Shown: positions 1 to 64,000 of the stretch, piece by piece
Layout: the number at the start of each line of letters is the position of its first letter
Numbering within the stretch: position 1 is the stretch's first letter
DNA from: a virus
Lineage: Duplodnaviria; Caudoviricetes
DNA length: 64,000 bases
Reading direction: 5' to 3' (one strand)
IMG/VR virus record: IMGVR_UViG_2547132519_000001
Location: 70,299 to 134,298 of that record
Made by a program: the position numbers and the translations under genes
Notes under the pieces: model-generated
Seen by the model: the letters and a program-made list of their open reading frames with translations, nothing else
Told to the model about the DNA's origin: nothing
Database searches by the model: none

Positions 1-46
1 AATAGGGCGTAAAACTCACATTTGACTGTGAAAAGGGGAGGTACAG

Positions 47-334
47 ATGTTGATGAATGAATATGGAGATATAATTTTCATCACAAAGTATTATTATAGA
101 GACGATATAAACCCAAATACTACATTTTACAGCGACAGACTTTATCAGTGGGATTGGGAAAAATATAATAAGTGCCATAAAGAAATGTTTTGTAATTATG
201 ATTTTGCAAATATTGAAAAGTTCCTAAATCTATATTATCCAAACCGCAATTTGAAACTGATTTATGTTGAACAGCAAGAAAATGCAAGCAACGGATTTCC
301 ATATTGGAGATTCGAGTGTCACATGGATAAATAA
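47..334 (+). CDS. hypothetical phage protein
   Basis: 95-aa ORF with GGAGG SD. Confidence 0.7.
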   Translation: MLMNEYGDIIFITKYYYRDDINPNTTFYSDRLYQWDWEKYNKCHKEMFCNYDFANIEKFLNLYYPNRNLKLIYVEQQENASNGFPYWRFECHMDK

Positions 335-505
335 GAGTTTATCAATGTTGTATTTGATGAACAGGAGGTAAAATACATGAATAATTTTACAGAACAGATC
401 CCGGAGCATGTATCACCGGAAGTCAGAGATAAGTGCAACAATTAGTGGCGTAACTCTAATGCGTCATGATATAATAGGAAGAAAATGAAAAGGGTGGTAA
501 ATAAA

Positions 506-655
506 ATGCCAGTATTTATAATAATTATAGCTTGGATTATTTATTTGATCTGGGACAAATACCAAAGGGAAGTCCCATCATCAAAAAGGAATATTGATTT
601 TGTTAAGCGTTATAATGAGCTATACAAAGATATGCCTGATATGCAAATTAAGTAA
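506..655 (+). CDS. small membrane protein (49 aa)
   Basis: Read by hand: MPVFIIIIAWIIYLIWDKYQ..., hydrophobic N-terminus, upstream AAGGGTGG. Confidence 0.5.
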   Translation: MPVFIIIIAWIIYLIWDKYQREVPSSKRNIDFVKRYNELYKDMPDMQIK

Positions 656-667
656 AGGAGTGGTTAT

Positions 668-928
668 ATGGAGTGGAAAGATTTGAGTAACGAAGCAAAG
701 TCAATTATAGAGTGGGTAGAAGATCCACGCTCAAATAAAAGGCGGACGGTCGAGGTAGAACTAAATAAAGAATTTGTGTTTCCGATGAGTTTTGATGGCA
801 TGCCTAAAAGTATTATGGTTACAAAAGATTTGTACAAAGAAGTATTAAAGTTTGCGACTGAGGATAAAAACTTGTTTTGTGAACAATTTTTAGATGGATT
901 GATATTTAGTGCTCACGGTAAATGTTAG
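668..928 (+). CDS. hypothetical protein
   Basis: 86-aa ORF with AAGGAG SD. Confidence 0.7.
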   Translation: MEWKDLSNEAKSIIEWVEDPRSNKRRTVEVELNKEFVFPMSFDGMPKSIMVTKDLYKEVLKFATEDKNLFCEQFLDGLIFSAHGKC

Positions 929-1210
929 ATTTTATAGACTTACGCAATAAGGATAGGAAAGTAATTTTTCGATAAGTGCAATACTGGAACAAGGTGAAAT
1001 AGTAGATGATAGCGGAGAGTACGAGCGATATTATTCTGATTCTCCTGGTGGCGAATTTATTAGGTTAAAGATTATTAATTATGACGACAAATTATACGTA
1101 TACAAAGAAAAGGTAACTGAGGATAGACAGCTCAATAAAAAATCAGAATGCGTCGCATTTTATGAGTTAAAATGTGAGTAGAAACTATATTTGATGAAGG
1201 GAAGATAATT

Positions 1211-1438
1211 ATGTTCAGAGAATATATGCAAAAATTGTCAGATCAACAATTAATAGATGCATTTGGAGAACTACAAGACTCGCAAAGTTTGGGAATATTA
1301 AAACCTGGTGGAGAAGTAAGAAGGTTGATGGGAGTATATAAAGATTTTTATTCAACTACTGAACCTTCTATTTCAACGGTTGAGAAGGAAATTTATTATG
1401 AAATGGCTATGAGATATTACGTGGGAAAAGAACGGTAA
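1211..1438 (+). CDS. hypothetical protein
   Basis: 75-aa ORF with SD, bracketed by junction motifs at 1179 and 1436. Confidence 0.65.
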   Translation: MFREYMQKLSDQQLIDAFGELQDSQSLGILKPGGEVRRLMGVYKDFYSTTEPSISTVEKEIYYEMAMRYYVGKER

Positions 1439-1471
1439 AATGATTCTTTGATATAGATAAAAGGGGATAAA

Positions 1472-1780
1472 ATGTTTGGACTATTGCTTGCAGGATTATT
1501 TGGTAAAGGGGCTCATACGGCTTATAAAGATATAGAATTTGATGCAAAAGCTCAAGCAGCTGGTCATAGGCTGCTCATAGGCTGCAATTCATCGAATGAG
1601 GTTATTAGAACTAAATGCATTTTTTCTGATACTCCTGATATGCCTAGGTTAACAGATATAGAGCTTAGCACTATAGAAGAATGGTATAGTAAGAATGGCG
1701 GGGTAAGCAGAGAAATTATGATGGGTTATTATAAACAAACCGGCAAATTTTTATTTGATGCCGTAAGAGAAAAACAATAG
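1472..1780 (+). CDS. hypothetical protein
   Basis: 102-aa ORF with SD. Confidence 0.65.
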   Translation: MFGLLLAGLFGKGAHTAYKDIEFDAKAQAAGHRLLIGCNSSNEVIRTKCIFSDTPDMPRLTDIELSTIEEWYSKNGGVSREIMMGYYKQTGKFLFDAVREKQ

Positions 1781-1809
1781 AAAGCCACTGGATAAATCTG
1801 GTGGCTTTT
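1781..1809 (+). terminator. intrinsic terminator
   Basis: AAAGCCACTGGA-taaa-TCTGGTGGCTTTT hairpin directly after the stop codon. Confidence 0.7.
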
Positions 1810-1881
1810 ATGATGGTGAAATAGTATAATGGAGGGTATAGAGAGGTACAAAGTAGTGTAAGAAATTTAAGGAGATACTCT

Positions 1882-2040
1882 ATGAAAAGATATATGAATG
1901 AACCAGTAGATTATGTATTTACAGATGAGGACGTAGTTAAGGAGTATAAAAGATTTAGTGATATAAAAAGAACGGCCTCAGTGTTTTGTATAGATGCTAA
2001 GATCGTTAAACAAATCTTGAAGAAAAAGGGAGAAAGATAG
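1882..2040 (+). CDS. small hypothetical protein, possible HTH (52 aa)
   Basis: Read by hand: MKRYMNEPVDYVFTDEDVVKEYKRFSDIKRTASVF..., AAGGAG SD. Confidence 0.55.
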   Translation: MKRYMNEPVDYVFTDEDVVKEYKRFSDIKRTASVFCIDAKIVKQILKKKGER

Positions 2041-2053
2041 AAAGGAGATTTTT

Positions 2054-2326
2054 ATGAATTTTATACCTAAATTTGAGAATGGAAATAATGAAACTTTATT
2101 ATTAGATACTCCTTTTTATGTGGAATGTCTTAAGTACGCAGATGAACATAAATTAAATGTACTTTATACCGAAACGGAAAGCACTAGCGCAGTCGAGACG
2201 ATTCTAGAATTTAAAAAGCGTGGATACTCTCATGGATTATATGAAGTGCCTACGTTTGCACCAGGTGGGCTGAGATTGGGAAATAAGATATATTGTAGAT
2301 TTACTAGAAAAATAATTGATAAATAA
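2054..2326 (+). CDS. hypothetical protein
   Basis: 90-aa ORF with AAGGAG SD. Confidence 0.65.
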   Translation: MNFIPKFENGNNETLLLDTPFYVECLKYADEHKLNVLYTETESTSAVETILEFKKRGYSHGLYEVPTFAPGGLRLGNKIYCRFTRKIIDK

Positions 2327-2339
2327 AAAGGGAGGAAAA

Positions 2340-2729
2340 ATGGATAAAAAAGACTTTAATATAGGTCAAACTGTATACTTAAAAGTTATACCAGGAAGCA
2401 ATGCCTCAAGGTATATAGATAAATCCAATCCAGATGAATGGATTAAAGAACGGGTTGTAATAAAAATTGGAAGTAAGTTTCTAACGGTGGCTATTGATAA
2501 TGAAAATAGAGGCGGGGAGGAAAAATTTCATATCCAAAACATTTCTACTCATCGTCATGATGTTGGGCAAAATTATAAACTCTATTTAACCAAGGAATCA
2601 ATTTTAGAAGATCAAGAGTGTGAGAATTTGTATCGCAAAATAAAAAATGGATTCTCCGATTGGGGGAATGAAGGAAAATATTCATTGGATCAACTTAGAT
2701 GTATTATTAAAACGTTGGAGTTGAAATGA
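2340..2729 (+). CDS. hypothetical phage protein
   Basis: ORF track 2316..2729; start moved to the ATG after GGGAGG. Confidence 0.65.
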   Translation: MDKKDFNIGQTVYLKVIPGSNASRYIDKSNPDEWIKERVVIKIGSKFLTVAIDNENRGGEEKFHIQNISTHRHDVGQNYKLYLTKESILEDQECENLYRKIKNGFSDWGNEGKYSLDQLRCIIKTLELK

Positions 2730-2751
2730 TTATTTGATTGGAGGGATTACC

Positions 2752-3105
2752 ATAGGTTACGATATGTATTTGATTAAAGCCGACAAAAGGAAGTTAAGCA
2801 CTCTTGATGGTCTGAAGATATATTACGAAGAAATGGAAAGGGCTACAATATCTGATATAAATAGTTATGATCCCATATTGAGAAGGTTCCACAACGATAG
2901 AGAAGATTTAAGATGGGTATGGGAAGAATACAACTATATACCGAGTGATGTATTCTCCGATATTGTGAACTGGTTAAAAGAAAAGATAGAAAATGAAGAT
3001 TTCGAACCTGGTTATGATAGAATGTATAGAATGGTCTATGACAACATTAAGGATTGGTTGCCATTAAGAAAATATGAAGCAGTGTTTTTTGAAGAAGATG
3101 CTTAG
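2752..3105 (+). CDS. hypothetical phage protein (probable ATA start)
   Basis: ORF track 2734..3105; GGAGGG SD followed by ATA-GGT-TAC-GAT. Confidence 0.6.
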   Translation: MGYDMYLIKADKRKLSTLDGLKIYYEEMERATISDINSYDPILRRFHNDREDLRWVWEEYNYIPSDVFSDIVNWLKEKIENEDFEPGYDRMYRMVYDNIKDWLPLRKYEAVFFEEDA

Positions 3106-3140
3106 AACACATAAAATAATAGATTTATAGGAGGCTATCA

Positions 3141-3341
3141 GTGAGTGATAATATTTTTACTAAACCAGATAGACCATTTTTGTTATTAAGCGAAAACAAT
3201 AATTCTGTGGTTAGCTACTTTTGGTGCGAGACTGAAGAAGAGCTTCAAGAAGTTGCAAAAGATCTGATTGCAGATGGAGACAAAGTGATTGAATCTATCG
3301 AAATTGGAAGTTGTCGCGATATAGATATAAAAATCTTATAG
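3141..3341 (+). CDS. hypothetical protein
   Basis: 66-aa ORF, GGAGG SD, GTG start. Confidence 0.6.
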   Translation: MSDNIFTKPDRPFLLLSENNNSVVSYFWCETEEELQEVAKDLIADGDKVIESIEIGSCRDIDIKIL

Positions 3342-3349
3342 GAGATTTT

Positions 3350-3571
3350 ATTGAAAAAATCATAGCTACGTATAAAAATGCGGTTGAACAGGGGTTTGAC
3401 AGTATTGTACTTGTGATAGATGCAGATGTTGATGAGACATATTATATCAATGATACCGTAAATGGATTCCAGTGCGATAGTTTTGATTACTATTTTGATG
3501 ACTTAGGTTCAGTTGCTGAGGAATTGTTTAACAGAATAAATGGTAATGTTACTGAAATAAAAATAGAATAG
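3350..3571 (+). CDS. hypothetical protein (probable ATT start)
   Basis: ORF track 3311..3571; AGGAG SD precedes ATT at 3350. Confidence 0.55.
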   Translation: MEKIIATYKNAVEQGFDSIVLVIDADVDETYYINDTVNGFQCDSFDYYFDDLGSVAEELFNRINGNVTEIKIE

Positions 3572-3584
3572 GGGAAACAGTAAG

Positions 3585-3842
3585 ATGAAAACGTTATGTG
3601 ATTTAGAAGAGATGAAGAACAAAGGGCACGATTCTTATGAAAATTATTATGATTATTTTATCGCATACTTATCACATTGCTACGTGTCTAAACTGAGCGG
3701 ATTTGCAATTGTAAAATCAGAATTGTCAAAATGGGATAATGAGTCTCAATTTGTTATATTAACAAAGCTGATTGAAGAATTGAGAGAGATGGATATGCAG
3801 TCTGGGTATGATAAACTATTAGAGTTGTTAAATGAAAATTGA
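3585..3842 (+). CDS. hypothetical protein
   Basis: 85-aa ORF. Confidence 0.6.
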   Translation: MKTLCDLEEMKNKGHDSYENYYDYFIAYLSHCYVSKLSGFAIVKSELSKWDNESQFVILTKLIEELREMDMQSGYDKLLELLNEN

Positions 3843-4041
3843 GATTCAAGGAGGAAACCAAGTGAATAGCTTTGAAAAGGAACAAGATAAAATTTTAATG
3901 TTAGAAAAGATGAAAGAAGATTTCTGGGAAACTAAGACTAATGAAGATTCATCATACGAAGAAGTAGAAAGAGATTTTAATGAAATGATAATAGCACATG
4001 AGGCTGATGAAAGAGAAATGGGTATAGAAGAAGATGTATAA
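3832..4041 (+). CDS. hypothetical acidic protein
   Basis: 69-aa ORF; true start may be the GTG after GGAGG. Confidence 0.55.
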   Translation: MKIEIQGGNQVNSFEKEQDKILMLEKMKEDFWETKTNEDSSYEEVERDFNEMIIAHEADEREMGIEEDV

Positions 4042-4230
4042 GATGGAAGATTAAAATCTAAGATTTAAGGCGTTGTTTTCATAAAATTTTAAGGCGGATT
4101 TAGACACTAACGAAAGATCCTATTATAATTGGATAGGAAATATACCGGTGTCTAATTGTGATGTATACTCAGCAAAAGGATATGTGATTTTGCAAAGGCA
4201 AGATGAAGTTTTAATATAAGAGGTGTAATT

Positions 4231-4635
4231 TTGATAAACGAAAATCAAGTTGTTGACTATATCTGTAAATATTTAGAGGACAATAAATATACTGTTGATG
4301 AGCATCGAAATACCTATGAAAGGGGTTATGACATTGTCGCATTTAGCAAAGACGGTAAAAAGCTAATTATTGAAGCCAAGGGTGGTACAAGTTCAAAGCC
4401 TGGAACAAATCGTTTTGGGAAGGATTTTGATAGTAAACAAGTTAGACATCATATTGCTATGGCACTTTATGCGGTTGGTAAAGCCATAACCTCTGATCCG
4501 GAATGTGAAGTTGGTATTGCAATACCTAAAAACGATGAACACATAAAGGCTTTGAAAAGAATACGGAAGGTTATTGATGTTCTGACGATTAGAGTTTATT
4601 GGGTTTCCTCTAATGGTGAAGTTACTGTTGAATAA
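4231..4635 (+). CDS. PD-(D/E)XK restriction-endonuclease-fold protein
   Basis: Motifs E..V, GYDIVA, IIEAKG. Confidence 0.7.
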   Translation: MINENQVVDYICKYLEDNKYTVDEHRNTYERGYDIVAFSKDGKKLIIEAKGGTSSKPGTNRFGKDFDSKQVRHHIAMALYAVGKAITSDPECEVGIAIPKNDEHIKALKRIRKVIDVLTIRVYWVSSNGEVTVE

Positions 4636-4678
4636 TCATAATGAAACTAGGGATTTATTTAAAAAGAGGGGATTATCT

Positions 4679-5269
4679 GTGAAATTACTTAATTACTACC
4701 GCACCATTGAAAAATTCTGGCATATTGGGGAGAAATGGGATAAATTATCTCCTTCAGAAAAAAACGCTATTGAGTTTGCTCACACAAATATAAATCCAGA
4801 ACCAAATCGAATGGCTGCTGATGGAATTCACTACTCTTTAGAATATTGTCTTGCACATTCGGGGGAAAGAATCAATGAAAGATATCGTCGTGACAGGCCA
4901 GATCCGATTGATTTACAGATTGCTGATATGATTGCTAACCATAGAACTAAAATTCCCGTCGTACTTTATCGGGGCGTATGTGAAGCTGTCTTTCGTAAGA
5001 TGTGTGAAAATGCACAACATATAGACAATGCTGATTTTTATGAAAAAGCATTTTTACAAACATCTCTTGTAAAAGGACATGAAATCAAGTCACAATACCA
5101 CTTGAGAATCTACGTACCAGAGGGGGCACAGGCAATTTATTTGGGAAATGTGAACTACGAACAGAAATACTATGAAGTAGTTTTGCAGTGTGGATCAAGG
5201 CTCAAAATCATTTCCATGGACAATAAATATATAAATTGTAGGCTTTTATTAGAATATGAATATAAATAA
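4679..5269 (+). CDS. ADP-ribosyltransferase (VIP2/C3-like R-S-E fold)
   Basis: VLYRGV, FLQTSL, YYEVVL motifs; GTG start after GAGGGG SD (ORF track 4613..5269). Confidence 0.7.
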   Translation: MKLLNYYRTIEKFWHIGEKWDKLSPSEKNAIEFAHTNINPEPNRMAADGIHYSLEYCLAHSGERINERYRRDRPDPIDLQIADMIANHRTKIPVVLYRGVCEAVFRKMCENAQHIDNADFYEKAFLQTSLVKGHEIKSQYHLRIYVPEGAQAIYLGNVNYEQKYYEVVLQCGSRLKIISMDNKYINCRLLLEYEYK

Positions 5270-5293
5270 TTGATTTAATATTATGGGGGAAGC

Positions 5294-6619
5294 ATGGATA
5301 CAACTGACGATATTCTGAATAGACAAGTTTTTCTGGAAAACCTAAAAAAAATAGTGGAGATGCTATCTAATGAAAGAAAAAGTAGCACGTTTGCAATTAA
5401 CGGTGAATGGGGAAGTGGTAAATCGTTCGTACTAAAACGCTTTATAGAAGATATTGAAAATATTCAATCAGAAGATACGGTGTCGGAGAAATATTTAGTA
5501 TTTTATTATGATTGTTGGAAATATGATTATTATGAAGAACCATTAATCGCAATTATAGCAGCGATGTTTGAAATGGCAGAAGAAAAGTTAAAGTTTCTTA
5601 GTACAACATATGATAAAACAATGAAAGCGACTTGGAATACTGTAAAGAATAGCTTGGAAACTATAGCTGGAGAGTTTTGTAAAAGCAAAATAGGATTTGA
5701 TCCATATAAGTTTATAGGTGATGTAAAAAAGGAATATAAGGAGGTAACAAATAGTAGACACGAATTTGATAATATGTTTTCTTTTAAATTAACTCTTGAT
5801 ACTATAAAAAAACAATTGCAGAGATTAGCAAATAATCATACTATTATTATTATAGTTGATGAAATCGACAGATGCTTGCCAGTATATGCGATTAAAATAC
5901 TCGAGCGATTGCATCATACTTTTTTTGATATTAAAAATGTTATAGTGATAATAGCAGTTGATGGTGATCAATTGGATAATACAATCAAACAAATTTATGG
6001 GCAAAATACCAACGTCAATAGATATCTTAAAAAATTTATAGATTTCAAATTAAACTTAGATATAGGCAAGACTAATTTAAATTATGCAGAAAAATATTTA
6101 TCTTATTTTAGTAAATTCTATGTTAACTCAGAATTATATGAAGTAATGGAGGTCCTAGCAAGTTTACTTGATAATATTGATATGAGAACACAAGAAAAGT
6201 TGTTCAATAAGGCCGATACTATACATAGGATTGTTAGTAGTGAGAAAAATGATATCTCTTTGTTATTTTTTGAAATGATGTGGATAATTTTGACTTATAA
6301 ACAAGATTCTCAAAATCTTAGGTGGGTAGTAAGTGGGGATAACAGTTTTAAAATTACTAGAAGTGAAAATGACATGGAAATTAAAATTAAGGAAATTGCT
6401 GATCAATATTGTGGGCCTTCTTGCGCAAGAATTGATGGTAAAGATTATTTAATTGTTAAAAATTCAGCGGTGGGTAAGTCGTTTTTTTACTTATCTTCAA
6501 TATACAATAATTTAGAAAATGGTACTTGTGGAATCCACTTTTTTGATAACGCAAATGAATTAATGGATGAAATATTAAAGGCTCAGAATTTTGTTTCTCT
6601 GACGTACCTAATTCAATAA
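5294..6619 (+). CDS. KAP-family P-loop NTPase
   Basis: Walker A GEWGSGKS, Walker B IIVDEIDRC, YLKKFID. Confidence 0.85.
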   Translation: MDTTDDILNRQVFLENLKKIVEMLSNERKSSTFAINGEWGSGKSFVLKRFIEDIENIQSEDTVSEKYLVFYYDCWKYDYYEEPLIAIIAAMFEMAEEKLKFLSTTYDKTMKATWNTVKNSLETIAGEFCKSKIGFDPYKFIGDVKKEYKEVTNSRHEFDNMFSFKLTLDTIKKQLQRLANNHTIIIIVDEIDRCLPVYAIKILERLHHTFFDIKNVIVIIAVDGDQLDNTIKQIYGQNTNVNRYLKKFIDFKLNLDIGKTNLNYAEKYLSYFSKFYVNSELYEVMEVLASLLDNIDMRTQEKLFNKADTIHRIVSSEKNDISLLFFEMMWIILTYKQDSQNLRWVVSGDNSFKITRSENDMEIKIKEIADQYCGPSCARIDGKDYLIVKNSAVGKSFFYLSSIYNNLENGTCGIHFFDNANELMDEILKAQNFVSLTYLIQ

Positions 6620-6715
6620 AATCATCGTTTTACGAGATTAGAAATAAACACTTGTCAAGACATTAGCGTCTTGTGGGTTGAAAATGTTGGTTTAGTAGGG
6701 TTTGTAAATAGTTAG

Positions 6716-6748
6716 AAGGCATTGGAGAATTATTATCCAGTGCCTTTT
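6716..6748 (+). terminator. intrinsic terminator
   Basis: AAGGCATTGGA...TCCAGTGCCTTTT hairpin. Confidence 0.6.
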
Positions 6749-6894
6749 ATAGTATCTATAAATTAGTGATCAGGAAAGGAAGTAAATATTATGCAAACAC
6801 AATCAATAGAAAACGCACAGAGTAATGTGATTCAATTGTAAGCGCTACATAAAGAAGTGTATTGATCTTTCTGGATTTTTCACCTCTCGAAAAA

Positions 6895-8496
6895 TCAAAT
6901 AGTACCTTTATTCAAGCCACAGGATTTTTGCATTGCTTCTGACCAAGGCATCAGTTCTTCCAGGATACTATCGGGCTCATTTTTGTAGTCCAGCATCTTA
7001 GTCATAACTGTTTCCAGATAAAGACGGATGTTTAATCCATTTGCTTTGGCTGTTTCTGCAAGCGTGTAAACAATTGCACTTGCTTTGGCACCTTTTACAG
7101 TGTCATGAAAGAGGAAGTTTTTTCTTCCCATAACATATGATTTCACGGCTCTTTCAGCTGCGTTATTACTAATGGAGCATCTTCCATCAAGGAGGTAATT
7201 CTCCATATACGATTTTTGGTTTTGGGCATAGTTAATTGCCTTGGCAAGCTTTGATCCGCCAAGGGCATTTATCCCATTCACCCACTTCCAGAATGCATCC
7301 AGTACAGGTCGCTCCAGTTCAAGACGCTTTTTCTGTCGCTCTTCTGGTTCTAAGTCTTTCAGTTCTTTCTCTATCTGAAAGAGTTGGTTGCAGTAGGAAT
7401 AGCCTGTGTAGGCTTCAGATTTTTCGGAGCATGATCCCTTCTTCTTGGGAATCGCTTCGAACATATATCTTCGAAGATGTGCCCAGCACCCGCATCGGGT
7501 AATGTCACTCAAACGGTTGTATCCGCTGAAGCCGTCCGTATGGACAAACCCGTGATAATCAGCAAGGAACTTTGCTGCATGATAGCCGCCCCTTGATGGT
7601 TGATACTCGTAAAGCACAATCCGGTGCTCTTCAAATGCACCGCTGGTGTACAACCATATGTAAGACTTTGATTCTGGAGTCTTGCCATCTTCATTCAAAA
7701 CCTGGCATGTCGTCTCGTCTACATGAATGACGGACTGCCTAAGAAGATACTCATGATATCTCTCATAAACGGGTTCCAGATATTCTTCTGCGCATGTATT
7801 GAACCAGCTGGCAATGGTTCCACGATTCAGCTTGACTCCCAGCTGTGCCCAATCCTGCTCCTGACGATAAAACGGAAGATAGTTCGTACACTTCTGATAC
7901 ATGATGTAAGAGACCGCTGTAGCAGAAGCCATACTGTGATTGATGAGTGGCTTTGGCACAGGTGCCTTCTCAATGGTTGAATCACCATCTTCACGGCACT
8001 GTGGACATGCATAGCTATGCTGTACGTATTGGACACGTTCCACTTTTGCTGGAGTGATATGAATCTCTTCACGAACAACTTTGGAGCCGATATCTTCCAT
8101 TTTAGTATTACAGTAAGGGCAGTTACGAGAATCACCTTCCAGTAAAAGCTCAATGGTCCTTATCGGTACATTTTTTGTAAGTTCATCATGCGTAGCACGG
8201 GATTTTTTCTTCTCATGCGCTGTCACATTGATCATTTCCGGTTCGTGAACGTGTTCATCAATTCCCAACTGATCGAACAAGCTGAGTTGTCCGTCAATGT
8301 AAGGTAAGTTCGATGATTTCTCACTGGAAATACCAAAGATTTTTCGTTTCAGTTCATTAATTGTTTCCGTGAGGTTTGCAATGGTCTGGTTTAATTGTTC
8401 CATCTGATGATCTTTTGCTTCCAGCTGTTTGAGCAGATTACTGACCAGCAGATTCATGTTAAGATCTTCGGTTTCAACAGACTTTTTCATGACCAT
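6895..8496 (-). CDS. tnpC: IS66 transposase TnpC
   Basis: Leucine-zipper N-terminus, CPYC/CPQC Zn finger, HVDET, HTDGFSGY, CWAHLRR, NNAAER. Confidence 0.95.
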   Translation of the reverse strand: MVMKKSVETEDLNMNLLVSNLLKQLEAKDHQMEQLNQTIANLTETINELKRKIFGISSEKSSNLPYIDGQLSLFDQLGIDEHVHEPEMINVTAHEKKKSRATHDELTKNVPIRTIELLLEGDSRNCPYCNTKMEDIGSKVVREEIHITPAKVERVQYVQHSYACPQCREDGDSTIEKAPVPKPLINHSMASATAVSYIMYQKCTNYLPFYRQEQDWAQLGVKLNRGTIASWFNTCAEEYLEPVYERYHEYLLRQSVIHVDETTCQVLNEDGKTPESKSYIWLYTSGAFEEHRIVLYEYQPSRGGYHAAKFLADYHGFVHTDGFSGYNRLSDITRCGCWAHLRRYMFEAIPKKKGSCSEKSEAYTGYSYCNQLFQIEKELKDLEPEERQKKRLELERPVLDAFWKWVNGINALGGSKLAKAINYAQNQKSYMENYLLDGRCSISNNAAERAVKSYVMGRKNFLFHDTVKGAKASAIVYTLAETAKANGLNIRLYLETVMTKMLDYKNEPDSILEELMPWSEAMQKSCGLNKGTI

Positions 8497-8584
8497 GTAC
8501 CTCCTTGAATGATATACTTATTATACCACAAAGGAGACCGCAAAGCCAGTAAATAAGCGGTTCTGCGTGTACTTTATCAGATGC

Positions 8585-8938
8585 TTAAAAGGGCTTTTTG
8601 GCAACGGGTTTAATTGCCTTTGGCTGCTCAATAGAAAGACCTTCCATAAGCCAACGGAATTCCTGTCTGGTCAAATTTCTAACATCTTCTGAATTACGTG
8701 GCCACTGGAAACGGCCGGAATCTAACCGTTTATAAAGTAACACAAAACCATCTTTGTCAAAATGCAGTGCCTTCAGTCTGTCGCATCTTTTTCCGCAGAA
8801 AAGAAAAAGGGAATTACTGAAAGGATCTAACTCATAGGTATCCCGGACAATTGCCATAAGACCGTCTATGCTACGCCTCATATCGGTGTAGCCGGCCACA
8901 AGAAATATCTTTGCCACGCCGGAGAGATCACCTAGCAC
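8585..8938 (-). CDS. tnpB: IS66 accessory protein TnpB
   Basis: TDMRRSIDGL, LFLFCG, KRLDSGRFQWP. Confidence 0.95.
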   Translation of the reverse strand: MLGDLSGVAKIFLVAGYTDMRRSIDGLMAIVRDTYELDPFSNSLFLFCGKRCDRLKALHFDKDGFVLLYKRLDSGRFQWPRNSEDVRNLTRQEFRWLMEGLSIEQPKAIKPVAKKPF

Positions 8939-9297
8939 AGTTGTCGCAACGCATTTAATGTTGCTGTAATAATGGCGGCATCTGCATTGTTACTGATAGC
9001 CAAAACAAAGCCATTGTATTCCAGATGGATTGCAATCCGATCCGTTTGTTTTTTAGGAAGAACTGCTTTTGTTTCTTGCAGTTCGTTGTAGTGAATTGGT
9101 ACAACTTCTGTTTTCTCTAGAACTTTTGGAACAGAGTCAGGAATCATAGAGGCTTTCTTCCTCAGCCGCTTTATATTGTAATAAAAAGAGCTGGTAGGTA
9201 TACCATTCTGACTGCACCAGGCGTAATCAGATAAGCCGCTTACGCGGCACTGCTGGATGCAATCCATCCAGTATTCATCTTTTTGAGCTTTTGTCAT
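8932..9297 (-). CDS. tnpA: IS66 accessory protein TnpA
   Basis: SGLSDYAWCSQNGIPTSSFYY HTH-like segment; position upstream of tnpB. Confidence 0.9.
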   Translation of the reverse strand: MTKAQKDEYWMDCIQQCRVSGLSDYAWCSQNGIPTSSFYYNIKRLRKKASMIPDSVPKVLEKTEVVPIHYNELQETKAVLPKKQTDRIAIHLEYNGFVLAISNNADAAIITATLNALRQLC

Positions 9298-10298
9298 ATT
9301 TTAAAATCCTCCAAGAAAATATGGAGTAAAATGATACAAAAGTTTGAAGTAAAATAGCAGTGAAATGCTACAACCTTTGTTGTTCAAGAACAGAACTTAG
9401 AGTGAATTACTCCAACTGTCCTTATTTTACAGCAAAAAAAGTCAATTAGCACGACGGTAGATTATGTTGCGCTTACATTCAATTAGAGGTAGTTAAGAAG
9501 TCAAAACAGAATCCAAAGCTGAAGACAGACGGAGCAGAAAAGCAGACTCCTAATAATAATTCTGTAGATCGTTGGGTATACCCCATTAGAGAAAAATCAG
9601 ATGTTAAAAAGTGTATTGATTATTTACATGAGAAAGCATTGTCAGCAACCAGGTTGGACACACAAAGAGCTGCATATCGTGATTGGTTTCTTTTTGTCGT
9701 TGGAATCAATGTTGGATTACGTGTGTCAGATTTGACTCGGCTTAAATGGGATAATATTTTTGAGGCTGACATGAAAACTTTTGTCGATGGAAGAAATAAA
9801 GAAGAACAGAAAACTGGTAAAATGAAATTAATCTGTCCAAACGAATATATGAAGAAAGTAGTCAAAGAGTATTTGTATTTCTCTGACGTTGAACCAAAAG
9901 CTGACAAGTACGTGTTCCTGTCTGGGAGAAAGAATAAAGACGGGGGATATTCGCAGATTTCGGATGCAGCCGTTGAGAAAATGATTAAGGAAGTAACAGG
10001 GGCTTGTGGCATCACAGGAACCTACAACACTCATAGTCTTAGGAAAACCTATGCTTATCACAAGTATATGATGTATGTGCGGAATAATGATCCTCTCTCT
10101 CTAGTTAAGGTACAGAAGGATCTAAATCATAGGAATAGCAGCGATACGGCTAGGTATCTTGGTATTACGAGAGACGAGCAGATTAAAAGTAGTATGGAAC
10201 TTGGAGAATATTGGGATTTATAATGGAATAGAGGCTTGAAGTGTGGTAAAATAGAGGAAAATAAGTAATTGCGGCAATATAGAAAGGAGGAGTTGTAC

Positions 10299-11054
10299 AT
10301 GTTGGATTTAATTGACGATATAGAAACTGCGTTGTTAAGTGACAACTTGCGATGTGCGCTAGGAATGGCTCTAACTTTGCCAGATATTTGTGGTCAAATA
10401 GAATTTCCTACTCAAAAAGATGTTGGGAAAAGATATACTGGTTGGTGTGAAAAATACTTATTTAATCAAGGCTGTCACTCTCATATTCCTTTTACTGAAA
10501 ATATTCCAGATAGTGAACAAAGAGTTATTAGCCCAGAAATTTGTTATAAATTACGATGTGCTTATTTACATTCAGGCAACTTAGAGCTTAATCAGAGAAA
10601 AGGGGATAGCTTTATTGAGTTTAGGCTTATAATATCTCATCCGCAAGATGAGGGGATTTACGTTGAGACTGTCGTTAAAGATCAATATATGACAATAGAT
10701 ATTCGACATTTAACAAGAGTAATTTGTGACACTGCAAAAGAATATTATAGTAATCATAATTCAAAAGAAGATTTTCAATCAAAACATATTCGTATAATAG
10801 ATGTTACAAGAGAGTCGGAGAAGGTGAGTGCCTTTCTTGAGCGTAAAAATGAAATAGACGATAGGGAAAATGCTTTACTTGATTATAATCAATTATCTAA
10901 AGGAGCAAAAAAATTACTTGAAGATATACAAAGTGGACGCAACAATGTAAGTTCATTGACTAAAGCAGGTAGAGAAATTACTCAAGAAGAAACTGATTTA
11001 ATGATCCAGTACTATGAATTAATAAAAGGAGGGTTTTTAATCTTTAAGTCCTAA
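10299..11054 (+). CDS. putative HEPN-like protein
   Basis: ALTLPDICG and RCAYLH (RxxxxH); ATG after AAGGAGG. Confidence 0.5.
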   Translation: MLDLIDDIETALLSDNLRCALGMALTLPDICGQIEFPTQKDVGKRYTGWCEKYLFNQGCHSHIPFTENIPDSEQRVISPEICYKLRCAYLHSGNLELNQRKGDSFIEFRLIISHPQDEGIYVETVVKDQYMTIDIRHLTRVICDTAKEYYSNHNSKEDFQSKHIRIIDVTRESEKVSAFLERKNEIDDRENALLDYNQLSKGAKKLLEDIQSGRNNVSSLTKAGREITQEETDLMIQYYELIKGGFLIFKS

Positions 11055-11082
11055 TAGATTGTATAATAATGGAGGAAATACT

Positions 11083-11730
11083 ATGGATGTGGAATCTGTC
11101 AAACAGGAAATTGCAGACCTAGTTGCTACTAAGGAATCTTTGATTGCTGATTTAGACACGCAAAAAAATACCTTGATTAATATTTTAAAGCCATTTATAA
11201 GCACTGAATTGCAGAAAATTATAGAGGAAGAAGTTAAGAAGAATCCCAGCCACACTAAATCATTGGGAATAGAAAAATTAAGTGACATGAAAAAAAGATT
11301 AAATAATTTATTGGTTTCTTCCGACTCATTAGTTAATAAAACATTTTCAGATAATCAGTTTTGGATTCATGTAAACTATAAAATTATCGAAGAAAGAGAT
11401 AGTTTTGGTCAAAGATATAACAATAAAAAGACAGCAACTAATAAAATTATAGAAGGCATAAAGATTGTCTTTGGAAAAGCAGGAGAGATACTTGTAGATT
11501 ATGGTTATGATAAGACTGGTTCGGATCGCACTTCTAGGTGGCAAACATCAGTTAATTCAGAAATAGTTTTTGGATCAAATCACGGCTTTTATATACCTGA
11601 ACATATAGATCATGAAATAAAAAAATATTCTGAGAGTATATCGCCTTTACATGACACTATTGATAAATTAAATAAATTGGATAAAAAATTTAATCAGCAA
11701 GAAGCATTAGATTTATGGGAACAAGCCTAA
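11083..11730 (+). CDS. hypothetical coiled-coil protein
   Basis: ORF track 11059..11730; ATG after GGAGG. Confidence 0.65.
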   Translation: MDVESVKQEIADLVATKESLIADLDTQKNTLINILKPFISTELQKIIEEEVKKNPSHTKSLGIEKLSDMKKRLNNLLVSSDSLVNKTFSDNQFWIHVNYKIIEERDSFGQRYNNKKTATNKIIEGIKIVFGKAGEILVDYGYDKTGSDRTSRWQTSVNSEIVFGSNHGFYIPEHIDHEIKKYSESISPLHDTIDKLNKLDKKFNQQEALDLWEQA

Positions 11731-11768
11731 AAATAAAAGAACTGTTTCAATGTAAAAAAGGCGATAGG

Positions 11769-12053
11769 TTATTTACTATCGTCTTTTTTTATCTCGTCAT
11801 GATATTGGCTTAGCTTATTATAATAGGCAAACAATCGTTTAAGCGTTGGGTCGTCTGGAACAATAATTTCATTTGGGGTACATTCCAGTTCTTTGCACAA
11901 TGCCTCCAATGTCTCTAATTTTATACTTGTAGAATCTCCATTGTAAATTGCAGTTATTGTAGGGTATGTGACTCCGATCCGCTTCGCAAGTTCATATCTG
12001 GTCATCCCTTTTTCGGCGAGTTTCTCTTTAATATGCAGTCGCATTATATACAC
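11769..12053 (-). CDS. Xre/Cro-CI HTH transcriptional regulator
   Basis: MTRYELAKRIGVTYPTITAIYNG...LEALCKELECTPNEI. Confidence 0.9.
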   Translation of the reverse strand: MYIMRLHIKEKLAEKGMTRYELAKRIGVTYPTITAIYNGDSTSIKLETLEALCKELECTPNEIIVPDDPTLKRLFAYYNKLSQYHDEIKKDDSK

Positions 12054-12121
12054 CTCACTTTATATATAATATAGCATATATAGATAAGAAAATAAATATA
12101 AAATATATTTACTATATATAA

Positions 12122-12150
12122 TTGACTTTATATAAAATATATTATATAAT
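12122..12150 (+). promoter_or_regulatory. sigma-A promoter of the mazF-like gene
   Basis: TTGACT-N17-TATAAT within an extremely AT-rich divergent intergenic region. Confidence 0.75.
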
Positions 12151-12186
12151 GTGTATCATAGAAATTGGAAATTTAAGGAAAGGAGA

Positions 12187-12555
12187 ATGCGGATTACTAT
12201 GACACAAGATTTAAAACGATACGATGTTGTACTTGTGGATTTTGGAAAAGAAACAATTGGTTCAGAGCAGGGGGGAGTTAGACCAGCGGTTATTATTCAA
12301 AATGACATGGGCAATCTACATAGCGGTACCACCATTGTCTTTCCATTTACTACTCAACTCAAACGCCTCAATCAACCGACGCATACTCTTATTGCTAAAG
12401 GAAAGCATAAAGGGTTGGTTGAGGATTCTATGGTATTAGGTGAGGCTATTAGACAGATAGATCAGAAAAGAATACAAGAATACCTTGGCACAATAACCGA
12501 CATTAATGAAAGGAACGAAATTAAGCGTGTGTATGCCGCAAATTTCGGAGAATAG
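12187..12555 (+). CDS. PemK/MazF-family endoribonuclease
   Basis: GSEQGGVRPAVIIQND.GN motif. Confidence 0.9.
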   Translation: MRITMTQDLKRYDVVLVDFGKETIGSEQGGVRPAVIIQNDMGNLHSGTTIVFPFTTQLKRLNQPTHTLIAKGKHKGLVEDSMVLGEAIRQIDQKRIQEYLGTITDINERNEIKRVYAANFGE

Positions 12556-12563
12556 GTGGTTAA

Positions 12564-12845
12564 ATGCATTATGTTGAAATGACCATAGAAGAAGCTAATG
12601 AATACTATAAAGGGACAAAAGGGAAAACGGTATTAGTAGCTGTACAGGATTTAGAAAAAGATGATGTAGTAGAATTTACAAAACGAAATAAAGATGAATG
12701 TGTGAATATCATAAATGAAGCTGAAACAATTGCAAGAGTATATGATGATTTTATTAATCAATTGAGAGTTTTCACTGAAAAGCAATCAGATATAAGGAAT
12801 ATTGTACCACGAGGAAAATTGAGTACAATATTGTTAAAAGAATAA
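12564..12845 (+). CDS. hypothetical protein
   Basis: 93-aa ORF. Confidence 0.65.
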   Translation: MHYVEMTIEEANEYYKGTKGKTVLVAVQDLEKDDVVEFTKRNKDECVNIINEAETIARVYDDFINQLRVFTEKQSDIRNIVPRGKLSTILLKE

Positions 12846-12858
12846 TTTAGGTAAAAAA

Positions 12859-12919
12859 CAAATATATGTTCGAAAAAAGTCAACTTTTACTTGACTAGCA
12901 CATATGTTCGATGTATAAT
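12859..12919 (+). promoter_or_regulatory. sigma-A promoter with two LexA (Cheo)-box-like sites
   Basis: TTGACT(12891)-N17-TATAAT(12914); AGCACATATGTTCG (12897) in the spacer and CAAATATATGTTCG (12859), versus consensus CGAAC-N4-GTTCG. Confidence 0.6.
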
Positions 12920-12955
12920 CAAAACAGTTTAGATGGCAGTTATTTCCTGACATAA

Positions 12956-13063
12956 AAATTGCAGCCTATTAAGGATCATAGGTGTTGGCGCACCTCCTCT
13001 AAACAGGCTGCAATTTACATAATTAAACACAATACATAAATTCATTTTTGGCGAAATGAATTT
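12956..13063 (+). other. structured leader with two TTGGCG-loop hairpins
   Basis: AAATTGCAGCCT/AGGCTGCAATTT outer stem with AGGTG-TTGGCG-CACCT; AAATTCATTT-TTGGCG-AAATGAATTT. Confidence 0.6.
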
Positions 13064-13189
13064 AAGAGATATAGCAGAAAGCTATACTTGATTTTATTTT
13101 ACATAATTTATTAGTAATAGTCAAGTATTTTCATATAATCAGCGTTTCTGCTAAATGTATCCAATTAGAAAAAGAGAATTATATATTAT

Positions 13190-13261
13190 ACCTCATTAGC
13201 CAAGTGGTAAGGCACAGGATTTTGACTCCTGGACTCACTGGTTCGATGCCAGTATGAGGTG
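13190..13261 (+). tRNA. tRNA-Gln (anticodon TTG)
   Basis: Acceptor ACCTCAT/ATGAGGT, D arm GCCAAGTGGTAAGGC, anticodon arm CAGGA-TTTTGAC-TCCTG, T arm ACTGG-TTCGATG-CCAGT; no encoded CCA. Confidence 0.9.
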
Positions 13262-13334
13262 GTATTTTGGTCGGCAAAAAATGCAAGACCTTAGTTAAAG
13301 TCGCTCATCAACAGAAATATAGGGAGGATTTTAA

Positions 13335-15377
13335 GTGGAAGAAGAGCAAAAACAGCAAATTTTAGAAACGTATGCTTCCAATGATATGGCAAAGCTACGT
13401 AAGATATCGTATCCATTATTTATAAAATTTGGAGGAATATCTGAAAAGGATCACGATGATTTTTATAGTAAAGCCAACATGGAATTGTGGAAGGCAACTG
13501 AAGTCTTTGATGAAGAAAATGGAGTACCTTTTGAGGCATATCTATTAGGATGTCTTAAAAGAAAGTTTATGACGGAAATGACGGGCTTAAATAGAGAAAA
13601 ACGTAAAGCAGACAGGATAGCTTCATCTCTAGATACTCCTATAGGGGAGGAAGGAATAACTTTAGGGGATCTATTAGCATCTGATTTTGATTTAGAATTA
13701 TCCACTATTGACAAAATGGAACTCTCAACCTCCGAAAACACAAATAAATATCTGGAATTACTCACAACAAGACAAAGGCAAATTGCAGAAATGATAATGG
13801 AGGGTTATAAACCACTAGAAATCAAAGAAAAATTGGGACTTACAGAGAATCAATACATAAGTAATTTAAAAGATATGAAGACATTTGAAAAGGCTACAAT
13901 ATTAAAACAAAATAATTTTGTTCAAATCGAGGAGGAAATATCAATGAACGATAGCTTCACACAGACACTAGAGAAAAGTAAATCAAACCGGCTGAGCATA
14001 TCATCTATTATGAAGAAAATAGATAATCGCACAATCAGATTTGATCATCCTCTTCAAAGAGCATCTGAGCAATGGAGTCCAGCCATGAAGGGAAATTTAA
14101 TATCAGATATTTTGCAAGGAAATCCAATACCTCCCCTCGTTTTTGCAGAACAGATTATCAATGGTTTGGCAATGATTTGGGATTTAGATGGTAAACAGCG
14201 GTGCACAAATGCTCATTCGTTTATTAATGGTAATTATAAAATCTCCAAGAACATCAGGCGGTGGAATATAATTTACCAAGCTCAAATCGTAAATGATGGT
14301 AGACCGGTGCTAGATGAGAGTGGCTTTCCTACGAGTGAAAAGAGAGAATTTGATATAAGGGGTAAACGGTTTACTGACTTACCGGAAGAATTGCAGGACA
14401 AGTTTAATGAATATAACTTTGAAATTGTGCAGTATTTAAACTGTTCAAGTGAGGATATTGCTTATCATATCGCGCGCTATAACGAAGGCAAGCCCATGTC
14501 GGCTTCTCAGAAGGGTATCACAAGGCTTGGTGAAGAGTTTGCTTCCATAGTAAAGAGTATATCAGGTATGCCGTTCTTTAAAGATCTTGGTGGATATAAG
14601 GTTTCAGAAGGTAATAACGGAACTGTAAATCGTGTGGTTATTGAATCTGTAATGGCAGCTAATTTCTTAGAAGATTGGAAAAAGAAGCAGGAAGATATGT
14701 GTGAGTATATGAAGGAAAATGCTACCACTGAATGCTTTGAAGATTTTGAAGATATGGTCGGTAGAATAACAAATGTTGGAACTGAAGATGTTTTCAATAT
14801 GTTTGACTCCAAGGATTCCTTTATCTATTTTGGATTATTCGCACGATTTGTAAATTCTGGATTAAATGACGAGAAGTTTATAGAATTTATGGCTGAGTTC
14901 TCTCAGTCCTTACATAGCAAAGAAGTTGATGGCGTGACCTTTGATGATCTTAATGGTAAATCCACTAAAGATAAGAATGTTGTCATTAGTAAGATTAATC
15001 ATTTGGAAAAGTTAATGAATGATTATTTGCATATAGAAGCAAAAGATATCAATACTACTGTTGAAGCTTTGTCAGTAATCGATTTTGTTAGAGATAACAT
15101 AAACTCCGAAGTATTAGAAGAAGATATAGATGATTATTACGATATGCTAGACAGCTACAAGCTGGACAAGAAGTCTGCATTGCTAAGTTGGAAAAATGAG
15201 CCTTCTCTTATTGCTATAATAGCCTATTCTTGTGTAAACGATGTCAATTTAGATGATTGGATTATTGAGTACTTTAAGAAAAATGAGACATTTATGTCAG
15301 ACCAGAAACAGAATTACTTACATATGTTAACTGATTATGAAGAATTCACACAGTTAATGAACAGCCATGCAGTCTAA
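13335..15377 (+). CDS. sigma-70-like N-terminal domain fused to a DUF262 (GmrSD/ParB-like) domain
   Basis: Region-2-like DDFYSKANMELWKATEVFDEENGVPFEAY, region-4-like LTTRQRQIAEMIMEGYKPLEIKEKLGL; DUF262 motifs HPLQR..QW and LDGKQR. Confidence 0.75.
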   Translation: MEEEQKQQILETYASNDMAKLRKISYPLFIKFGGISEKDHDDFYSKANMELWKATEVFDEENGVPFEAYLLGCLKRKFMTEMTGLNREKRKADRIASSLDTPIGEEGITLGDLLASDFDLELSTIDKMELSTSENTNKYLELLTTRQRQIAEMIMEGYKPLEIKEKLGLTENQYISNLKDMKTFEKATILKQNNFVQIEEEISMNDSFTQTLEKSKSNRLSISSIMKKIDNRTIRFDHPLQRASEQWSPAMKGNLISDILQGNPIPPLVFAEQIINGLAMIWDLDGKQRCTNAHSFINGNYKISKNIRRWNIIYQAQIVNDGRPVLDESGFPTSEKREFDIRGKRFTDLPEELQDKFNEYNFEIVQYLNCSSEDIAYHIARYNEGKPMSASQKGITRLGEEFASIVKSISGMPFFKDLGGYKVSEGNNGTVNRVVIESVMAANFLEDWKKKQEDMCEYMKENATTECFEDFEDMVGRITNVGTEDVFNMFDSKDSFIYFGLFARFVNSGLNDEKFIEFMAEFSQSLHSKEVDGVTFDDLNGKSTKDKNVVISKINHLEKLMNDYLHIEAKDINTTVEALSVIDFVRDNINSEVLEEDIDDYYDMLDSYKLDKKSALLSWKNEPSLIAIIAYSCVNDVNLDDWIIEYFKKNETFMSDQKQNYLHMLTDYEEFTQLMNSHAV

Positions 15378-15418
15378 TAATTACATATAAGAAACGGAAT
15401 TTTGTTGGAGGGTAAAAG

Positions 15419-15766
15419 ATGGCAGAGTTACAAGTAGAAGATATCAAGAACAGAGAAATAGTTTATGGTTGTGCATTTAATATTGATTTTGATAGGCATA
15501 GTTGGTATGGAGGACAGGTAGTACATAACATATGCAAACCTGTCAAAGGTATGGTTAAAAAACCTGAATATATCTCTTCATATGGACGATTTTATCTTTT
15601 AAAAAGAGATGGGACGACTAGGCGGTCTGGGGTGGTTTCTACCGAATCAAGACATTTTGCGAGAACTTATGAAGAGAGCGTAGAGATTTACAACCAGCTC
15701 ATCAGAGTTAAAATGGAAAAATTAAGAAAAATAGCAGATGAACTTGAAAATGAATTGTTGAAATGA
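15419..15766 (+). CDS. hypothetical phage protein
   Basis: 115-aa ORF with GGAGGG SD. Confidence 0.65.
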   Translation: MAELQVEDIKNREIVYGCAFNIDFDRHSWYGGQVVHNICKPVKGMVKKPEYISSYGRFYLLKRDGTTRRSGVVSTESRHFARTYEESVEIYNQLIRVKMEKLRKIADELENELLK

Positions 15767-15773
15767 ATCTTAC

Positions 15774-16352
15774 ATGATAAATAAGAAGGAGGTAGTTGTG
15801 GATTTACAAGTATTATATAAAGAGTGTGTTAATTTATTATCTTCAATAGGATATGAAACAAATGTATCAAGTATAACTTTTAACAATAGATTGAGCAGTA
15901 CATATGGATTATATTATGAAGATGATTTTAGTATTGAAATAAACGAGAAGGTGTTTAACTTAGCCAGTAAAGACCAAAACATAACCACTATAATACATGA
16001 GTTGTCCCATAACATAGATCATATGTTGAATGGGAGCATTGATAGGTATTTAGAGGGACATGGAGAGAATTGGATGAAAATCGCTAATGACATATCAGAC
16101 AAACTTGGGCTTCAAATTCAAAGATACACTCCATTTACAATTCCAATCCATTACGATAAAAAATACCACCATACATATAAATGCAATAATTGTGAAGCAG
16201 AAAAAATGGTCATGTCTAAATTTAAAGATGAAAGCAAAGTGAGAAGTGGTAGATGTAAATATTGTAATTCAGATATAAAGTATCTTTTTAATGGACAGTA
16301 TGCTATCAGTATGAAAAATGGAGAAAGAACTATACAGCTAGATAATTATTAA
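15774..16352 (+). CDS. SprT-like zinc metalloprotease
   Basis: IHELSH, GHGENW, C-terminal CxxC...CxxC; start may be the downstream GTG after AGGAGG. Confidence 0.8.
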   Translation: MINKKEVVVDLQVLYKECVNLLSSIGYETNVSSITFNNRLSSTYGLYYEDDFSIEINEKVFNLASKDQNITTIIHELSHNIDHMLNGSIDRYLEGHGENWMKIANDISDKLGLQIQRYTPFTIPIHYDKKYHHTYKCNNCEAEKMVMSKFKDESKVRSGRCKYCNSDIKYLFNGQYAISMKNGERTIQLDNY

Positions 16353-16385
16353 AATGGTTCATTCATTTGAGTATAAGGAGGAGAG

Positions 16386-17021
16386 ATGGATAAATATTTA
16401 AGTATTATTACAAATTTTGGTTGTCATGGTAGATGCCCATATTGTGTCGTCAGAGAGAATGGGATTAAAGTTCCAGAAACGACATTATTTGGACTTGGCA
16501 ATTTAAAAAGTGCCATTGAAGAAACGGGAGCAAATATTATATCTGTTTCCGGAGGTGGAGATCCATTACATAAGTACAAGGAACATAAATATTGGTACAC
16601 AGAATTGTTTGCTATGCTGAACAACATGAATGTGCCACTTGAGATGCACACTAGCTATTTAGAATCTAAGTTCCCATATGAGAAATGTAGAAGAGTGGTT
16701 TATCATTTACTGACACTCGATCAGTTAGATGAAGTCACTAAACTGGAAAAAGAGATTGTTAGGGTAGTCTATGTTATTGAAACATGGATGACTAAATCAG
16801 ATATTGAGTACATTTACAACTACGTGCAAAGGAGTCGTGATATTGATGAACTGAGTTTTAGACAGCTTGTGAATGGAAACTTTGAAGAAGAATTTCATAT
16901 GCACGATTATCTTAAACGGTATCACGGTATGAAATGGCATTACATAGAACAATGTGATTACAATGATTATTACGTTGAGGGGAAGCTATATAAGCGGTTT
17001 TCAGATATAGGTAAGGAATGA
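16386..17021 (+). CDS. radical SAM domain protein
   Basis: CHGRCPYC (CxxxCxxC), SGGGDPL. Confidence 0.85.
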   Translation: MDKYLSIITNFGCHGRCPYCVVRENGIKVPETTLFGLGNLKSAIEETGANIISVSGGGDPLHKYKEHKYWYTELFAMLNNMNVPLEMHTSYLESKFPYEKCRRVVYHLLTLDQLDEVTKLEKEIVRVVYVIETWMTKSDIEYIYNYVQRSRDIDELSFRQLVNGNFEEEFHMHDYLKRYHGMKWHYIEQCDYNDYYVEGKLYKRFSDIGKE

Positions 17022-17106
17022 GTCAATAGAGAAAAGGCGCATGTAATAAATGTAAACTAAAAAGCACGTAGAGCATTTAAAACAATAAGCAAAGGAGAGT
17101 GATTAT

Positions 17107-17310
17107 ATGTTAGCAGTTATTGTGATTTTGGTAGGAGTAGCTTTAGAAATTGTGAAAGCAAATGCGTGGTTTATTGTACCTGATACGGCGATTTATATTG
17201 TTTTTGGAATAGGCGTGGCTCTTGCAATTGTCTCTATCGTTAGCAGTATTATTGCTAAAAAAAGATTTAATAGTACGTCTGAGAGAGTAAATCGCTTTAT
17301 GAGAAAATGA
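17107..17310 (+). CDS. small two-TM membrane protein
   Basis: Two hydrophobic helices and a basic tail. Confidence 0.7.
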   Translation: MLAVIVILVGVALEIVKANAWFIVPDTAIYIVFGIGVALAIVSIVSSIIAKKRFNSTSERVNRFMRK

Positions 17311-17358
17311 TATAAGTTTTCAAAGAAAAATTAAAATCATATGAAGGAGAATAAGATT

Positions 17359-19412
17359 ATGGAATTTATTAAATTTAAAGAGGATTACAAAAGAGATTTG
17401 CAGAGATAAGCAAGGATTCAATACATTTATTTGAGGTAAACGTGGATAAAGATGAATTATGGAACACGTATCTTGATAGTTTTCCGGTTGGAACAAACAA
17501 AATTTTCAGAGAAAGAAGAGAATATGATTGCAGTTGCTGCCGTCAGTTTATCAAGAATATTGGTAATGCAGTCGTCATCAAAAATAATGAGGTTCAAACG
17601 ATTTGGGAATTAAATCTCGGAGATAAAACATATCAGCCAGTATGTGATGCTTTATCGAACCTTGTTAAATCGCATATGGTAAATGACGTCTATGTAAGCA
17701 AATTTAAAAAGATTGGTACTGACTTCAACTATGAAGATATGAATGGTAAGACACATAAATGGGATCATTTCTTCTTGGAACTCCCGGACAAGTTCTATGA
17801 CGGAAGTTCTAGGTCTGAAGGTGACATTAAAGGCGGATTTAGAGATACCAGAAACGTTTTTAAGCGTTCATTAGATGAAATCTCCATGGACTCTCTAGAT
17901 ACAGTTTTAGAACTTATTGACTCTAATACGCTTTACAAGGGAGAAGAATGGAAAACTGCTTTGGTTGAATTCCGGAAATATAAAAAGGAATATGACAATC
18001 TGAGAACAGAAACAGAGAGAGAGTTATTTGCTTGGGAGAAGTCGGTAAAAGCGGGTATGGCAATAGGAAGAATTCGCAACCATAGTATTGGTACGCTTCT
18101 TTTAAATGTTAGTGAAGGAATGAATTTAGATTTGGCAGTTAAGAAATATGAGCAGATTGTAGCACCGTCGAATTATAAAAGACCAAAGGCTATTTTTACG
18201 AAGAAAATGCTTGAAGATGCGCAGAGGACTATTACAGAGCTTGGATATATGGAGTCTTTACAGAGAAGATTTGCAAACCTAGATGATATTACAGTAAATA
18301 ACATTCTCTTTTCTAATAAAGATTCTGCAAAACGAATTGGCGGAGTTGATGATATTTTTGGAGATATGGCAAAAGATGTAGCTGTGAGTCCAAAGCGATT
18401 CTCAAGGGTTGAAGAAATTTCCGTGAAAGACTTTATTGATAGAGTTCTCCCAACCGCGAAAGAGATTGAAACTTTTGTAGAAAATAAACACGATAAAAAC
18501 TTTGTGTCTTTAATCGCTCCAATTAACCCTGAAGGCAAGACAATGTTTAAGTGGAATAACGGAATGAGCTGGGCATATACAGGCAATATCACAGACAGCG
18601 ACATGAAACAGAACGTGAAAGCGGCTGGAGGCAACGTAGATGGAGTTCTTAGATTTTCTATCCAATGGAATGAAGATGGAAGGGATAATTGTGATTTAGA
18701 TGCTCACTGTTACGAACCGAATGGTAATGAAATTTATTATGGAAATGATAGAAAGCCGGGTATTTCTAGGCTAGGTGGTCAATTAGATGTAGATATCATA
18801 GATCCAAATGGAAAAGTTGCAGTAGAGAACGTTACTTGGGGAGATAAAAATAGAATGCAACCAGGTACATATAGATTCTTTGTAAATCAATTTTCTGGTA
18901 GTGTAAGAAATGGGTTCCGTGCTGAGATTGAGTTTAATGGAGAAATTTACACATTTAATTATGACAGATCAATGAGAAGTGGCGAGAATGTGTCTGTTGC
19001 AGACATTGTACTTAGTTCAAATGGAGAATTTACTATTAAAGAAAAATTAATTGGAAGTTCAACAATTTCAAGCAAAGTTATTTGGGGAATTAACACAAAT
19101 CAGTTTGTTCCTGTTTCTGTTATCTGTTATAGTCCAAACTATTTTGATGAACAGGAGGGAATTGGTCATCGTCATCTATTCTTAATGTTGAAAGATTGTA
19201 AAAATGGCGAAGAACCCAATGGCTACTATAATGAGTTTCTAAAGAACGAACTTGCTGAGCACAAGAGAGTCTTTGAGGCTCTAGGTGCAAAGTGCCACGT
19301 AGAAGATATGGAGGATCAGCTTTCGGGTATCGGATTTAGCATGACAAAACGTGCAGAATTAGTTGTAAAAGTTAAAGGCGCAACTGAGAGAATCATGAAG
19401 ATTAAATTTTAA
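17359..19412 (+). CDS. large phage protein with a YfaP/DUF2135-like domain; N-terminal frameshift
   Basis: CDLDAHC and GGQLDVD motifs. The ATG at 17359 (with SD) is out of frame with the 17442..19412 ORF, implying a 1-nt indel near 17380. Confidence 0.65.
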
Positions 19413-19425
19413 TAAAAAGGAGAAT

Positions 19426-19818
19426 GTGATTATGAGTAACGTAAATTTATTTGAGGTAGCAACAAAAAATAAGATGAGATTCCCATACAGAGGTAGTGTC
19501 TCGGTTGAAGATTTATGGGATCTTCCTTTAACAGCATTGGATTCTGTATTTAAAATCCTGAATGCACAGGTCAAGCAGTCAAAGGAAGAAAGTCTTCTAA
19601 GTACAAAATCTAAAGAAGATGAAGTGTTAGAAAATCAGATAGAAATTGTAAAGTACATTGTTTCTGTAAAATTAACGGAAAAGGCAGCAAGAGAGGATGC
19701 AATAGAGAAAAAGGAAAAGAAGCAAAAAATCATGCAGATTATGGATAATAAACAGGACGAAGCTTTACGGAATGCATCAATGGAAGATTTACAGAAGATG
19801 TTAAATGAATTAGGGTAA
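19426..19818 (+). CDS. conserved hypothetical phage protein
   Basis: KMRFPYRGSVSVEDLWDLPL, coiled coil. Confidence 0.75.
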   Translation: MIMSNVNLFEVATKNKMRFPYRGSVSVEDLWDLPLTALDSVFKILNAQVKQSKEESLLSTKSKEDEVLENQIEIVKYIVSVKLTEKAAREDAIEKKEKKQKIMQIMDNKQDEALRNASMEDLQKMLNELG

Positions 19819-19918
19819 TGTGATTTGGGGAGGTCAGACTCCCCAAGTTAATTTCAGAAGATGAAAGAGGGATTTTAAAGAGGAAATTTCATGTAAATTA
19901 GAATTTTAAGGAGGAAAC

Positions 19919-20148
19919 ATGAAGCGGTCGGATTTGGAAAAATGTTTAGGTGAATTAGTAGAAGTGCATTTTTTTGATGGCGAAGTTATCCAAGGTTGTC
20001 TCAGAAAAACACATGATGAGATGTTTAAGAATGACGCAAATCTGTATATACCAATTAATAGGTATTTTGTTACTAAAATAAGAACTCTAAGGTATGCATA
20101 AGCTTTTTGTTTCGAACTTCACATGTTAAGAAGCTTAAAGTTGATTAG
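19919..20148 (+). pseudogene. hypothetical protein, probably frameshifted
   Basis: ORF 19919..20101 with a plausible C-terminus (…SFLFRTSHVKKLKVD*) in another frame. Confidence 0.4.
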
Positions 20149-20167
20149 GATTTTACGGAGATAAAAT

Positions 20168-20353
20168 ATGATAAGTAAAGATTATGTTATCTGTCCTTTT
20201 TGCAAGAAAGACCATAGTAAGAACAAAGCAATAGGGACAAGCGGATAAATAAATCACACTGGTAGTGAGCGTTCTATCACCTGTGAGAGATGCGGAAAAG
20301 ATTTTCGTTGTTCATGTGAAGTCCAGATAAAATATAAAACAAGTAAGAATTAA
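20168..20353 (+). pseudogene. small Zn-finger protein with an in-frame TAA
   Basis: CPFC ... TAA(20246) ... CERC in one frame; SD GGAG. Confidence 0.55.
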
Positions 20354-20413
20354 ACTGATATTTAATGGATTATATATGTTCTCTTAAATCTGAAAATTAA
20401 TTACAACGTAAAG

Positions 20414-20448
20414 AAAAATGTCCCCAAGGTTAATATGAGGACATTTTT
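20414..20448. terminator. bidirectional terminator-like hairpin
   Basis: AAAAATGTCC...GGACATTTTT. Confidence 0.55.
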
Positions 20449-20716
20449 CAATCAAAGGTTTAACAGCCAACAAAATACTTCATTAACAACCTATTGTTAT
20501 TTCCGCATTGCCATCCTGACACCTTTGTATGATGTGTCTTTTGAACACAAGATTATTATGAGCATAATCTATAAAAATATTATGGTAATAACAGTAAAAG
20601 AAATGGTAGATATTGCAACGTCGAGTTTGCTGTAAAAAGACCATTATTCTAACATATATGTTGGAGTAATTTCCTAATTATTGGTCAGACTAATCATAAA
20701 AAACTTGGAGGTTATT

Positions 20717-20992
20717 ATGAGCGACGTAGAGGTTTGGGAATTATTAAATAAGATGTCAAAGGAGAATCACCGAGAGCGGATGGCAAAGACGCCAGAAAGG
20801 ATAGAGTATTGTATTAAGCAGTTTGAAGATAATGGGATAGAATATAATCTACTCAATAAAGAGATAGGCCATTTTCATTGTCATAGAAAGAGCGATGGTA
20901 AGTTATATCAATTTTGGGCAGGAACAGGAAAAATCAGAGGATTAGAAAGTGTTAGAGGAATTAAGGAACTGATGAGAATTTTATTACAATGA
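20717..20992 (+). CDS. hypothetical phage protein
   Basis: ORF track 20681..20992, ATG after GGAGG; QFWAGTGKI motif. Confidence 0.7.
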   Translation: MSDVEVWELLNKMSKENHRERMAKTPERIEYCIKQFEDNGIEYNLLNKEIGHFHCHRKSDGKLYQFWAGTGKIRGLESVRGIKELMRILLQ

Positions 20993-21052
20993 AAATACTA
21001 TCCAGAGCATAATCACGTCTTTTAATTCTTAGAAGGAAGGAGAGCGATAATC

Positions 21053-21391
21053 ATGAGTGCAAAGAAGGATTGTTCATTAAGTGATGTAAAATTATTAAGG
21101 GAATTGATTTTAGAAAACCCAGAACTTCCGTTAATTATTTTTTGTGGGGAAGATTCGTGGAGTGGAGAACATGCGTATGAACAAGTCAATGCTAGTAAAG
21201 GGGAAATTGAGAGTCTTATATTATATGGTGATACATGGTTGACAGAAGAAGACTATGCAGAAAAATTAACAGATGATTTAAGTGACGAAGAAGAATATAA
21301 AAATTTATCAGATGAAGAATATAGAGAAATGATTGACAGAAAAGTATCGGCATCAGAATTTATAAAGGCCATTGTTATATGGATTGGGTAA
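21053..21391 (+). CDS. hypothetical phage protein
   Basis: 112-aa ORF with SD. Confidence 0.7.
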   Translation: MSAKKDCSLSDVKLLRELILENPELPLIIFCGEDSWSGEHAYEQVNASKGEIESLILYGDTWLTEEDYAEKLTDDLSDEEEYKNLSDEEYREMIDRKVSASEFIKAIVIWIG

Positions 21392-21966
21392 TTAAATTAG
21401 TATTTTATTAGTAATAAAAATGAGAAAGGTGACAGTATGGACGAAAAATTTTATCAATCAATTATATCTGGAATTCAAGAAATGGAAGCATTAAAAGATG
21501 ACTATGAAAAGAAACAGGCACCTGGTGTGGTTTTGGAAGTATCAATAATATGATAAACCCTATGAAACGAGCAGTTTCCAGAGGAATGTATTCTGGAAAA
21601 GTCGAAGAACTTAGAGATCTGACGGCAATCATGGTTGAAGCACAGAAGCATAATAACTCGACAACCACAACCGCTATGGGGGAGCAGATTATTTACGAGT
21701 TGCTCGTTCAGTCAAACTGAGATTTGGTTTACCATTAAAAGGTTGTTTTTAATGATGAAGTACTTCGCAACATCTTGCGATAAACACAATAAACGGAATG
21801 TGTAAAGGAGAGAATGTGAAAGTTTTAAAAGTATTTGAGAAAACTCAACTAGAAGTGGGATAAGCATTAAATTTAATTACCAGTAACAATAATTAAAGAT
21901 CAGGAAACAACAAATAAATTAGTAAATGAATCCTGTCAATGCTGATTTTAAATGAAAAGGAGAAAA

Positions 21967-22473
21967 ATGAAGAAGACGCTTATTGTAGTAGACATGCAAA
22001 ATGATTTTATTGATGGCTCTTTAGGAACTATTGAAGCACAGTCTATCGTGAAAAAAGTAAAAGATAAGATTACGGAATATCAAAATCGTGGAGATGAAAT
22101 AATTTTTACAAGAGACACTCACCTTTCTAATTATTTACATACTAATGAAGGAAAGCATCTTCCAATTGAACATTGTATTTTTGGAGAAAAGGGTTGGTTT
22201 ATTGCAGATGGATTAGAAGTTCCAAACTGTAAATATGTTGATAAATCTACGTTCGGATGGTGTTTCTGGAATAACATGAAATTCGATCAGGTAGAACTAA
22301 TTGGTCTATGTACTGATATTTGCGTAGTCTCTAACGCTTTAATTCTTAAAGCGTCATTCCCTAATATTGAAATTACAGTAGATGCAAGTTGCTGTGCAGG
22401 AGCCACACCGGAAACCCATAAAGCCGCATTAGAAACCATGAAAATGTGTCAGATTAATGTGATTGGAGAATAA
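21967..22473 (+). CDS. pncA: nicotinamidase / isochorismatase-family cysteine hydrolase
   Basis: VVDMQNDF, TRDTH, HC, DKSTFG, GLCTDICV. Confidence 0.85.
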   Translation: MKKTLIVVDMQNDFIDGSLGTIEAQSIVKKVKDKITEYQNRGDEIIFTRDTHLSNYLHTNEGKHLPIEHCIFGEKGWFIADGLEVPNCKYVDKSTFGWCFWNNMKFDQVELIGLCTDICVVSNALILKASFPNIEITVDASCCAGATPETHKAALETMKMCQINVIGE

Positions 22474-23281
22474 CATGATAAAAATAGAAAGCTGCATTGT
22501 AGATGTTAAGAAGTTTCCAGATGGGACATTACTGTTCAAGGAGGATATTCCAATTGATTTTCGGGATTATAGGGAGGCAACTCTTGAGTGGCTTTTTGAA
22601 AACAACGAAGAATTGATTGTCCTTATTTATCTTGTAAAGCATCTAAAATCACATGGCCTGAATAGTTTATACCTTAAGATGCCATATATTCCTAATGCTA
22701 GGCAGGATAGGGTAAAAAATACAGAAGATGTATTTACACTAAAATACTTTGTAGAGATTATTAATTATCTGGATTTTGATTCTGTAACTGTTCTTGATCC
22801 TCATTCAAACGTAAGCGAAGCTTTAATTAATAATATTATTGTCAACTCACCAGAAAAATTAATCTCTAAAGTAATTTCAAAAATAGGTGAAGATAATTTA
22901 ACAATGTTCTATCCTGACGAGGGAGCTATGAAAAGATATTCAACATTGTTTGATATACCTTATGCTTTTGGTATTAAGAAGCGAGATTGGGAAACAGGTA
23001 AAATCAATGGATTAGACGTATCTGGAATGTTGGAGTTTATAAAAGGAAGAAAAGTTTTAATTGTAGATGATATTTCAAGTCGTGGAGGTACTTTCTATTA
23101 CAGTGCAAAGAAACTAAAAGAATTAGGCGCAAAAGAAGTCTACTTGTATGTATCTCATTGCGAAAATACTATTCTTGAAGGAGATGTATTAACTAGTGGC
23201 TTGATTGAGAAAGTATATACAACAAATAGCATTTTTACAGAAAATCATGAAAAGATAGAGGTAATGAATTATGAACAATAA
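22463..23281 (+). CDS. prs: ribose-phosphate pyrophosphokinase-like protein (candidate Adps)
   Basis: KFPDG, MPYIPNARQDR, LDPHS, PDEGA, IVDDISSRGGT. Confidence 0.85.
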   Translation: MENNMIKIESCIVDVKKFPDGTLLFKEDIPIDFRDYREATLEWLFENNEELIVLIYLVKHLKSHGLNSLYLKMPYIPNARQDRVKNTEDVFTLKYFVEIINYLDFDSVTVLDPHSNVSEALINNIIVNSPEKLISKVISKIGEDNLTMFYPDEGAMKRYSTLFDIPYAFGIKKRDWETGKINGLDVSGMLEFIKGRKVLIVDDISSRGGTFYYSAKKLKELGAKEVYLYVSHCENTILEGDVLTSGLIEKVYTTNSIFTENHEKIEVMNYEQ

Positions 23282-24743
23282 AATCAACCCTATGTTATTG
23301 ATAGATTTCTATAAGGCAGTTCATAGTGATATGATTAACCCCAAGATGACCAAATCAGTGTCATATTATACTCCAAGAATGAGCAGAGTAGATAGGTGGG
23401 ATAAAGTAGTAATGTTTGGACTGCAAATGTTTTGCAAAACATGGCTTGTTGATTATTTTAATGATAATTTCTTCTATCTAAACAGGGAAGAAGTTATATC
23501 TGAATATGAAAGAGTATTGGACGCTTCTCTCGGTAAAGGAATTTACGATTCAATTAAAATTAGAGAGATACATAAGTTAGGGTATTTACCTATCGAAATT
23601 GTTGCTTTACCAGAAGGAACATTGGTGCCAATTCATGTTCCAATGTTCGGAATAACTAATACTCATCCGGGCTTTGCATGGCTTCCACAAGCCTTAGAGA
23701 GCTTGATTTCAGCTGAGATGTGGTATCCGCAAATTACTGCTACTGTTGGCAAGACGTACCGAGATATTGTCAATAAGTATTATAGTCTGACTTGTGATGA
23801 TAATATTCCAAGGGCAAAAGCATTGGGAGCATTTGATTTTAGAGGTGATATGTGTGTAGATGCTGCATTAAAAGCTGGTGCAGGTTGGTGCATGTCATTC
23901 TTAAATACGGCTACAGTTCCTGTCATTCCATATTTAGAGGATATGTTTAATTGCGATTGCACGAGTGAACCTGTCGCATTTGGGTCAGTTAGTACAGAAC
24001 ATTTTGTGATGTGTAGTAACTATGCGATTGACGGTGATGAAATTACGTTCCTAAAGCGGTTACTAACAGAGTTGTATCCACATACTAGTTTTTCTTGTGT
24101 TCTTGATAGTTATGATTACTGGAATGTGATAGATAATATACTTCCACAATTATATGATGAAATTATGGATCATGATGGTTGTATGATGATGCGCGGAGAT
24201 TCTGGTGATTGTGTTGATGTAGTTACAAAAACGGTATTTAAACTTTGGAATCTGTTTGGAGGGACTTTAAACAAAAAAGGATATAAAGTGCTTGATCCTC
24301 ATGTCAAAGCAATTTATGGGGATAGCATTACGATTCAGAGGTGCGAAGAAATATATAAGATTCTTATGGAGAATGGATTTGCTTGTAGCAATGTGGTTTT
24401 AGGAGTAGGATCTTTCTCTATGCACTGCATTGAAGAAAATAATATATTAAAACCTTTTACAAGAGACACGTTTAGTTCATGTATTAAAGCTTGTTATGCA
24501 GAGGTAGACGGTAAGTGCTATCCAGTGTTTAAAGACCCGAAAGATGGCGGATTTAAAAAAAGTCAAAAAGGAATATGCCATGTACATTTAAATGAAGATG
24601 GAGAATTAGTGTATAAGGATGAATATACAACTGAAAGTATCCCAGAAGGTAATTTATTGCAGACAGTCTTTAAAGATGGCGAACTTATTAAAGAGTATTC
24701 ACTTAAAGAAATTCGAGATATTTTGAATGGAGGAAAATTTTAA
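23271..24743 (+). CDS. nadV: nicotinamide/nicotinate phosphoribosyltransferase-like protein (NAMPT/NadV family, candidate Namat)
   Basis: DFYKAVH, DFRG, STEH, DSYD, RGDSGD, YGDSI, GVGS, KKSQKG. Confidence 0.85.
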   Translation: MNNKINPMLLIDFYKAVHSDMINPKMTKSVSYYTPRMSRVDRWDKVVMFGLQMFCKTWLVDYFNDNFFYLNREEVISEYERVLDASLGKGIYDSIKIREIHKLGYLPIEIVALPEGTLVPIHVPMFGITNTHPGFAWLPQALESLISAEMWYPQITATVGKTYRDIVNKYYSLTCDDNIPRAKALGAFDFRGDMCVDAALKAGAGWCMSFLNTATVPVIPYLEDMFNCDCTSEPVAFGSVSTEHFVMCSNYAIDGDEITFLKRLLTELYPHTSFSCVLDSYDYWNVIDNILPQLYDEIMDHDGCMMMRGDSGDCVDVVTKTVFKLWNLFGGTLNKKGYKVLDPHVKAIYGDSITIQRCEEIYKILMENGFACSNVVLGVGSFSMHCIEENNILKPFTRDTFSSCIKACYAEVDGKCYPVFKDPKDGGFKKSQKGICHVHLNEDGELVYKDEYTTESIPEGNLLQTVFKDGELIKEYSLKEIRDILNGGKF

Positions 24744-25480
24744 TGTTTGATGCAAAGAAAATAAAAAATGAGATAGTAGAGTGGATTAAAAAGTTCTTTG
24801 AAAAGAATGGCAATGGCTGTAACGCTGTTGTTGGAATTTCAGGCGGTAAAGATTCAAGTGTCGTTGCTGCATTGTGCGTAGAAGCCCTTGGAAAAGAACG
24901 GGTTATTGGAGTATTAATGCCAAACGGGGAGCAGAATGATATTGATATGGCAAAACTTCTAGTGAATACTTTAGATATTAAATACCACATTGTAAATATC
25001 CACGATGCAGTTAAGGCCATAAAATATGAAGTGAAATCTAGTCTTAATGATCATTGGAGCATACAGTCATCAACGAACTTACCAGCTAGAATTAGAATGG
25101 CTACATTATACGCAGTATCTCAAACCGTTAATGGACGTGTAGCTAATACTTGCAATCTTTCTGAAGATTGGGTCGGTTACGCAACCCGTTATGGAGATGC
25201 GGCTGGAGACTTTAGCCCATTGTCTGGATTAACAGTTTCTGAAGTAAAAGCTATTGGATATGAACTTGGTCTTCCAACTAGCCTTATTGAAAAAACTCCT
25301 AGTGATGGTCTTTGTGGTAAATCAGATGAAGATAATCTTGGTTTTACTTACGATGCTTTAGACAGATATATTCGTACAGGGGAAATTGACGATCAAGATG
25401 TAAAGGTCAGAATTGACAATATGCATTTAAAAAATAAGTTTAAATTGGAGCTTATGCCAAGTTATAAAATTATCAGTTAA
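24743..25480 (+). CDS. nadE: NH3-dependent NAD+ synthetase
   Basis: GISGGKDS, NLPARIRM, GYATRYGD, KTPSDGL. Confidence 0.92.
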   Translation: MFDAKKIKNEIVEWIKKFFEKNGNGCNAVVGISGGKDSSVVAALCVEALGKERVIGVLMPNGEQNDIDMAKLLVNTLDIKYHIVNIHDAVKAIKYEVKSSLNDHWSIQSSTNLPARIRMATLYAVSQTVNGRVANTCNLSEDWVGYATRYGDAAGDFSPLSGLTVSEVKAIGYELGLPTSLIEKTPSDGLCGKSDEDNLGFTYDALDRYIRTGEIDDQDVKVRIDNMHLKNKFKLELMPSYKIIS

Positions 25481-25526
25481 AACACGTCTTTCAATGGAGA
25501 ATATATAAATGGAGGTGAAATGAATT

Positions 25527-26252
25527 ATGATTCAAGACGTATTAAAACTTATTGAGAAAAAAGAGAAATTGCAGATTCTGTTGGAGACTGTTGGTATTGA
25601 ATTAAAAGAGGCTGCCAATAATTTAGACCTTGATGCTTTAGAAAATTGCGACTATGAAACAATGAAGGGCTTGTATAATCAAGTTCAATATTTAATTGAT
25701 GATGAGAGGAGGAAAAAATTATCTAACATAATTGTTACCAAGAAGATTTTGAAGTATCCACAATTATTAAAGCCTACATATTATCCAGAAATTGACACAC
25801 TAAACATTTCCAGCGATGAGAAATTAAGGCTGGACAGGGCAGCCTATATGAATACCAGATTTTACATGAATGAGGATAATCTCGATAAGCTCGAATATAA
25901 GTTGTCCATTCAAGATTTAGAACTTTTGAAGTCTATTGGTATTGTAGAAAAGAAATACAGTTTCAAATGTAAGGTTTGTGGAGATCCGTGTATCACAATT
26001 TCTGAAAGTGATTTGGAGAAGTATAAAAGAGTGTTCCAATTGACTGAGATAGGTAGCTCTTTAACAGATGAGCAAGATAAAGAACTTGATGAATTATACG
26101 AGAATGGGGTTTATTGCATTTCGGTATGCTGTATGGATTGTGATTCTGAGTGCGAAATTACAAATCAGAGAGATTTAGATGATTATAAAGAGCATATAAA
26201 AGAAATTTACAAGGTAGAGAAAAATCCAGATTTGACATATGAAAAACTGTAA
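25527..26252 (+). CDS. hypothetical protein with Zn-binding cysteines
   Basis: 241-aa ORF, CKVC and CCMDC. Confidence 0.65.
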   Translation: MIQDVLKLIEKKEKLQILLETVGIELKEAANNLDLDALENCDYETMKGLYNQVQYLIDDERRKKLSNIIVTKKILKYPQLLKPTYYPEIDTLNISSDEKLRLDRAAYMNTRFYMNEDNLDKLEYKLSIQDLELLKSIGIVEKKYSFKCKVCGDPCITISESDLEKYKRVFQLTEIGSSLTDEQDKELDELYENGVYCISVCCMDCDSECEITNQRDLDDYKEHIKEIYKVEKNPDLTYEKL

Positions 26253-26440
26253 AGAAAAAGGAGAATGAATCAATATGGAGAAAAGCTCTGATGATTAACG
26301 ACAATATTCAGCTAATGAAAAACATTAAGCAGATATCTTCTAGTAGTAGTAAAGCTTCTAAGAGATCAACAACAGTCTAACGTGAAATGTTTCTCTCTAG
26401 AGGGATAAAACACTAAAAAAATTGAGGAGAAAGTAGAAAA

Positions 26441-27187
26441 TTGAGAATTATTTTTAAAAGAATAGCACTTCTAATTAGCATATTGTTTATCTGGCATATT
26501 TGTTCAAAATATATGAATCCAATATTTATACCGAAACCTCGATCAGTGTTTAATAATCTGATTCTGTTGATGAAAAACGGAGAAATATTTATTGCAATAA
26601 GATATTCATTTTTACGAGTAACAATAGCAGCAACAATGTCGGCTCTCGTTGCAATTCCTATAGCTCTTCTTGTATTTAATGTAAAAGTTGCAAAGGATAT
26701 CCTAGATCCAATAATTAATATAATGAGATACTTGCCTGTTACGGCATTTTATCCATTGCTGATTATGTGGTTTGGAATTGATGAAATGATGAAAATAGTC
26801 TTTTTGTTTCTTGCAACTTTTGTGTATATGATGCCATCAGTAATTTTATGTTTAAATGAAATCAACTCTGATTTAATTGATACGGGTATTACTATAGGGA
26901 TGAACAAGTTTCAGACTATTTATAAAATTCAGTTACCAGCTTCATTGCCCAGCATACTAAATAGCTTCATTATGATGTATGGAATTGGATTCACTTACAT
27001 AGCTGTAGCGGAAACTGTAAATGCAAAGTATGGACTTGGTTGGATCATTCAGCAGTCCTCTTCGAGAGGAAGAACAGACATGGTGTTTATGTCAATAATT
27101 GTAATCATGGCAATAAGTGTTCTATTTGATTCTATATCGAAGAGACTTGTTAAAATGATTTTTAAATGGAGGTATTTAGGTGATTGA
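26441..27187 (+). CDS. ABC transporter permease (SsuC/TauC/NitT-like)
   Basis: Six TM segments, EAA-like loop DTGITIGMNKFQ, AETVNAKYGLG. Confidence 0.9.
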   Translation: MRIIFKRIALLISILFIWHICSKYMNPIFIPKPRSVFNNLILLMKNGEIFIAIRYSFLRVTIAATMSALVAIPIALLVFNVKVAKDILDPIINIMRYLPVTAFYPLLIMWFGIDEMMKIVFLFLATFVYMMPSVILCLNEINSDLIDTGITIGMNKFQTIYKIQLPASLPSILNSFIMMYGIGFTYIAVAETVNAKYGLGWIIQQSSSRGRTDMVFMSIIVIMAISVLFDSISKRLVKMIFKWRYLGD

Positions 27188-27791
27188 ATTAAATAATGTT
27201 TATACCGGATATAGCAGAGACAAGCCATTACTAAAAAGATTCAATTATCGGTTTGATAACAAAGTGTATGGAATTTTGGGTGAATCTGGTTGTGGTAAAA
27301 CGACCTTACTTAGAACAATCTCTGGGTTAATGAAGCCTATAAGTGGAGAACTAGTAATTGATGGAGTATCTTGTAGCAAAGCATACAAAAACAAGGTATA
27401 CATGATTCATCAAAATTATACTTCCTTTGATTGGTTAACATGTTTGGATAATGTGTTAATCGCAAAAAAGGTAAAAGGGAAAGTTTTGGAGAAAGATATA
27501 TTAAGAGCAAAAGAAATGATTAAACAGGTTGGATTATCTGATAATGAGACAAAGTATCCCAAACAATTATCAGGTGGTCAAAGACAACGGTTGGCTCTTG
27601 CTAGAACTTTATTTATGAAACCAGAAATTATATTGATGGATGAGCCTTTATCGGCTCTGGATCAGAAAACAAGAACAGAAATGCAGAATTTGATTATGAG
27701 AACACACAGAGAGACAAACAACACAATAATTATGGTCACTCATAGCAAAGAGGAAGCTAAAAATGTATGTGACGTGATTATAAATTTATGA
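27180..27791 (+). CDS. ABC transporter ATP-binding protein
   Basis: GESGCGKT, LSGGQRQR, LMDEP, VTH. Confidence 0.95.
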   Translation: MIELNNVYTGYSRDKPLLKRFNYRFDNKVYGILGESGCGKTTLLRTISGLMKPISGELVIDGVSCSKAYKNKVYMIHQNYTSFDWLTCLDNVLIAKKVKGKVLEKDILRAKEMIKQVGLSDNETKYPKQLSGGQRQRLALARTLFMKPEIILMDEPLSALDQKTRTEMQNLIMRTHRETNNTIIMVTHSKEEAKNVCDVIINL

Positions 27792-27804
27792 AGGAGGATA
27801 TTAA

Positions 27805-28338
27805 ATGAGCTTGTTAAAAAAGTTGTTTATGGAGGAGATCCCACAGGAAGAGGAGTATTGTGAATCAGGTGTCGATACATATGAAATCTCTACGGTGCCT
27901 GATGTTGAACTTGAAGAAGTAAACACAGATACCTTGATCGAGGATATCTATTTGCAGAATGAGTTGTTTGATAGAAAGAAATCTATTTTTAAGGTAGAAG
28001 AGTTAATTAATTCACTTCCTAAAGAAATGGTGACTGAAACAAAGAAAGCAAGTGTGCTAGCGATCCTGGGAAGCTTTGGTCTTACAACAACCGATGTAGG
28101 GCTGGACGGAGAAAATAGAGTCAGTGTTTTGAATGGAGTTTTATCCAAAATCATATCAGATGGCAAGGGTGAAATCAATGATAATGAGACTGAAATTGAA
28201 ACCCACAAAAAAGCAATTGCCAATTTAGAAAAAATGATATCGGATAAACAGAATGAGATGAAAGTGTCAGAAACAAACATAAATGCAGAAATTGCAAGAA
28301 TTTCGGAATTAATTAAATTTATTGGAGGAGCAGAGTAA
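27805..28338 (+). CDS. hypothetical coiled-coil protein of the ABC module
   Basis: 177-aa ORF, translationally coupled to the next gene. Confidence 0.7.
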   Translation: MSLLKKLFMEEIPQEEEYCESGVDTYEISTVPDVELEEVNTDTLIEDIYLQNELFDRKKSIFKVEELINSLPKEMVTETKKASVLAILGSFGLTTTDVGLDGENRVSVLNGVLSKIISDGKGEINDNETEIETHKKAIANLEKMISDKQNEMKVSETNINAEIARISELIKFIGGAE

Positions 28339-29075
28339 TGGAGTTAACGAAACTAATTATTATTATTGCGGCTGCATTGTTTGTTCTTATACTCATTTTG
28401 TTTCCAGAGGCAAGAGTACTATTTAAGGGAATAACTAGATTATTTATAAAGGATATGGCAACTACGCCAGAGGGGGCAGAAGCTATTTATGGTGAAAAAA
28501 TTGATGAAGCCCAGGAGGCATACAATAAGTCAGATAATGCATTAAAAGTTGCATCTGGTAAATTAAGTAATGCCAAAAGAGATATGGAGGGCTTAAAGAA
28601 TAAACTTGTTAAAATAGAATCTGAATGTGAAGCTCTTGTAAAATCAAGTAAGAATGAGATGGCACAGTTAAAATCAGAAGAAAGGGAAGATGTTTTATCT
28701 GACATTAAGAGATATACAGAACTCATTAAAGCGTATGAGGTTGCAACCAATACTGCAAAAGAAGCACAAGAAATGTGCGAGAGAAATCTTCGCAAGTTAA
28801 AGCGTGAAAGTAAAGAAGTAGTAGAGAATATGAAAGTTAAAAAACAGCTAAAAGAAGTCTATGACGATATGGATGAACTTAAAAACGTTTCCGCAACCGA
28901 CAAGCTTCTTAGCTCCGTTAGAGATAAGAACAAGGATTTAGATGCTATTGTTGAAGGATCAAAGGTAGTCCATGACAATAAGATGTCTACTAAATTACAA
29001 AAAGCCGAGAAAGAAGCAAAGAAGCTACAAAGTGATGATTACTTAGAAAGTTTAAAGAAAAAATATAATAAATAA
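28338..29075 (+). CDS. membrane-anchored PspA/IM30-like coiled-coil protein
   Basis: N-terminal TM helix and long coiled coil ending DDYLESLKKKY; family call by resemblance. Confidence 0.6.
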   Translation: MELTKLIIIIAAALFVLILILFPEARVLFKGITRLFIKDMATTPEGAEAIYGEKIDEAQEAYNKSDNALKVASGKLSNAKRDMEGLKNKLVKIESECEALVKSSKNEMAQLKSEEREDVLSDIKRYTELIKAYEVATNTAKEAQEMCERNLRKLKRESKEVVENMKVKKQLKEVYDDMDELKNVSATDKLLSSVRDKNKDLDAIVEGSKVVHDNKMSTKLQKAEKEAKKLQSDDYLESLKKKYNK

Positions 29076-29086
29076 GGAGAATTTAT

Positions 29087-30694
29087 ATGAGTGCAAGACG
29101 TTTTAGACCAACAAAGGCAGCAAAGTTTTTGTTACTTGTGGTAGTAATGGCATTAATCGGTGGAGGGATTTTCTTTGGGATTAATAGCGGATTAATTAAA
29201 ACTTCGTCAGGTAAAGACAATATTGCGAGCATAGAGAAAGTAAAAAAAGAATCGGTTAATGTATCGTCTGATAAGGACGGCAATGTTATCAATACAGAAA
29301 AAAATGATAATAAGACAATCAACTTATCTCTTGATGAGTGGATCGGTTGGAAAAGTATTATTGATGCTAATGGTGGACTTTCTACTAAAGATGGATCTAT
29401 CTACAGTAAACTTGGTATCAATGTAAATATCAGCATTATTAATGACGCAACACAATCTAGCAACGCAATGGTTAGTGGAAAAATTGACGCTGCCGGTTAC
29501 ACCATTAACAGAACAGCATTTTTATCCAAGAAGTTTTCTGACGCTGGGATCAATGTAATTATGCCTTATGTAACTAATTTCTCAAATGGCGGAGATGGTA
29601 TCATTGCAAAATCTGAGATCAAATCAGTTGGAGATTTGGTTAATGCAAAGATTGGAGTTCCACAGTTTTCAGAAGCTCATTCTCTTGTAGTATGGTTTGT
29701 TAATCAGTCTGATTTATCCGAGTCTGACAAGAGTAAGATTATAAGCAATTTGATTTTATTTGAAACACCAGATGAAGCAGCTAAAGCATTTTTTGCGGGG
29801 CAGATTGATGTAGCAGCTACATGGGAACCGTATTTAACTCAGGCACAAAATATGTCCGGTGCACACATCTTATTCAGTACAGCTAGTTCTTCGAGTTTAA
29901 TTATGGATGGAATTTTGTTCAATAAAGCATTCGCTGAGAAATATCCAGATGTGGTTTCAACTTTCATTGATGGTGCTTTACAGGCTTCAAAATTATACGA
30001 CACAGACACGACAACTATTAAAACTGTTATGCCCATGTTTTCTACTGCATCTGATCAGGATATTTTAGATAACTGCATGTCTGCAAAACTAACTACATAT
30101 GCAGATAATATGAATCTTCTTAATGGTACTGCTAAAACAATCTATTCAGATATGTGCAATGTTTGGGAATCAATTGGAGAAACAGTAAATAAGGAACTGT
30201 TTGATACGGTTTTTGATAATAAGTATATCAGCAAATTAGCTGACAAGTACGATTCAGGTGACATCACATCAACAGATGCCAAGGTTGTTGTTACTGAGGA
30301 GAATAAGCAAGAGGTACTTGATACAGTTGCATTATTACAGAAATCTACCTCTGTTAACTTTATAATCAATACTGCAAAATTTATAGATTCTGCTGAAGCC
30401 ACAAAGACATTGAATGATTTTATCGAGATTTCAAAAGTACTTGATGGAACAATTATTGAGATTGCTGGAAATACAGATCCTAATCCATCATCTGATCCAG
30501 AAGATGTAGCAAATAAGATGTTGTCCCAGCAGAGAGCAGAAACTGTTAAACAGTATTTCGTTCTAAATGGTATTTCGGCGGATAGGATCATTGTCGTTGG
30601 AAACGGATCAAGTAAACCAGTCGTGGAAAACGATAGTGAAGAACATAGGGCTATGAACAGAAGAACAGATATCTCGTTCAAAAGTATCGAGTAG
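29087..30694 (+). CDS. ABC substrate-binding (NMT1/SsuA-like) protein fused to a C-terminal OmpA-like peptidoglycan-binding domain
   Basis: N-terminal TM, SNGGDGIIA, VAATWEPY; OmpA motifs IAGNTD, LSQQRAETVKQY, GNG, NRRTDI. Confidence 0.85.
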   Translation: MSARRFRPTKAAKFLLLVVVMALIGGGIFFGINSGLIKTSSGKDNIASIEKVKKESVNVSSDKDGNVINTEKNDNKTINLSLDEWIGWKSIIDANGGLSTKDGSIYSKLGINVNISIINDATQSSNAMVSGKIDAAGYTINRTAFLSKKFSDAGINVIMPYVTNFSNGGDGIIAKSEIKSVGDLVNAKIGVPQFSEAHSLVVWFVNQSDLSESDKSKIISNLILFETPDEAAKAFFAGQIDVAATWEPYLTQAQNMSGAHILFSTASSSSLIMDGILFNKAFAEKYPDVVSTFIDGALQASKLYDTDTTTIKTVMPMFSTASDQDILDNCMSAKLTTYADNMNLLNGTAKTIYSDMCNVWESIGETVNKELFDTVFDNKYISKLADKYDSGDITSTDAKVVVTEENKQEVLDTVALLQKSTSVNFIINTAKFIDSAEATKTLNDFIEISKVLDGTIIEIAGNTDPNPSSDPEDVANKMLSQQRAETVKQYFVLNGISADRIIVVGNGSSKPVVENDSEEHRAMNRRTDISFKSIE

Positions 30695-30702
30695 GTGATG
30701 AG

Positions 30703-30789
30703 ATGATAGTATTAAATATTGGTATATTTATTTTAAGTCTGGCTTGTTGTTACTTACTAGGATATGTAGTAGGTAAACGCAAAAGGTAA
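30703..30789 (+). CDS. 28-aa single-TM peptide
   Basis: Read by hand: MIVLNIGIFILSLACCYLLGYVVGKRKR, SD AGGTG. Confidence 0.55.
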   Translation: MIVLNIGIFILSLACCYLLGYVVGKRKR

Positions 30790-30837
30790 CTTTAAGCCTT
30801 GAAATTCCTGTTTCAAAGGAGAATTATTAAGTAACAC

Positions 30838-31020
30838 CTATCCCCTCAGTTTGGCGACTGGTGAGATAGTATAAAACACATACATAAATTACATCAACAA
30901 ATCCCCAATTAACAACCTAAAACTGAATAGAGAATATCTGTACGGGTGCTTAAACAGCTCACCCTTGGGAGAGTTTGCCCATAAATAGCTGTTTTACATA
31001 GTTTATATAGAGCAAATTTC
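30838..31020 (+). other. structured non-coding leader of the replication operon
   Basis: CAGT-TTGGCG-ACTG hairpin; GGGTG/CACCC stem whose loop AAACAGCT is complementary to downstream AGCTGTTT. Confidence 0.5.
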
Positions 31021-31075
31021 ATGTTATCGCCAGTGATGAGTTGGTGTTTACATAGAGAAAACAATAAAGAAAGAG

Positions 31076-31510
31076 GTGCTAATCATAGGAGGAGAATTTG
31101 GAATTAAAATAATGAAAGTTAAATCTGATGGAGATAATGTAAGACCATACAACGGGTATGGCAACAGCCGAAATATGGTTTTATCTTTACTTGGAAATGA
31201 TAATCAATGGTTGCATTTATGTGGAGATAATGATTGGGGATATTTAGCTCTGGAAGTATTGAAGCCAATTTTACAAACAGCCATTAGTGTACAGACAGAT
31301 ATTATCAACAATATTAGTGACCATAATCCGGAAGTGATCTTAGTTGGAAGAAATGACTTTAGATTATTAGATATTTTACATATAGCCAGAGATGGAGAAG
31401 AAGGGATTTCTATTATCAGAGGAATCCCCGTTGTAAAAGGTGACTTTGATAATGGAGTCAAGTTTTTAGGCAAGAAAACAAAAGATGATTCAGAATTACC
31501 ATTTGCATAA
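31076..31510 (+). CDS. hypothetical protein
   Basis: 144-aa ORF; probable ATA start at 31085. Confidence 0.6.
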   Translation: MLIIGGEFGIKIMKVKSDGDNVRPYNGYGNSRNMVLSLLGNDNQWLHLCGDNDWGYLALEVLKPILQTAISVQTDIINNISDHNPEVILVGRNDFRLLDILHIARDGEEGISIIRGIPVVKGDFDNGVKFLGKKTKDDSELPFA

Positions 31511-31524
31511 TAAGGAGGAAAAGA

Positions 31525-32145
31525 ATGTCAGAAAATTATTTTAAGGAACTTTATAACGTCGATGTTAAGGAAAAAGTAAAGCAGAAAAATGGGTTGAATT
31601 ATTTGTCATGGGCTGCATGTTGGGCAGAGGTGAAAAAGCTTCACCCTGATGCCACATATCGGATTTATGAAGAAGTTCTTACTTATGCTCCAGATGGATC
31701 AACACCTATGAAAACTCGTCCATGGTTTGACGATGGGAGAACAGGCTGGGTAAAGACAGGAGTTACGATCAATGGTATTGAACATATTGAGGAATTACCA
31801 GTAATGGATTTTAAAAATAGTTCCATTTCGGCAGATAATATTAAGTCTTCGGAAGCAAACAAAGCAATTCAGAGATCATTAACTAAGGCATGTGCGCGGC
31901 ATGGGTTGGGATTGTACATATATGAAGGTGAAGATCTCCCAGAAGAGAGCAAGGAATTAGAAAAACTTAGAACTGAATGCTATAAATTGGTCACAGAAAG
32001 AGCTAAATTATCTGAAGCGGCAAAAAATAAAGTGGCTGAGTTCTGTAAATCCGCTGACGAAAAAGCAAACGGCGATCCTAGAATCATGGAAGACATTGAA
32101 ACATTAAAGACACTTAAAACACAGCTTATGGGAATTAGAAAATAG
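31525..32145 (+). CDS. sak: Sak/DUF1071-type single-strand annealing protein
   Basis: LNYLSWA, LPVMD, NKAIQRSLTKACARHGLGLYIYEGEDLP. Confidence 0.85.
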   Translation: MSENYFKELYNVDVKEKVKQKNGLNYLSWAACWAEVKKLHPDATYRIYEEVLTYAPDGSTPMKTRPWFDDGRTGWVKTGVTINGIEHIEELPVMDFKNSSISADNIKSSEANKAIQRSLTKACARHGLGLYIYEGEDLPEESKELEKLRTECYKLVTERAKLSEAAKNKVAEFCKSADEKANGDPRIMEDIETLKTLKTQLMGIRK

Positions 32146-32159
32146 GAGGAGATTGACAT

Positions 32160-32570
32160 ATGGGATTCAGAAGTGGCGCGTATTCAAAAATTTGGAGCAT
32201 CGAAAAAGGCAAGGGTAACTATTATGTGGCAGACATGTCAACCAGCAAAAAAATGAAAGATAGAGACGGCAACGAGATTCAGGAGAACGGCAAAGCAAAA
32301 TATGAAACAGATTGGTCAAATAAATTTGTACGTCTTGTGGGGACGGCGGCAAAACAAGCTGAGTCATTAAAGTCTGGAGATTCGGTTAAGATTGAATCTT
32401 GTGAAGTGACAAGTAAATATGACAAAGACAAGGGAAAGGAATTTGTAAATTATGTGATTTATGCGTTCGATAACAGCCAGAATAATTCTTCAAATTCAAC
32501 TCCAGCAAGCGGAAATGGATTTATGAATATTCCAGATGGCGTAGAAGATGAGGGACTTCCATTTAACTAG
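32160..32570 (+). CDS. ssb: single-stranded DNA-binding protein
   Basis: Follows sak; acidic tail FMNIPDGVEDEGLPFN. Confidence 0.8.
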   Translation: MGFRSGAYSKIWSIEKGKGNYYVADMSTSKKMKDRDGNEIQENGKAKYETDWSNKFVRLVGTAAKQAESLKSGDSVKIESCEVTSKYDKDKGKEFVNYVIYAFDNSQNNSSNSTPASGNGFMNIPDGVEDEGLPFN

Positions 32571-32581
32571 GAAAGGAAAAC

Positions 32582-32788
32582 ATGGACAATTTAAAATGTG
32601 GAGATAGGGTCGAGGTATTTCAAAACTCAGAAAGAATTAAACGCCTTAGCTATTTGAATAAGACGGGGATAGCTACTGGTAAACGCAAGGCAAATGATTT
32701 TGAGGTAGTTTTTGATGATGGACAGAATAGCTATGTTTACATCGAGGATTTAAAGATCGTATCTGGACGCAATACCCAAGTTCAATAG
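32582..32788 (+). CDS. small SH3/KOW-like hypothetical protein
   Basis: 68-aa ORF with SD. Confidence 0.55.
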   Translation: MDNLKCGDRVEVFQNSERIKRLSYLNKTGIATGKRKANDFEVVFDDGQNSYVYIEDLKIVSGRNTQVQ

Positions 32789-32799
32789 AGGTGTAATTT

Positions 32800-33288
32800 A
32801 TGTCAGATAAAACATATAAGTGTGCATTTAAGCATTGCAAGCATGAGTCCTGCGAAATACCGCAGGACAAAGCTATTAAAGTTGGGAATAGATACATGCA
32901 TTCAGATTGTGCCAAGACTAGTAAAAACATTACAGAGATAAGAGATTTCTATTATGAAAATATCAGTAAAACAGTTGTCATGAAACAGTTGGTGAGTGTT
33001 ATTAACAATCTCTTATTTACAAAAGATATTGATTCTGAATATTTGTTGTTTGCACTGACTCATTCTGTATCTGCAAAAATACCTGTAAAAAGTCCTTATG
33101 GGCTTCATTATTTAATAGATAATCAGAGAATTAAGGATTTGTTTAAGAAGAAAAAAGCTACGGAAATCGCAAACGAGATAAAGAAAGATGCTAATTCTGC
33201 TGAGATGGAGCCAGTTAAGTCCATTGGATTTAATTATAGTTCATCTAACAATGTTGGATTTGGAGGTATTTTGAAGGGAGGGAATTAG
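32800..33288 (+). CDS. hypothetical protein upstream of the helicase (Cys/His-rich N-terminus)
   Basis: 162-aa ORF coupled to dnaB. Confidence 0.7.
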   Translation: MSDKTYKCAFKHCKHESCEIPQDKAIKVGNRYMHSDCAKTSKNITEIRDFYYENISKTVVMKQLVSVINNLLFTKDIDSEYLLFALTHSVSAKIPVKSPYGLHYLIDNQRIKDLFKKKKATEIANEIKKDANSAEMEPVKSIGFNYSSSNNVGFGGILKGGN

Positions 33289-34634
33289 TGGATTTAAGCG
33301 AAATTTCTGACTATAAAGCAGAAGCCGGTGTGATATCGACCTTAGTGTATCACCCGGAATTTATTTTACATAGTAACTATCTACATGAAAAGTATTTTTA
33401 CAACGTTGATAACGCCTGTATTTATTGGGCAATTAATGAGCTTTTTGCAAAAAAGATAACAAACATAACGGCCTTGAATATTGAACAGATGCTTGATTCT
33501 AATAAGGCTGTAAGAAAAAAAGTCCAGGAGTACAATTTGCCAAGTATCCAAGAGTACATTGACCTTTGTTTTAACACAAAGAGAGATAGTGTTGAGGAAT
33601 ATCTTCTTCTTGTCAATCGTGTGGTTGAACTGGCATTTAAACGTTCTTTTTATAAGAAAGCAAGCGATTGGCAAAGAATGTGCCTCAGTGAAGAGATTCA
33701 TCTAAACGACATGAGCAACGCTGTCTATAAAGAACTAAATGAACTAACAACAAGTTTTGTGACCGATGGAGAGATTACAACTTTTGGTTCAAAGATTAAG
33801 GATATTTGGCAGAAGATAAAAGAAAAGAAGGAACGTGGGGAATCATATGGATTACCTTCATTTTTTTCAAGTATAAATGAATTTTTTACTTATGAGGAAA
33901 CTGAATTAGTTGTAATAGAAGCAAGGATGAAAAAGGGTAAGAGCTGGTTGGCGATGATTGAAGCGTTGCACAAGGCCATGAACGGAGTCCCTACCTTTGT
34001 CCAGGATAGTGAGATGAGCGACGAGAACTGGTACGTAAGGGTCTTGTCTTACTTAAGTGGTATATCAGTCTATCGGATTAAGAATTCTATTTTAACAGAG
34101 GAAGAAGAATTAAAGGTAGAAGAAACCAACAACTATATTGAGTCACTACCTTTGTTTCATAATTTTGATCCATATATTACAAAAGAGAAATTTTACTCTA
34201 TTTGCGCACAAAAGAAAAGTGAGATGGATTTGAAATTTGTTGTATGGGACTATATCAAGTGCGATGATTCTATTCTTAATTCTGCCGAAAGAAGTGCATA
34301 TATGGCAGGTATTACAAACTGGTTAAAAAACATTATTGCTGGTGATTTGAAAATGTCCGTTTTAGCATTCTGCCAATTAAGTCGTCAAAACGAGGTTGCA
34401 GAATCAGATGGTATAGAAAAATATTGTTCAGTAGCTTGTAAATGGGAAGAAAAAACGAATGAAGAGTTGGTTGCTGATGGCAAAGAATGTGGAACCCATA
34501 AGTTTACAGTCAAATTAAATAGACTAGGAAAGCCACATTCGGGGAGTGGAGATTATATTGATATGATGTTTACCTCCGAAAAAGTCGGAATTAGAGAGGC
34601 CAAACAACACACTGAAAGCACACCATTTAGTTAG
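33288..34634 (+). CDS. dnaB: replicative DnaB-like helicase
   Basis: EAGVI N-terminus, ARMKKGKS Walker A variant, SEM, WDYI, QLSR. Confidence 0.85.
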   Translation: MDLSEISDYKAEAGVISTLVYHPEFILHSNYLHEKYFYNVDNACIYWAINELFAKKITNITALNIEQMLDSNKAVRKKVQEYNLPSIQEYIDLCFNTKRDSVEEYLLLVNRVVELAFKRSFYKKASDWQRMCLSEEIHLNDMSNAVYKELNELTTSFVTDGEITTFGSKIKDIWQKIKEKKERGESYGLPSFFSSINEFFTYEETELVVIEARMKKGKSWLAMIEALHKAMNGVPTFVQDSEMSDENWYVRVLSYLSGISVYRIKNSILTEEEELKVEETNNYIESLPLFHNFDPYITKEKFYSICAQKKSEMDLKFVVWDYIKCDDSILNSAERSAYMAGITNWLKNIIAGDLKMSVLAFCQLSRQNEVAESDGIEKYCSVACKWEEKTNEELVADGKECGTHKFTVKLNRLGKPHSGSGDYIDMMFTSEKVGIREAKQHTESTPFS

Positions 34635-34637
34635 GAG

Positions 34638-35663
34638 GTGAATCTTGTGGCTCTATATGATGATGACATGCTAGAAGAAATTAATAGCAACGTTGATCTG
34701 CTTGATTATATTGGATCTACGATGGAGTTAAAACAACGAGGTAAAGATTATTTTGGACATTGTTCTCTACATATAGACCGCACCTCTTCATTTTCCGTTA
34801 CACCATCTAAGAATAAGTTCTTTTGTTTTAGTTGTGGAGCAGGTGGCGGAATTATTCAATACCTTATTCTTTATGAGAAATTAGGTTATGATGAGGCAAT
34901 TAAAAAAGCTTCTCGTTTGGCTGATGTAGATCTAAAGGCTATGTGTCAGTCGGAAACAGTTAAATTGAATAAAGTCATACGAAAGTTTCATAACAACAAT
35001 CCAAGTGAATCATCTACTCGCGAGATTTTAAGTTCCAAAGAATTACTTAAATATAAAGATGTTGAAATTCCTGAGTGGGTAGAAGAGGGGATATCTCCTA
35101 GTGTTTTAAAGATATTTGGAATTAGACTTGATAACCGGGGGAATAGAATCGTATATCCTGTTTATGACATGGTAGGCAATCTGATTAATATTAAAGGAAG
35201 AACCCTATGTAAAGAGTTTAAGTTTTTTGGCATTCAGAAGTACATAAATTATTATCCAGTTGGAGTGGTGGATTATTTTCAAGGTATGAACATTACCTTG
35301 CAATACATTAAGGCATCTGGAGAAATAAAGATCTTTGAAAGCATAAAGAGCGTTATGAAACTTTTTACATGGGGAATTAAGGATAGTGCTTCTGCTGAAA
35401 AACACACTCTAACGCTGGAGCAAATAAAAATTCTGATATCAACGCAAGAAATCAAGAGTGTGGTGTTTTGTTATGATTCTGATGTTTCTTATCAGGAACG
35501 AAAAGTTAAAGAGAATATTGATTTATTGAAGCGCTTTGTAAACGTGTATGTGATTATTGATAAAAAAAATCTACTCGGAGGAGTGGAAGGGAAAAATTCC
35601 CCCGTAGATTTGGGAAAAGAAGTTTGGGAATCGTTATATCAAACAAGAGTAAAAATCAAATAA
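34638..35663 (+). CDS. dnaG: DNA primase (CHC2 Zn finger + TOPRIM)
   Basis: CSLH..D.TSSF, FFCFSCG, FES, CYDSD. Confidence 0.85.
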   Translation: MNLVALYDDDMLEEINSNVDLLDYIGSTMELKQRGKDYFGHCSLHIDRTSSFSVTPSKNKFFCFSCGAGGGIIQYLILYEKLGYDEAIKKASRLADVDLKAMCQSETVKLNKVIRKFHNNNPSESSTREILSSKELLKYKDVEIPEWVEEGISPSVLKIFGIRLDNRGNRIVYPVYDMVGNLINIKGRTLCKEFKFFGIQKYINYYPVGVVDYFQGMNITLQYIKASGEIKIFESIKSVMKLFTWGIKDSASAEKHTLTLEQIKILISTQEIKSVVFCYDSDVSYQERKVKENIDLLKRFVNVYVIIDKKNLLGGVEGKNSPVDLGKEVWESLYQTRVKIK

Positions 35664-35675
35664 AGGAGGATATGA

Positions 35676-36488
35676 TTGGGAGAATATAAAAAACAGATAG
35701 ATGAAATGGAGTTTTCATTTAGTCGCTGCAACTCATTTGAAGGTTGTAAATATGAATGGTATCTAAATTATCTACTCAAAGATGAAAATGGTAAACGTGT
35801 TTATGATAATGAGCAGAATTTCTATGCTGCATTTGGATCATTTTGTCACGCTATTTTAGAACGGATTTTTACTGAAGAGATGAATGTTGAAAATTCAGTT
35901 GATTATTACAAGGTTAATTTTGAAGAAGAAGTTCAATGTTATGATGTCCCGGAGTCGACTAGAGAGAAGTATTTCTATTTGGGATTAGATTACTTCGCTA
36001 CTCTCGATTTAACTTGGTTAGATGAATATGAAGTGCTAGGTGTGGAAAAAAAGTGTGAATTCACCATTAATGGTCGCCGTTTTATTGGTTACATAGACCT
36101 TTTACTAAGGCATAAGAAATCTAAAGAGATTATTGTGATTGATCATAAATCTAGCGAGTATCCACTAGGTAAAAAAGGACAGGTATTAAAAAAGAAGCTT
36201 TTAGATTATGAGAGATATAAAATTCAGCTTTACATGTATTGTGAACAAGTATTTAAAGAATATGGAGTCTACCCATCTAAAATAGTTTGGAACTACTTTA
36301 AAGACAAGAAATGGTTGGAACTTCCATTTATATATGATGAATTCAAAGATGCAAAGGAGTGGGCGATAAAAATAATTGATTCAATGTATCTGGAAGAAAA
36401 TTTTGTGCCATCGATGGATTATTTCTACTGCAATAATTTATGCGGTTTTAGAAACTCCTGCGATTATAAGTTAATGGGAGGCGAATAA
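35676..36488 (+). CDS. PD-(D/E)XK RecB/Cas4-like exonuclease
   Basis: GYIDLL, IDHKS, QLYMY, C-terminal Cys cluster. Confidence 0.85.
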   Translation: MGEYKKQIDEMEFSFSRCNSFEGCKYEWYLNYLLKDENGKRVYDNEQNFYAAFGSFCHAILERIFTEEMNVENSVDYYKVNFEEEVQCYDVPESTREKYFYLGLDYFATLDLTWLDEYEVLGVEKKCEFTINGRRFIGYIDLLLRHKKSKEIIVIDHKSSEYPLGKKGQVLKKKLLDYERYKIQLYMYCEQVFKEYGVYPSKIVWNYFKDKKWLELPFIYDEFKDAKEWAIKIIDSMYLEENFVPSMDYFYCNNLCGFRNSCDYKLMGGE

Positions 36489-39400
36489 TTGTCTTTACTA
36501 GAGGATTCGAAAAAGGCTGCTTCAAGACTGAATTTTAGCTTCCCATATAATATAGAAACTTGGCTCAATGATATGAATATGCTCATGGAAAATTATCACA
36601 AGCATACTACATGGTCTGATTTAATTCAGATTGATTCGGCTACTGATATTCATGAGTTTATGGAACATTCTAATTCATATGGCTGCCAATGCTACTTTTC
36701 GGGCGAGCATGGTTATCCTGGAGAATGGCTATATGTATATGACGTATGCAAAAATTCTCAAGATGCTGATTATCGTAAGAAGCATAAGTTATCAAAAGAA
36801 ATTAAGTTTAGATACTCTGCGGAAGTGTATTGGGTAAAAGACATAAATGAAGTGATTCGCGAGGAGCATGTTGATAAAAAAGGCAAATCTCAGGTAAGAG
36901 AGAAAAGAGATAAAACTAATTGCCACATGGTAATTGTTGCTCGTACTTATCAAGCAATGAGGAAGCTGAATTACATAATAACGTGTGCTCATAACGAAGG
37001 TTTCTATTCAAAACCAAGAATTGATTTAAATATGTTATTTGAACTTGATAAAGATGATGTTTACATTACTTCTGCGTGTATTGCAGGTTGGAAATACGAA
37101 AATGCTGAAGATATTTGGTTAAAGATATGGGAGCATTTTGGAAACAACTTCTTTCTTGAATACCAAACTCATAATACTATGGCTCAAAAGTTATTAAATG
37201 ATAGAATCTACAAAATGTCTCAAAAATACGGTATACAGACCATTGTCGGGCTTGATACCCATTATATAAATGAAGAGGATAGAATAAAAAGAGAAAATCT
37301 TCTCCAGAGAAAAGGCCTACATTATGACGATGAAAATGGCTGGTATATGGACTTTCCTACAGGCAAGAAAACATATGAAAGATTAGTTGAACAGGCAGTT
37401 TTACCCTCAGAAGAAATCATTTATTCGATGATGAATACACATGTTTTCATTGATGGGTGCGAAGAACTCACATACAAGACAAATTTTAAAATACCTATAG
37501 CTCCCATGTACGAACAATATGACTACAATGAACGGGTTAAAATACTTAAAGGTATTTTATATGAAAAATATAGAGAAGAAGATTTAGATCATAGAACCAA
37601 GGATAGAGAAGAAGGCATGCTGTATGAACATGGGGAAATTGAAGCAAGCGGGACTACCGATTACTTTTTAACTAACTTTGAGTTAGTAAAGTTGGCTGTT
37701 AATAAGCACCGCGGACAGCTAACTACTACCTCAAGAGGAAGCGCTAGTTCATATTATTCGAGTAAATTACTAGGGTTTACTACCATGGATAGGTTTGAGT
37801 CAGAAGTTCCTATATATCCAGAGCGTTTTATTACAAAGGATAGGATTTTATCTTCTCACCAGATGCCTGATATAGATTTTAATGTTTCAAATCAGGAACC
37901 ATTTGTTCTAGCAGGGAGAGAGTTGGTTGGAGAACATGGTTGCTATCCCCTATTGGCAGTTGGCAAATTAGGAGAAAAGTCAGGATTCAAACTGTATGCG
38001 GATATAAAAGGACTTGAGCCAAGTGTCGCAAATGAGATCACTTCTTCTATTGACCAGTATAATGAAGCACTGAAACAGGTTGATGACGAAGAGGATAAAA
38101 AGGATATCCATATAGAGGATTATATAACAAATAAAGAGCATTTAAAAATATTTAATGATAGTAAGCCATATCAAGGTATTATTGAACAGGCCAAAGTTCA
38201 TGCTTGTGGATTCTTCTTGTTTAATGGGAACGTCGAAGAAAAAGATGTTATTGGATATGGAGATATTCGCTATGAGATTGGATTGATAAGATGCCATTCT
38301 GAAAGCACTGGAAAATCCACGGTTGTTGCCAATATCGAGGGAGGATTGCTTGATTCTTATGGTTATGTAAAAGATGATTTTCTTATTGTAGATGTCGTAG
38401 GGATCATTCATAAGCTATACGAAAGCATTGATATGAAAGTTCCTACCGTTGCCGAACTAAGAAAAATGGTATCTGGCGATGAAAAAGTTTGGAAACTGTA
38501 TGAGATGGGAGCCACATGTTGCCTTAATCAGTGCGAGAAACCAAGTACCACAAAAAAGGTTATGAAATTCAAGCCGAAGAATATCAAAGAGTTGGCTGCC
38601 TTTATTGCAGGTATTCGCCCAGGTTTCAAATCTCTAATTGATGGATTCTTGAATAGGATTGACTACAGTAATGGAGAAAAAGCTATTGATAAACTCTTGG
38701 CGGATTGCTTCCACTACATGTTGTATCAGGAAGCGGTAATGAAAATTTTCTCCTATCTAGGTATCCCTATGAAAGATAGCTACGATACAATCAAAAAGAT
38801 AAGTAAAAAGAAGTTAAAAGGCGAAGCTCTTGCAAAGGTAGAGTCTAGTCTAAAAGAACATTGGTTGCAAAATATCGGCAATTTAGATAACTTTGAACCA
38901 GTATATAAGGTCATCAAAGACAGCGCTAGATATAGTTTTAATGCTCCTCATGCTCTAGCAATGGCAAATGATTCTCTCTATGAAGCATGGCCGAAAGCCC
39001 ATTATCTTTCCAAATTCTATGAGGTGACGTTAAACCATTATCAGGATAAAGGAGATAAAAATAAGGTTGCTGCACTAACAAAAGAAGCAATGACGATGTT
39101 CGGCTACACGATGGGAACCTATGAGTACGGGAAAGACAATACTAAATTCACTATCGATGATGAAAACAAGATCATTTATCCCAATCTATCTAGCGTTAAG
39201 GGGATTGGAGAAAAAGCCGTTCGTGCCATTATGGATATATATGAACAAGGAATTGATGATTTTGTTGAAATCTATACGTCCATTAAAGGTACGAATATCA
39301 ATTCATCGGTGTTTAAGGATTTGGTGAAGATAGGATATTTTAGGAAGTTTGGCTCTATAAAGAAACTTCTTACAATCACTGGAATTGTAGATTACTGGAG

Positions 39401-39950
39401 AGGAAGCCAAGGAACCGGAAGAAAGACTGTTAAAAAAGCAGAAATCCCAGATCTTCACATAGCTGAAGAGATTGTAAAAAAATATGCGACAGATAAATTG
39501 GCATCTGGAAAGACCAGTGATTCACAGTATAGCAATTTAGACTGGATTGGATTGTGTAAGGAATTATCTTACCATGTTGAGAATGATGAGTTTGGAGTAA
39601 TTCAGCTTGTGAAATTTCAATATGAAGTATTAGGATATGTTGACTATGTTGACGATTCTCTTGATTGGAGGTATGTGGTAATCACTGATATCAATACAAC
39701 ATATTCGCCTAAATTCAATGCTTATAGCATAGGTAAAGGCAAGACAACAGAGATGAAAATACATAAGTCCATCAATAAACGAGACAAGGCAATTAAGATG
39801 AGCTTTAATGAGATACCGGTTCAAGATGGAGATATAATTTACATAAAGGATGTAAAAAAACAGCCAAAGAAACAAAAAGTGAATGATGAGTGGCAAATAG
39901 TCCCCGATGTTTACGAGTGGTGGATTAAAGATTATATAAAAATGGCATAG
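36489..39950 (+). CDS. dnaE: DNA polymerase III alpha subunit
   Basis: PHP domain HKHTTWS, SRGSA, MPDIDFN, HACG, YQE, YSFNAPHA. Confidence 0.92.
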   Translation: MSLLEDSKKAASRLNFSFPYNIETWLNDMNMLMENYHKHTTWSDLIQIDSATDIHEFMEHSNSYGCQCYFSGEHGYPGEWLYVYDVCKNSQDADYRKKHKLSKEIKFRYSAEVYWVKDINEVIREEHVDKKGKSQVREKRDKTNCHMVIVARTYQAMRKLNYIITCAHNEGFYSKPRIDLNMLFELDKDDVYITSACIAGWKYENAEDIWLKIWEHFGNNFFLEYQTHNTMAQKLLNDRIYKMSQKYGIQTIVGLDTHYINEEDRIKRENLLQRKGLHYDDENGWYMDFPTGKKTYERLVEQAVLPSEEIIYSMMNTHVFIDGCEELTYKTNFKIPIAPMYEQYDYNERVKILKGILYEKYREEDLDHRTKDREEGMLYEHGEIEASGTTDYFLTNFELVKLAVNKHRGQLTTTSRGSASSYYSSKLLGFTTMDRFESEVPIYPERFITKDRILSSHQMPDIDFNVSNQEPFVLAGRELVGEHGCYPLLAVGKLGEKSGFKLYADIKGLEPSVANEITSSIDQYNEALKQVDDEEDKKDIHIEDYITNKEHLKIFNDSKPYQGIIEQAKVHACGFFLFNGNVEEKDVIGYGDIRYEIGLIRCHSESTGKSTVVANIEGGLLDSYGYVKDDFLIVDVVGIIHKLYESIDMKVPTVAELRKMVSGDEKVWKLYEMGATCCLNQCEKPSTTKKVMKFKPKNIKELAAFIAGIRPGFKSLIDGFLNRIDYSNGEKAIDKLLADCFHYMLYQEAVMKIFSYLGIPMKDSYDTIKKISKKKLKGEALAKVESSLKEHWLQNIGNLDNFEPVYKVIKDSARYSFNAPHALAMANDSLYEAWPKAHYLSKFYEVTLNHYQDKGDKNKVAALTKEAMTMFGYTMGTYEYGKDNTKFTIDDENKIIYPNLSSVKGIGEKAVRAIMDIYEQGIDDFVEIYTSIKGTNINSSVFKDLVKIGYFRKFGSIKKLLTITGIVDYWRGSQGTGRKTVKKAEIPDLHIAEEIVKKYATDKLASGKTSDSQYSNLDWIGLCKELSYHVENDEFGVIQLVKFQYEVLGYVDYVDDSLDWRYVVITDINTTYSPKFNAYSIGKGKTTEMKIHKSINKRDKAIKMSFNEIPVQDGDIIYIKDVKKQPKKQKVNDEWQIVPDVYEWWIKDYIKMA

Positions 39951-39951
39951 G

Positions 39952-40500
39952 ATGGTGAAACACATTAAGAATTATTACACGGATAAGAAATATAAGGAAC
40001 TTTTATCTCACATGGTCATACTCTGTGACACGAAAGAAAAGAGCAATGAAAATATAATCGAATATTTTGATGGAAATGGTATTGCTTATAAAAAGCGTTC
40101 TCTTAAAACAGGCGATTATTCAATTATGGTAGAGGCTTGCCCGGAGTTGGGTTTTCTTGTAGACACGTATTTTACCGATGAATTGGTGATAGAGCGTAAA
40201 AATGGATTAAAGGAACTAGCTGGTAATTTGTCGAATAATCAAGATGATGACCGATTTATGAAGGAATTAAACAGAATGATTAATGTCTCAAACGTTTATC
40301 TTGTGGTAGAAAACGATAGACTGGACGATATCATGGAACACAATTACGATTCCAAATATAATGAAGATTCGTTTTTGAGAACGTTACTAACATGGCAAAA
40401 GCGGAGCAATTTCTATCTGAATTTTGTTAATCGTGAAAACATGGGAAAATTCATTTATGAGATTTGCAAAAACTGTTTAGATAATAGCATTTTAAAATAG
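39952..40500 (+). CDS. ERCC4-domain nuclease
   Basis: DTKEK, LKTGDY, IERK. Confidence 0.85.
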   Translation: MVKHIKNYYTDKKYKELLSHMVILCDTKEKSNENIIEYFDGNGIAYKKRSLKTGDYSIMVEACPELGFLVDTYFTDELVIERKNGLKELAGNLSNNQDDDRFMKELNRMINVSNVYLVVENDRLDDIMEHNYDSKYNEDSFLRTLLTWQKRSNFYLNFVNRENMGKFIYEICKNCLDNSILK

Positions 40501-40511
40501 GAGGATAAAAT

Positions 40512-41243
40512 TTGAAGAAAGAAATATTTGAGAAAGAATTAGGATATATTGCAACAGAAGAAGTAAGAAAATTGGTCGAAGTTGGTTTGGAGAATTTGCC
40601 AGACTATTTCTTTTCAATGGCCGCTTCCACTACCGGAAAGTATCATCCGTCATATGCTCTTGGAGAAGGTGGGCTTGTTAGGCACACAAAAGCTGCGGCG
40701 CTAATTGCGAATTACATATGTCAGCTGGAACAGACACAGAATGAGTTTACTCAGGAAGAGCGTGATTGTATGATTGCTGGAACCATTCTACATGACGGAC
40801 ATAAGGAAGGAAATGGTGGAAGTAAGTTTACTGTGCATGAACACCCTCAAATTTGTGCAGAATGGATTTTAACAAATACTATCTTCGATAGCTTCAGCAT
40901 GGATTATAGATATATGATTGCTGATGTTGTCGCTTCTCATATGGGACAGTGGAATGAAAACAAACGAAGTAAGGTCGTCTTGCAGAAGCCAACGACTCCG
41001 ATGCAAAAGATCGTTCATCTTTGTGATTACTTAGCATCAAGGAAAGATATCGAAATCTTATTCGATTCCAATATGGAAGCAACAAAACCAGATATCAATA
41101 CGTACACCTTTGCTTTTGGTAAATATAAAGGACAGTTGATTACGGAAGTAGCAAAGGATCATAAGGATTATTTAGAGTGGATGAGAGATAATATGACATT
41201 AAAGGAACCATTGAAATCTTTTGTTTTAGAATTGTCAAAATGA
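40512..41243 (+). CDS. HD-domain phosphohydrolase
   Basis: ASTTGKYH, HT, LHD, SHMG, DYLAS; C-terminal FGKYKG. Confidence 0.85.
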   Translation: MKKEIFEKELGYIATEEVRKLVEVGLENLPDYFFSMAASTTGKYHPSYALGEGGLVRHTKAAALIANYICQLEQTQNEFTQEERDCMIAGTILHDGHKEGNGGSKFTVHEHPQICAEWILTNTIFDSFSMDYRYMIADVVASHMGQWNENKRSKVVLQKPTTPMQKIVHLCDYLASRKDIEILFDSNMEATKPDINTYTFAFGKYKGQLITEVAKDHKDYLEWMRDNMTLKEPLKSFVLELSK

Positions 41244-41302
41244 AGCCCGAATGAAAAAATGGGCTTCCGTTTTATAAGCCATTAAACTTAAGGAGCAAAG
41301 AA

Positions 41303-41470
41303 ATGAATATTGGTGATGTTATTGAAGAGATGATTTATTTGAAAAGCAAATATGGAATTAGTTTTCCAGATGATAATGCAATTAATGATGCTTGTAATAT
41401 ATTATCAAGATTGCCAAGAAAATGTGTTGTGGCAGAGTGGATTATTACAAACTCTCAGAACGATGAGTAA
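41303..41470 (+). CDS. small hypothetical protein (55 aa)
   Basis: Read by hand, AAGGAG SD. Confidence 0.5.
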   Translation: MNIGDVIEEMIYLKSKYGISFPDDNAINDACNILSRLPRKCVVAEWIITNSQNDE

Positions 41471-41484
41471 ATAGAACAGTGGTT

Positions 41485-42474
41485 TTACTGGAAATTAGTA
41501 CAATCTATATGTTTTCTGGAGGCATAAATAAGAGTGTTAACGCCCTCAAACTTTTTAGGCTCACACTGCCTGGCAGCTATTACAAGGCCCCTAAGGCGCT
41601 TTAATGAATCAATATCTTCTGGTTTTCTTTTATAGTAATTTAACTCATTAATTACCTTTAAGCTAAGATGATTGGGGATTCGTATTCTGCCTTCAGGTGT
41701 GATAATAGCACCGGTAACGGACTTAGGAGAACTACTTGTGTAATATTTTGTCTTGTTGCGTGATATTTTGTAATTATATTTTGAAATAATATTATAAATT
41801 ATTTCTTTTTGTTTATGAGAAATTCTATTACATGAAGAAAATGTCATGTCATCGACGTATACAGACATGGTTATTCCATTGCAATCGCAGAAATATTGTA
41901 TTTCATCAAACATGTTGTGATTGACAAGGTAGGATAATATCTGGCTAGTAGGAGCTCCAGAAATTAGGTGGTTTGATGTTTTAATTCCTTTAAATTGTAG
42001 AAAGTGCTCAACAGACTGAATATCTTTTATTTTACATAGTGTTAAATCGATGGTTGTGAAGTTAGTGAAAATTTTGGCAACGTCTGGTGTCATCATCAAA
42101 TCATTATTAAAAAAGTCAAAGACAGTTTCACGGGTAATGCATGGGAAAAATGATGACAAATCTATTTTAAAAAGATATTGATTATCTTTATGTATTTTCG
42201 CATTATCAATATATGATTTACCCTTTATACCAGAGAATATATTATAAGGAACCTCAATTTTACTAAGCTCCTTTTTAATAATTCTTTGAATAAGTTTCAG
42301 AGAATACGAAGGAGCTTCAATTAAACGAGGTTTCGGTTTAGTCGCAATATACGGACTGATATTTTGAGCTATATAGTTTTGTTTTAAATAGTCTTTAGTG
42401 GGGATTTTAAGCAGTTTAATAACATAGGACTTTGATGACTGTCTATAAAGATTTGGGTTTGTTATATATATCAT
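41485..42474 (-). CDS. retron-type reverse transcriptase
   Basis: RLIEAP, NAKIH (retron region X NAxxH), KIDLSSFFP, SGAPTS, YVDD, VTG (region Y); ATG at 42474 (ORF track 41485..42513). Confidence 0.9.
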   Translation of the reverse strand: MIYITNPNLYRQSSKSYVIKLLKIPTKDYLKQNYIAQNISPYIATKPKPRLIEAPSYSLKLIQRIIKKELSKIEVPYNIFSGIKGKSYIDNAKIHKDNQYLFKIDLSSFFPCITRETVFDFFNNDLMMTPDVAKIFTNFTTIDLTLCKIKDIQSVEHFLQFKGIKTSNHLISGAPTSQILSYLVNHNMFDEIQYFCDCNGITMSVYVDDMTFSSCNRISHKQKEIIYNIISKYNYKISRNKTKYYTSSSPKSVTGAIITPEGRIRIPNHLSLKVINELNYYKRKPEDIDSLKRLRGLVIAARQCEPKKFEGVNTLIYASRKHIDCTNFQ

Positions 42475-42506
42475 AAATTTCACTCTTTTCAAATAAATGC
42501 TGGTGA

Positions 42507-42701
42507 TTAGCAATCACTTGCCATGCTGATTAATAAACGGATAAATTCAGCACGAACAACGGGATTACAAATAGACGCAACCAGTGCAAAAGAAATTAAA
42601 GCTACAATGATACAGGTTAAAGACTTTCCATCAAGCGTAATGTTGCTAAAGATATTGATATTTACAGTGACATTACTAGGTTCATCCGTTTTCCTTTTCA
42701 T
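42507..42701 (-). CDS. 64-aa single-TM small protein, candidate retron effector
   Basis: Perfect SD AAGGAGGTG; hydrophobic helix LTCIIVALISFALVASIC; directly upstream of the RT. Confidence 0.7.
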   Translation of the reverse strand: MKRKTDEPSNVTVNINIFSNITLDGKSLTCIIVALISFALVASICNPVVRAEFIRLLISMASDC

Positions 42702-42710
42702 AATTATCAC

Positions 42711-43049
42711 CTCCTTGTTATTATTGGCTCCAAAATGGAGTCTCCCAATTCCATTAATAACAAAGAGATACTATAGCGTGCATCTTTTCACACCAGCACA
42801 ATTTTTCTCCCAAAAAAATGAAGGAAAGCGAACATATCTCAACTACACCTGCACTGCTTAATAAAGCTTATGTATCCAGTACATGATGCTTCGCCGTGCT
42901 ACCTCACTATTCTTGGTGTTCTAAAGGAGAATCACGACGCTCTCTGTATGCCGTGAGTGCCCCTTTTAATATTACTCCAAAACATCTGGAGTACCATTCG
43001 TCAACTATAACGAACCAAATGGGAGTAAATCTGCTATACAACACTGGTA
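42711..43049 (-). ncRNA. candidate retron ncRNA (msr/msd-like structured leader)
   Basis: ~340 nt between a consensus promoter and the small ORF; hairpins 42973-42993, 42997-43014 and 42711-42767. Confidence 0.6.
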
Positions 43050-43055
43050 ATTACC

Positions 43056-43084
43056 ATTATATACCAAAATTTTATTGATGTCAA
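43056..43084 (-). promoter_or_regulatory. consensus sigma-A promoter of the retron unit
   Basis: TTGACA-N17-TATAAT on the minus strand. Confidence 0.85.
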
Positions 43085-43170
43085 TTTTTATAACACAATT
43101 GAACAGTAGTATAACGAACAGTTTAAATTAACAAATAAAAGCCCGATATCTTCGGGTGAAAGGAGAATAA

Positions 43171-43413
43171 ATGTACATTGAAACAGTAGGAGAACTCAAG
43201 GCGTTTATTGAAAGCATGGATAATAATACTCCTTTAATTTCAAAATCAGGAAATTTTGAACTGAATGAAGAAATAGTATGTGGAGCAGATATTTCAATAA
43301 ACAAATTTAGAATTGAGAGTAAAGAGTTTTTAGATGCGTTTGATTACGAAAAGTATCGTAAAGACGTGTACACACATGATATAAACGGAACTGAATGTTT
43401 AAAGATATCATGA
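43171..43413 (+). CDS. hypothetical protein
   Basis: 80-aa ORF with SD. Confidence 0.65.
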   Translation: MYIETVGELKAFIESMDNNTPLISKSGNFELNEEIVCGADISINKFRIESKEFLDAFDYEKYRKDVYTHDINGTECLKIS

Positions 43414-43642
43414 AACGAGTATTTTATATGAAATGTGGAAGAATATATTGACAAATGGTTAAAGGAGGATTTACATGGACAACAACAGTGAGGATGATAC
43501 ATTTGAAAAATATCTCAGAGACATTGAAGGAATTACTCTCAACGATTTCGCAAGCAAAAGTGAATTTATACAAGAGGAAATACACAATAATTATTTACAG
43601 AATTGGACAAATAATAAGAGTAATTTAAATGGGAGGTAATTT

Positions 43643-45580
43643 TTGGATAGAGTTAATAGAATTAAGGAACTAATTAATCAGCTTAACATGGCATCTATTG
43701 CTTATTATAAAATTGATAGGCCAATCATATCAGATAAACAATATGATGATTTGTATGATGAATTGTACAGTCTCGAAAAAGAGACTGGTTACATATTGAC
43801 TGGATCTCCAACACAGAAAGTTCAAGGAGATGTTGCTGATTATCTTGAAAAGGTTAATCATAAATACCCAATGCTTTCTTCCAATAAGACAAAGGATCTA
43901 GATATTGTTCTTAAATTCATTGGCGGTAAAATTGTAGCTCAGTCATGGAAACTTGATGGACTGACAGTGGTTGCCGAATATAGAAGGGGACTACTTTACA
44001 GAGCAGTCACTAGAGGGAATGGTATGGTAGGAGAAGATGTTACCCATACATTCAAGCACTGTGTAAATCTTCCAATCAGACTAAGAAAACCCGTAGATAT
44101 AACTTTCCGTGGTGAGTGCGTGATTCCATGGGATACATTTAAGAGAATTAATTCTGAATTAGAGGAACCTTATTCGCACCCACGTAATCTTGCAGCCGGG
44201 ACACTTAGGCAACTTGACGCTAATATTGCTATAGAGCGAAAATTAGAATATTACGTGTTTGATGTCGTGGACGGTTTTGATTGTGGAAATCTCATAGGGG
44301 ACTACGCTTATGCTTCAGGTCTGGACATGCCGGTTGTAGAACATTGTATAGTTAGAGTTTTGGAAGAAGATTTCGATAAATTTAATCCAGAGAATTTCAG
44401 ACTTCCCGTCGATGGTCTGATTTACCGCTATGATGATTCTGAATATGGAAAATCACTTGGAACCACATCACATCACCCACTTAATATGTTGGCTTTAAAA
44501 TGGCAGGATCAGTTATATGAGACGACATTGACAGACATTGAGTGGAACACGTCTAAGACAGGCTTAATTAATCCCGTTGCTATTTTTGAACCCGTAGACC
44601 TTGATGGAGCTATTACCACAAGAGCAACATTACACAACGTATCTTATATAGAAGATTTGCAACTTGGAATCGGTGATTCTATTATGGTGTATCGGGCAAA
44701 TATGGTAATTCCCAAAGTTCATGAAAATTTAACTAAGAGTAATACATGGAAACTTCCTGATGAATGCCCCTGTTGTGGAGGAAATGTAGAAATACACAAT
44801 GAAAATGGAAGTAAGACACTCCATTGTTGTAATGATGATTGCCAGGCAAAATTATTATCAAGACTTACTCATTATGTTAGTAAGAACGCTTTAAATATTG
44901 ATGGATTTTCAGAGGCCACGATAGAAAAGTTTATGGAGTTAGGTTGGTTGTTAAGATTGTCTGATATTTATAATCTTCATAACCACAAAAATGAGATGAT
45001 GGTTCTTGATGGCTTTGGAAAGAAATCGACAGAGAAATTATTAGCTGCCATTGAAAAATCCAAGACAACAACTCTGGAAAGATATTTATATGGACTTTCT
45101 ATTCCACTGATCGGCAGAACGGCCAGTAAGACTATTAGCAAATATTTTAAGGGCGATTATTCAAAATTTATTGAAGCGTTGGAAGACTACTTTGATTTTA
45201 GTCAGTTAGAGGATTTCGGGTATACCATGAACAAAAGTATTTGGGATTGGTACAGAAAATACAGTGAAACAGAAGATGCTTACATTCCTATTTTGTTGGA
45301 TTTTGATATTCCAGAGTTAGAATCTGGCGCTAACGGTAAGGCTGATTTGACTGGAAATGTGTTTGTGATTACTGGAAGCTTGGAGCGTTATTCAAATAGA
45401 AATGAGCTTGTTGCAGAGATTGAAAGTCTAGGTGGTAAGGTATCAGGAAGCGTGAGTTCCAAGACAAATTATCTTATTAATAATGACAGTTTGAGTAACT
45501 CATCAAAGAATAAAAAGGCAAAAGAACTGGATGTGCCTATTATTATAGAAGAAGAGTTTCTACGATTAATAGAAAAATAA
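43643..45580 (+). CDS. ligA: NAD-dependent DNA ligase
   Basis: KLDG, TRGNG.VGEDVT, PRNLAAGTLRQL, Zn finger, HhH, BRCT. Confidence 0.95.
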   Translation: MDRVNRIKELINQLNMASIAYYKIDRPIISDKQYDDLYDELYSLEKETGYILTGSPTQKVQGDVADYLEKVNHKYPMLSSNKTKDLDIVLKFIGGKIVAQSWKLDGLTVVAEYRRGLLYRAVTRGNGMVGEDVTHTFKHCVNLPIRLRKPVDITFRGECVIPWDTFKRINSELEEPYSHPRNLAAGTLRQLDANIAIERKLEYYVFDVVDGFDCGNLIGDYAYASGLDMPVVEHCIVRVLEEDFDKFNPENFRLPVDGLIYRYDDSEYGKSLGTTSHHPLNMLALKWQDQLYETTLTDIEWNTSKTGLINPVAIFEPVDLDGAITTRATLHNVSYIEDLQLGIGDSIMVYRANMVIPKVHENLTKSNTWKLPDECPCCGGNVEIHNENGSKTLHCCNDDCQAKLLSRLTHYVSKNALNIDGFSEATIEKFMELGWLLRLSDIYNLHNHKNEMMVLDGFGKKSTEKLLAAIEKSKTTTLERYLYGLSIPLIGRTASKTISKYFKGDYSKFIEALEDYFDFSQLEDFGYTMNKSIWDWYRKYSETEDAYIPILLDFDIPELESGANGKADLTGNVFVITGSLERYSNRNELVAEIESLGGKVSGSVSSKTNYLINNDSLSNSSKNKKAKELDVPIIIEEEFLRLIEK

Positions 45581-45637
45581 TTGAAGCTAGGTTTGGAAGA
45601 TAGATTTTATGTAAATAAACTGTAGAGGTAAAACAAT

Positions 45638-45841
45638 ATGGGAAACATATATGATTATCCAGTAAGTGAACGAAAGAAAAAATTTGAAGAATCACTAAAT
45701 GAATCACCACAAGATAGCCCGATTTCAACAGAAGACATGATCCGTGAACTAGCGATAATGAGAAAGGGATATTACAATCCTCACGATTGGGGGTTCGCTG
45801 AAGATAATGAAAAAAACAAAGCAATAAAACATGAATTTTAA
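45638..45841 (+). CDS. hypothetical protein (paralog remnant at 56.5 kb)
   Basis: ELAIMRKGYYNPHDWGFAE. Confidence 0.6.
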   Translation: MGNIYDYPVSERKKKFEESLNESPQDSPISTEDMIRELAIMRKGYYNPHDWGFAEDNEKNKAIKHEF

Positions 45842-45862
45842 GTAAGAAAGGGGAGGGGATAA

Positions 45863-46081
45863 GTGATTAAAGAGTTCTTGATATTTTTAAGAATCATATG
45901 GGCCACAGACAGAGAATTATACCTCAAAAACAAACTAGCAAAGCATCGATGCAAAATGGTTGATATTCATGAAAAATACAAAGATTATGAATTTAAAATG
46001 CCAGAAACAAGATATCAGTTTGAATATTTACATAGTGGGATAATGAGTCGATGGTACGGAGATAAAAAAGAGGAGGCCTAA
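45863..46081 (+). CDS. hypothetical protein
   Basis: 72-aa ORF with SD. Confidence 0.55.
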   Translation: MIKEFLIFLRIIWATDRELYLKNKLAKHRCKMVDIHEKYKDYEFKMPETRYQFEYLHSGIMSRWYGDKKEEA

Positions 46082-46082
46082 A

Positions 46083-46274
46083 ATGAGTAAACCGTTAGAA
46101 GTAATAAGTGAACATGAATGTGAAGTATTAGAAAAATATAATAACAGATTACATAAGACACATATTGCAATTCAAAAATATAGTGATGGTTCGTGGTATT
46201 GGGTTCAGTGGAATGATAAAAGCAATACTGCAAACGGAATTGCGTATTGTCCATATTGCGGGCAGAAGTTATAG
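46083..46274 (+). CDS. small Zn-ribbon protein
   Basis: C-terminal YCPYCGQKL. Confidence 0.65.
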   Translation: MSKPLEVISEHECEVLEKYNNRLHKTHIAIQKYSDGSWYWVQWNDKSNTANGIAYCPYCGQKL

Positions 46275-46378
46275 ATGAAATACGAGTTTCAATCAGAAAA
46301 ATAAATTGACATTAAAAAGAAAGGATAAATCAATAGTTCCTATAGGGTAAAGGTGCACCTACTTACGACGGTAAGCAT

Positions 46379-47281
46379 GTGGAACAGAAAAAGTATATGG
46401 ATATTGAAAGACTTAAGGAGAAGTATGCCGATGGCTTTCAAGTTGGTGATCACATTGTAGTACAGGAAAAAATTGATGGAGCAAATTTCTCTTTTAGATA
46501 TGATGAAGAGAAAGATTCTATTAAAGCGTTTAGTCGCAAAAGAGAATTAGAATTTGGCAATAACTTGCGAGGTGCATGGGAATGGTCGCAGAAAATAGAT
46601 AATACCCTTGTTAAAAACATTCTTGGAAATGATCTGGTGTTGTTTGGTGAATGGCTAGTATCACACACAATTGTATACCCAGATTGTAGATATCAAAATG
46701 CTTATTTTTATGATGTATGGGACAGTGAGAATGGCAGATATTTATCACAGGTGGAAGTCTTTGATATTGTTAATAAATTAGGGTTGACTTATGTACCAGT
46801 ATTCTATAATGGTGAATTTATTTCATGGGATCATTTAAGAGAATTTGTTGGTAGAACAGGCTTAGGCGGATCTCAAGGGGAAGGAATCGTTGTTAAAAAC
46901 ATGACAAGACTTAATGATCCAAACACAAGGCTTCCATTCTATACAAAAATTGTGGGTGATTATTTTTCAGAAAAGAAATCAATTAAAAAGTTTGATGATA
47001 GCAAATTAGAACAAAGAAGCAAAAATCAAGAATTAGTGAACTCGGTTGTAACTGAAGCCAGAGTAAGAAAATTATTACATAAAATGGTCGATGAAGATTT
47101 AATTCCGATTAATTGGGATGAAAATAACATGGCTGCTATCGCAAAAACTATTGGAAAAGAAGTTTATTCCGATTGCATGAAAGAAGAACCTGATACGGTT
47201 GAATTAGTTGGAAAAACATTTGGAAAACTTGCATCTGGCACAGCGATGAAAATTGTTAAAACTATGATAAATAGTCGATAA
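46379..47281 (+). CDS. RNA ligase, Rnl2-like family
   Basis: QEKIDGANFS, FGEW, FYDV, EGIVVK. Confidence 0.85.
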   Translation: MEQKKYMDIERLKEKYADGFQVGDHIVVQEKIDGANFSFRYDEEKDSIKAFSRKRELEFGNNLRGAWEWSQKIDNTLVKNILGNDLVLFGEWLVSHTIVYPDCRYQNAYFYDVWDSENGRYLSQVEVFDIVNKLGLTYVPVFYNGEFISWDHLREFVGRTGLGGSQGEGIVVKNMTRLNDPNTRLPFYTKIVGDYFSEKKSIKKFDDSKLEQRSKNQELVNSVVTEARVRKLLHKMVDEDLIPINWDENNMAAIAKTIGKEVYSDCMKEEPDTVELVGKTFGKLASGTAMKIVKTMINSR

Positions 47282-47658
47282 TGTCTGTATTTCATAAGGA
47301 GGGGAGAATAATAACAAGCAGCTACATAATAGATAAACTAACTAAAGCAAAAAGAAAATTTAAAGCTGTTGAAAATTGGAGGAGTGCAGAGTTGTTTTGC
47401 ATTGGTTGTGATAAATCATTAGGTGCTCATGATTTAATATATGAATCACACGAAAGTTTAAAATACTGTGGTGGGTGTATAAAACAACTTATAAAAGAGA
47501 CTCCGATTAAACTATCAGATGGATTAACAATTTTAGAAGACTACGGGTTAAGCGTAGTACTAAGATATGAAGAATTAAGGCAAGAAGAGACAAAGCAATG
47601 CTACTTCACATCTAAAGGAAGATTTATAAAGATTAAAAGTAAGCGTTGGTATATTTAA
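47281..47658 (+). CDS. hypothetical protein
   Basis: 125-aa ORF with CxxC pairs. Confidence 0.6.
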   Translation: MSVFHKEGRIITSSYIIDKLTKAKRKFKAVENWRSAELFCIGCDKSLGAHDLIYESHESLKYCGGCIKQLIKETPIKLSDGLTILEDYGLSVVLRYEELRQEETKQCYFTSKGRFIKIKSKRWYI

Positions 47659-47802
47659 TATAATCAACAACGATTAGCAGATCGTAAGTAAATGTAAATA
47701 CCATAAAAATCAGCAAAAATTTAAAAACAGCATTGAAACTCCGCATTTATCTGATTTGTAAGTGTCAGTAAAGAGTAATATACAATTTAAGGAGATGATT
47801 AA

Positions 47803-48759
47803 ATAGTACAAATATTAGAGCTATTTGGCGGCATAGGATCTCCAAGGGTAGCATTAAGAAACCTTGGCGTGCCGACAAGGGCTATAGATTATGTAGAAAT
47901 AGACGAGAAGGCTGTCCAGAGCTACAATGCAATGTTTGAAAATGAGCTGGCATATAAAACTCAATCTGTCGTTGGTTGGAATTTAAGACCAGATATTTTG
48001 ATTCATGGCAGTCCATGTCAGCAAGTCTCAATTTGTGGTTGGATAAGTCCCGCAGGTAAGCCCAAAGGGGCAGAAGAAGGTTCTGGAACTGAATCATCTC
48101 TTATGTGGGAAACTATACGCATAATTGAACAAATGAGAGAATGGAAACCTCAAGTTGTTATTTGGGAAAATGTCAAAGGTGTCAACTTTAAAGGGATGAA
48201 GAAGAACTTTCAGAGATATTTAGATGAAATGGTTAGACTTGGTTATACAAATAGTTATAAATGTCTTGATGCAAGAGATTTTGGAATCCCGCAAGCAAGA
48301 GAAAGAGTATTTACAATATCCTGTCTAGATGGGAAAGAGTTTAAATTTAATAGGCTAAAATCTACTGCCATGAGACCTCTGAGTAGTTTTCTTCAAAAGG
48401 AAGTGTCGGATCGTTACTTGGTAACTCAACCTAGCATATTAAAGGCTATCGGTAATTCAGGAGTTAAGAGAGCAACGGTGATCAAGGATTTTGCTTATAC
48501 AATTACGGAAAGGCAAGATAGATGCCCAGCGCAAATTATTGATTGCGGCAATGGGAAATATAGGTTTCTTACTGAGCTTGAATGCTGGAGACTATTTGGA
48601 TATTCAGATGAAGATTATTACGCCGCTGAAAGAGTAAATCCTAAAAAGAAAAAAGTAATTGTAAATAGAGCTTTATATAAACAGGCAGGAAATAGTATAG
48701 TGGTTCCTATTTTTGAAGAAATATTTAGAGTATTACTAAGAGATTACATAGAGCATTAG
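47803..48759 (+). CDS. dcm: DNA (cytosine-5) methyltransferase, ATA start
   Basis: Motif I ELFGGIG lies upstream of the tracked ORF in frame from ATA 47803; GSPCQ, WENVKG, QARERVF, QAGNS. Confidence 0.9.
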   Translation: MVQILELFGGIGSPRVALRNLGVPTRAIDYVEIDEKAVQSYNAMFENELAYKTQSVVGWNLRPDILIHGSPCQQVSICGWISPAGKPKGAEEGSGTESSLMWETIRIIEQMREWKPQVVIWENVKGVNFKGMKKNFQRYLDEMVRLGYTNSYKCLDARDFGIPQARERVFTISCLDGKEFKFNRLKSTAMRPLSSFLQKEVSDRYLVTQPSILKAIGNSGVKRATVIKDFAYTITERQDRCPAQIIDCGNGKYRFLTELECWRLFGYSDEDYYAAERVNPKKKKVIVNRALYKQAGNSIVVPIFEEIFRVLLRDYIEH

Positions 48760-48865
48760 TATCAAATAGAGAATTTATACTAACAAGTACATGATTGCAA
48801 CATGTGAAAATATAGAAAGGGTAGAGGTTTCTCGCGAGGCAACAGTACTGTACCCTAAGTCATAA

Positions 48866-49705
48866 ATGGAAAACAATAATAGAGAGAATATAATAAAGCC
48901 AGTAAAATGTGAAATATATCGTGATTCAATGCAGAATTACAAAAAGTATGGAATTAGACCTGCTCAGTTAATTATTGCAGATGTTCCTTATAATGTGGGA
49001 AATAACTTTTATGGTTCGAATCCTATGTGGTATAAGAACGGAGACAGTTCAAACGGAGAAAGTAAGCTTGCGGGAAAAGCGGCTTTTAGCTCTGATTTTA
49101 ATTTCAATCTTTATGAGTACTTCCACTTTTGCTCCAAAATGTTGAAGAAGGATGATAGTAAACCTGTTCCAAGAGGAAGAAGTTCAAATAGTCCATGTAT
49201 GATTGTGTTTTGTGCATTTGAACAGATTCAGACATTAATTGATGCTGCTAAGAAACACGGGTTTGTGAATTATATACCTTTGATTTTTGTGAAAAATTAT
49301 AGTCCACAGGTTTTGAAAGCAAATATGCGTGTTGTAGGGGCAACAGAATATGCCCTATTGTTCTACCGTAACAAACTTCCGAAATTTAGAAACGGATTAC
49401 GGATTGATGAAAATGGTAAGAACATCCGTGGAACAGGCCGCATGGTTTTCAATTGGTTCACATGGGAGAAAGATGGGAAGAACGTTCCCAAAATTCACCC
49501 GGCGCAAAAGCCTGTAAATGTATTGAAAAAATTAATTGAAACATTTACTGATCCGGGAGATGTTGTTATTGATCCATGTTGTGGTTCCGGTGCAACTTTG
49601 AGGGCAGCTCACGAATTAGGTAGATCCGCTTATGGATTCGAGATTGACAGAAACTTCTTTACCAGAGCCAAAAATGAAATGCTTGTGTTTGGTGACGGAG
49701 AATAA
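48866..49705 (+). CDS. N4-cytosine/N6-adenine DNA methyltransferase
   Basis: ADVPY, HPAQKP, DPCCGSG. Confidence 0.9.
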   Translation: MENNNRENIIKPVKCEIYRDSMQNYKKYGIRPAQLIIADVPYNVGNNFYGSNPMWYKNGDSSNGESKLAGKAAFSSDFNFNLYEYFHFCSKMLKKDDSKPVPRGRSSNSPCMIVFCAFEQIQTLIDAAKKHGFVNYIPLIFVKNYSPQVLKANMRVVGATEYALLFYRNKLPKFRNGLRIDENGKNIRGTGRMVFNWFTWEKDGKNVPKIHPAQKPVNVLKKLIETFTDPGDVVIDPCCGSGATLRAAHELGRSAYGFEIDRNFFTRAKNEMLVFGDGE

Positions 49706-49741
49706 AAATACATAAAATTAAAGATTCAAAGACATTAAAAA

Positions 49742-49763
49742 AGAGGAATCCAAAGATTCCTCT
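49742..49763 (-). terminator. intrinsic terminator of the minus-strand peptide gene
   Basis: AGAGGAATC-tttg-GATTCCTCT followed by a T run on the minus strand. Confidence 0.7.
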
Positions 49764-49778
49764 GACAGCTCAATATAT

Positions 49779-49853
49779 TTAATATACGTTCGTTGTAAAA
49801 ACTAAAGTGAAAAACACTGTAAGACTTAAAAAGATAATTACCTTAATTTTCAA
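49779..49853 (-). CDS. 24-aa hydrophobic peptide MKIKVIIFLSLTVFFTLVFTTNVY
   Basis: SD AAGGAGG, TTG start, own promoter and terminator. Confidence 0.6.
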   Translation of the reverse strand: MKIKVIIFLSLTVFFTLVFTTNVY

Positions 49854-50055
49854 TTTACCCTCCTTAGAAAAGGAGCTGTATGTAGTTGAAAAACTTTATG
49901 CTCGTAAATTTATAAATTTCCTACATGCTTAAAATTATTCGTATTTTTCGTAAATTGCGTATTTATCGTAAATTATTATAAGTTTTCTAACTACATAGAC
50001 AGCATGTAGTTAATGGTTACTAGTTAATGTTTACTATTAATAAATAGTATCTTAT

Positions 50056-50084
50056 ATTATATTTCATATTTTTCGATTTGTCAA
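50056..50084 (-). promoter_or_regulatory. consensus sigma-A promoter
   Basis: TTGACA-N17-TATAAT on the minus strand. Confidence 0.8.
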
Positions 50085-50107
50085 CCTAAATAAAGGAGTG
50101 ATTAATT

Positions 50108-51151
50108 ATTATAGAAACAATTTTACATACCAATAGTGGAAAAATTATAAATGGTGAAAACATAGAGTTGTTAGAAACATTAGAAATAAATTCAGTTGAC
50201 AATTGTATCTCAGATTTTCCATATGATTTATCGTTTATGGGCAAGAAGTGGGACAATACTGGGAACTTCTATGATTGGAATAAGGAGAGAGCAACAAAAT
50301 TAATTAAAGTGATTAAACCTGGTGGATACGTTGCAATATTTGGGCACCCCAAAACTAATCATAGGATGAAATGTGCATTTGAAGATTCAGGATTTAAAAT
50401 TGTTGAAGAAATTGATTGGATCTATCTTACTGGAATGCCTAAGAATCAGGATATAGGCAAGCTCTTTAACAAGGTTAAAATAGATGAATTAGCAAAGAAG
50501 TGGAATGGTTGGAAAACATCTGGGCTTAAACCAGCGCACGAACCAATCACAATATTTCAGAAACCATTAGAAGGAACATATGTCCAAAATATTGAGAAAC
50601 ACAGCTGTGGCGGAATGAATATTGATGCGTGTAGAGTTCCTATATCAAAGGAAGACATTGATATGCTAAATGCCAAAGCGTCTAAGGTTCCAACGACTAA
50701 TTATTCTGATAGAGATGACCGCATATATGGCAAATACGCAGAAGATAAGGCCATGCCTCCTAATGAATCAGGTAGGTTTCCATCAAACATTGTGGTTGAC
50801 GAGTATGTGGCTGAATTTTTAAATGATCAGATAGAAGATGGAAGCTAATATTTTACCGTCATCAAATATGAACCGAAGATTTCTCCTTCAGAAAGAAAAC
50901 TTCCTAACGGTGATCGCAATCCACATGTTACACCTAAACCAGTAGCATTAATCAAATGGTTGATTAAATTACTTACTCCGATTAACGGCGCAACCATTGA
51001 TATTACCGCTGGAAGCTGTACTCATGCTGTGGCTTGTGAAGAACTCAATAAAAATGACGGTTATGGATTGAAATACATAAATGTAGAATTGATGAATACT
51101 GAAGAAGAGCCTTATTGTAGCGTTGGAGAAATGAGAGTAAAAGCAGTTTAG
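50108..51151 (+). pseudogene. N4/N6 DNA methyltransferase with one in-frame TAA (50846)
   Basis: SDFPY, LKPAHEPI, GRFPSN, then in the same frame after TAA: HVTPKP, DITAGS; probable ATT/ATA start after AAGGAG. Confidence 0.8.
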
Positions 51152-51185
51152 GATGAAATGACGATTTCAAATAGTGAGTAAAGAT

Positions 51186-51785
51186 TTAAATGTTGCTTCC
51201 ATTTCTGCACCAACGAACAAAATTTTCACAGTTATTAGAGAACAAATCGTAACCAGAAAGTCCTTCTTTTAAATACGCTCTGGTAACAACTTCGCAAATT
51301 TCATAAATAATCGGACTATCCGATGAGGACAAACGATATAAAACATATCCATTTTTAAAGTTTTCGAGAGAAGTGCGGTGAATCATTATGTCGAAATCGT
51401 TTTTGGAGAAATGCATAACTTCGTCTCCGCCAAGATATAGTCCGTGATGACTGTATAAGCCCTTATTAATAAAAAGATGATCTCCTTCTGTTAATTTGGA
51501 GGAGTCAATAATTTTTGTACCTGAATACAGGTGTGAAGCGTTACCAATAGTTTCATTAATATTTTCTGCTTTATCACATAATAAGTTAACCGATTTTACA
51601 ATTGGTTCAAATATTGTGTCTTCAGAAAGAAATTCGGTCATTGACCGTGCATCATTAAGCATTTTGCGGTGTTTATCACGGCGCTGTTCTTGCTCAAATT
51701 TAGCCTGATCAACCGTAAATTCAATCGCATATTTTATGTCACCAATTTTGTCAGTAATTGCTTCAAAAATATCGTCTATGAACAT
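51186..51785 (-). CDS. LRAT-like (permuted NlpC/P60) protein
   Basis: GDHL, YSHHGLYLG, VMHF, YDLFSNNCENFVRWC; promoter TTGACA-N17-TATCTT at 51817-51845 (minus). Confidence 0.85.
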   Translation of the reverse strand: MFIDDIFEAITDKIGDIKYAIEFTVDQAKFEQEQRRDKHRKMLNDARSMTEFLSEDTIFEPIVKSVNLLCDKAENINETIGNASHLYSGTKIIDSSKLTEGDHLFINKGLYSHHGLYLGGDEVMHFSKNDFDIMIHRTSLENFKNGYVLYRLSSSDSPIIYEICEVVTRAYLKEGLSGYDLFSNNCENFVRWCRNGSNI

Positions 51786-51919
51786 ATAGGCCTCCGTATT
51801 AGTTATTATGTTACATAAGATAAACTATTATTATCGAGTTGTCAATATTATGAACGATATAATGCTTCAATATAACCTGCGTATTAGGCAATTAAGTAAA
51901 TGAAAGAGAGGATTTATTT

Positions 51920-52072
51920 ATGGAAAGTAGAACTGTATCAGGTATAGGATTTGGTAGCGCTTTGGCGATAGTTTTATCATGGACAACATGGCACAGCATA
52001 TGGTGGGCGATACTACACGGAATATTTAGTTGGTTTTATGTTATCTACTATGCGATTAATTATATGGGATGA
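51920..52072 (+). CDS. small membrane protein (50 aa)
   Basis: Read by hand: MESRTVSGIGFGSALAIVLSWTTWHSIWWAILHGIFSWFYVIYY; bracketed by junction motifs at 51901 and 52070. Confidence 0.7.
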   Translation: MESRTVSGIGFGSALAIVLSWTTWHSIWWAILHGIFSWFYVIYYAINYMG

Positions 52073-52104
52073 AAGTAACGATTTATTGAGAAAGGAGGTG
52101 ACGA

Positions 52105-52467
52105 GTGGTGCATCCGAACAGTTTTTTTAAAGAGGCATTTTGTAAAACAGGATTAGATGTTTTTGAAATATTTGACGAAGATTTAAGATCAAAACTGCAA
52201 AGTATCCATCCTTTAAATTTTCTAAAAAGTAAAATAACATTGCCAGTATACAAGGTTATTTTGGACTACGATACCGAAAACGACAATCATAAAACGGTTG
52301 AAAGGTATATGGTAATGGATAGTAAGCTTGAAGAAGAATTTGCTGACATGTGGGCAGATATTTATTGCAGAGATTACAACAATAATCACACAAATAAGCA
52401 AATGAAAAATTTGAGCATTATGAACGTGGAATATATCTGTGACGCTGTGCTACCAATTGGTTGTTAA
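52105..52467 (+). CDS. hypothetical protein
   Basis: 120-aa ORF with AGGAGG SD. Confidence 0.65.
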   Translation: MVHPNSFFKEAFCKTGLDVFEIFDEDLRSKLQSIHPLNFLKSKITLPVYKVILDYDTENDNHKTVERYMVMDSKLEEEFADMWADIYCRDYNNNHTNKQMKNLSIMNVEYICDAVLPIGC

Positions 52468-52643
52468 TGGATGTCAATCGTATTTTAAACCTTTATTTAT
52501 TAAAGGTTGTCACAAGATTATAAGAATGGATCGTTGATTCTAAGTAATCGAAAAAGGGATGTGATAGTGACGTAAAAAGACACTCACTAAGTATGGCTTT
52601 ACCTCATAAAAAGCGAAATTGACTTTTATGAGGAGAATACATA

Positions 52644-53726
52644 TTGACATTAGACATTAACAAGGTTTTGGATAAATTGCCCCAGGACGAAATAATTGTA
52701 AATAACTTTATTAAGGCATGGAAAATAATAAATAACCCAGATTATGAAAAGATAGTTTGTTCTATTTCTGGAGGATCAGATAGTGATGACATGTTGGATA
52801 TTTGCTATAGATGCGACATAAGTAAAAAGATTGATTATGTTTGGTTCAATACGGGTCTGGAGTATGAGGCCACTAAGGAGCACTTAAAACGCCTTGAAGC
52901 TACATACGATATAAAGATAAAAAAGATTAAGGCAATTAAACCGATTCCAGTTTCTTGTAAGAAATATGGACAACCGTTTATTTCAAAGCGTGTAAGCAAT
53001 TACATAGAAAGATTGCAAAAGCATGGATTTAAATGGGAGGATAGACCATTTGATGATTTACTCATTGAGTATTGCAAAGAAATACCTGCAAATGAAGCTA
53101 TTAAAAATGGAAAGCTAAAGAAGAAAATAGCAGAATATAAAGGTAAATATTGGAGAGGGTGTTTCTCAGCTCTTAATTGGTGGTGTGGAACCACAAAATC
53201 AAAGCGTATGAGTATATACCAAAACAAGTGGCTTAAGGAGTTTTTAATATTGAATCCACCAATAGAAATAAAAATATCTGATAAATGTTGTAAAGGGGCC
53301 AAAAAGGATATTATACACAAAATTCTAAAAGAAGGAAATTACGATCTGAACATTTTTGGCATTAGGAAAGCAGAAGGGGGAACGAGGTCTACTGCTTATA
53401 AGAACTGTTTTGATGAAAACTATGATTCTTGCGATAACTATAGGCCATTGTTTTTTTATAAGAATGAAACAAAAACAGTATACGAAAATCATTTCAATAT
53501 TTGCCACAGTGATTGTTATACAAAATATGGATTGAAGAGAACTGGTTGTGCCGGTTGCCCATTTGGTAGAGATTTTGAATTTGAGTTGGAAGTGATTCAG
53601 AAATACGAGCCAAGACTATACACAGCAGTAAATTACATATTTGGGAAAAGTTATGAGTACACAAGAAAATATCGTGAGTTTTGCAAAACAATGAACGAGC
53701 AAGAGAAGCATAATAAGTTGAAATAA
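52644..53726 (+). CDS. PAPS-reductase-family (PP-loop) protein
   Basis: SISGGSDS, NTGLEY, SDKCC, GIRKAEG, RTGCAGCPF. Confidence 0.85.
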   Translation: MTLDINKVLDKLPQDEIIVNNFIKAWKIINNPDYEKIVCSISGGSDSDDMLDICYRCDISKKIDYVWFNTGLEYEATKEHLKRLEATYDIKIKKIKAIKPIPVSCKKYGQPFISKRVSNYIERLQKHGFKWEDRPFDDLLIEYCKEIPANEAIKNGKLKKKIAEYKGKYWRGCFSALNWWCGTTKSKRMSIYQNKWLKEFLILNPPIEIKISDKCCKGAKKDIIHKILKEGNYDLNIFGIRKAEGGTRSTAYKNCFDENYDSCDNYRPLFFYKNETKTVYENHFNICHSDCYTKYGLKRTGCAGCPFGRDFEFELEVIQKYEPRLYTAVNYIFGKSYEYTRKYREFCKTMNEQEKHNKLK

Positions 53727-53730
53727 TACT

Positions 53731-54078
53731 TTGATTGGCAGATTGGAGGTGTTCGTACTGGAAGAGTTTTTACCGATGCTAAGTGAGTTATTAGCTGATG
53801 AATTACTAGAAAAGCATGTTGTTAACCAGTGTAGTGATACAGCTCCACAGTATATTATTAATATGCTGAGAAGGTATCATATTACTTATGATGACAAAAC
53901 CAAGGATTATTTAAAAATAGCATATCAAGTAAAGGAAATTTATAAATGTGTAGATTGGACTGTTGATTCACGTGGCAATCATACTGAAGAAGCAATTGGT
54001 TACATGGCATTGCTTGAGGCTATATGCGGGATAAGATATGCAAATAAGTTCCAGTGTTTGATAATGGAATTACCTTAA
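53731..54078 (+). CDS. hypothetical protein
   Basis: 115-aa ORF between junction motifs at 53719 and 54076. Confidence 0.55.
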   Translation: MIGRLEVFVLEEFLPMLSELLADELLEKHVVNQCSDTAPQYIINMLRRYHITYDDKTKDYLKIAYQVKEIYKCVDWTVDSRGNHTEEAIGYMALLEAICGIRYANKFQCLIMELP

Positions 54079-54103
54079 AACAAACCATTCAAATAGAAAA
54101 GAG

Positions 54104-54439
54104 GTGATTAATATATACGGAAATGTCGGTGAAAAGTGGGTTCAAATTAAAGAGTTAAAATTGGGAGCTTTAGATCTCAAAGAGATAGGAACTGAATTTA
54201 CAATTAAAGATTACTATTCTGTGCCACACGGCTTTTCTTCAATTGAATATAAGGGTGTTCTGTTATTTATTCCAGATAAGATATTCGAGGAGCACTTTGT
54301 TAAGTGGAGTAAGTATAAACAGTATTATCAGTTGGGAGATCAGATAATGATTAATGCTAACGGGAATTTAAGTACATACACCATTAAATACATAAAGGGT
54401 AACGGAAACTGTATAACACTGGATCTTAAGCATGATTAA
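54104..54439 (+). CDS. hypothetical protein
   Basis: 111-aa ORF. Confidence 0.6.
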   Translation: MINIYGNVGEKWVQIKELKLGALDLKEIGTEFTIKDYYSVPHGFSSIEYKGVLLFIPDKIFEEHFVKWSKYKQYYQLGDQIMINANGNLSTYTIKYIKGNGNCITLDLKHD

Positions 54440-54743
54440 AGATTTAGAATCGAAGCCTGAGATGGACGGGAGTGTGGCTGTGAAAATTGAATTAGAAAAC
54501 GGAAGCCCGATAGAAACCTTAAATTCAGAGGATAAACCGATTCGTGGGAAACGAGCAAAAATAAGTCCATGGCTTTATGACTTTGAGAGTCATGGAATTA
54601 GTGACGAAAAATTAGATGAAGTATTGGAATCATTCATGGTAAAGGATTCGCCTGATTTTAAGCGTGAATATGATTGTATTTGGTGTTCGTCAAGAAAGGA
54701 AAATAGTGATGAAAATAATTTACAAGCCAAGAGGAAGGGGTAA
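54432..54743 (+). CDS. hypothetical protein
   Basis: 103-aa ORF overlapping its neighbours. Confidence 0.55.
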   Translation: MIKDLESKPEMDGSVAVKIELENGSPIETLNSEDKPIRGKRAKISPWLYDFESHGISDEKLDEVLESFMVKDSPDFKREYDCIWCSSRKENSDENNLQAKRKG

Positions 54744-55013
54744 AACAACCCAATTATTATATAGCAGTGACACAACGAGGATTCCTATTTTAGTAGCAAC
54801 AGAAATGCAGAAGAGATTGTTGATTGATGAGGCTCAAAGACTAGAGCTAAATATTCCACAGCCTTTATCAGTAGCAGATATCAAAACGGCGATCAAAGAG
54901 GAGGTCGAACTGAATCTTGTTATGTAGATAATGCTGAAATGGTATTGTCGAGTCTGATTAATATGAATGTAGCAGCTTTAACATTGTCAGATGAAGAAGA
55001 GAAAGTTAAATAA
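54709..55013 (+). pseudogene. small P-loop-like protein, probably frameshifted
   Basis: PRGRGKTT at the N-terminus; plausible continuation (…YVDNAEMVL…) in another frame. Confidence 0.45.
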
Positions 55014-55059
55014 AAATTATCGGCAAGATAAAATCAACAATTCAAAAGGAGAATGTGAA

Positions 55060-55257
55060 ATGAGTAATAAGAACACAGAAAAACAGTTTCAAAAAACGGC
55101 AGATGATATTGTTAAAAAGGTTAGATTAGATGGTATGAGAGCTGGAGCAACGGGTATCCTTGGGGCCGTGTTGAATATGTGTAATGAAGGGAAAAGTATT
55201 ACTGATATCAAATCGTTCTGTGAGAAGTCGCTAAACTTTAATGGTATGAAGCAGTAA
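55060..55257 (+). CDS. hypothetical protein
   Basis: ORF track 54991..55257; ATG after AAGGAG. Confidence 0.6.
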   Translation: MSNKNTEKQFQKTADDIVKKVRLDGMRAGATGILGAVLNMCNEGKSITDIKSFCEKSLNFNGMKQ

Positions 55258-55276
55258 TTTAAAAGGAGAAAATTAT

Positions 55277-55549
55277 ATGAGATATATTTCGGATGATAAC
55301 AAGGTATTTGATTCAGAACAAGAATGTTTAGATCATGAAAAGGTTTTGAACGAAGAAAAATTCAAAAGAGAGAAGTTGGTAGCAGAAAAAAATAGACGCC
55401 AAGAAGAAGTAATAAAATCTTATAAAGAATTTTCTGATTTGTTAAAAAGATACTCTAATGATTATGATGAGCCTATATCTGTAAAAAACGATTTAAATGT
55501 TTTGAGTACGTTTAATAGATATTTTCCTGGAAGAATATTGTATAGATAA
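55277..55549 (+). CDS. hypothetical phage protein
   Basis: 90-aa ORF, FDSEQECLDHE. Confidence 0.65.
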   Translation: MRYISDDNKVFDSEQECLDHEKVLNEEKFKREKLVAEKNRRQEEVIKSYKEFSDLLKRYSNDYDEPISVKNDLNVLSTFNRYFPGRILYR

Positions 55550-55599
55550 ATAAATCGGAAGTTTTATATATAAAAATCGAAAAACAAGGAGAAGATTCA

Positions 55600-55833
55600 A
55601 TGGAGAGAAAAGAATTTAATACTACAGGAGTGAACAAGGCTGGACTAAACGAAGATGTCACCGTATTTTTCGGTACAATGAGAGGGAATACTACATGGTT
55701 TGCTAAGAATATAAGGGGAGTATCATGTAAAATAACCAAAAGTAAAAAGGGCATCTTTAAATATGGGAAGGGAAAATATGGATTTGAAATTTCAGATGAG
55801 AACGTGACCGGTTATATTGGTGTAGATCTTTAG
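55600..55833 (+). CDS. hypothetical protein
   Basis: 77-aa ORF with SD. Confidence 0.6.
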   Translation: MERKEFNTTGVNKAGLNEDVTVFFGTMRGNTTWFAKNIRGVSCKITKSKKGIFKYGKGKYGFEISDENVTGYIGVDL

Positions 55834-55919
55834 AAAATTGAAATATGCGGATACTTGGTTGTCTGAATTAATTGGAAACATTAAAACAAAATATAATGGA
55901 TTAGAGGTGAACAGCTAAA

Positions 55920-56300
55920 GTGACAAATAAAGAAGCCGTTAATGCAATCAAATGTAACTATCCTCCGAGTAGTTATTCTATGCTCAGAGAGGCATTAGAT
56001 ATGTCAATATCATTATTAGAACAGGGGGGAAATGAAAGGTGGATTCCTGTAAATGAAAGATTGCCAGATGAACATGAGGAGGTTAGAGACATATATGATG
56101 TGGAATCATTAGCGTTAGTCGATACAGAGAACTTTTCTGCTTCTGATTTAGTATTGGTTACGGTAAAAGATAATGAAAAAGATGAACTTTTTGTTAGTGA
56201 CGATGTAATCGTGAATGGAAAGTGGTCTAATTTTGGGGTAATGGATACTTTTAATGTAATTGCGTGGAAACCAATGCCAGAAGCGTATATAGGAGAATAG
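55920..56300 (+). CDS. DUF551-like phage protein
   Basis: WIPVNERLP ... VIAWKPMPEAY. Confidence 0.7.
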   Translation: MTNKEAVNAIKCNYPPSSYSMLREALDMSISLLEQGGNERWIPVNERLPDEHEEVRDIYDVESLALVDTENFSASDLVLVTVKDNEKDELFVSDDVIVNGKWSNFGVMDTFNVIAWKPMPEAYIGE

Positions 56301-56683
56301 AATAGTCACGGGATTTTATTTGGAGGAAAAAAATTGATTAAAGTTATTAATATATTGACTGCAATCTTATGCCTTTTTGCATCAATCGTTTGTTTTGTTT
56401 CTGGCTATATTGGTTCAGGTATAATTAATTTTATTATTGCAGCATTGAACATGACACTCGCTATGACATTAAATAGTTAATTATCCAATAAGTAACGCAA
56501 GAAAATGTTTGAAGAAGCTTTGAATGATTTTCCGACTGATAATGCTATTAGCATTGAATTGGCAATATTACGAAAAGGTTATTACAATCCGCACTCTTGG
56601 GGATTTGCAGAAGAAGAAAGACTTATACCTGTGGCAATGGCAGTGAAGGGTTTTTATTGTGAATTAAAGAAAGGAGTTTATGC

Positions 56684-57157
56684 TTGCAATTAAGAGAGTA
56701 TTTAACAAGTAATAAAATAACTATTGAACATGATTTTAGTTCAACTACATATGGAAATCTGGAAAATGTATTGGGTAAAGAGGTGTGGATTTGTGATTAC
56801 CGATGTGGTGAAGATATATTCAAGAAACCAATTAGAAGTATTTCACCAATAAAAGTAAAAGTATTTAATGCGGAAACATCTCGAAAGAATATTTATCATT
56901 CGCCAATTTACTTTAAAGAAATTAAAGGCGATAAAATTTTGAGTTCTGAAATTGCTCCATGTGACAATACGGGTTATCGTGGACGATCTGGAGTAAGTGT
57001 TAATATATTCGAATCCGAGTCAGAGTGTCAGAGGTGTTATGGGAATCAACTAATGAAAGCAAAAGAACAATATGATAAGGAATTTTTAAATATCAAGAGT
57101 TTGTATGATGAAAAAATTTTCTGGATTATAAGCCAAATTAAAGGAGGGAACCATTGA
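56684..57157 (+). CDS. hypothetical phage protein
   Basis: 157-aa ORF with SD. Confidence 0.65.
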   Translation: MQLREYLTSNKITIEHDFSSTTYGNLENVLGKEVWICDYRCGEDIFKKPIRSISPIKVKVFNAETSRKNIYHSPIYFKEIKGDKILSSEIAPCDNTGYRGRSGVSVNIFESESECQRCYGNQLMKAKEQYDKEFLNIKSLYDEKIFWIISQIKGGNH

Positions 57158-57783
57158 GTTATACAGATATTTTAGGAAGAGAACTTCACGATGGAGATAT
57201 TTGTGTAGGTAAGGGAACAGGTAGGAATGTAAGGGGAATGGACATTGGAATATGGTCAGGTAAATCAATTGCTTTCAAAGGCGGTAATAAGCGTTCCATG
57301 GGAGACGTATTCCTTGTAGCTAATCCTACAGAAGAAGAGTTGGTAATCAAAAGAGAAATTGAATTATCTCTTCAGAAGATTGAAAATGAACGACAGGAAC
57401 GAGACTCTATGAATACCATTCCATTATCCAAACTTGAAGTGGGCGGAATTTACAAGTGCACAAATGGAAGTCACTACGTGTATCTTGGTAAACGGAAAGT
57501 AACGCTGAAAAATTTAAATTATCATCAGAAAAAGGAAGTTGTGCAGGAAGGTCATTGTTTTGTATTTGTCTGTGAAAGCTATACAGACGAAGCGATTAAA
57601 AAAGCTATTTTGAGTATTGGTACATATCATGGGAATCATTCGATTGCAGTATTGAAGGGTGGTAAGAAGCTTACGGATTTTGTAAGAAAGGCTGATTTGC
57701 ATTTTCCTATGGAGAACGAAGTAGAAAACCATTCTAGTTCAAGATACAGCTTCAGTTATCACTACAAATTGATTGTTGAGTAG
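57154..57783 (+). CDS. hypothetical phage protein
   Basis: 209-aa ORF with GGAGG SD. Confidence 0.65.
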   Translation: MSYTDILGRELHDGDICVGKGTGRNVRGMDIGIWSGKSIAFKGGNKRSMGDVFLVANPTEEELVIKREIELSLQKIENERQERDSMNTIPLSKLEVGGIYKCTNGSHYVYLGKRKVTLKNLNYHQKKEVVQEGHCFVFVCESYTDEAIKKAILSIGTYHGNHSIAVLKGGKKLTDFVRKADLHFPMENEVENHSSSRYSFSYHYKLIVE

Positions 57784-57793
57784 GAGGCGATTT

Positions 57794-57979
57794 ATGAACA
57801 TCGGGTATGGTAAATTTAATGATAAAGTGAGGAACCAGATTTGCCCTATGTGCGGTAAAGACATTTATGTACATAAATATGGAAGAAATTTTGCGTGTGT
57901 AAATATTGATTGTCCTTTGGGACATGAAGCAAAAGAACTCGTGGAAAAGATAAATAAAATAATATATATGATTAATTAG
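57794..57979 (+). CDS. small Zn-ribbon protein
   Basis: CPMCG...CVNIDC; ATG after GGAGG. Confidence 0.55.
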   Translation: MNIGYGKFNDKVRNQICPMCGKDIYVHKYGRNFACVNIDCPLGHEAKELVEKINKIIYMIN

Positions 57980-58003
57980 AATTGAACTTTAAAGGAGGAA
58001 TAT

Positions 58004-58180
58004 ATGGAATTAATTTCAGTCAAAGATAGATTACCAACGAAAAGCAAGCCATATTTAGTGCAATTTGTGAATTATAAGCACGTGTGGTTCGAAGTAATCC
58101 ACTTTCAAGCAAAGTGTAAAAAGTGGAAAAGGTTAAGTCACTTAGTGGTTGCGTGGTGTGACTTACCAGAATCAATTTGA
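58004..58180 (+). CDS. small DUF551-like protein
   Basis: Read by hand: MELISVKDRLP...VVAWCDLPE. Confidence 0.55.
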   Translation: MELISVKDRLPTKSKPYLVQFVNYKHVWFEVIHFQAKCKKWKRLSHLVVAWCDLPESI

Positions 58181-58268
58181 ACCAATTAAGATAAATACAA
58201 TGTTTCTACTTATATCATATCAAGAAAAATCCCAACAATTTTACAATTAAATATAGGAGGCAAAAACG

Positions 58269-58469
58269 ATTAAAGGAATTATTTATGCTGAAGATTTAGC
58301 TATGGAATTATTAAAATATCCCAGGGCTTTGGTTTGTGCTGGCAAAATTGGGTCAGATTCATATAGAAATGACAGAAAAATAGAGAATGTATATTTGAGA
58401 GATGGGAATACCGTTGTCTTGAATGTAGAAAATTACGATGACAATGGAGAATTAAAATATTACAGATAG
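58269..58469 (+). CDS. hypothetical protein, ATT start
   Basis: 66-codon open frame after GGAGG SD. Confidence 0.5.
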   Translation: MKGIIYAEDLAMELLKYPRALVCAGKIGSDSYRNDRKIENVYLRDGNTVVLNVENYDDNGELKYYR

Positions 58470-58479
58470 GAGGAAACAA

Positions 58480-59067
58480 ATGCATATTAGCAATGTAAAT
58501 ATTTATGGATTTGAAAATGCCATTAGAGCTAGTAAGTTTCCAATGGCGGTTAATGCGGAAGATTGTACAAAAGAATTAACGAAAACTACTACAAGATTAG
58601 GCTCCTGTAAATCAGGCACGGGTCACGATAACTTCCTTAAGGGGATAGTGGTTCAGTTTGACATGAGATTCTCTAATAAAATGTCCGTCGAACTCGAAAG
58701 ATACCACTTTATTGATTTTATTTCTAGTCAATCCACAATGCATCGAATTACAAAATTCAAGCTTAAAGAGCAATGTAACGAGTATGTGGATCAGAGAATT
58801 ATTGATGTTGTTCAGGAAATGATTGATGTCTATAACGGATTAATGGATAAGGGGACTGATTTTGCAAAGGACTTATATTTGAGGATTTTATACAATGTTC
58901 CGTCTGGGTTTGAATTAACTGCTGGTTTCACTACAAACTATCAGCAATTAAAAACCATCTATTGGCAGCGCAAAAATCATCGTCTCCCAGAGTGGCGAGA
59001 GTTTTGTAAATGGGTAGAAACTTTGCCGAAGTTTGGAGAATTAGTATTAGGAGGTGAAAATAATTGA
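58480..59067 (+). CDS. divergent ThyX-like protein
   Basis: GHDNFL, ELERYH...SQSTMH, NYQQL, RKNHRLPEW; sits in the nucleotide-metabolism cluster. Confidence 0.55.
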   Translation: MHISNVNIYGFENAIRASKFPMAVNAEDCTKELTKTTTRLGSCKSGTGHDNFLKGIVVQFDMRFSNKMSVELERYHFIDFISSQSTMHRITKFKLKEQCNEYVDQRIIDVVQEMIDVYNGLMDKGTDFAKDLYLRILYNVPSGFELTAGFTTNYQQLKTIYWQRKNHRLPEWREFCKWVETLPKFGELVLGGENN

Positions 59068-59591
59068 TCGTAATTTTAGGAGAGAGTGCTAGTGGTAAAT
59101 CTACAGTGCAGGATATCTTATGTAAGAATTATGGATATGTAAGACTAATTACGTACACAACAAGAAGTCCAAGGAAAGGCGAAGAAAACGGAGTAGATTA
59201 TCATTTTATTTCAGAAGATACATTTGAAGAAATGAGCAGAAAAGGAGAGTTTTGTGAAACGGCAGAATACAATGGTTGGCACTATGCAACTGCGAAAGCT
59301 GATTGTACTAATAATAAAGTAGTCGTACTTACACCCCACGGACTGAGGCAGATGAAAAAAATTGTTGATCTTACTCTTGATGCTTTCTATATTAATGTAC
59401 CGAGAAGAGATAGACTCGTCAAAATCTTACAGCGAGGTGACAATATTGAAGAAGCATATCGTAGATCTCTTTCTGACGTTGGTCAGTTTGATGGAATTGG
59501 TGATGAGGTTGATTTGGTGATATGCAATCCAGGTTATGAAAAGAGTCCGAAAGAAATTGCAGAGGAGATTATTAGCAGATTAAGGAGATGA
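59064..59591 (+). CDS. gmk: guanylate kinase-like protein
   Basis: GESASGKS, TTRSPRKGEENGVDYHF. Confidence 0.9.
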   Translation: MIVILGESASGKSTVQDILCKNYGYVRLITYTTRSPRKGEENGVDYHFISEDTFEEMSRKGEFCETAEYNGWHYATAKADCTNNKVVVLTPHGLRQMKKIVDLTLDAFYINVPRRDRLVKILQRGDNIEEAYRRSLSDVGQFDGIGDEVDLVICNPGYEKSPKEIAEEIISRLRR

Positions 59592-59622
59592 AAGATGGTT
59601 TTCAATGGAAGTGAGGTAAGGT

Positions 59623-59835
59623 ATGGTATTTGAGCAAAATTGTTTAGCCACATATAAGGGAGAAAATAATCCCATGGGTTTTACCAAGGGACATATTTAC
59701 GCAGTTATAGTTGAGCAAAAGGAACATGGCTGTGAATTATCTGTATATCACGATACAACAATTAATCATGATTTTGTAAAAGAAAAAATCCCATATACGA
59801 ACGAGAAGAGTATACAACATTTTTGGGAGTTTTAA
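59623..59835 (+). CDS. hypothetical protein
   Basis: 70-aa ORF with SD. Confidence 0.55.
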   Translation: MVFEQNCLATYKGENNPMGFTKGHIYAVIVEQKEHGCELSVYHDTTINHDFVKEKIPYTNEKSIQHFWEF

Positions 59836-59846
59836 GGAGGAACTGA

Positions 59847-60317
59847 ATGAAACATGTATGGCTATGTGGAGCATCTGAAAAAGTTAGTTTTGAAAATGGC
59901 AATAAATGGCGTGAAGATTGTGCTAAGTGGTTTGAAAATAATTCTGAGTATTTTAAGGCTTGGAATCCAAACAATTATTATAATTACAATCAGCATTTGC
60001 ATAAAACTGACCTTGAAATTATTAGATTCTGTGATAAGCACGTTGAACAGGCAGACGTAATTCTTGTCAATCTGAAGGATATTAGAAAGTCGGTAGGCAG
60101 TGTGTCTGAATTGGCGTGGGGTTATTCATTGAAAAAGCCAATTGTAGGATTTATTGAAGATGATACCTTTTTAGATTTTCACAATTGTAAAAAGGTAGAA
60201 GAGGCACTAAGAAAGGAAATTCACCCGTGGGTGTACGAATATTGTGGAAGAATTGAAGCGGGGTTTGATGCAAGGCTTGATGCTTTAGAATACATAGATA
60301 AATATTACGGAGAATAG
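59847..60317 (+). CDS. nucleoside 2-deoxyribosyltransferase-like protein
   Basis: VWLCG, WR, ADVILVNL, SVGSVSELAW. Confidence 0.75.
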   Translation: MKHVWLCGASEKVSFENGNKWREDCAKWFENNSEYFKAWNPNNYYNYNQHLHKTDLEIIRFCDKHVEQADVILVNLKDIRKSVGSVSELAWGYSLKKPIVGFIEDDTFLDFHNCKKVEEALRKEIHPWVYEYCGRIEAGFDARLDALEYIDKYYGE

Positions 60318-60326
60318 GAGGAGCAA

Positions 60327-60767
60327 ATGACATCAATTTTATTAGTTTGTATTGTGATGCTTCTCATGTCCAGAATTAAAGAGACTCCATCTATGCTAAA
60401 TGAAAAAAGATACTACGATAAAGTACGGGAGGTCATTAAAAATAATGAGAACTTCTTAAATAAACTATCATACGAAAATGTCAAACGTATTGAGAGGTTT
60501 ACTAAAATAGCAGCATATTTTTATTCGGCTGCATTGGTTTTAATTTATGCCGCCATTGGTAATTCGGCTAATTCTGCATACGTGAACTTATTATCTTTTA
60601 TCCAGATATGTACGGTAGTGGCAACTATGCGGTTGAATAGAAATGTGAATCCCGTTAGTTTGTACATAGGTGATTTCCGGTTTTATAGATGGTACTTCTT
60701 ATTTAATGTAGTTTTGGATTATGTGTATTATCCATTGACGTTTGTATTGTTACTGTTGAACTACTAA
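60327..60767 (+). CDS. membrane protein
   Basis: Several hydrophobic helices. Confidence 0.65.
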   Translation: MTSILLVCIVMLLMSRIKETPSMLNEKRYYDKVREVIKNNENFLNKLSYENVKRIERFTKIAAYFYSAALVLIYAAIGNSANSAYVNLLSFIQICTVVATMRLNRNVNPVSLYIGDFRFYRWYFLFNVVLDYVYYPLTFVLLLLNY

Positions 60768-60784
60768 AAAGGAGGAGAGGGATA

Positions 60785-62977
60785 TTGTCAAAAGTATTCA
60801 AAAGGGATCGCTCAGAGGTTGATTTTGATAAGAGTAAGATTAAGAAAGCAATTCTTAAAGCTTTTATAGATGTTGATGGGGAAGAAAGCCCTTATGCAAG
60901 AGAAAAGGCAAGAGATGTTGCTAATCATATAGAATCATTAAAAAGGGAAATGTCAGTGGAAGAAATTCAGGATATCGTTGAAGAAAAGCTGATGTCAAGC
61001 AACAGAAAAGATGTGGCTAGGACATACATTCAATATAGACTCAAAAGAAGTCTTATTAGAGAAAGCAATACAACTGACAAGAGCATATTAGAATTAATAG
61101 ATGGAAATAGTGAATATTGGAATACTGAGAATTCTAATAAGAACGCTAGATTAAATACGACAATTAGGGATTATACAGCAGGAGTTGTTAGTAAAGACTT
61201 AACTGAAAGAATTTTGCTTCCCAAGGATATCGTAGAAGCTCACAATGACGGTGTTATTCATTTTCACGATGAAGATTATTATATGCAGCGCATGCATAAC
61301 TGTGATCTTGTAAATTTAGAAGATATGCTTCAAAACGGAACAGTAATTTCTGAGACATTGATTGAGAAACCACATAGTTTTTCTACAGCATGTAATATAG
61401 CAACTCAAATTATTGCGCAGGTAGCAAGTTCTCAATACGGCGGTCAAAGTATTTCTCTTGCACACTTAGCACCATTCGTTGACATCAGTAGGAAATCTAT
61501 CAGAAATGATGTGGTAAAAGAACGTACCGCAACAGGTGAAGACCTTAATGATGAAAAGATTGACAAGATTGTCAGAATGAGGCTTGCAAAAGAAATTAAG
61601 AGTGGTGTTCAAACTATTCAATATCAGATAGTGACACTAATGACGACAAACGGCCAAGCACCATTTTTGACCTTGTTCATGTATTTGGGAGAGACTAAAA
61701 ATGAACAGGAAAAGTCTGACCTTGCTTTATTAATAGAAGAGGTACTCATTCAAAGCCATCAGGGAGTAAAAAATGAAGAAGGTTCATGGATTACACCAGC
61801 ATTCCCCAAAGTTATTTATGTTTTGGAAGAGGATAACATTCATGAGCATAGCAAGTATTGGTACCTAACAAAATTAGCAGCTAAGTGTTCCGTTAAACGG
61901 CTTACGCCAGACTACATATCCGAAAAGATCATGAAAGAAATGAAAGATGGTAATTGCTATCCTGTAATGGGGTGTAGATCCGCATTAACCGTCTGGAAAG
62001 ATGAAAACGGAGATCCAAAGTTTTACGGCAGATTCAATCAGGGCGTTGTAACACTGAATCTTGTAGATTTAGCTCTGTCATCAAAAGGTGAGTTCGTTAA
62101 GTTCTGGGAATTATTCGAGGAAAGAACTGAATTATGTCATAGAGCATTACAATGCAGACATGAAAGACTTGAAGGTACGCCATCTGACGTAGCCCCTATC
62201 TTGTGGCAACATGGAGCATTAGCAAGACTTAAAAAGGGAGAAACGATAGATAAATTGCTTCATGGTGGATATTCGACCTTGTCGCTTGGTTATGCTGGTC
62301 TATACGAATGTGTAAAATATATGACTGGACGTTCTCACAGCGACGAAGATTTAGGAGAAGACTTTGGATTATCGGTTATGAAGGCTCTAAACGATAAATG
62401 TAATCAGTGGAAATCCTTAGAAAATATTGATTATAGTTTATATGGCACTCCGCTTGAATCAACTACATATAAGTTCTCAAAATGCCTACGGGATAGATTT
62501 GGAGTAGTTAAGGGAATCACAGATAGAAATTATATCACCAATTCTTATCATATCCCGGTGTTCGAAGAAATTGATGCGTTTGAGAAGCTTGGTAAAGAAG
62601 CAAAATTCCAAAAATGGAGTCCGGGTGGGGCAATTTCTTATATTGAAACACCTAATCTTGATAATAATATTCCTGCCGTACTAGAAGTAATTAAATTTAT
62701 ATACGATAACAATGTATACGCAGAGATAAATACTAAAAGTGATCACTGCCAAGCTTGTGGATATGACAAAGAAATCAAGTTAATTGATGAAGAAGGTAAA
62801 TTAATCTGGGAATGCCCAAATTGTAAGAATAGAGATGTTAGAACTATGGATATCACTAGAAGAACTTGCGGATATAAGGGTACTGCGAGGAATGGTTGGA
62901 ATCAGGGTAGACTGGGAGACATTCATGACAGAGTTATGCACTTAGATGATATAGAATTAGAAGGAAGTGATTCTTGA
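60785..62977 (+). CDS. nrdD: anaerobic (class III) ribonucleoside-triphosphate reductase
   Basis: ATP cone, HFHD, QYGGQ, MGCRS, TNSYH, CxxC...CxxC, RRTCGY. Confidence 0.95.
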   Translation: MSKVFKRDRSEVDFDKSKIKKAILKAFIDVDGEESPYAREKARDVANHIESLKREMSVEEIQDIVEEKLMSSNRKDVARTYIQYRLKRSLIRESNTTDKSILELIDGNSEYWNTENSNKNARLNTTIRDYTAGVVSKDLTERILLPKDIVEAHNDGVIHFHDEDYYMQRMHNCDLVNLEDMLQNGTVISETLIEKPHSFSTACNIATQIIAQVASSQYGGQSISLAHLAPFVDISRKSIRNDVVKERTATGEDLNDEKIDKIVRMRLAKEIKSGVQTIQYQIVTLMTTNGQAPFLTLFMYLGETKNEQEKSDLALLIEEVLIQSHQGVKNEEGSWITPAFPKVIYVLEEDNIHEHSKYWYLTKLAAKCSVKRLTPDYISEKIMKEMKDGNCYPVMGCRSALTVWKDENGDPKFYGRFNQGVVTLNLVDLALSSKGEFVKFWELFEERTELCHRALQCRHERLEGTPSDVAPILWQHGALARLKKGETIDKLLHGGYSTLSLGYAGLYECVKYMTGRSHSDEDLGEDFGLSVMKALNDKCNQWKSLENIDYSLYGTPLESTTYKFSKCLRDRFGVVKGITDRNYITNSYHIPVFEEIDAFEKLGKEAKFQKWSPGGAISYIETPNLDNNIPAVLEVIKFIYDNNVYAEINTKSDHCQACGYDKEIKLIDEEGKLIWECPNCKNRDVRTMDITRRTCGYKGTARNGWNQGRLGDIHDRVMHLDDIELEGSDS

Positions 62978-63519
62978 TGCGATATGCGAGTATTCGCTCT
63001 ATGGATATCAGTAATGGAGAGGGAGTCGGAATTTCATTGTTCGTACAGGGGTGTCGCTTTCAGTGTAGAAACTGTTTTAATGAATCCACGTGGGATTTTA
63101 AAGGTGGTGAAAAGTGGACAAAAGAAAAAGAAGATGAGTTTCTAAAGTTGGCTGATAAACCATATATAAGACGAATCAGCATTCTTGGTGGAGAACCATT
63201 GACAGACGAAAACCTCTCTGGAGTACTTTCACTTATATATAGAATACGTCACTTATACGGAGACACTAAGACTATTTGGCTTTATACGGGCTACACATGG
63301 GAAGAAATAATTGATAATCAATTTGAAGATCTTGGTAATGGATATTCAAGATGGTCTGATAGAGCGTTAATTGTGTCTCAATGTGATATTTTGGTTGACG
63401 GCAGATTCATCGATGAACAAAAAGATTTATCGCTTAAATGGCGTGGTAGTAAAAACCAGAGGGCAATAGACATCAAGAAGTCGTTTGAATCCCGTAGTGC
63501 CGTATTATATTGCGAATAG
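62974..63519 (+). CDS. nrdG: anaerobic RNR activating protein
   Basis: NGEGVG, GCRFQCRNCFN, GGEPL, RGSKNQR. Confidence 0.95.
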   Translation: MMRYASIRSMDISNGEGVGISLFVQGCRFQCRNCFNESTWDFKGGEKWTKEKEDEFLKLADKPYIRRISILGGEPLTDENLSGVLSLIYRIRHLYGDTKTIWLYTGYTWEEIIDNQFEDLGNGYSRWSDRALIVSQCDILVDGRFIDEQKDLSLKWRGSKNQRAIDIKKSFESRSAVLYCE

Positions 63520-63568
63520 GTAATTTACTGTTTAGTACAAAAAAAGAATTAATAAGGGAGATTAAAAT

Positions 63569-64000
63569 TTGGAGAAAATTAGAATCAAATACAGCAATCA
63601 GATTTTAGAAAGAGTTAAGAAAATTAGCATGGGTGACTGGGTGGATCTACGTGCCGCCGAAACAGTTGAAATGAAAGCAGGAGAATTTAAATTAATTCCA
63701 CTTGGAGTTGCTATGGAATTACCAAAAGGATACGAAGCACATGTAGTCCCACGCAGTAGTACATTCAAGAACTTTGGTGTTATTCAGACTAACAGCATGG
63801 GAATTATTGATGAATCGTACAACGGAGATGGTGATTTCTGGTTCTTTCCTGCATATGCACTCCGAGACACCAAAATTGATATCAACGATAGAATTTGTCA
63901 ATTCCGTATCGCTAAGCATCAACCAGAAACAATGTTTGAAGAAGTGGAAATTCTAGGCAATGGTGACCGTGGAGGTCATGGCTCAACTGGAACCAAATAA
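63569..64000 (+). CDS. dut: trimeric dUTPase
   Basis: [31 protein letters not shown]. Confidence 0.93.

Follow-up and report, generated by a model that had tools for sequence, protein, structure and literature searches.

Introduction

In integrons, an IntI-type integrase is combined with an adjacent attI site, the array has its cassette promoter at one end, and each cassette is flanked by sites. The attC site, which measures tens of bp, folds as a single-stranded hairpin, so that its inverted arms pair and covary. Classical tyrosine recombinases act on sites (lox, FRT, dif, the attP core) with a 6-8 bp overlap, and partner sites share a matching core. Helix-turn-helix dimers of the phage 434 Cro/CI type bind operators of 14-17 bp that are few in number and lie at promoters.

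In the Bacillus subtilis prophage SPbeta, the master repressor MrpR (YopR) binds SPBRE, a 15-bp repeated intergenic element; MrpR has a tyrosine-recombinase fold, and the prophage shows ten ChAP-seq peaks, all at promoter regions (PMC10516654). As a repressor can thus have a recombinase fold, recombinase-type site geometry need not mean recombination. The PeSLs of T4-type phages are reported to be composites of a strong sigma-70 promoter and a stem-loop terminator; they undergo homologous recombination and give rise to mini-circles (PMC2839356, PMC4122927).

Here we describe a 16-bp word in a large Clostridia prophage, analyzed over a window of 64,000 nt (the whole stretch studied, positions 70,299 to 134,298 of IMGVR_UViG_2547132519_000001). 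Compared by description, the word resembles SPBRE in being a short repeated intergenic element of a large temperate Firmicutes phage, in this case prophage-specific and with a putative binder. Whereas SPbeta shows ten promoter-region peaks, the prophage here has ~50 sites, most of them probably intra-operonic, with a stop codon on one side and a ribosome-binding site on the other. The word also shares with recombinase cores and 434-type operators a pair of inverted half-sites, spaced by about one turn of the helix, around a 6-bp non-conserved centre. Recombinase cores, however, have longer arms and a shared overlap, whereas here each arm has 5-6 bp and no two cores are alike, and 434-type operators are few and at promoters, whereas the sites here are many and at gene junctions.

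Results

An inverted repeat of fixed spacing marks accessory gene junctions

Genes in the window were called with a crude script made for this analysis from open reading frames and codon usage, and under those crude calls junction DNA makes up 12.3% of the window. Sites were scored by their matches out of 10 to TRAAA-N6-TTTYA, with perfect sites at 10/10 and a looser set at 9/10 or above.

The junction motif is genuine. The window contains 13 perfect sites (first-order Markov simulations predict 2.4); ten are at junctions and three in coding sequence, whereas perfect arms at other spacers (N3-N9) occurred 0-4 times each, every one in coding sequence and none at a junction. At 9/10 or above, 69 N6 matches were found in the window (32 junction, 37 coding), compared with 3-10 junction and 24-44 coding matches for other spacers. 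Over the early region, N6 gave 20 perfect sites versus 1-4 for other spacers within N2-N11, and the late, structural half of the genome had no clear excess (6 perfect sites versus 0-5 for other spacers).

The junction excess persists after conditioning on the stop codon, a check that had been suggested in the initial annotation of this DNA. At 91 early plus-strand TAA/TGA stops, TTTYA followed at offset 11 in 12 cases, whereas the remaining offsets between 6 and 17 each gave 0-3. Junction TRAAA words other than stops (n = 127) had TTTYA at offset 11 in nine cases and elsewhere in 0-2, and coding TRAAA words (n = 543) had it at offset 11 in three cases and elsewhere in 0-4, the chance level. 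From these counts, about 25 of the 32 junction sites stand above background, which fits the initial count of about 36 copies at about a third of junctions. The word was also correctly recognized there as an inverted repeat of fixed geometry, and all 13 quoted coordinates contain the quoted 16-mers. Three of the examples are weak, those at 342 and 21936 scoring only 7/10 and that at 5263 only 8/10, and the loosest form given, TNAA-N8-TTNA, is mostly background (133 observed versus 88 expected). We likewise find the word at gene junctions in the variable accessory region but not in the conserved operons: in the early-region site list, no junction site falls within the sak-to-HD block, nrdDG or the ABC and NAD operons.

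Most sites probably lie within operons, behind a stop codon and ahead of the next ribosome-binding site

The sites occupy the plus-strand early/accessory half of the 134-kb element, ~32 of them within the window (Table 1), and mark a quarter to a third of accessory junctions. This half of the genome is a patchwork of single genes, including ADP-ribosyltransferase-like, KAP NTPase, GmrSD-like, reverse transcriptase and methylase genes, along with a NAD salvage operon. The typical site lies in a short spacer, behind the stop codon of one gene and ahead of the next gene's ribosome-binding site; the median distance from site to next start is 24-43 nt in 10 of 11 genomes. Because the densest 14 kb hold few strong promoter-like or terminator-like sequences, most sites are probably intra-operonic. 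A consensus scan, which is a weak method, found four 11/12 plus-strand promoters in these 14 kb, two of them directly behind a site; on the same weak evidence, a promoter-like match in the window at ~46306 is directly behind a site and most sites are without one. Conserved promoter hexamers were not found in the flank logo around the sites.

Table 1. Junction sites and candidate genes in window coordinates. Scores are matches to TRAAA-N6-TTTYA.
Feature	Position	Strand	Context
Perfect site	6617..6632		Opens with the stop codon of the KAP NTPase gene
Perfect site	11734..11749		6 nt past stop of gene 11083-11730; adjoins 3' end of minus-strand XRE gene
Perfect site	19862..19877		Spacer ahead of gene 19919-20101; overlaps 9/10 site 19876-19891
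Perfect site	21736..21751		18 nt beyond a stop codon
Perfect site	25478..25493		Opens with the stop codon of the NAD synthase gene, end of NAD operon
Perfect site, TGAAA-N6-TTTCA	30800..30815		Long spacer from ABC/OmpA gene to replication block
Perfect site	43411..43426		Shares stop codon with gene 43171-43413
Perfect site, TGAAA-N6-TTTCA	46276..46291		4 nt past a stop; TTGACA hexamer 14 nt downstream
Perfect site, TGAAA-N6-TTTCA	51154..51169		Between convergent genes 50960-51151 (+) and LRAT 51186-51785 (-)
Perfect site, TGAAA-N6-TTTCA	59589..59604		Shares stop codon of guanylate-kinase-like gene
Seven 9/10 junction sites, 16 bp each	Starts 10, 919, 1436, 2039, 3112, 4052, 4642		Small-gene region 10..4657
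9/10 site	6679..6694		~100 nt upstream of split recombinase gene
9/10 site	12874..12889		Behind gene 12564-12845
9/10 site	15759..15774		Stop codon of gene 15419-15766 inside core
9/10 site	16350..16365		Shares stop of SprT-like gene
9/10 junction site	21392..21407		
9/10 site	41472..41487		Between gene 41303-41470 (+) and reverse-transcriptase gene (-)
9/10 site	45594..45609		Behind ligase gene
Two 9/10 junction sites	47734-47749, 49713-49728		Either side of methylase genes
Two 9/10 sites	51901-51916, 52070-52085		Around 50-aa ORF 51920-52072
Two 9/10 sites	53719-53734, 54076-54091		
9/10 site	55551..55566		N6 core equals that after orthologous G002 gene; arms differ
Perfect matches in coding sequence	5041-5056, 35702-35717, 45825-45840		Number at chance level
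XRE/Cro-C1 helix-turn-helix gene	11772..12044	-	Pfam HTH_26/HTH_3; candidate binder only
Small tyrosine recombinase, main part	9478..10223	+	First codons ~6791-6837; IS66 element between; candidate only

The two arms vary independently of each other

The intra-operonic position would suit a word read in RNA, either as an intercistronic hairpin or as a protein or RNase site (for example, of a MazF-like endoribonuclease), that processes early polycistronic transcripts or tunes translation; all 11 genomes carry a MazF/PemK-like gene. The structure of the word argues otherwise. Its consensus covers 16-18 bp, A-T-R-A-A-A-(not A)-N4-(not T)-T-T-T-Y-A-T, and the two-fold symmetry reaches the flanks and extends to negative preferences, with A disfavoured at position 6 and T at position 11. 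At positions 2/15, the combinations GC, AC, GT and AT were seen 8, 5, 7 and 6 times in G000 and 14, 13, 18 and 11 times in G005, indicating that the arms are independent; across 342 junction sites, A-C occurred 41 times versus 54 for G-T (A-C in 13 of 56 in G005). A-C at the would-be second base pair is thus as common as G-C, and the stem would consist of five A/U-rich pairs without stability. Moreover, the arms change jointly as mirror images between lineages, a symmetry that a single-stranded reader does not need. We therefore regard an RNA-level word as very unlikely. Independent arms are what would be expected of half-sites read by two subunits, not of a stem, and an 18-bp palindrome of this kind fits a protein dimer on double-stranded DNA. 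The lack of covariation likewise argues against a folded attC-like hairpin. The N6 cores are all different in the 50 early-region junction sites listed.

Half-sites differ between prophage lineages at constant geometry

The motif was carried by all 11 related prophage records, which belong to a group of uncultivated prophages, ~115-160 kb in size, from Clostridia and Lachnospiraceae; a comparison with 50,697 phage records gave no megablast match, only distant helicase matches. The half-site is TGAAA, TAAAA or NGAAA depending on lineage, and the N6 geometry is unchanged throughout. Site counts and their comparison values were 8 versus 0.6 (G000), 12 versus 0.6 (G002) and 14 versus 0.3 (G005) for TGAAA, 43 versus 3.3 for TAAAA (G009) and 9 versus 1.1 for AGAAA (G007), and GAAA-N6-TTTC was found at junctions 13-24 times versus 0-4 in G004 and G006-G008. 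Conserved junction pairs mostly lacked the word, with no perfect site in either genome in 545 of 584.

These comparisons bear on whether the word might be a host-protein site or structural DNA, in which phased A-/T-tracts bend the helix for a nucleoid protein, gyrase or the replication machinery. An A3-N6-T3 phasing near one helical turn would be in keeping with such a role, as would the failure to find a phage binder, and the nucleoid-protein alternative named in the initial annotation is of the same kind. In the host genome G016, however, 14 of 27 perfect sites were on the prophage contig and the other 13 equalled the control count of 13, so that the motif excess does not extend beyond the prophage. 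Each phage lineage has its own outer and second half-site bases, and the word is restricted to junctions rather than scattered over AT-rich DNA. Together, these observations make a host or structural site distinctly unlikely.

A minority of breakpoints in relatives fall at site edges

The initial annotation had proposed integron-like crossover sites and had expected breakpoints among related phages to fall at the motif. More broadly, the word could be a recombination site at which a phage tyrosine recombinase or site-specific nuclease drives the gain, loss and exchange of accessory genes, whether in integron fashion or by crossovers concentrated at the allelic sites of co-resident related phages. 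Inverted arms around 6 bp and the limitation to a hypervariable accessory region are both what such a role would produce. G006 and G007, the only near-identical pair for breakpoint analysis, share 54 homology blocks, all of them collinear. Five of 60 block ends lay within 4 nt of a perfect site versus 0-3 for control spacers, and the control spacer N5 likewise gave 4-5 'sites' at broken junctions. Perfect sites were more frequent at broken than at unbroken junctions (7/33 versus 2/53 in G006, p = 0.024; 8/33 versus 2/54 in G007, p = 0.0055), but the contrast was non-significant once junction length was controlled by considering junctions long enough to hold a site (p = 0.14-0.66). Of the single-gene insertions, 0/4 (events 2, 7, 8 and 14) were flanked by two site copies; they had one copy or none. 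In ~12 of 34 events, homology begins in the left arm or stops at the right arm, though several of these have an imperfect motif in one of the two genomes; many breakpoints fall without the motif at ribosome-binding sites, start codons or stop codons, where they are equally common.

Other relatives, compared as assembled contigs, supplied further edge cases. Homology to the X3 metagenome contig begins at 4057, within the site at 4052, and two metagenome variants break at 15766, inside the core of a site. An X6 variant without the SprT-like gene rejoins at 16347, beside the site at 16350. Homology to G002 stops at the site at 49713, and a stretch of G002 homology starts at the left arm of that at 54076. 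A two-gene unit at 52108-53726, translocated to elsewhere in G001, has a site at each end, its 5' edge coinciding with the site at 52070, and G001 homology stops just past the site at 53719. The expectation for breakpoints was thus borne out for a minority at site edges, such as 4057 and the translocated unit, but not for most block ends. Given also that the cores all differ, that the arms are short and that hairpin covariation is absent, we consider a recombination site unlikely.

The locus is like an integron in that same-orientation small genes have an imperfect inverted repeat between them, often overlapping the stop codon, with a tyrosine recombinase gene nearby. It is unlike one in that the repeat is 16-18 bp with no folded-hairpin signature, insertions are unflanked, most cassette boundaries are elsewhere, and the recombinase gene lies within a 76-kb span of sites. 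Some edge breakpoints and a junction-marking inverted repeat notwithstanding, the integron-like reading is weakly supported. PeSLs are similarly short repeats concentrated in hyperplastic accessory regions at indel and replacement boundaries of close relatives; the word here, with 10-12 conserved bases, is neither a promoter nor a hairpin, and it coincides with few block ends. It is quite improbable that the sites form a phage-borne gene-exchange platform, with a tyrosine recombinase or nuclease cutting at the edges of the 6-bp core and related Clostridia prophages swapping defence or counter-defence genes one at a time at defined points. If true, such a platform would do the work of an integron with a 16-bp double-stranded site as its basis.

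Candidate proteins

Every genome carries 2-3 tyrosine recombinases with intact catalytic residues, as a recombination role would need. The alignment of all 24 family members from the 11 genomes shows R, HxxR and Y retained throughout and thus offers no evident MrpR-like inactive copy; in SPbeta, the binder has lost catalytic residues. The recombinase in the window, put forward initially as the possible cassette enzyme, does not bear out that role: it is an ordinary-looking small tyrosine recombinase that matches the general Phage_integrase family only, and it is split by an IS66 element, yet the record retains its full site set.

The XRE family is present in 10 of 11 genomes. The promoter region of the XRE repressor itself has TATA-type repeats, and the junction motif was not found there. 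No core protein family groups the genomes as the half-site classes do.

Discussion

The other possibility raised in the initial annotation, an operator or nucleoid-protein site, fits these data better than an integron-like crossover system. We tentatively favour, at somewhat less than even confidence, an operator-like array for a putative phage-encoded dimeric DNA binder, with the conserved arms occasionally serving as short homologies in gene swaps. The data establish the word itself, its two-fold symmetry, where it lies, its distribution across the family and its restriction to the prophage. From these we infer that the word would be a double-stranded DNA binding site for a dimeric, two-fold symmetric protein made by the prophage. 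Once bound, such a protein may act on transcription through the junctions, serving as a roadblock or insulator or silencing the accessory genes; the prophage state is the most plausible setting. The arrangement would be a denser version of MrpR-SPBRE in SPbeta. Protein and sites may co-evolve across related phages, and we propose this as the reason why half-sites differ among relatives at constant N6 geometry. The arms are among the few sequences common to unrelated junctions and, like ribosome-binding sites, could therefore provide the short homologies at which some swaps end.

Several observations sit uneasily with an operator array. Some 50 intra-operonic operators would be unusual for a repressor, and no binder was singled out among the phage proteins. 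The sites are nearly restricted to junctions that differ between relatives, which a recombination role predicts likewise, and some breakpoints do fall at site edges.

If real, a phage-specific, co-evolving protein-site pair would offer a new handle on the silencing or insulation of accessory genes in the lysogen, and it might bear on accessory gene exchange too. The drift of the half-site at constant geometry would provide a natural series for working out a recognition code once the binder is found.

Gene content and relatives of the provirus

The window forms the final 64 kb of a 134,298-bp IMG/VR record that is classed as a provirus and has a G+C content of about 34%. The first 58 kb of the record lie mostly on the minus strand and carry large structural-type genes, and the other 76 kb lie on the plus strand. 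Pfam annotation of 98 window ORFs, whose coordinates come from our own ORF and codon-usage caller and are approximate (chiefly for starts and for ORFs below 50 aa), indicated a replication block that extends from Sak, an annealing protein, to an HD nuclease and includes DnaB, primase, and PolIII-alpha. The many accessory genes included ADP-ribosyltransferase-like, KAP NTPase, GmrSD-like, ABC transporter, and reverse transcriptase genes, three methylases, nrdDG, an NAD salvage operon, and a MazF/PemK-like gene adjoining a divergent XRE repressor, among others.

Several of these loci had features of their own. The NAD salvage operon (window 21967-25477) comprises four genes, for an isochorismatase-type nicotinamidase, a phosphoribosyltransferase, a NAMPT/NAPRTase-like enzyme, and NAD synthase; the three nearest relatives (G001-G003) had no homologue of it at E below 1e-5. 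At window 11772-12552, the XRE gene (minus strand) and the MazF/PemK-like gene (plus strand) diverge from a spacer that is rich in TATATA-type repeats and has a TTGACT-17-TATAAT promoter; the MazF-like family was present in 11 of 11 related genomes, an unusual distribution for a gene of toxin-antitoxin type. The long spacer that precedes the gene for a 680-aa Sigma70_r2 and GmrSD_N protein contains a tRNA-Gln (anticodon TTG; window 13189-13262). In contigs of two silage-metagenome runs, 139 nt of the gene at 2054-2326 were swapped for 14 other letters (window 2096-2236), an internal variant of this small ORF.

A polymerase search returned 15 viral loci, of which ten whole records were retrieved for comparison; the relatives found in this way were located in genomes of Clostridium sp. 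and Lachnospiraceae. No named phage is close: two stretches of the window had no megablast match in the phage collection, and all tblastn matches of the DnaB-like protein there were below 25% identity. One Clostridium genome, whose polymerase is 96% identical, has only a few genes in common with window 1-20000 and so offered no close comparison. Relatives at 95% identity or more are present in silage metagenome runs. The relatives were highly mosaic: synteny was limited to the replication block, and single genes of 80-94% identity stood amid unrelated neighbours.

A 16-bp palindrome is enriched at early gene junctions

The initial annotation described a 16-bp quasi-palindrome at gene junctions, and its enrichment proved real: perfect TRAAA-N6-TTTYA occurred 13 times in the window vs 2.4 in Markov simulations. 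Keeping both arms and changing the core length is a better control than the Markov model, and it gave a sharper result: 10 of the 13 perfect N6 matches fell at junctions, which make up 12.3% of the window by our gene calls, while cores of N3-N9 other than N6 gave 0-4 perfect matches and none at junctions. At 9 or more of the 10 fixed positions, junctions held 32 N6 matches vs 3-10 for other spacers, and coding sequence held 37, at background (24-44). The signal persisted after controlling for stop codons: the right arm stood at offset 11 from 12 of the 91 TAA/TGA stops and at every other offset from 0-3. Non-stop TRAAA words at junctions showed the same peak (9 vs 0-2 elsewhere), and those in coding sequence did not (3 vs 0-4). 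All of the 16-mers first quoted were present at their positions, but three matched only 7-8 of 10, and the loosest definition first proposed mostly captured background (133 observed vs 88 expected). An iterated weight matrix drifted to purine-rich sequence and was replaced by counts of a fixed consensus with control spacers; a RAAA-N6-TTTY scan of whole records was too degenerate to be informative without gene context.

Across the whole record, the early half contained 20 perfect sites vs 1-4 with control spacers, and the late half contained 6 vs 0-5, with no clear excess. One non-coding block of the late region (genome 27560-27740; positions 1460-1640 of stretch L001), between two large minus-strand ORFs, was more than 90% identical to relative G002 amid surroundings of about 75% identity. 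This block, which may be an intron or structured RNA, includes a perfect TGAAA-N6-TTTCA whose core is the same in the two records. In the early region, two terminator-like hairpins (L005 4094-4125 and 13518-13549; genome 60094-60125 and 69518-69549) are almost identical in the stem and share their loop region (GGTCAAATGTT), and the pair looks like a second repeated element of this region.

Site anatomy fits a proposed dimeric DNA-binding protein

A logo of 50 early-region junction sites matching at least 9 of 10 positions gave the consensus (A/T)-T-R-A-A-A-B-N4-V-T-T-T-Y-A-(T/A), with symmetry that extended to the flanking base and to the bases avoided (A at position 6, T at position 11). The core was otherwise unconstrained, and by our reading of the site list no two of the 50 cores were alike. 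The possibility that the sites are terminal inverted repeats bounding gene-sized transposons, with target duplications, was rejected, as neighbouring cores are unrelated. The arms did not covary: A-C at positions 2/15 was as frequent as independent half-sites predict (GC 8, AC 5, GT 7, AT 6 in G000; GC 14, AC 13, GT 18, AT 11 in G005). A role of the motif at the RNA level is highly improbable given this lack of covariation and the weak stem, since five A/U pairs that are often mismatched cannot make up the functional form. The arrangement is the one predicted for two identical protein subunits on half-sites spaced by one helical turn of duplex DNA.

The N6 palindrome was found at junctions in all ten fetched relatives, with half-sites that varied between them. 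TGAAA occurred together with TAAAA in G000, G002, and G005; G009 used almost only TAAAA (43 vs 3.3), as did G010 and G003; and G004, G006, G007, and G008 used NGAAA, often as AAGAAA. In a 4.8-Mb host genome carrying a relative, 14 of 27 perfect TGAAA-N6-TTTCA matches lay on the prophage contig, and the remaining 13 equalled the control count. A host-protein or structural role of the motif is very unlikely; the constant geometry, lineage-specific letters, and prophage confinement together suggest that the reader is phage-encoded and co-evolves with the sites. No core protein was found whose relatedness among the genomes tracks the half-site classes. Junctions that diverged genomes have in common were uninformative on site conservation: 545 of 584 pairs had no perfect site in either genome, and the rest were mostly gene-start artefacts or coding sequence. 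In the near-identical pair G006/G007, several junction motifs are preceded at a distance of about 20 nt by a second palindrome, of type ACACTATATATAGT, that resembles an NrdR box (events 1, 3, 12, and 13 of the numbered differences between the two genomes).

Overlap with stop codons is not general

Few strong promoter-like or terminator-like sites were found in the 14 kb where the motif is densest, just upstream of the window, so most copies appear to be intra-operonic. In this record the stop codon is often provided by the left arm: by our count, it is shared with the site in 18 of 50 cases, and the site starts within 10 nt of a stop in 38 of 50. Among 313 perfect 14-mer cores at tandem junctions of the 11 genomes, 150 start at a stop codon, and for 159 the next start codon is no more than 30 nt beyond the core. 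An attC-like anchoring to stop codons held in G000 (16/23) and G004 (23/31), but not across the family, and in the four genomes of the NGAAA lineages (G004, G006, G007, and G008) the outer base is not T, which leaves the motif free of stop codons. We therefore consider the stop overlap a by-product of tight packing.

Breakpoints between relatives do not support cassette insertion

The motif had been proposed as the crossover site of an integron-like cassette system. We aligned 95 orthologue pairs (at least 70% identity and 80% coverage) with unrelated downstream neighbours: stop-anchored identity fell from about 0.65 to 0.48 at +6 to +10 and to 0.38 at +16 to +20, and homology therefore ends directly after the stop, whatever comes next. 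Fine mapping relied on a single pair of the NGAAA lineage, G006/G007 (72 kb at 88% identity or more), which resolved into 54 blocks, all collinear, with 34 events that were indels or replacements. In about 12 events, judged by eye, homology began in the left arm or stopped at the right arm, and in several of these the motif was imperfect in one genome. Other breaks fell at ribosome-binding sites (events 2, 9R, 11, 24R, and 27), at start codons (events 4, 12, and 22R), or at stop codons.

Junction counts covered same-strand spacers of up to 400 nt in early ranges. Perfect sites occurred at 7/33 broken vs 2/53 unbroken junctions in G006 (p 0.024) and at 8/33 vs 2/54 in G007 (p 0.0055), a contrast that was not significant among junctions long enough for a site (p 0.14-0.66). 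The N5 control word also had 4-5 matches at broken junctions, and 5 of 60 block ends lay within 4 nt of a perfect site vs 0-3 with control spacers. Four single-gene insertions (events 2, 7, 8, and 14) carried one site copy or none, and no flanking pair.

Breaks in the window were mapped from assembled metagenome contigs, disregarding the joints 10997->17350 and 11198->16764, whose sides were below 30 letters. Pairwise alignments with G001-G003 gave the same mix of positions, several further shared genes breaking at a ribosome-binding site, start, or stop codon.

Homology breaks and shared units in the window
Feature	Position	Relation to sites and genes
Break, two metagenome variants	15766	inside core of a 9/10 site, also last base of stop codon
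Rejoining, one metagenome variant	16347	3 nt before next site
Homology start, one metagenome contig	4057	inside site
Homology starts, other contigs	1222, 1472, 2343	at or adjoining start codons
Two-gene unit, elsewhere in G001	52108-53726	sites at both ends
Gene common to G002	54104-54439	homology from left arm of site 54076 onward

Some gene swaps use the motif edges, but other short conserved features of junctions are used at least as much. A true recombination role of the sites is unlikely. The hallmarks of site-specific cassette insertion are absent: we saw no flanking duplicates of the site, no cores in common, no pairing of the arms into a hairpin, and no near-exclusive use of the sites.

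Tyrosine recombinases numbered 2-3 per genome, all with catalytic residues. A late-region copy that looked inactive and MrpR-like in a PDB comparison (Tyr to His) was rejected as such, as the Tyr is found one residue later in the family alignment. The recombinase gene of the window, a small one, is interrupted by an IS66-family element (window 6838-9477), with ends defined by loose contig ends from three runs and ORFs all on the minus strand (TnpC, 531 aa; TnpB, 110 aa; and a 121-aa ORF). Another copy of the element, with ORFs of equal length, is located outside the window, at genome 22190-24592.

A possible operator-like array

With those hallmarks absent, we favour, at somewhat less than even confidence, the possibility that the sites form an operator-like array for a candidate phage-encoded dimeric DNA-binding protein. 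Candidates for the binder are the XRE protein (window 11772-12044), a CII/DUF6471-like HTH encoded just upstream of the window, both tyrosine recombinases, and small conserved early proteins. The closest precedent is in SPbeta, where MrpR is a recombinase-fold protein that acts purely as master repressor via the repeated 15-bp intergenic SPBRE element (PMC10516654). Compared with SPbeta, the sites here are five times more numerous and mostly not at promoters, and an inactive recombinase copy is not evident in these genomes. PeSLs of T4-type phages (PMC2839356, PMC4122927) offer a similar notion, of repeated regulatory elements that lie in hyperplastic regions and also act as exchange points, but they are promoter-terminator composites recombining by homology, which the 16-bp word is not. 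The motif arms may act incidentally as micro-homologies in some gene swaps. Our best guess is that binding to the operator-like array would block or insulate transcription through accessory junctions in the lysogen.

Follow-up and report, generated by a model that had tools for sequence, protein, structure and literature searches.

What is the nature of a self-contained minus-strand unit made of a promoter, a long structured RNA, a small membrane protein and a reverse transcriptase (RT) that lies among the replication genes of a large phage, and how would its small protein be kept in check? The window analyzed here comprises 64,000 nucleotides of the viral record IMGVR_UViG_2547132519_000001 (IMG/VR; Caudoviricetes), and the carrier, >134 kb in size, is a phage of gut Clostridia that is probably able to lysogenise. 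A sequence-only reading had described the unit as a minimal retron variant, each of the features it listed was found in place, and the refuting conditions it had set that can be checked computationally all turned out in its favour. The unit comprises a sigma-70 promoter without mismatch, a structured RNA of ~555 nt, a hairpin over the Shine-Dalgarno (SD) sequence, a 64-aa ORF with a single transmembrane (TM) helix and a retron RT (Table 1). We propose that the unit is probably a reduced member of the type VI retron family lacking the helix-turn-helix (HTH) gene, an accessory cassette in the phage replication module, and that, by analogy with Retron-Vpa2, its small protein (SP) would be unlocked by msDNA.

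Table 1. Features of the retron unit in the window, in the order of transcription.
Feature	Position	Strand	Remarks
Sigma-70-type promoter	43056..43084	-	-35 TTGACA, 17-nt spacer, -10 TATAAT; 12/12 match
a1-like 5' arm (UACCAGUGU)	43041..43049	-	can pair with IR1, alternative to IR1-IR2
Conserved AUAG-CAGAU motif	43029..43037	-	between a1 arm and next helix; candidate priming-G site
Helix 1, 5' arm (ACUCCC)	43021..43026	-	pairs with DR1, closing the msr-msd-like domain
Two msr-like hairpins	42973..43015	-	helices 2-4
Hypervariable msd-like region	42819..42972	-	long imperfect hairpins predicted
Direct repeat (DR) copy 1 (UUGGGAGA)	42806..42813	-	3' end of msd-like region, 6 nt 5' of IR1
IR1 (GUGCUGGUG)	42791..42799	-	partner IR2
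Long-range helix 6, 5' arm	42776..42786	-	pairs with SP coding region 42572-42582
SD-sequestering hairpin	42711..42767	-	loop: DR copy 2 (42741-42748) and inner hairpin (42728-42739)
SP, 64 aa	42507..42701 (stop codon included)	-	ATG at 42701, stop 42507-42509
IR2 (CACCAGCAU)	42497..42505	-	begins 2 nt past SP stop codon
Retron-type RT, 329 aa	41485..42474	-	Pfam RVT_1 E = 1.2e-17

NAxxH, Y(V/A)DD and VTG are diagnostic motifs of retron-type RTs, and the RT translation contains all three, as NAKIH, YVDD and VTG, just as they had been read from the sequence; residues N91, H95, V207-D208-D209 and T254-G255 do not vary among 26 homologues. In PADLOC this RT scores highest against RT_VI (235.6 bits, E = 1.6e-70, spanning model positions 3-277 of 279), the next type scoring 133.5 bits, and RT_VI is likewise the best model for all eight other clade RTs tested, with 227-251 bits versus ~120-138. 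A tree built from 87 RTs unites all 58 unique clade RTs on a single branch (SH-aLRT 99), and this clade together with the remaining type VI-like loci, most of which bear an HTH gene, is set apart from II-A, III-A and XI outgroups with the same support (SH-aLRT 99); the clade joins the HTH-bearing group, with its canonical SP-HTH-RT order, with support of only 85, in a tree whose outgroups are types II-A, III-A and XI, whereas the closest kin of type VI RTs are reported to be those of types IV and V. Judged by PADLOC and this tree, the RT falls among retrons and belongs to the type VI RT lineage. A type IV assignment, the type of Ec48, was considered because of the membrane effector and rejected on the PADLOC results, because RT_IV was not among the best 25 models listed for the window RT and the eight clade RTs. 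Type IV retrons pair an RT of the same clade 3 with a two-TM membrane protein, according to the main text of the 2020 classification (Mestre et al. 2020, PMC7736814); the phage unit resembles them in the broad RT clade and in a membrane protein as likely effector, but its one-TM effector, 61-75 aa long across the clade, is embedded in the ncRNA transcript.

The HTH gene had been reported as absent, and comparison of the clade agrees. A profile HMM of the type VI HTH finds a strong match (88-154 bits) immediately ahead of the RT in 26 distant loci; across 68 clade loci it gave only four weak matches (14-27 bits), all elsewhere than before the RT. There is no HTH gene between SP and RT, because the gap of ~30-60 nt in clade loci, or an overlap of the two genes, leaves no room for one. 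The Pfam Cro/C1-type HTH domain (HTH_3) lies near only one of 16 sampled clade loci, on the opposite strand, and one further sampled locus has transposase-type HTH domains within an IS element. The sequence-only reading was right that an HTH-less form is real; it is, however, not specific to this phage but, in the loci compared, the norm across a large Clostridia clade. A Cro/C1-type HTH gene (cluster 2_1) that precedes or overlaps the RT is typical of type VI retrons, not universal, because ~78% of type VI entries have the HTH in the main text of the Sen3 preprint (10.64898/2026.04.27.721009). A 2026 metagenome census assigns 23 of 93 type VI RTs to Bacillota and finds an HTH_3 accessory in only 21 of 93; since it counts Bacillota type VI RTs, the clade RTs are already catalogued. 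No description of the SP-RT form without HTH turned up in literature searches or in the main texts of Mestre et al. 2020 and the two preprints on type VI; supplementary tables of these papers may list members.

The window holds two perfect TTGACA-N17-TATAAT matches versus 0.11 expected from 100 shuffles, none of which contains two or more, and a TAnnnT -10 box stands at the same alignment register in 51/51 unique relatives. From a predicted start of transcription at ~43049, the leader extends ~348 nt to the SP ATG, close to the ~340 nt estimated before. RNA-library contigs from three studies (42501-43037, 42504-43039 and 42430-43035; 537-608 nt, 94-99% identical) cover only the structured-RNA region, starting at 43035-43039, and two of them end in IR2, at 42501 and 42504; a DNA contig continues through the RT. 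These RNA contigs are assemblies, one run being flagged "probably DNA", and their coincident ends are a weak hint that agrees with expression of the hybrid RNA; their lack of RT coverage is no indication that the RT is silent.

Structure of this RNA was assessed in an alignment of 51 unique relatives, with slid alignments and 500 shuffles as controls. The consensus fold contains 69 pairs, with 96.7% of cells paired versus 32-50% in the slid controls and compensatory changes in 41 pairs versus 15-20, values that none of the 500 shuffles reaches; the structured leader with several hairpins, proposed from a single sequence, is thereby backed by covariation. The single-sequence fold modestly beats shuffles (z = -2.0; 3/100 equal it), and because of this z value the support for structure comes from comparative data, not from energy. 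Within the msr-msd-like domain, helix 1 has two-sided changes in five of six pairs, and helices 2-4 have compensatory changes in 12 of 15 pairs, with 92-97% of cells paired. In the AUAG-CAGAU region, G22, C23, A24, G25, A26 and T27 are invariant or nearly so across the 51 sequences. The msd-like region ranges from 75 to 169 nt among the 51 relatives and is not blastn-alignable to relatives at 60-65% RT identity, while both flanks are alignable; its fold exceeds shuffles only moderately (median z = -2.07; below -2 in 26/51). Helix 6, which ties the leader to the SP coding sequence, comprises 10 pairs, five of them with two-sided changes, and is 97.8% paired. Rfam, searched in E-value mode over 41000-43600, returned only chance-level matches to unrelated families.

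The 8-bp perfect inverted repeat that had been noticed around the small ORF (42498-42505 / 42791-42798) extends to nine pairs in the alignment; IR1 and IR2 are paired in 99.8% of cells, and five of the nine pairs are compensatory (in L028, L034, L053, L074, L079 and L025). The 17-nt inverted repeat 42711-42727 / 42751-42767 is 88% complementary and pairs the GGAG of the GGAGG core (42714-42710), so that the SD is buried as had been thought. Pairing in its main stem (helix 7) is argued by conservation, not by covariation, because seven of nine pairs never vary in 51 sequences; in the inner hairpin, four of five pairs are compensatory. A direct repeat, 8 nt long in the window, has one copy at the msd-like 3' end and the other in the SD-hairpin loop: its copies share at least seven identical nucleotides in 49/51 relatives, their variants change together, and the repeat stands 6 nt from IR1 in 45/51. 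In the window and its relatives, copy 1 lies at the msd-like 3' end, not within a loop. Since both copies are also complementary to the helix 1 segment ACUCCC, their co-variation could reflect RNA-RNA pairing and not a cDNA-RNA step. The a1 arm at the transcript 5' end can pair with IR1 (alignment columns 7-15 with 322-330) in 98.5% of cells versus 13-54% in slid controls; the changes are mostly wobble or one-sided and 26/500 shuffles equal the paired fraction. Retrons in general have an a1/a2 stem with the priming G beside it, and this candidate a1 arm is followed by the conserved AUAG-CAGAU motif.

This layout is close to that of Vpa2 from Vibrio, for which the main text of Zhang et al. (10.1101/2025.10.22.683967) describes a ~470-nt hyRNA that combines an msr-msd with the message of a small toxic protein under translational repression, the RBS being sequestered in a stem-loop and a conserved direct repeat of 7 nt occurring both in an msd loop and in the riboregulator loop. 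That repeat lies at the msDNA 5' end, and unlocking of translation by msDNA is left by those authors as a hypothesis. As in that account, the phage unit has one transcript with an msr-msd-like part and the SP, an RBS in a stem-loop and the RT downstream, as well as inverted repeats tying the 3' end to the leader and a short direct repeat in the msd and riboregulator loop. Unlike Vpa2, whose HTH gene separates SP from RT, it has none; its SP has a clear TM helix and no detectable homology to the Vpa2-type SP; and it occurs in Bacillota and a phage, with a longer RNA. In Retron-Sen3, by contrast, the SP is made constitutively and neutralised by an HTH antitoxin (Garcia-Rodriguez et al., 10.64898/2026.04.27.721009, main text), a form of neutralisation impossible in the phage unit because it has no HTH. 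Sen3 and cl2075, as presented there, resemble the phage unit in IR1-IR2 flanking the SP, a sequestered RBS, a variable internal msd-like segment and an SP coding region under RNA-structure selection, but cl2075 is reported to have no significant IR1-IR2 covariation, unlike the compensatory pairs seen here. The earlier description of type VI retrons as systems with a translationally repressed small toxic protein, usually beside an HTH gene, matches the main texts of both preprints.

The unit lies inside the replication module and not at a prophage end. None of the 79 loci of related phage ligases has an RT within 5 kb, and in L106, which among relatives with the neighbouring ERCC4-HD-orf55 genes retained is the nearest (its ligase is 86% identical), other genes occupy the slot. 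Searches of the phage collection gave no match to the unit by blastn and only distant RTs (at most 36% identity) by tblastn. Relatives of the cassette reside mostly in bacterial chromosomes, in ICE-like settings or other mobile ones, where phage replication genes are absent from the neighbourhood. From these gene neighbourhoods, the retron is an accessory cassette of the phage replication module. The boundary of the cassette is firm at 41470-41475; a sharp end at 43124 was rejected because the loose end of DNA contig X2 there still resembles the window. No member of the serine recombinase family was found in the phage record. Type VI retrons are also known on temperate P2-like and Mu-like phages of Proteobacteria (33-38 kb; PMC8541194), which, as far as that source's description extends, likewise carry an SP and RT missing from close relatives, but have a regulator (HTH) gene before the RT, and they differ from the present case of a replication module in a >134 kb phage.

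Given this location, the same retron might serve the lytic programme of the phage and not defence of the lysogen, an explanation we consider unlikely. The phage's own Sak-like annealing protein and exonuclease would set off reverse transcription late in infection, and the SP would be holin-like or depolarising, or would exclude co-infecting phages. The phage does have a Sak-like SSAP gene (31525-32145) and an exonuclease gene (35676-36488), phage SSAP and exonuclease genes being the triggers of Vpa2 in the main text of 10.1101/2025.10.22.683967, and both the position inside the replication module and the small, single-TM SP would suit such a role. The cassette, however, is driven by a strong promoter of its own, opposite in strand, and is found mostly away from phage replication genes, and because related phages do without it, no conserved lysis or replication programme includes it.

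Type I toxin-antitoxin loci encode a small hydrophobic toxin on an mRNA folded such that the SD is inaccessible. The phage unit likewise has a small hydrophobic protein with an SD hidden by the mRNA fold, but no antisense RNA gene is seen, and its lock acts in cis and is coupled to an RT. It is nonetheless conceivable, if quite improbable, that the RT makes no msDNA, the leader being a locked membrane-toxin mRNA of this kind and the RT an RNA-binding regulator or Abi-type effector. The best-supported long-range pairs, IR1-IR2 and helix 6, do wrap the toxin message, the conserved AUAG-CAGAU motif gives no assignable priming G, and tested type VI retrons have no detectable baseline msDNA according to the main texts of 10.1101/2025.10.22.683967 and 10.64898/2026.04.27.721009. 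Against this stand the catalytic YVDD, invariant with the retron-type motifs in the 26 homologues, and the hypervariable long hairpin between conserved flanks, which is like retron msd regions; moreover, in the main text on Vpa2 defence needs RT catalysis and msDNA appears upon triggering (10.1101/2025.10.22.683967). An msDNA-making retron is the reading we prefer.

The SP has a basic N-terminus, a single TM helix and an amphipathic C-terminal helix, its one strong hydrophobic segment (KD19 2.52, residues 27-45) agreeing with the single-TM ORF seen before; an AlphaFold model has helices at 25-45 and 47-63 (mean pLDDT 66). Throughout the clade, SPs are 61-75 aa long with KD19 above 1.6 in 50/50. 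Of 68 clade loci (RT identity cut-off at least 44%), 66 have an SP HMM match immediately before the RT and the other two lack upstream DNA, so the small ORF accompanies the RT in 66/66 loci where upstream DNA is available. No family for the SP was found in Pfam, PADLOC or PHROGs, the ESM Atlas gave only unnamed Bacillota clusters, and a comparison of the clade SP profile with that of proteobacterial type VI SPs detected no similarity (hhalign probability 0.1%). By analogy, we infer that the SP is the membrane-active toxin of the retron. That the small ORF is instead a membrane anchor or accessory, with the true effector elsewhere or absent in a decaying system, would fit its lack of similarity to known type VI SPs and of family annotation, but is very improbable given an SP intact beside RTs that diverge down to 44% identity, flanking genes that are not conserved, and an SD wrapped in an invariant hairpin, because of which a harmless SP is hard to explain.

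On the preferred reading, one promoter drives a ~555-nt hybrid RNA, with read-through giving the RT message; along this RNA the msr-msd-like domain is followed by the riboregulator hairpin burying the SP SD and then by the SP coding sequence paired to the leader. On the Vpa2 model, the SP would remain untranslated at rest, and a phage cue would let the RT copy the msd, starting just 5' of IR1. The 5' end of the cDNA would then be the complement of direct repeat 1 and could pair with direct repeat 2 in the hairpin loop, which would open the SD and allow the membrane-active SP to halt the cell in abortive infection. The phage might turn such a system against competitors, as the sequence-only reading had proposed. 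The HTH-less system may, however, work differently, because the HTH is required for viability in both type VI retrons studied, Vpa2 and Sen3 (main texts of 10.1101/2025.10.22.683967 and 10.64898/2026.04.27.721009), the Vpa2 HTH acting there as a repressor of reverse transcription (10.1101/2025.10.22.683967). Specific to the clade, IR1 may pair either with the 5' a1 arm, in a priming-competent form, or with IR2, in a locked form; with two alternative partners for IR1, RNA structure may do the repressor job of the HTH. Tentatively, RNA alone could be sensor-lock and switch, the IR1 toggle replacing the HTH and the first ~20 nt of cDNA invading the loop copy of the repeat to open the SD. Phage carriage adds a self-triggering problem, because the Sak-like SSAP and the exonuclease belong to the classes that trigger Vpa2 in the account of Zhang et al.

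As far as the main texts of the two preprints describe them, the type VI retrons studied to date both need an HTH protein, and a gut Clostridia clade and its mobile elements do without. That a large clade combines RT and hybrid RNA with a locked small membrane protein but has no HTH suggests an RNA/DNA-based core mechanism, to which the HTH would be an add-on. The co-varying direct repeat and the two-partner IR1 provide specific, mutable nucleotides for the idea that msDNA unlocks translation. If the RNA-only switch is true, the co-varying repeats would be comparative evidence for a DNA-triggered riboregulator, and the two-gene cassette would be the minimal natural system for proving one. For phage biology, a retron now counts among the occupants of accessory slots in the replication module of one large Clostridia phage, and, if the proposal holds, a phage bearing the cassette together with its own SSAP and exonuclease would need a means to avoid or exploit self-triggering.

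The compact minus-strand unit that a sequence-only reading had described as retron-like is indeed present, in an arm of the window that is otherwise plus-strand, and consists of a promoter, a long leader, a small-protein (SP) ORF and a reverse transcriptase (RT) bearing NAKIH, YVDD and VTG motifs. Both inverted repeats of that reading were recovered at their positions, a 17-nt repeat that covers the GGAG of the Shine-Dalgarno core and an 8-bp repeat around the small ORF. Perfect TTGACA-N17-TATAAT promoters occur twice in the window, against 0.11 expected by chance. The second, at 50056-50084 (-), lies in a 460-nt gap between methyltransferase ORFs 48866-49705 and 50168-50848, with no minus-strand ORF of at least 28 aa downstream; it could be the promoter of a small RNA or the sign of a further inserted unit.

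Coordinates of the retron unit and of related phage genes (window positions unless stated)
Feature	Position	Strand	Basis or remark
Promoter TTGACA-N17-TATAAT	43084-43056	-	perfect match
Transcript 5' arm (a1)	43041-43049	-	
Leader, ~348 nt, between promoter and 64-aa ORF		-	sequence
Direct repeat UUGGGAGA, copies 1 and 2	42806-42813 and 42741-42748	-	repeat search
17-nt inverted repeat	42711-42727 and 42751-42767	-	
8-bp inverted repeat	42498-42505 and 42791-42798	-	
IR1 and IR2, bracketing the SP ORF	42791-42799 and 42497-42505	-	
SP ORF, 64 aa	42701-42507	-	sequence
RT, 329 aa	42474-41485	-	starts 32 nt after SP ORF
Transposase and two tyrosine-recombinase genes	6895-8496 (-), 9639-10223 (+); G000:C1:47416-48003 (-)		phage record
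Sak-like ssDNA-annealing protein and exonuclease	31525-32145 and 35676-36488		

Pfam assigns the RT only a generic RVT_1 domain; the PADLOC type VI retron model (RT_VI) matches it nearly end to end at 235.6 bits, followed by type III-A at 133.5. A search of a large protein collection returned 587 RT homologues, and scans of viral and genome collections yielded 99 loci with flanking DNA. Apart from six viral contigs, RTs at least 44% identical to that of the window, hereafter the clade, come nearly all from Clostridia of the gut and rumen (Oscillospiraceae, Lachnospiraceae and their relatives), and RT_VI is the best PADLOC model in all eight clade RTs tested (227-251 bits). Two clade cassettes lie on contigs that binning assigns to Bacteroidales and to Hallerella (Fibrobacterota), all other named clade loci being Bacillota; binning error or transfer via a mobile element could account for them. 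A quickly built maximum-likelihood tree with 87 RTs places all 58 unique RTs of the clade on a single branch (SH-aLRT 99), and the clade joins the remaining type VI-like loci, mostly HTH-bearing, against type II-A, III-A and XI outgroups (SH-aLRT 99). The proposed retron membership of the RT thus stands. Since types IV and V, according to the literature the closest to type VI, are not among the outgroups of the tree, and the fork deciding between a position inside and beside type VI has a support of only 85, we place the clade as type VI-family, inside or beside type VI.

The gene order is constant across the clade. In 66 of 68 clade loci (a count that takes in the window, and in which L002 and L005 are one contig), an HMM built from ten small proteins detects an SP homologue immediately before the RT and in the same orientation; the remaining two hold no upstream DNA, so that the small ORF is kept beside the RT wherever it could be seen. 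SP stop and RT start are 30-60 nt apart in most loci and overlap in some, leaving room for no gene between them. Most distant loci, whose RTs are 28-43% identical and which come from Proteobacteria, Gastranaerophilales and other groups, have the published SP-HTH-RT order, and a profile of their HTH protein scores 88-154 bits in 26 of them, whereas in clade loci it gives four weak matches only (14-27 bits), all at other positions. Among 87 flanking ORFs of 16 clade loci, the only Cro/C1-type HTH that Pfam finds is near one locus, on the other strand, and one more locus has transposase-type HTH domains inside an IS element; the neighborhoods are otherwise unconserved (integrases, relaxase, ParB, TnpV, methylases and housekeeping genes). 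Because gene order is constant, HTH matches are weak or elsewhere and flanks are unconserved, the cassette is self-contained, and the HTH absence pointed out from the window alone is a trait of the lineage and not of this phage. Two distant type VI-like loci, from an alphaproteobacterial MAG (L080) and Jeotgalibacillus (L082), also lack the HTH gene, and a different hydrophobic small ORF precedes their RT, which suggests that HTH loss, or failure to gain it, occurred more than once.

SP length is 61-75 aa; the N-terminal start is basic and MKKADKP-like, the C-terminal part holds a CCPELLADFVRWI-like stretch, and one strongly hydrophobic 19-residue window is found in all 50 unique SPs with a placeable start codon (the exception among 51 sequences is L074). 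An AlphaFold model from 49 sequences, of moderate confidence (mean pLDDT 66), shows a disordered N-terminus and helices at residues 25-45 and 47-63. No SP family was found in Pfam, PADLOC or PHROGs, and the clade SP profile detects no similarity to proteobacterial type VI SPs.

The RNA alignment takes in 51 unique sequences, beginning at the -10 box and extending slightly beyond the SP ORF. A TAnnnT -10 hexamer lies in identical register in all 51, and conservation begins right after it. The RNAalifold consensus contains 69 pairs; standard pairs fill 96.7% of alignment cells versus 32-50% with partners slid, and 41 pairs show two-sided changes versus 15-20 in slid controls, values reached by none of 500 shuffles. 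Supported helices comprise two msr-like hairpins; a helix of a 5' ACUCCC segment with direct-repeat copy 1, closing a hypervariable, long-hairpin msd-like region; IR1-IR2, with five of nine pairs compensatory (GCUGGCG/CGCCAGC in L028, GCUGAGG/CCUCAGC in L034); ten pairs joining the leader to the coding region of the SP; the riboregulator's inner hairpin; and helices within the SP gene, in its 3' part. The Shine-Dalgarno stem is almost invariant (seven of nine pairs), which demonstrates constraint but not pairing. IR1 has an alternative partner in the transcript 5' end, the suspected competition, with 98.5% paired cells versus 13-54% slid, but mostly through one-sided changes. Downstream of IR2, most clade members have a run rich in U (alignment A2 columns 710-722, window 42485-42496), and the long-range helix IR1-IR2, or else a hairpin close by, might mark a 3' end of the hybrid RNA, by termination or processing.

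The direct repeat retains at least seven identical bases between copies in 49 of 51 clade sequences, and the copies change together, through variants including GGGAGA, GGGAAGUC, GGAAGUC, GGAGGUC, GGGAUGUC, GGGGAGUUC and GGGAAGA; in 45 of 51, a distance of 6 nt separates the end of copy 1 from IR1. For Retron-Vpa2, a cDNA copy is proposed to hybridize to the riboregulator loop and free the RBS (10.1101/2025.10.22.683967). Were a1-IR1 the priming stem, copy 1 would be among the first ~20 nt copied. In the clade, cDNA may unlock SP translation in the Vpa2 manner. RNA-RNA exchange with the ACUCCC segment, to which both copies are also complementary, could explain the co-variation too.

A DNA contig of another sample (X2; 5,519 nt, 94% identical) covers 41470-43124. 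Three RNA-type libraries, from three studies, yield contigs of 537, 538 and 608 nt that are confined to 42504-43039, 42501-43037 and 42430-43035, limits that match the predicted RNA (~43049 to IR2); these are assemblies, one from a run flagged as probably DNA, and coincident contig ends count as a weak hint. Two of them stop at IR2. A similar pattern, coverage enriched over msr-msd and SP regions, is described for the Vpa2 hybrid RNA (10.1101/2025.10.22.683967).

The phage exceeds 134 kb, and the window is its arm for replication and nucleotide metabolism, with genes for a DnaB-like helicase, primase, exonuclease, PolIII-alpha-like polymerase, ERCC4 nuclease, NAD ligase, RNA ligase, methylases, NrdDG and a Sak-like annealing protein. 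The phage record is labelled provirus and has two tyrosine-recombinase genes; these and the transposase are consistent with that label. Among 79 viral loci retrieved with the ligase, none carries the RT within 5 kb. L106, the closest ligase locus keeping the neighbor genes, reads ERCC4-HD-orf55, then other small genes, then ligase; another related contig, L002, is 87% identical over 41475-43430 and diverges after that. Given these comparisons, the retron is an accessory cassette in a variable slot, with a firm boundary 10-15 nt past the RT stop. In L106 the equivalent slot (L106:1276-6644) holds other small plus-strand ORFs, one of 147 aa and, read by eye, presumably macro-domain-like; its 1033-aa ligase has a large internal insertion of intein-like look. 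PHROG hits also reveal an NAD salvage set in the window at 22463-25480 (PRPP synthetase, nicotinamide phosphoribosyltransferase and NAD synthetase); such sets can serve phages against NAD-depleting defenses. Because the Sak-like protein and exonuclease belong to classes reported as Retron-Vpa2 triggers (10.1101/2025.10.22.683967), the phage may have to prevent self-triggering of the retron, or may exploit it.

The definition of type VI retrons rested on an HTH partner together with small auxiliary proteins (PMC7736814), and the hybrid RNA, translational lock and HTH role were established in the Retron-Vpa2 and Retron-Sen3 preprints (10.1101/2025.10.22.683967; 10.64898/2026.04.27.721009). SP-HTH-RT elements have been noted on P2-like and Mu-like phages (PMC8541194), and a census of 2026 includes Bacillota among the carriers of type VI RTs and gives HTH_3 as top accessory for only 21 of 93 (PMC13712802). 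Our literature search, covering the main texts of both preprints and of PMC7736814, found no description of an HTH-less SP-RT form with a transmembrane small protein. In contrast to the published SP-HTH-RT order, the clade has SP-RT. Collectively, RT family, SP conservation and RNA-fold covariation support the retron interpretation: the unit is a type VI-family retron without HTH, of a form typical for a large lineage of Clostridia and carried here by a phage; it would synthesize msDNA, encode a toxic SP and benefit its phage.
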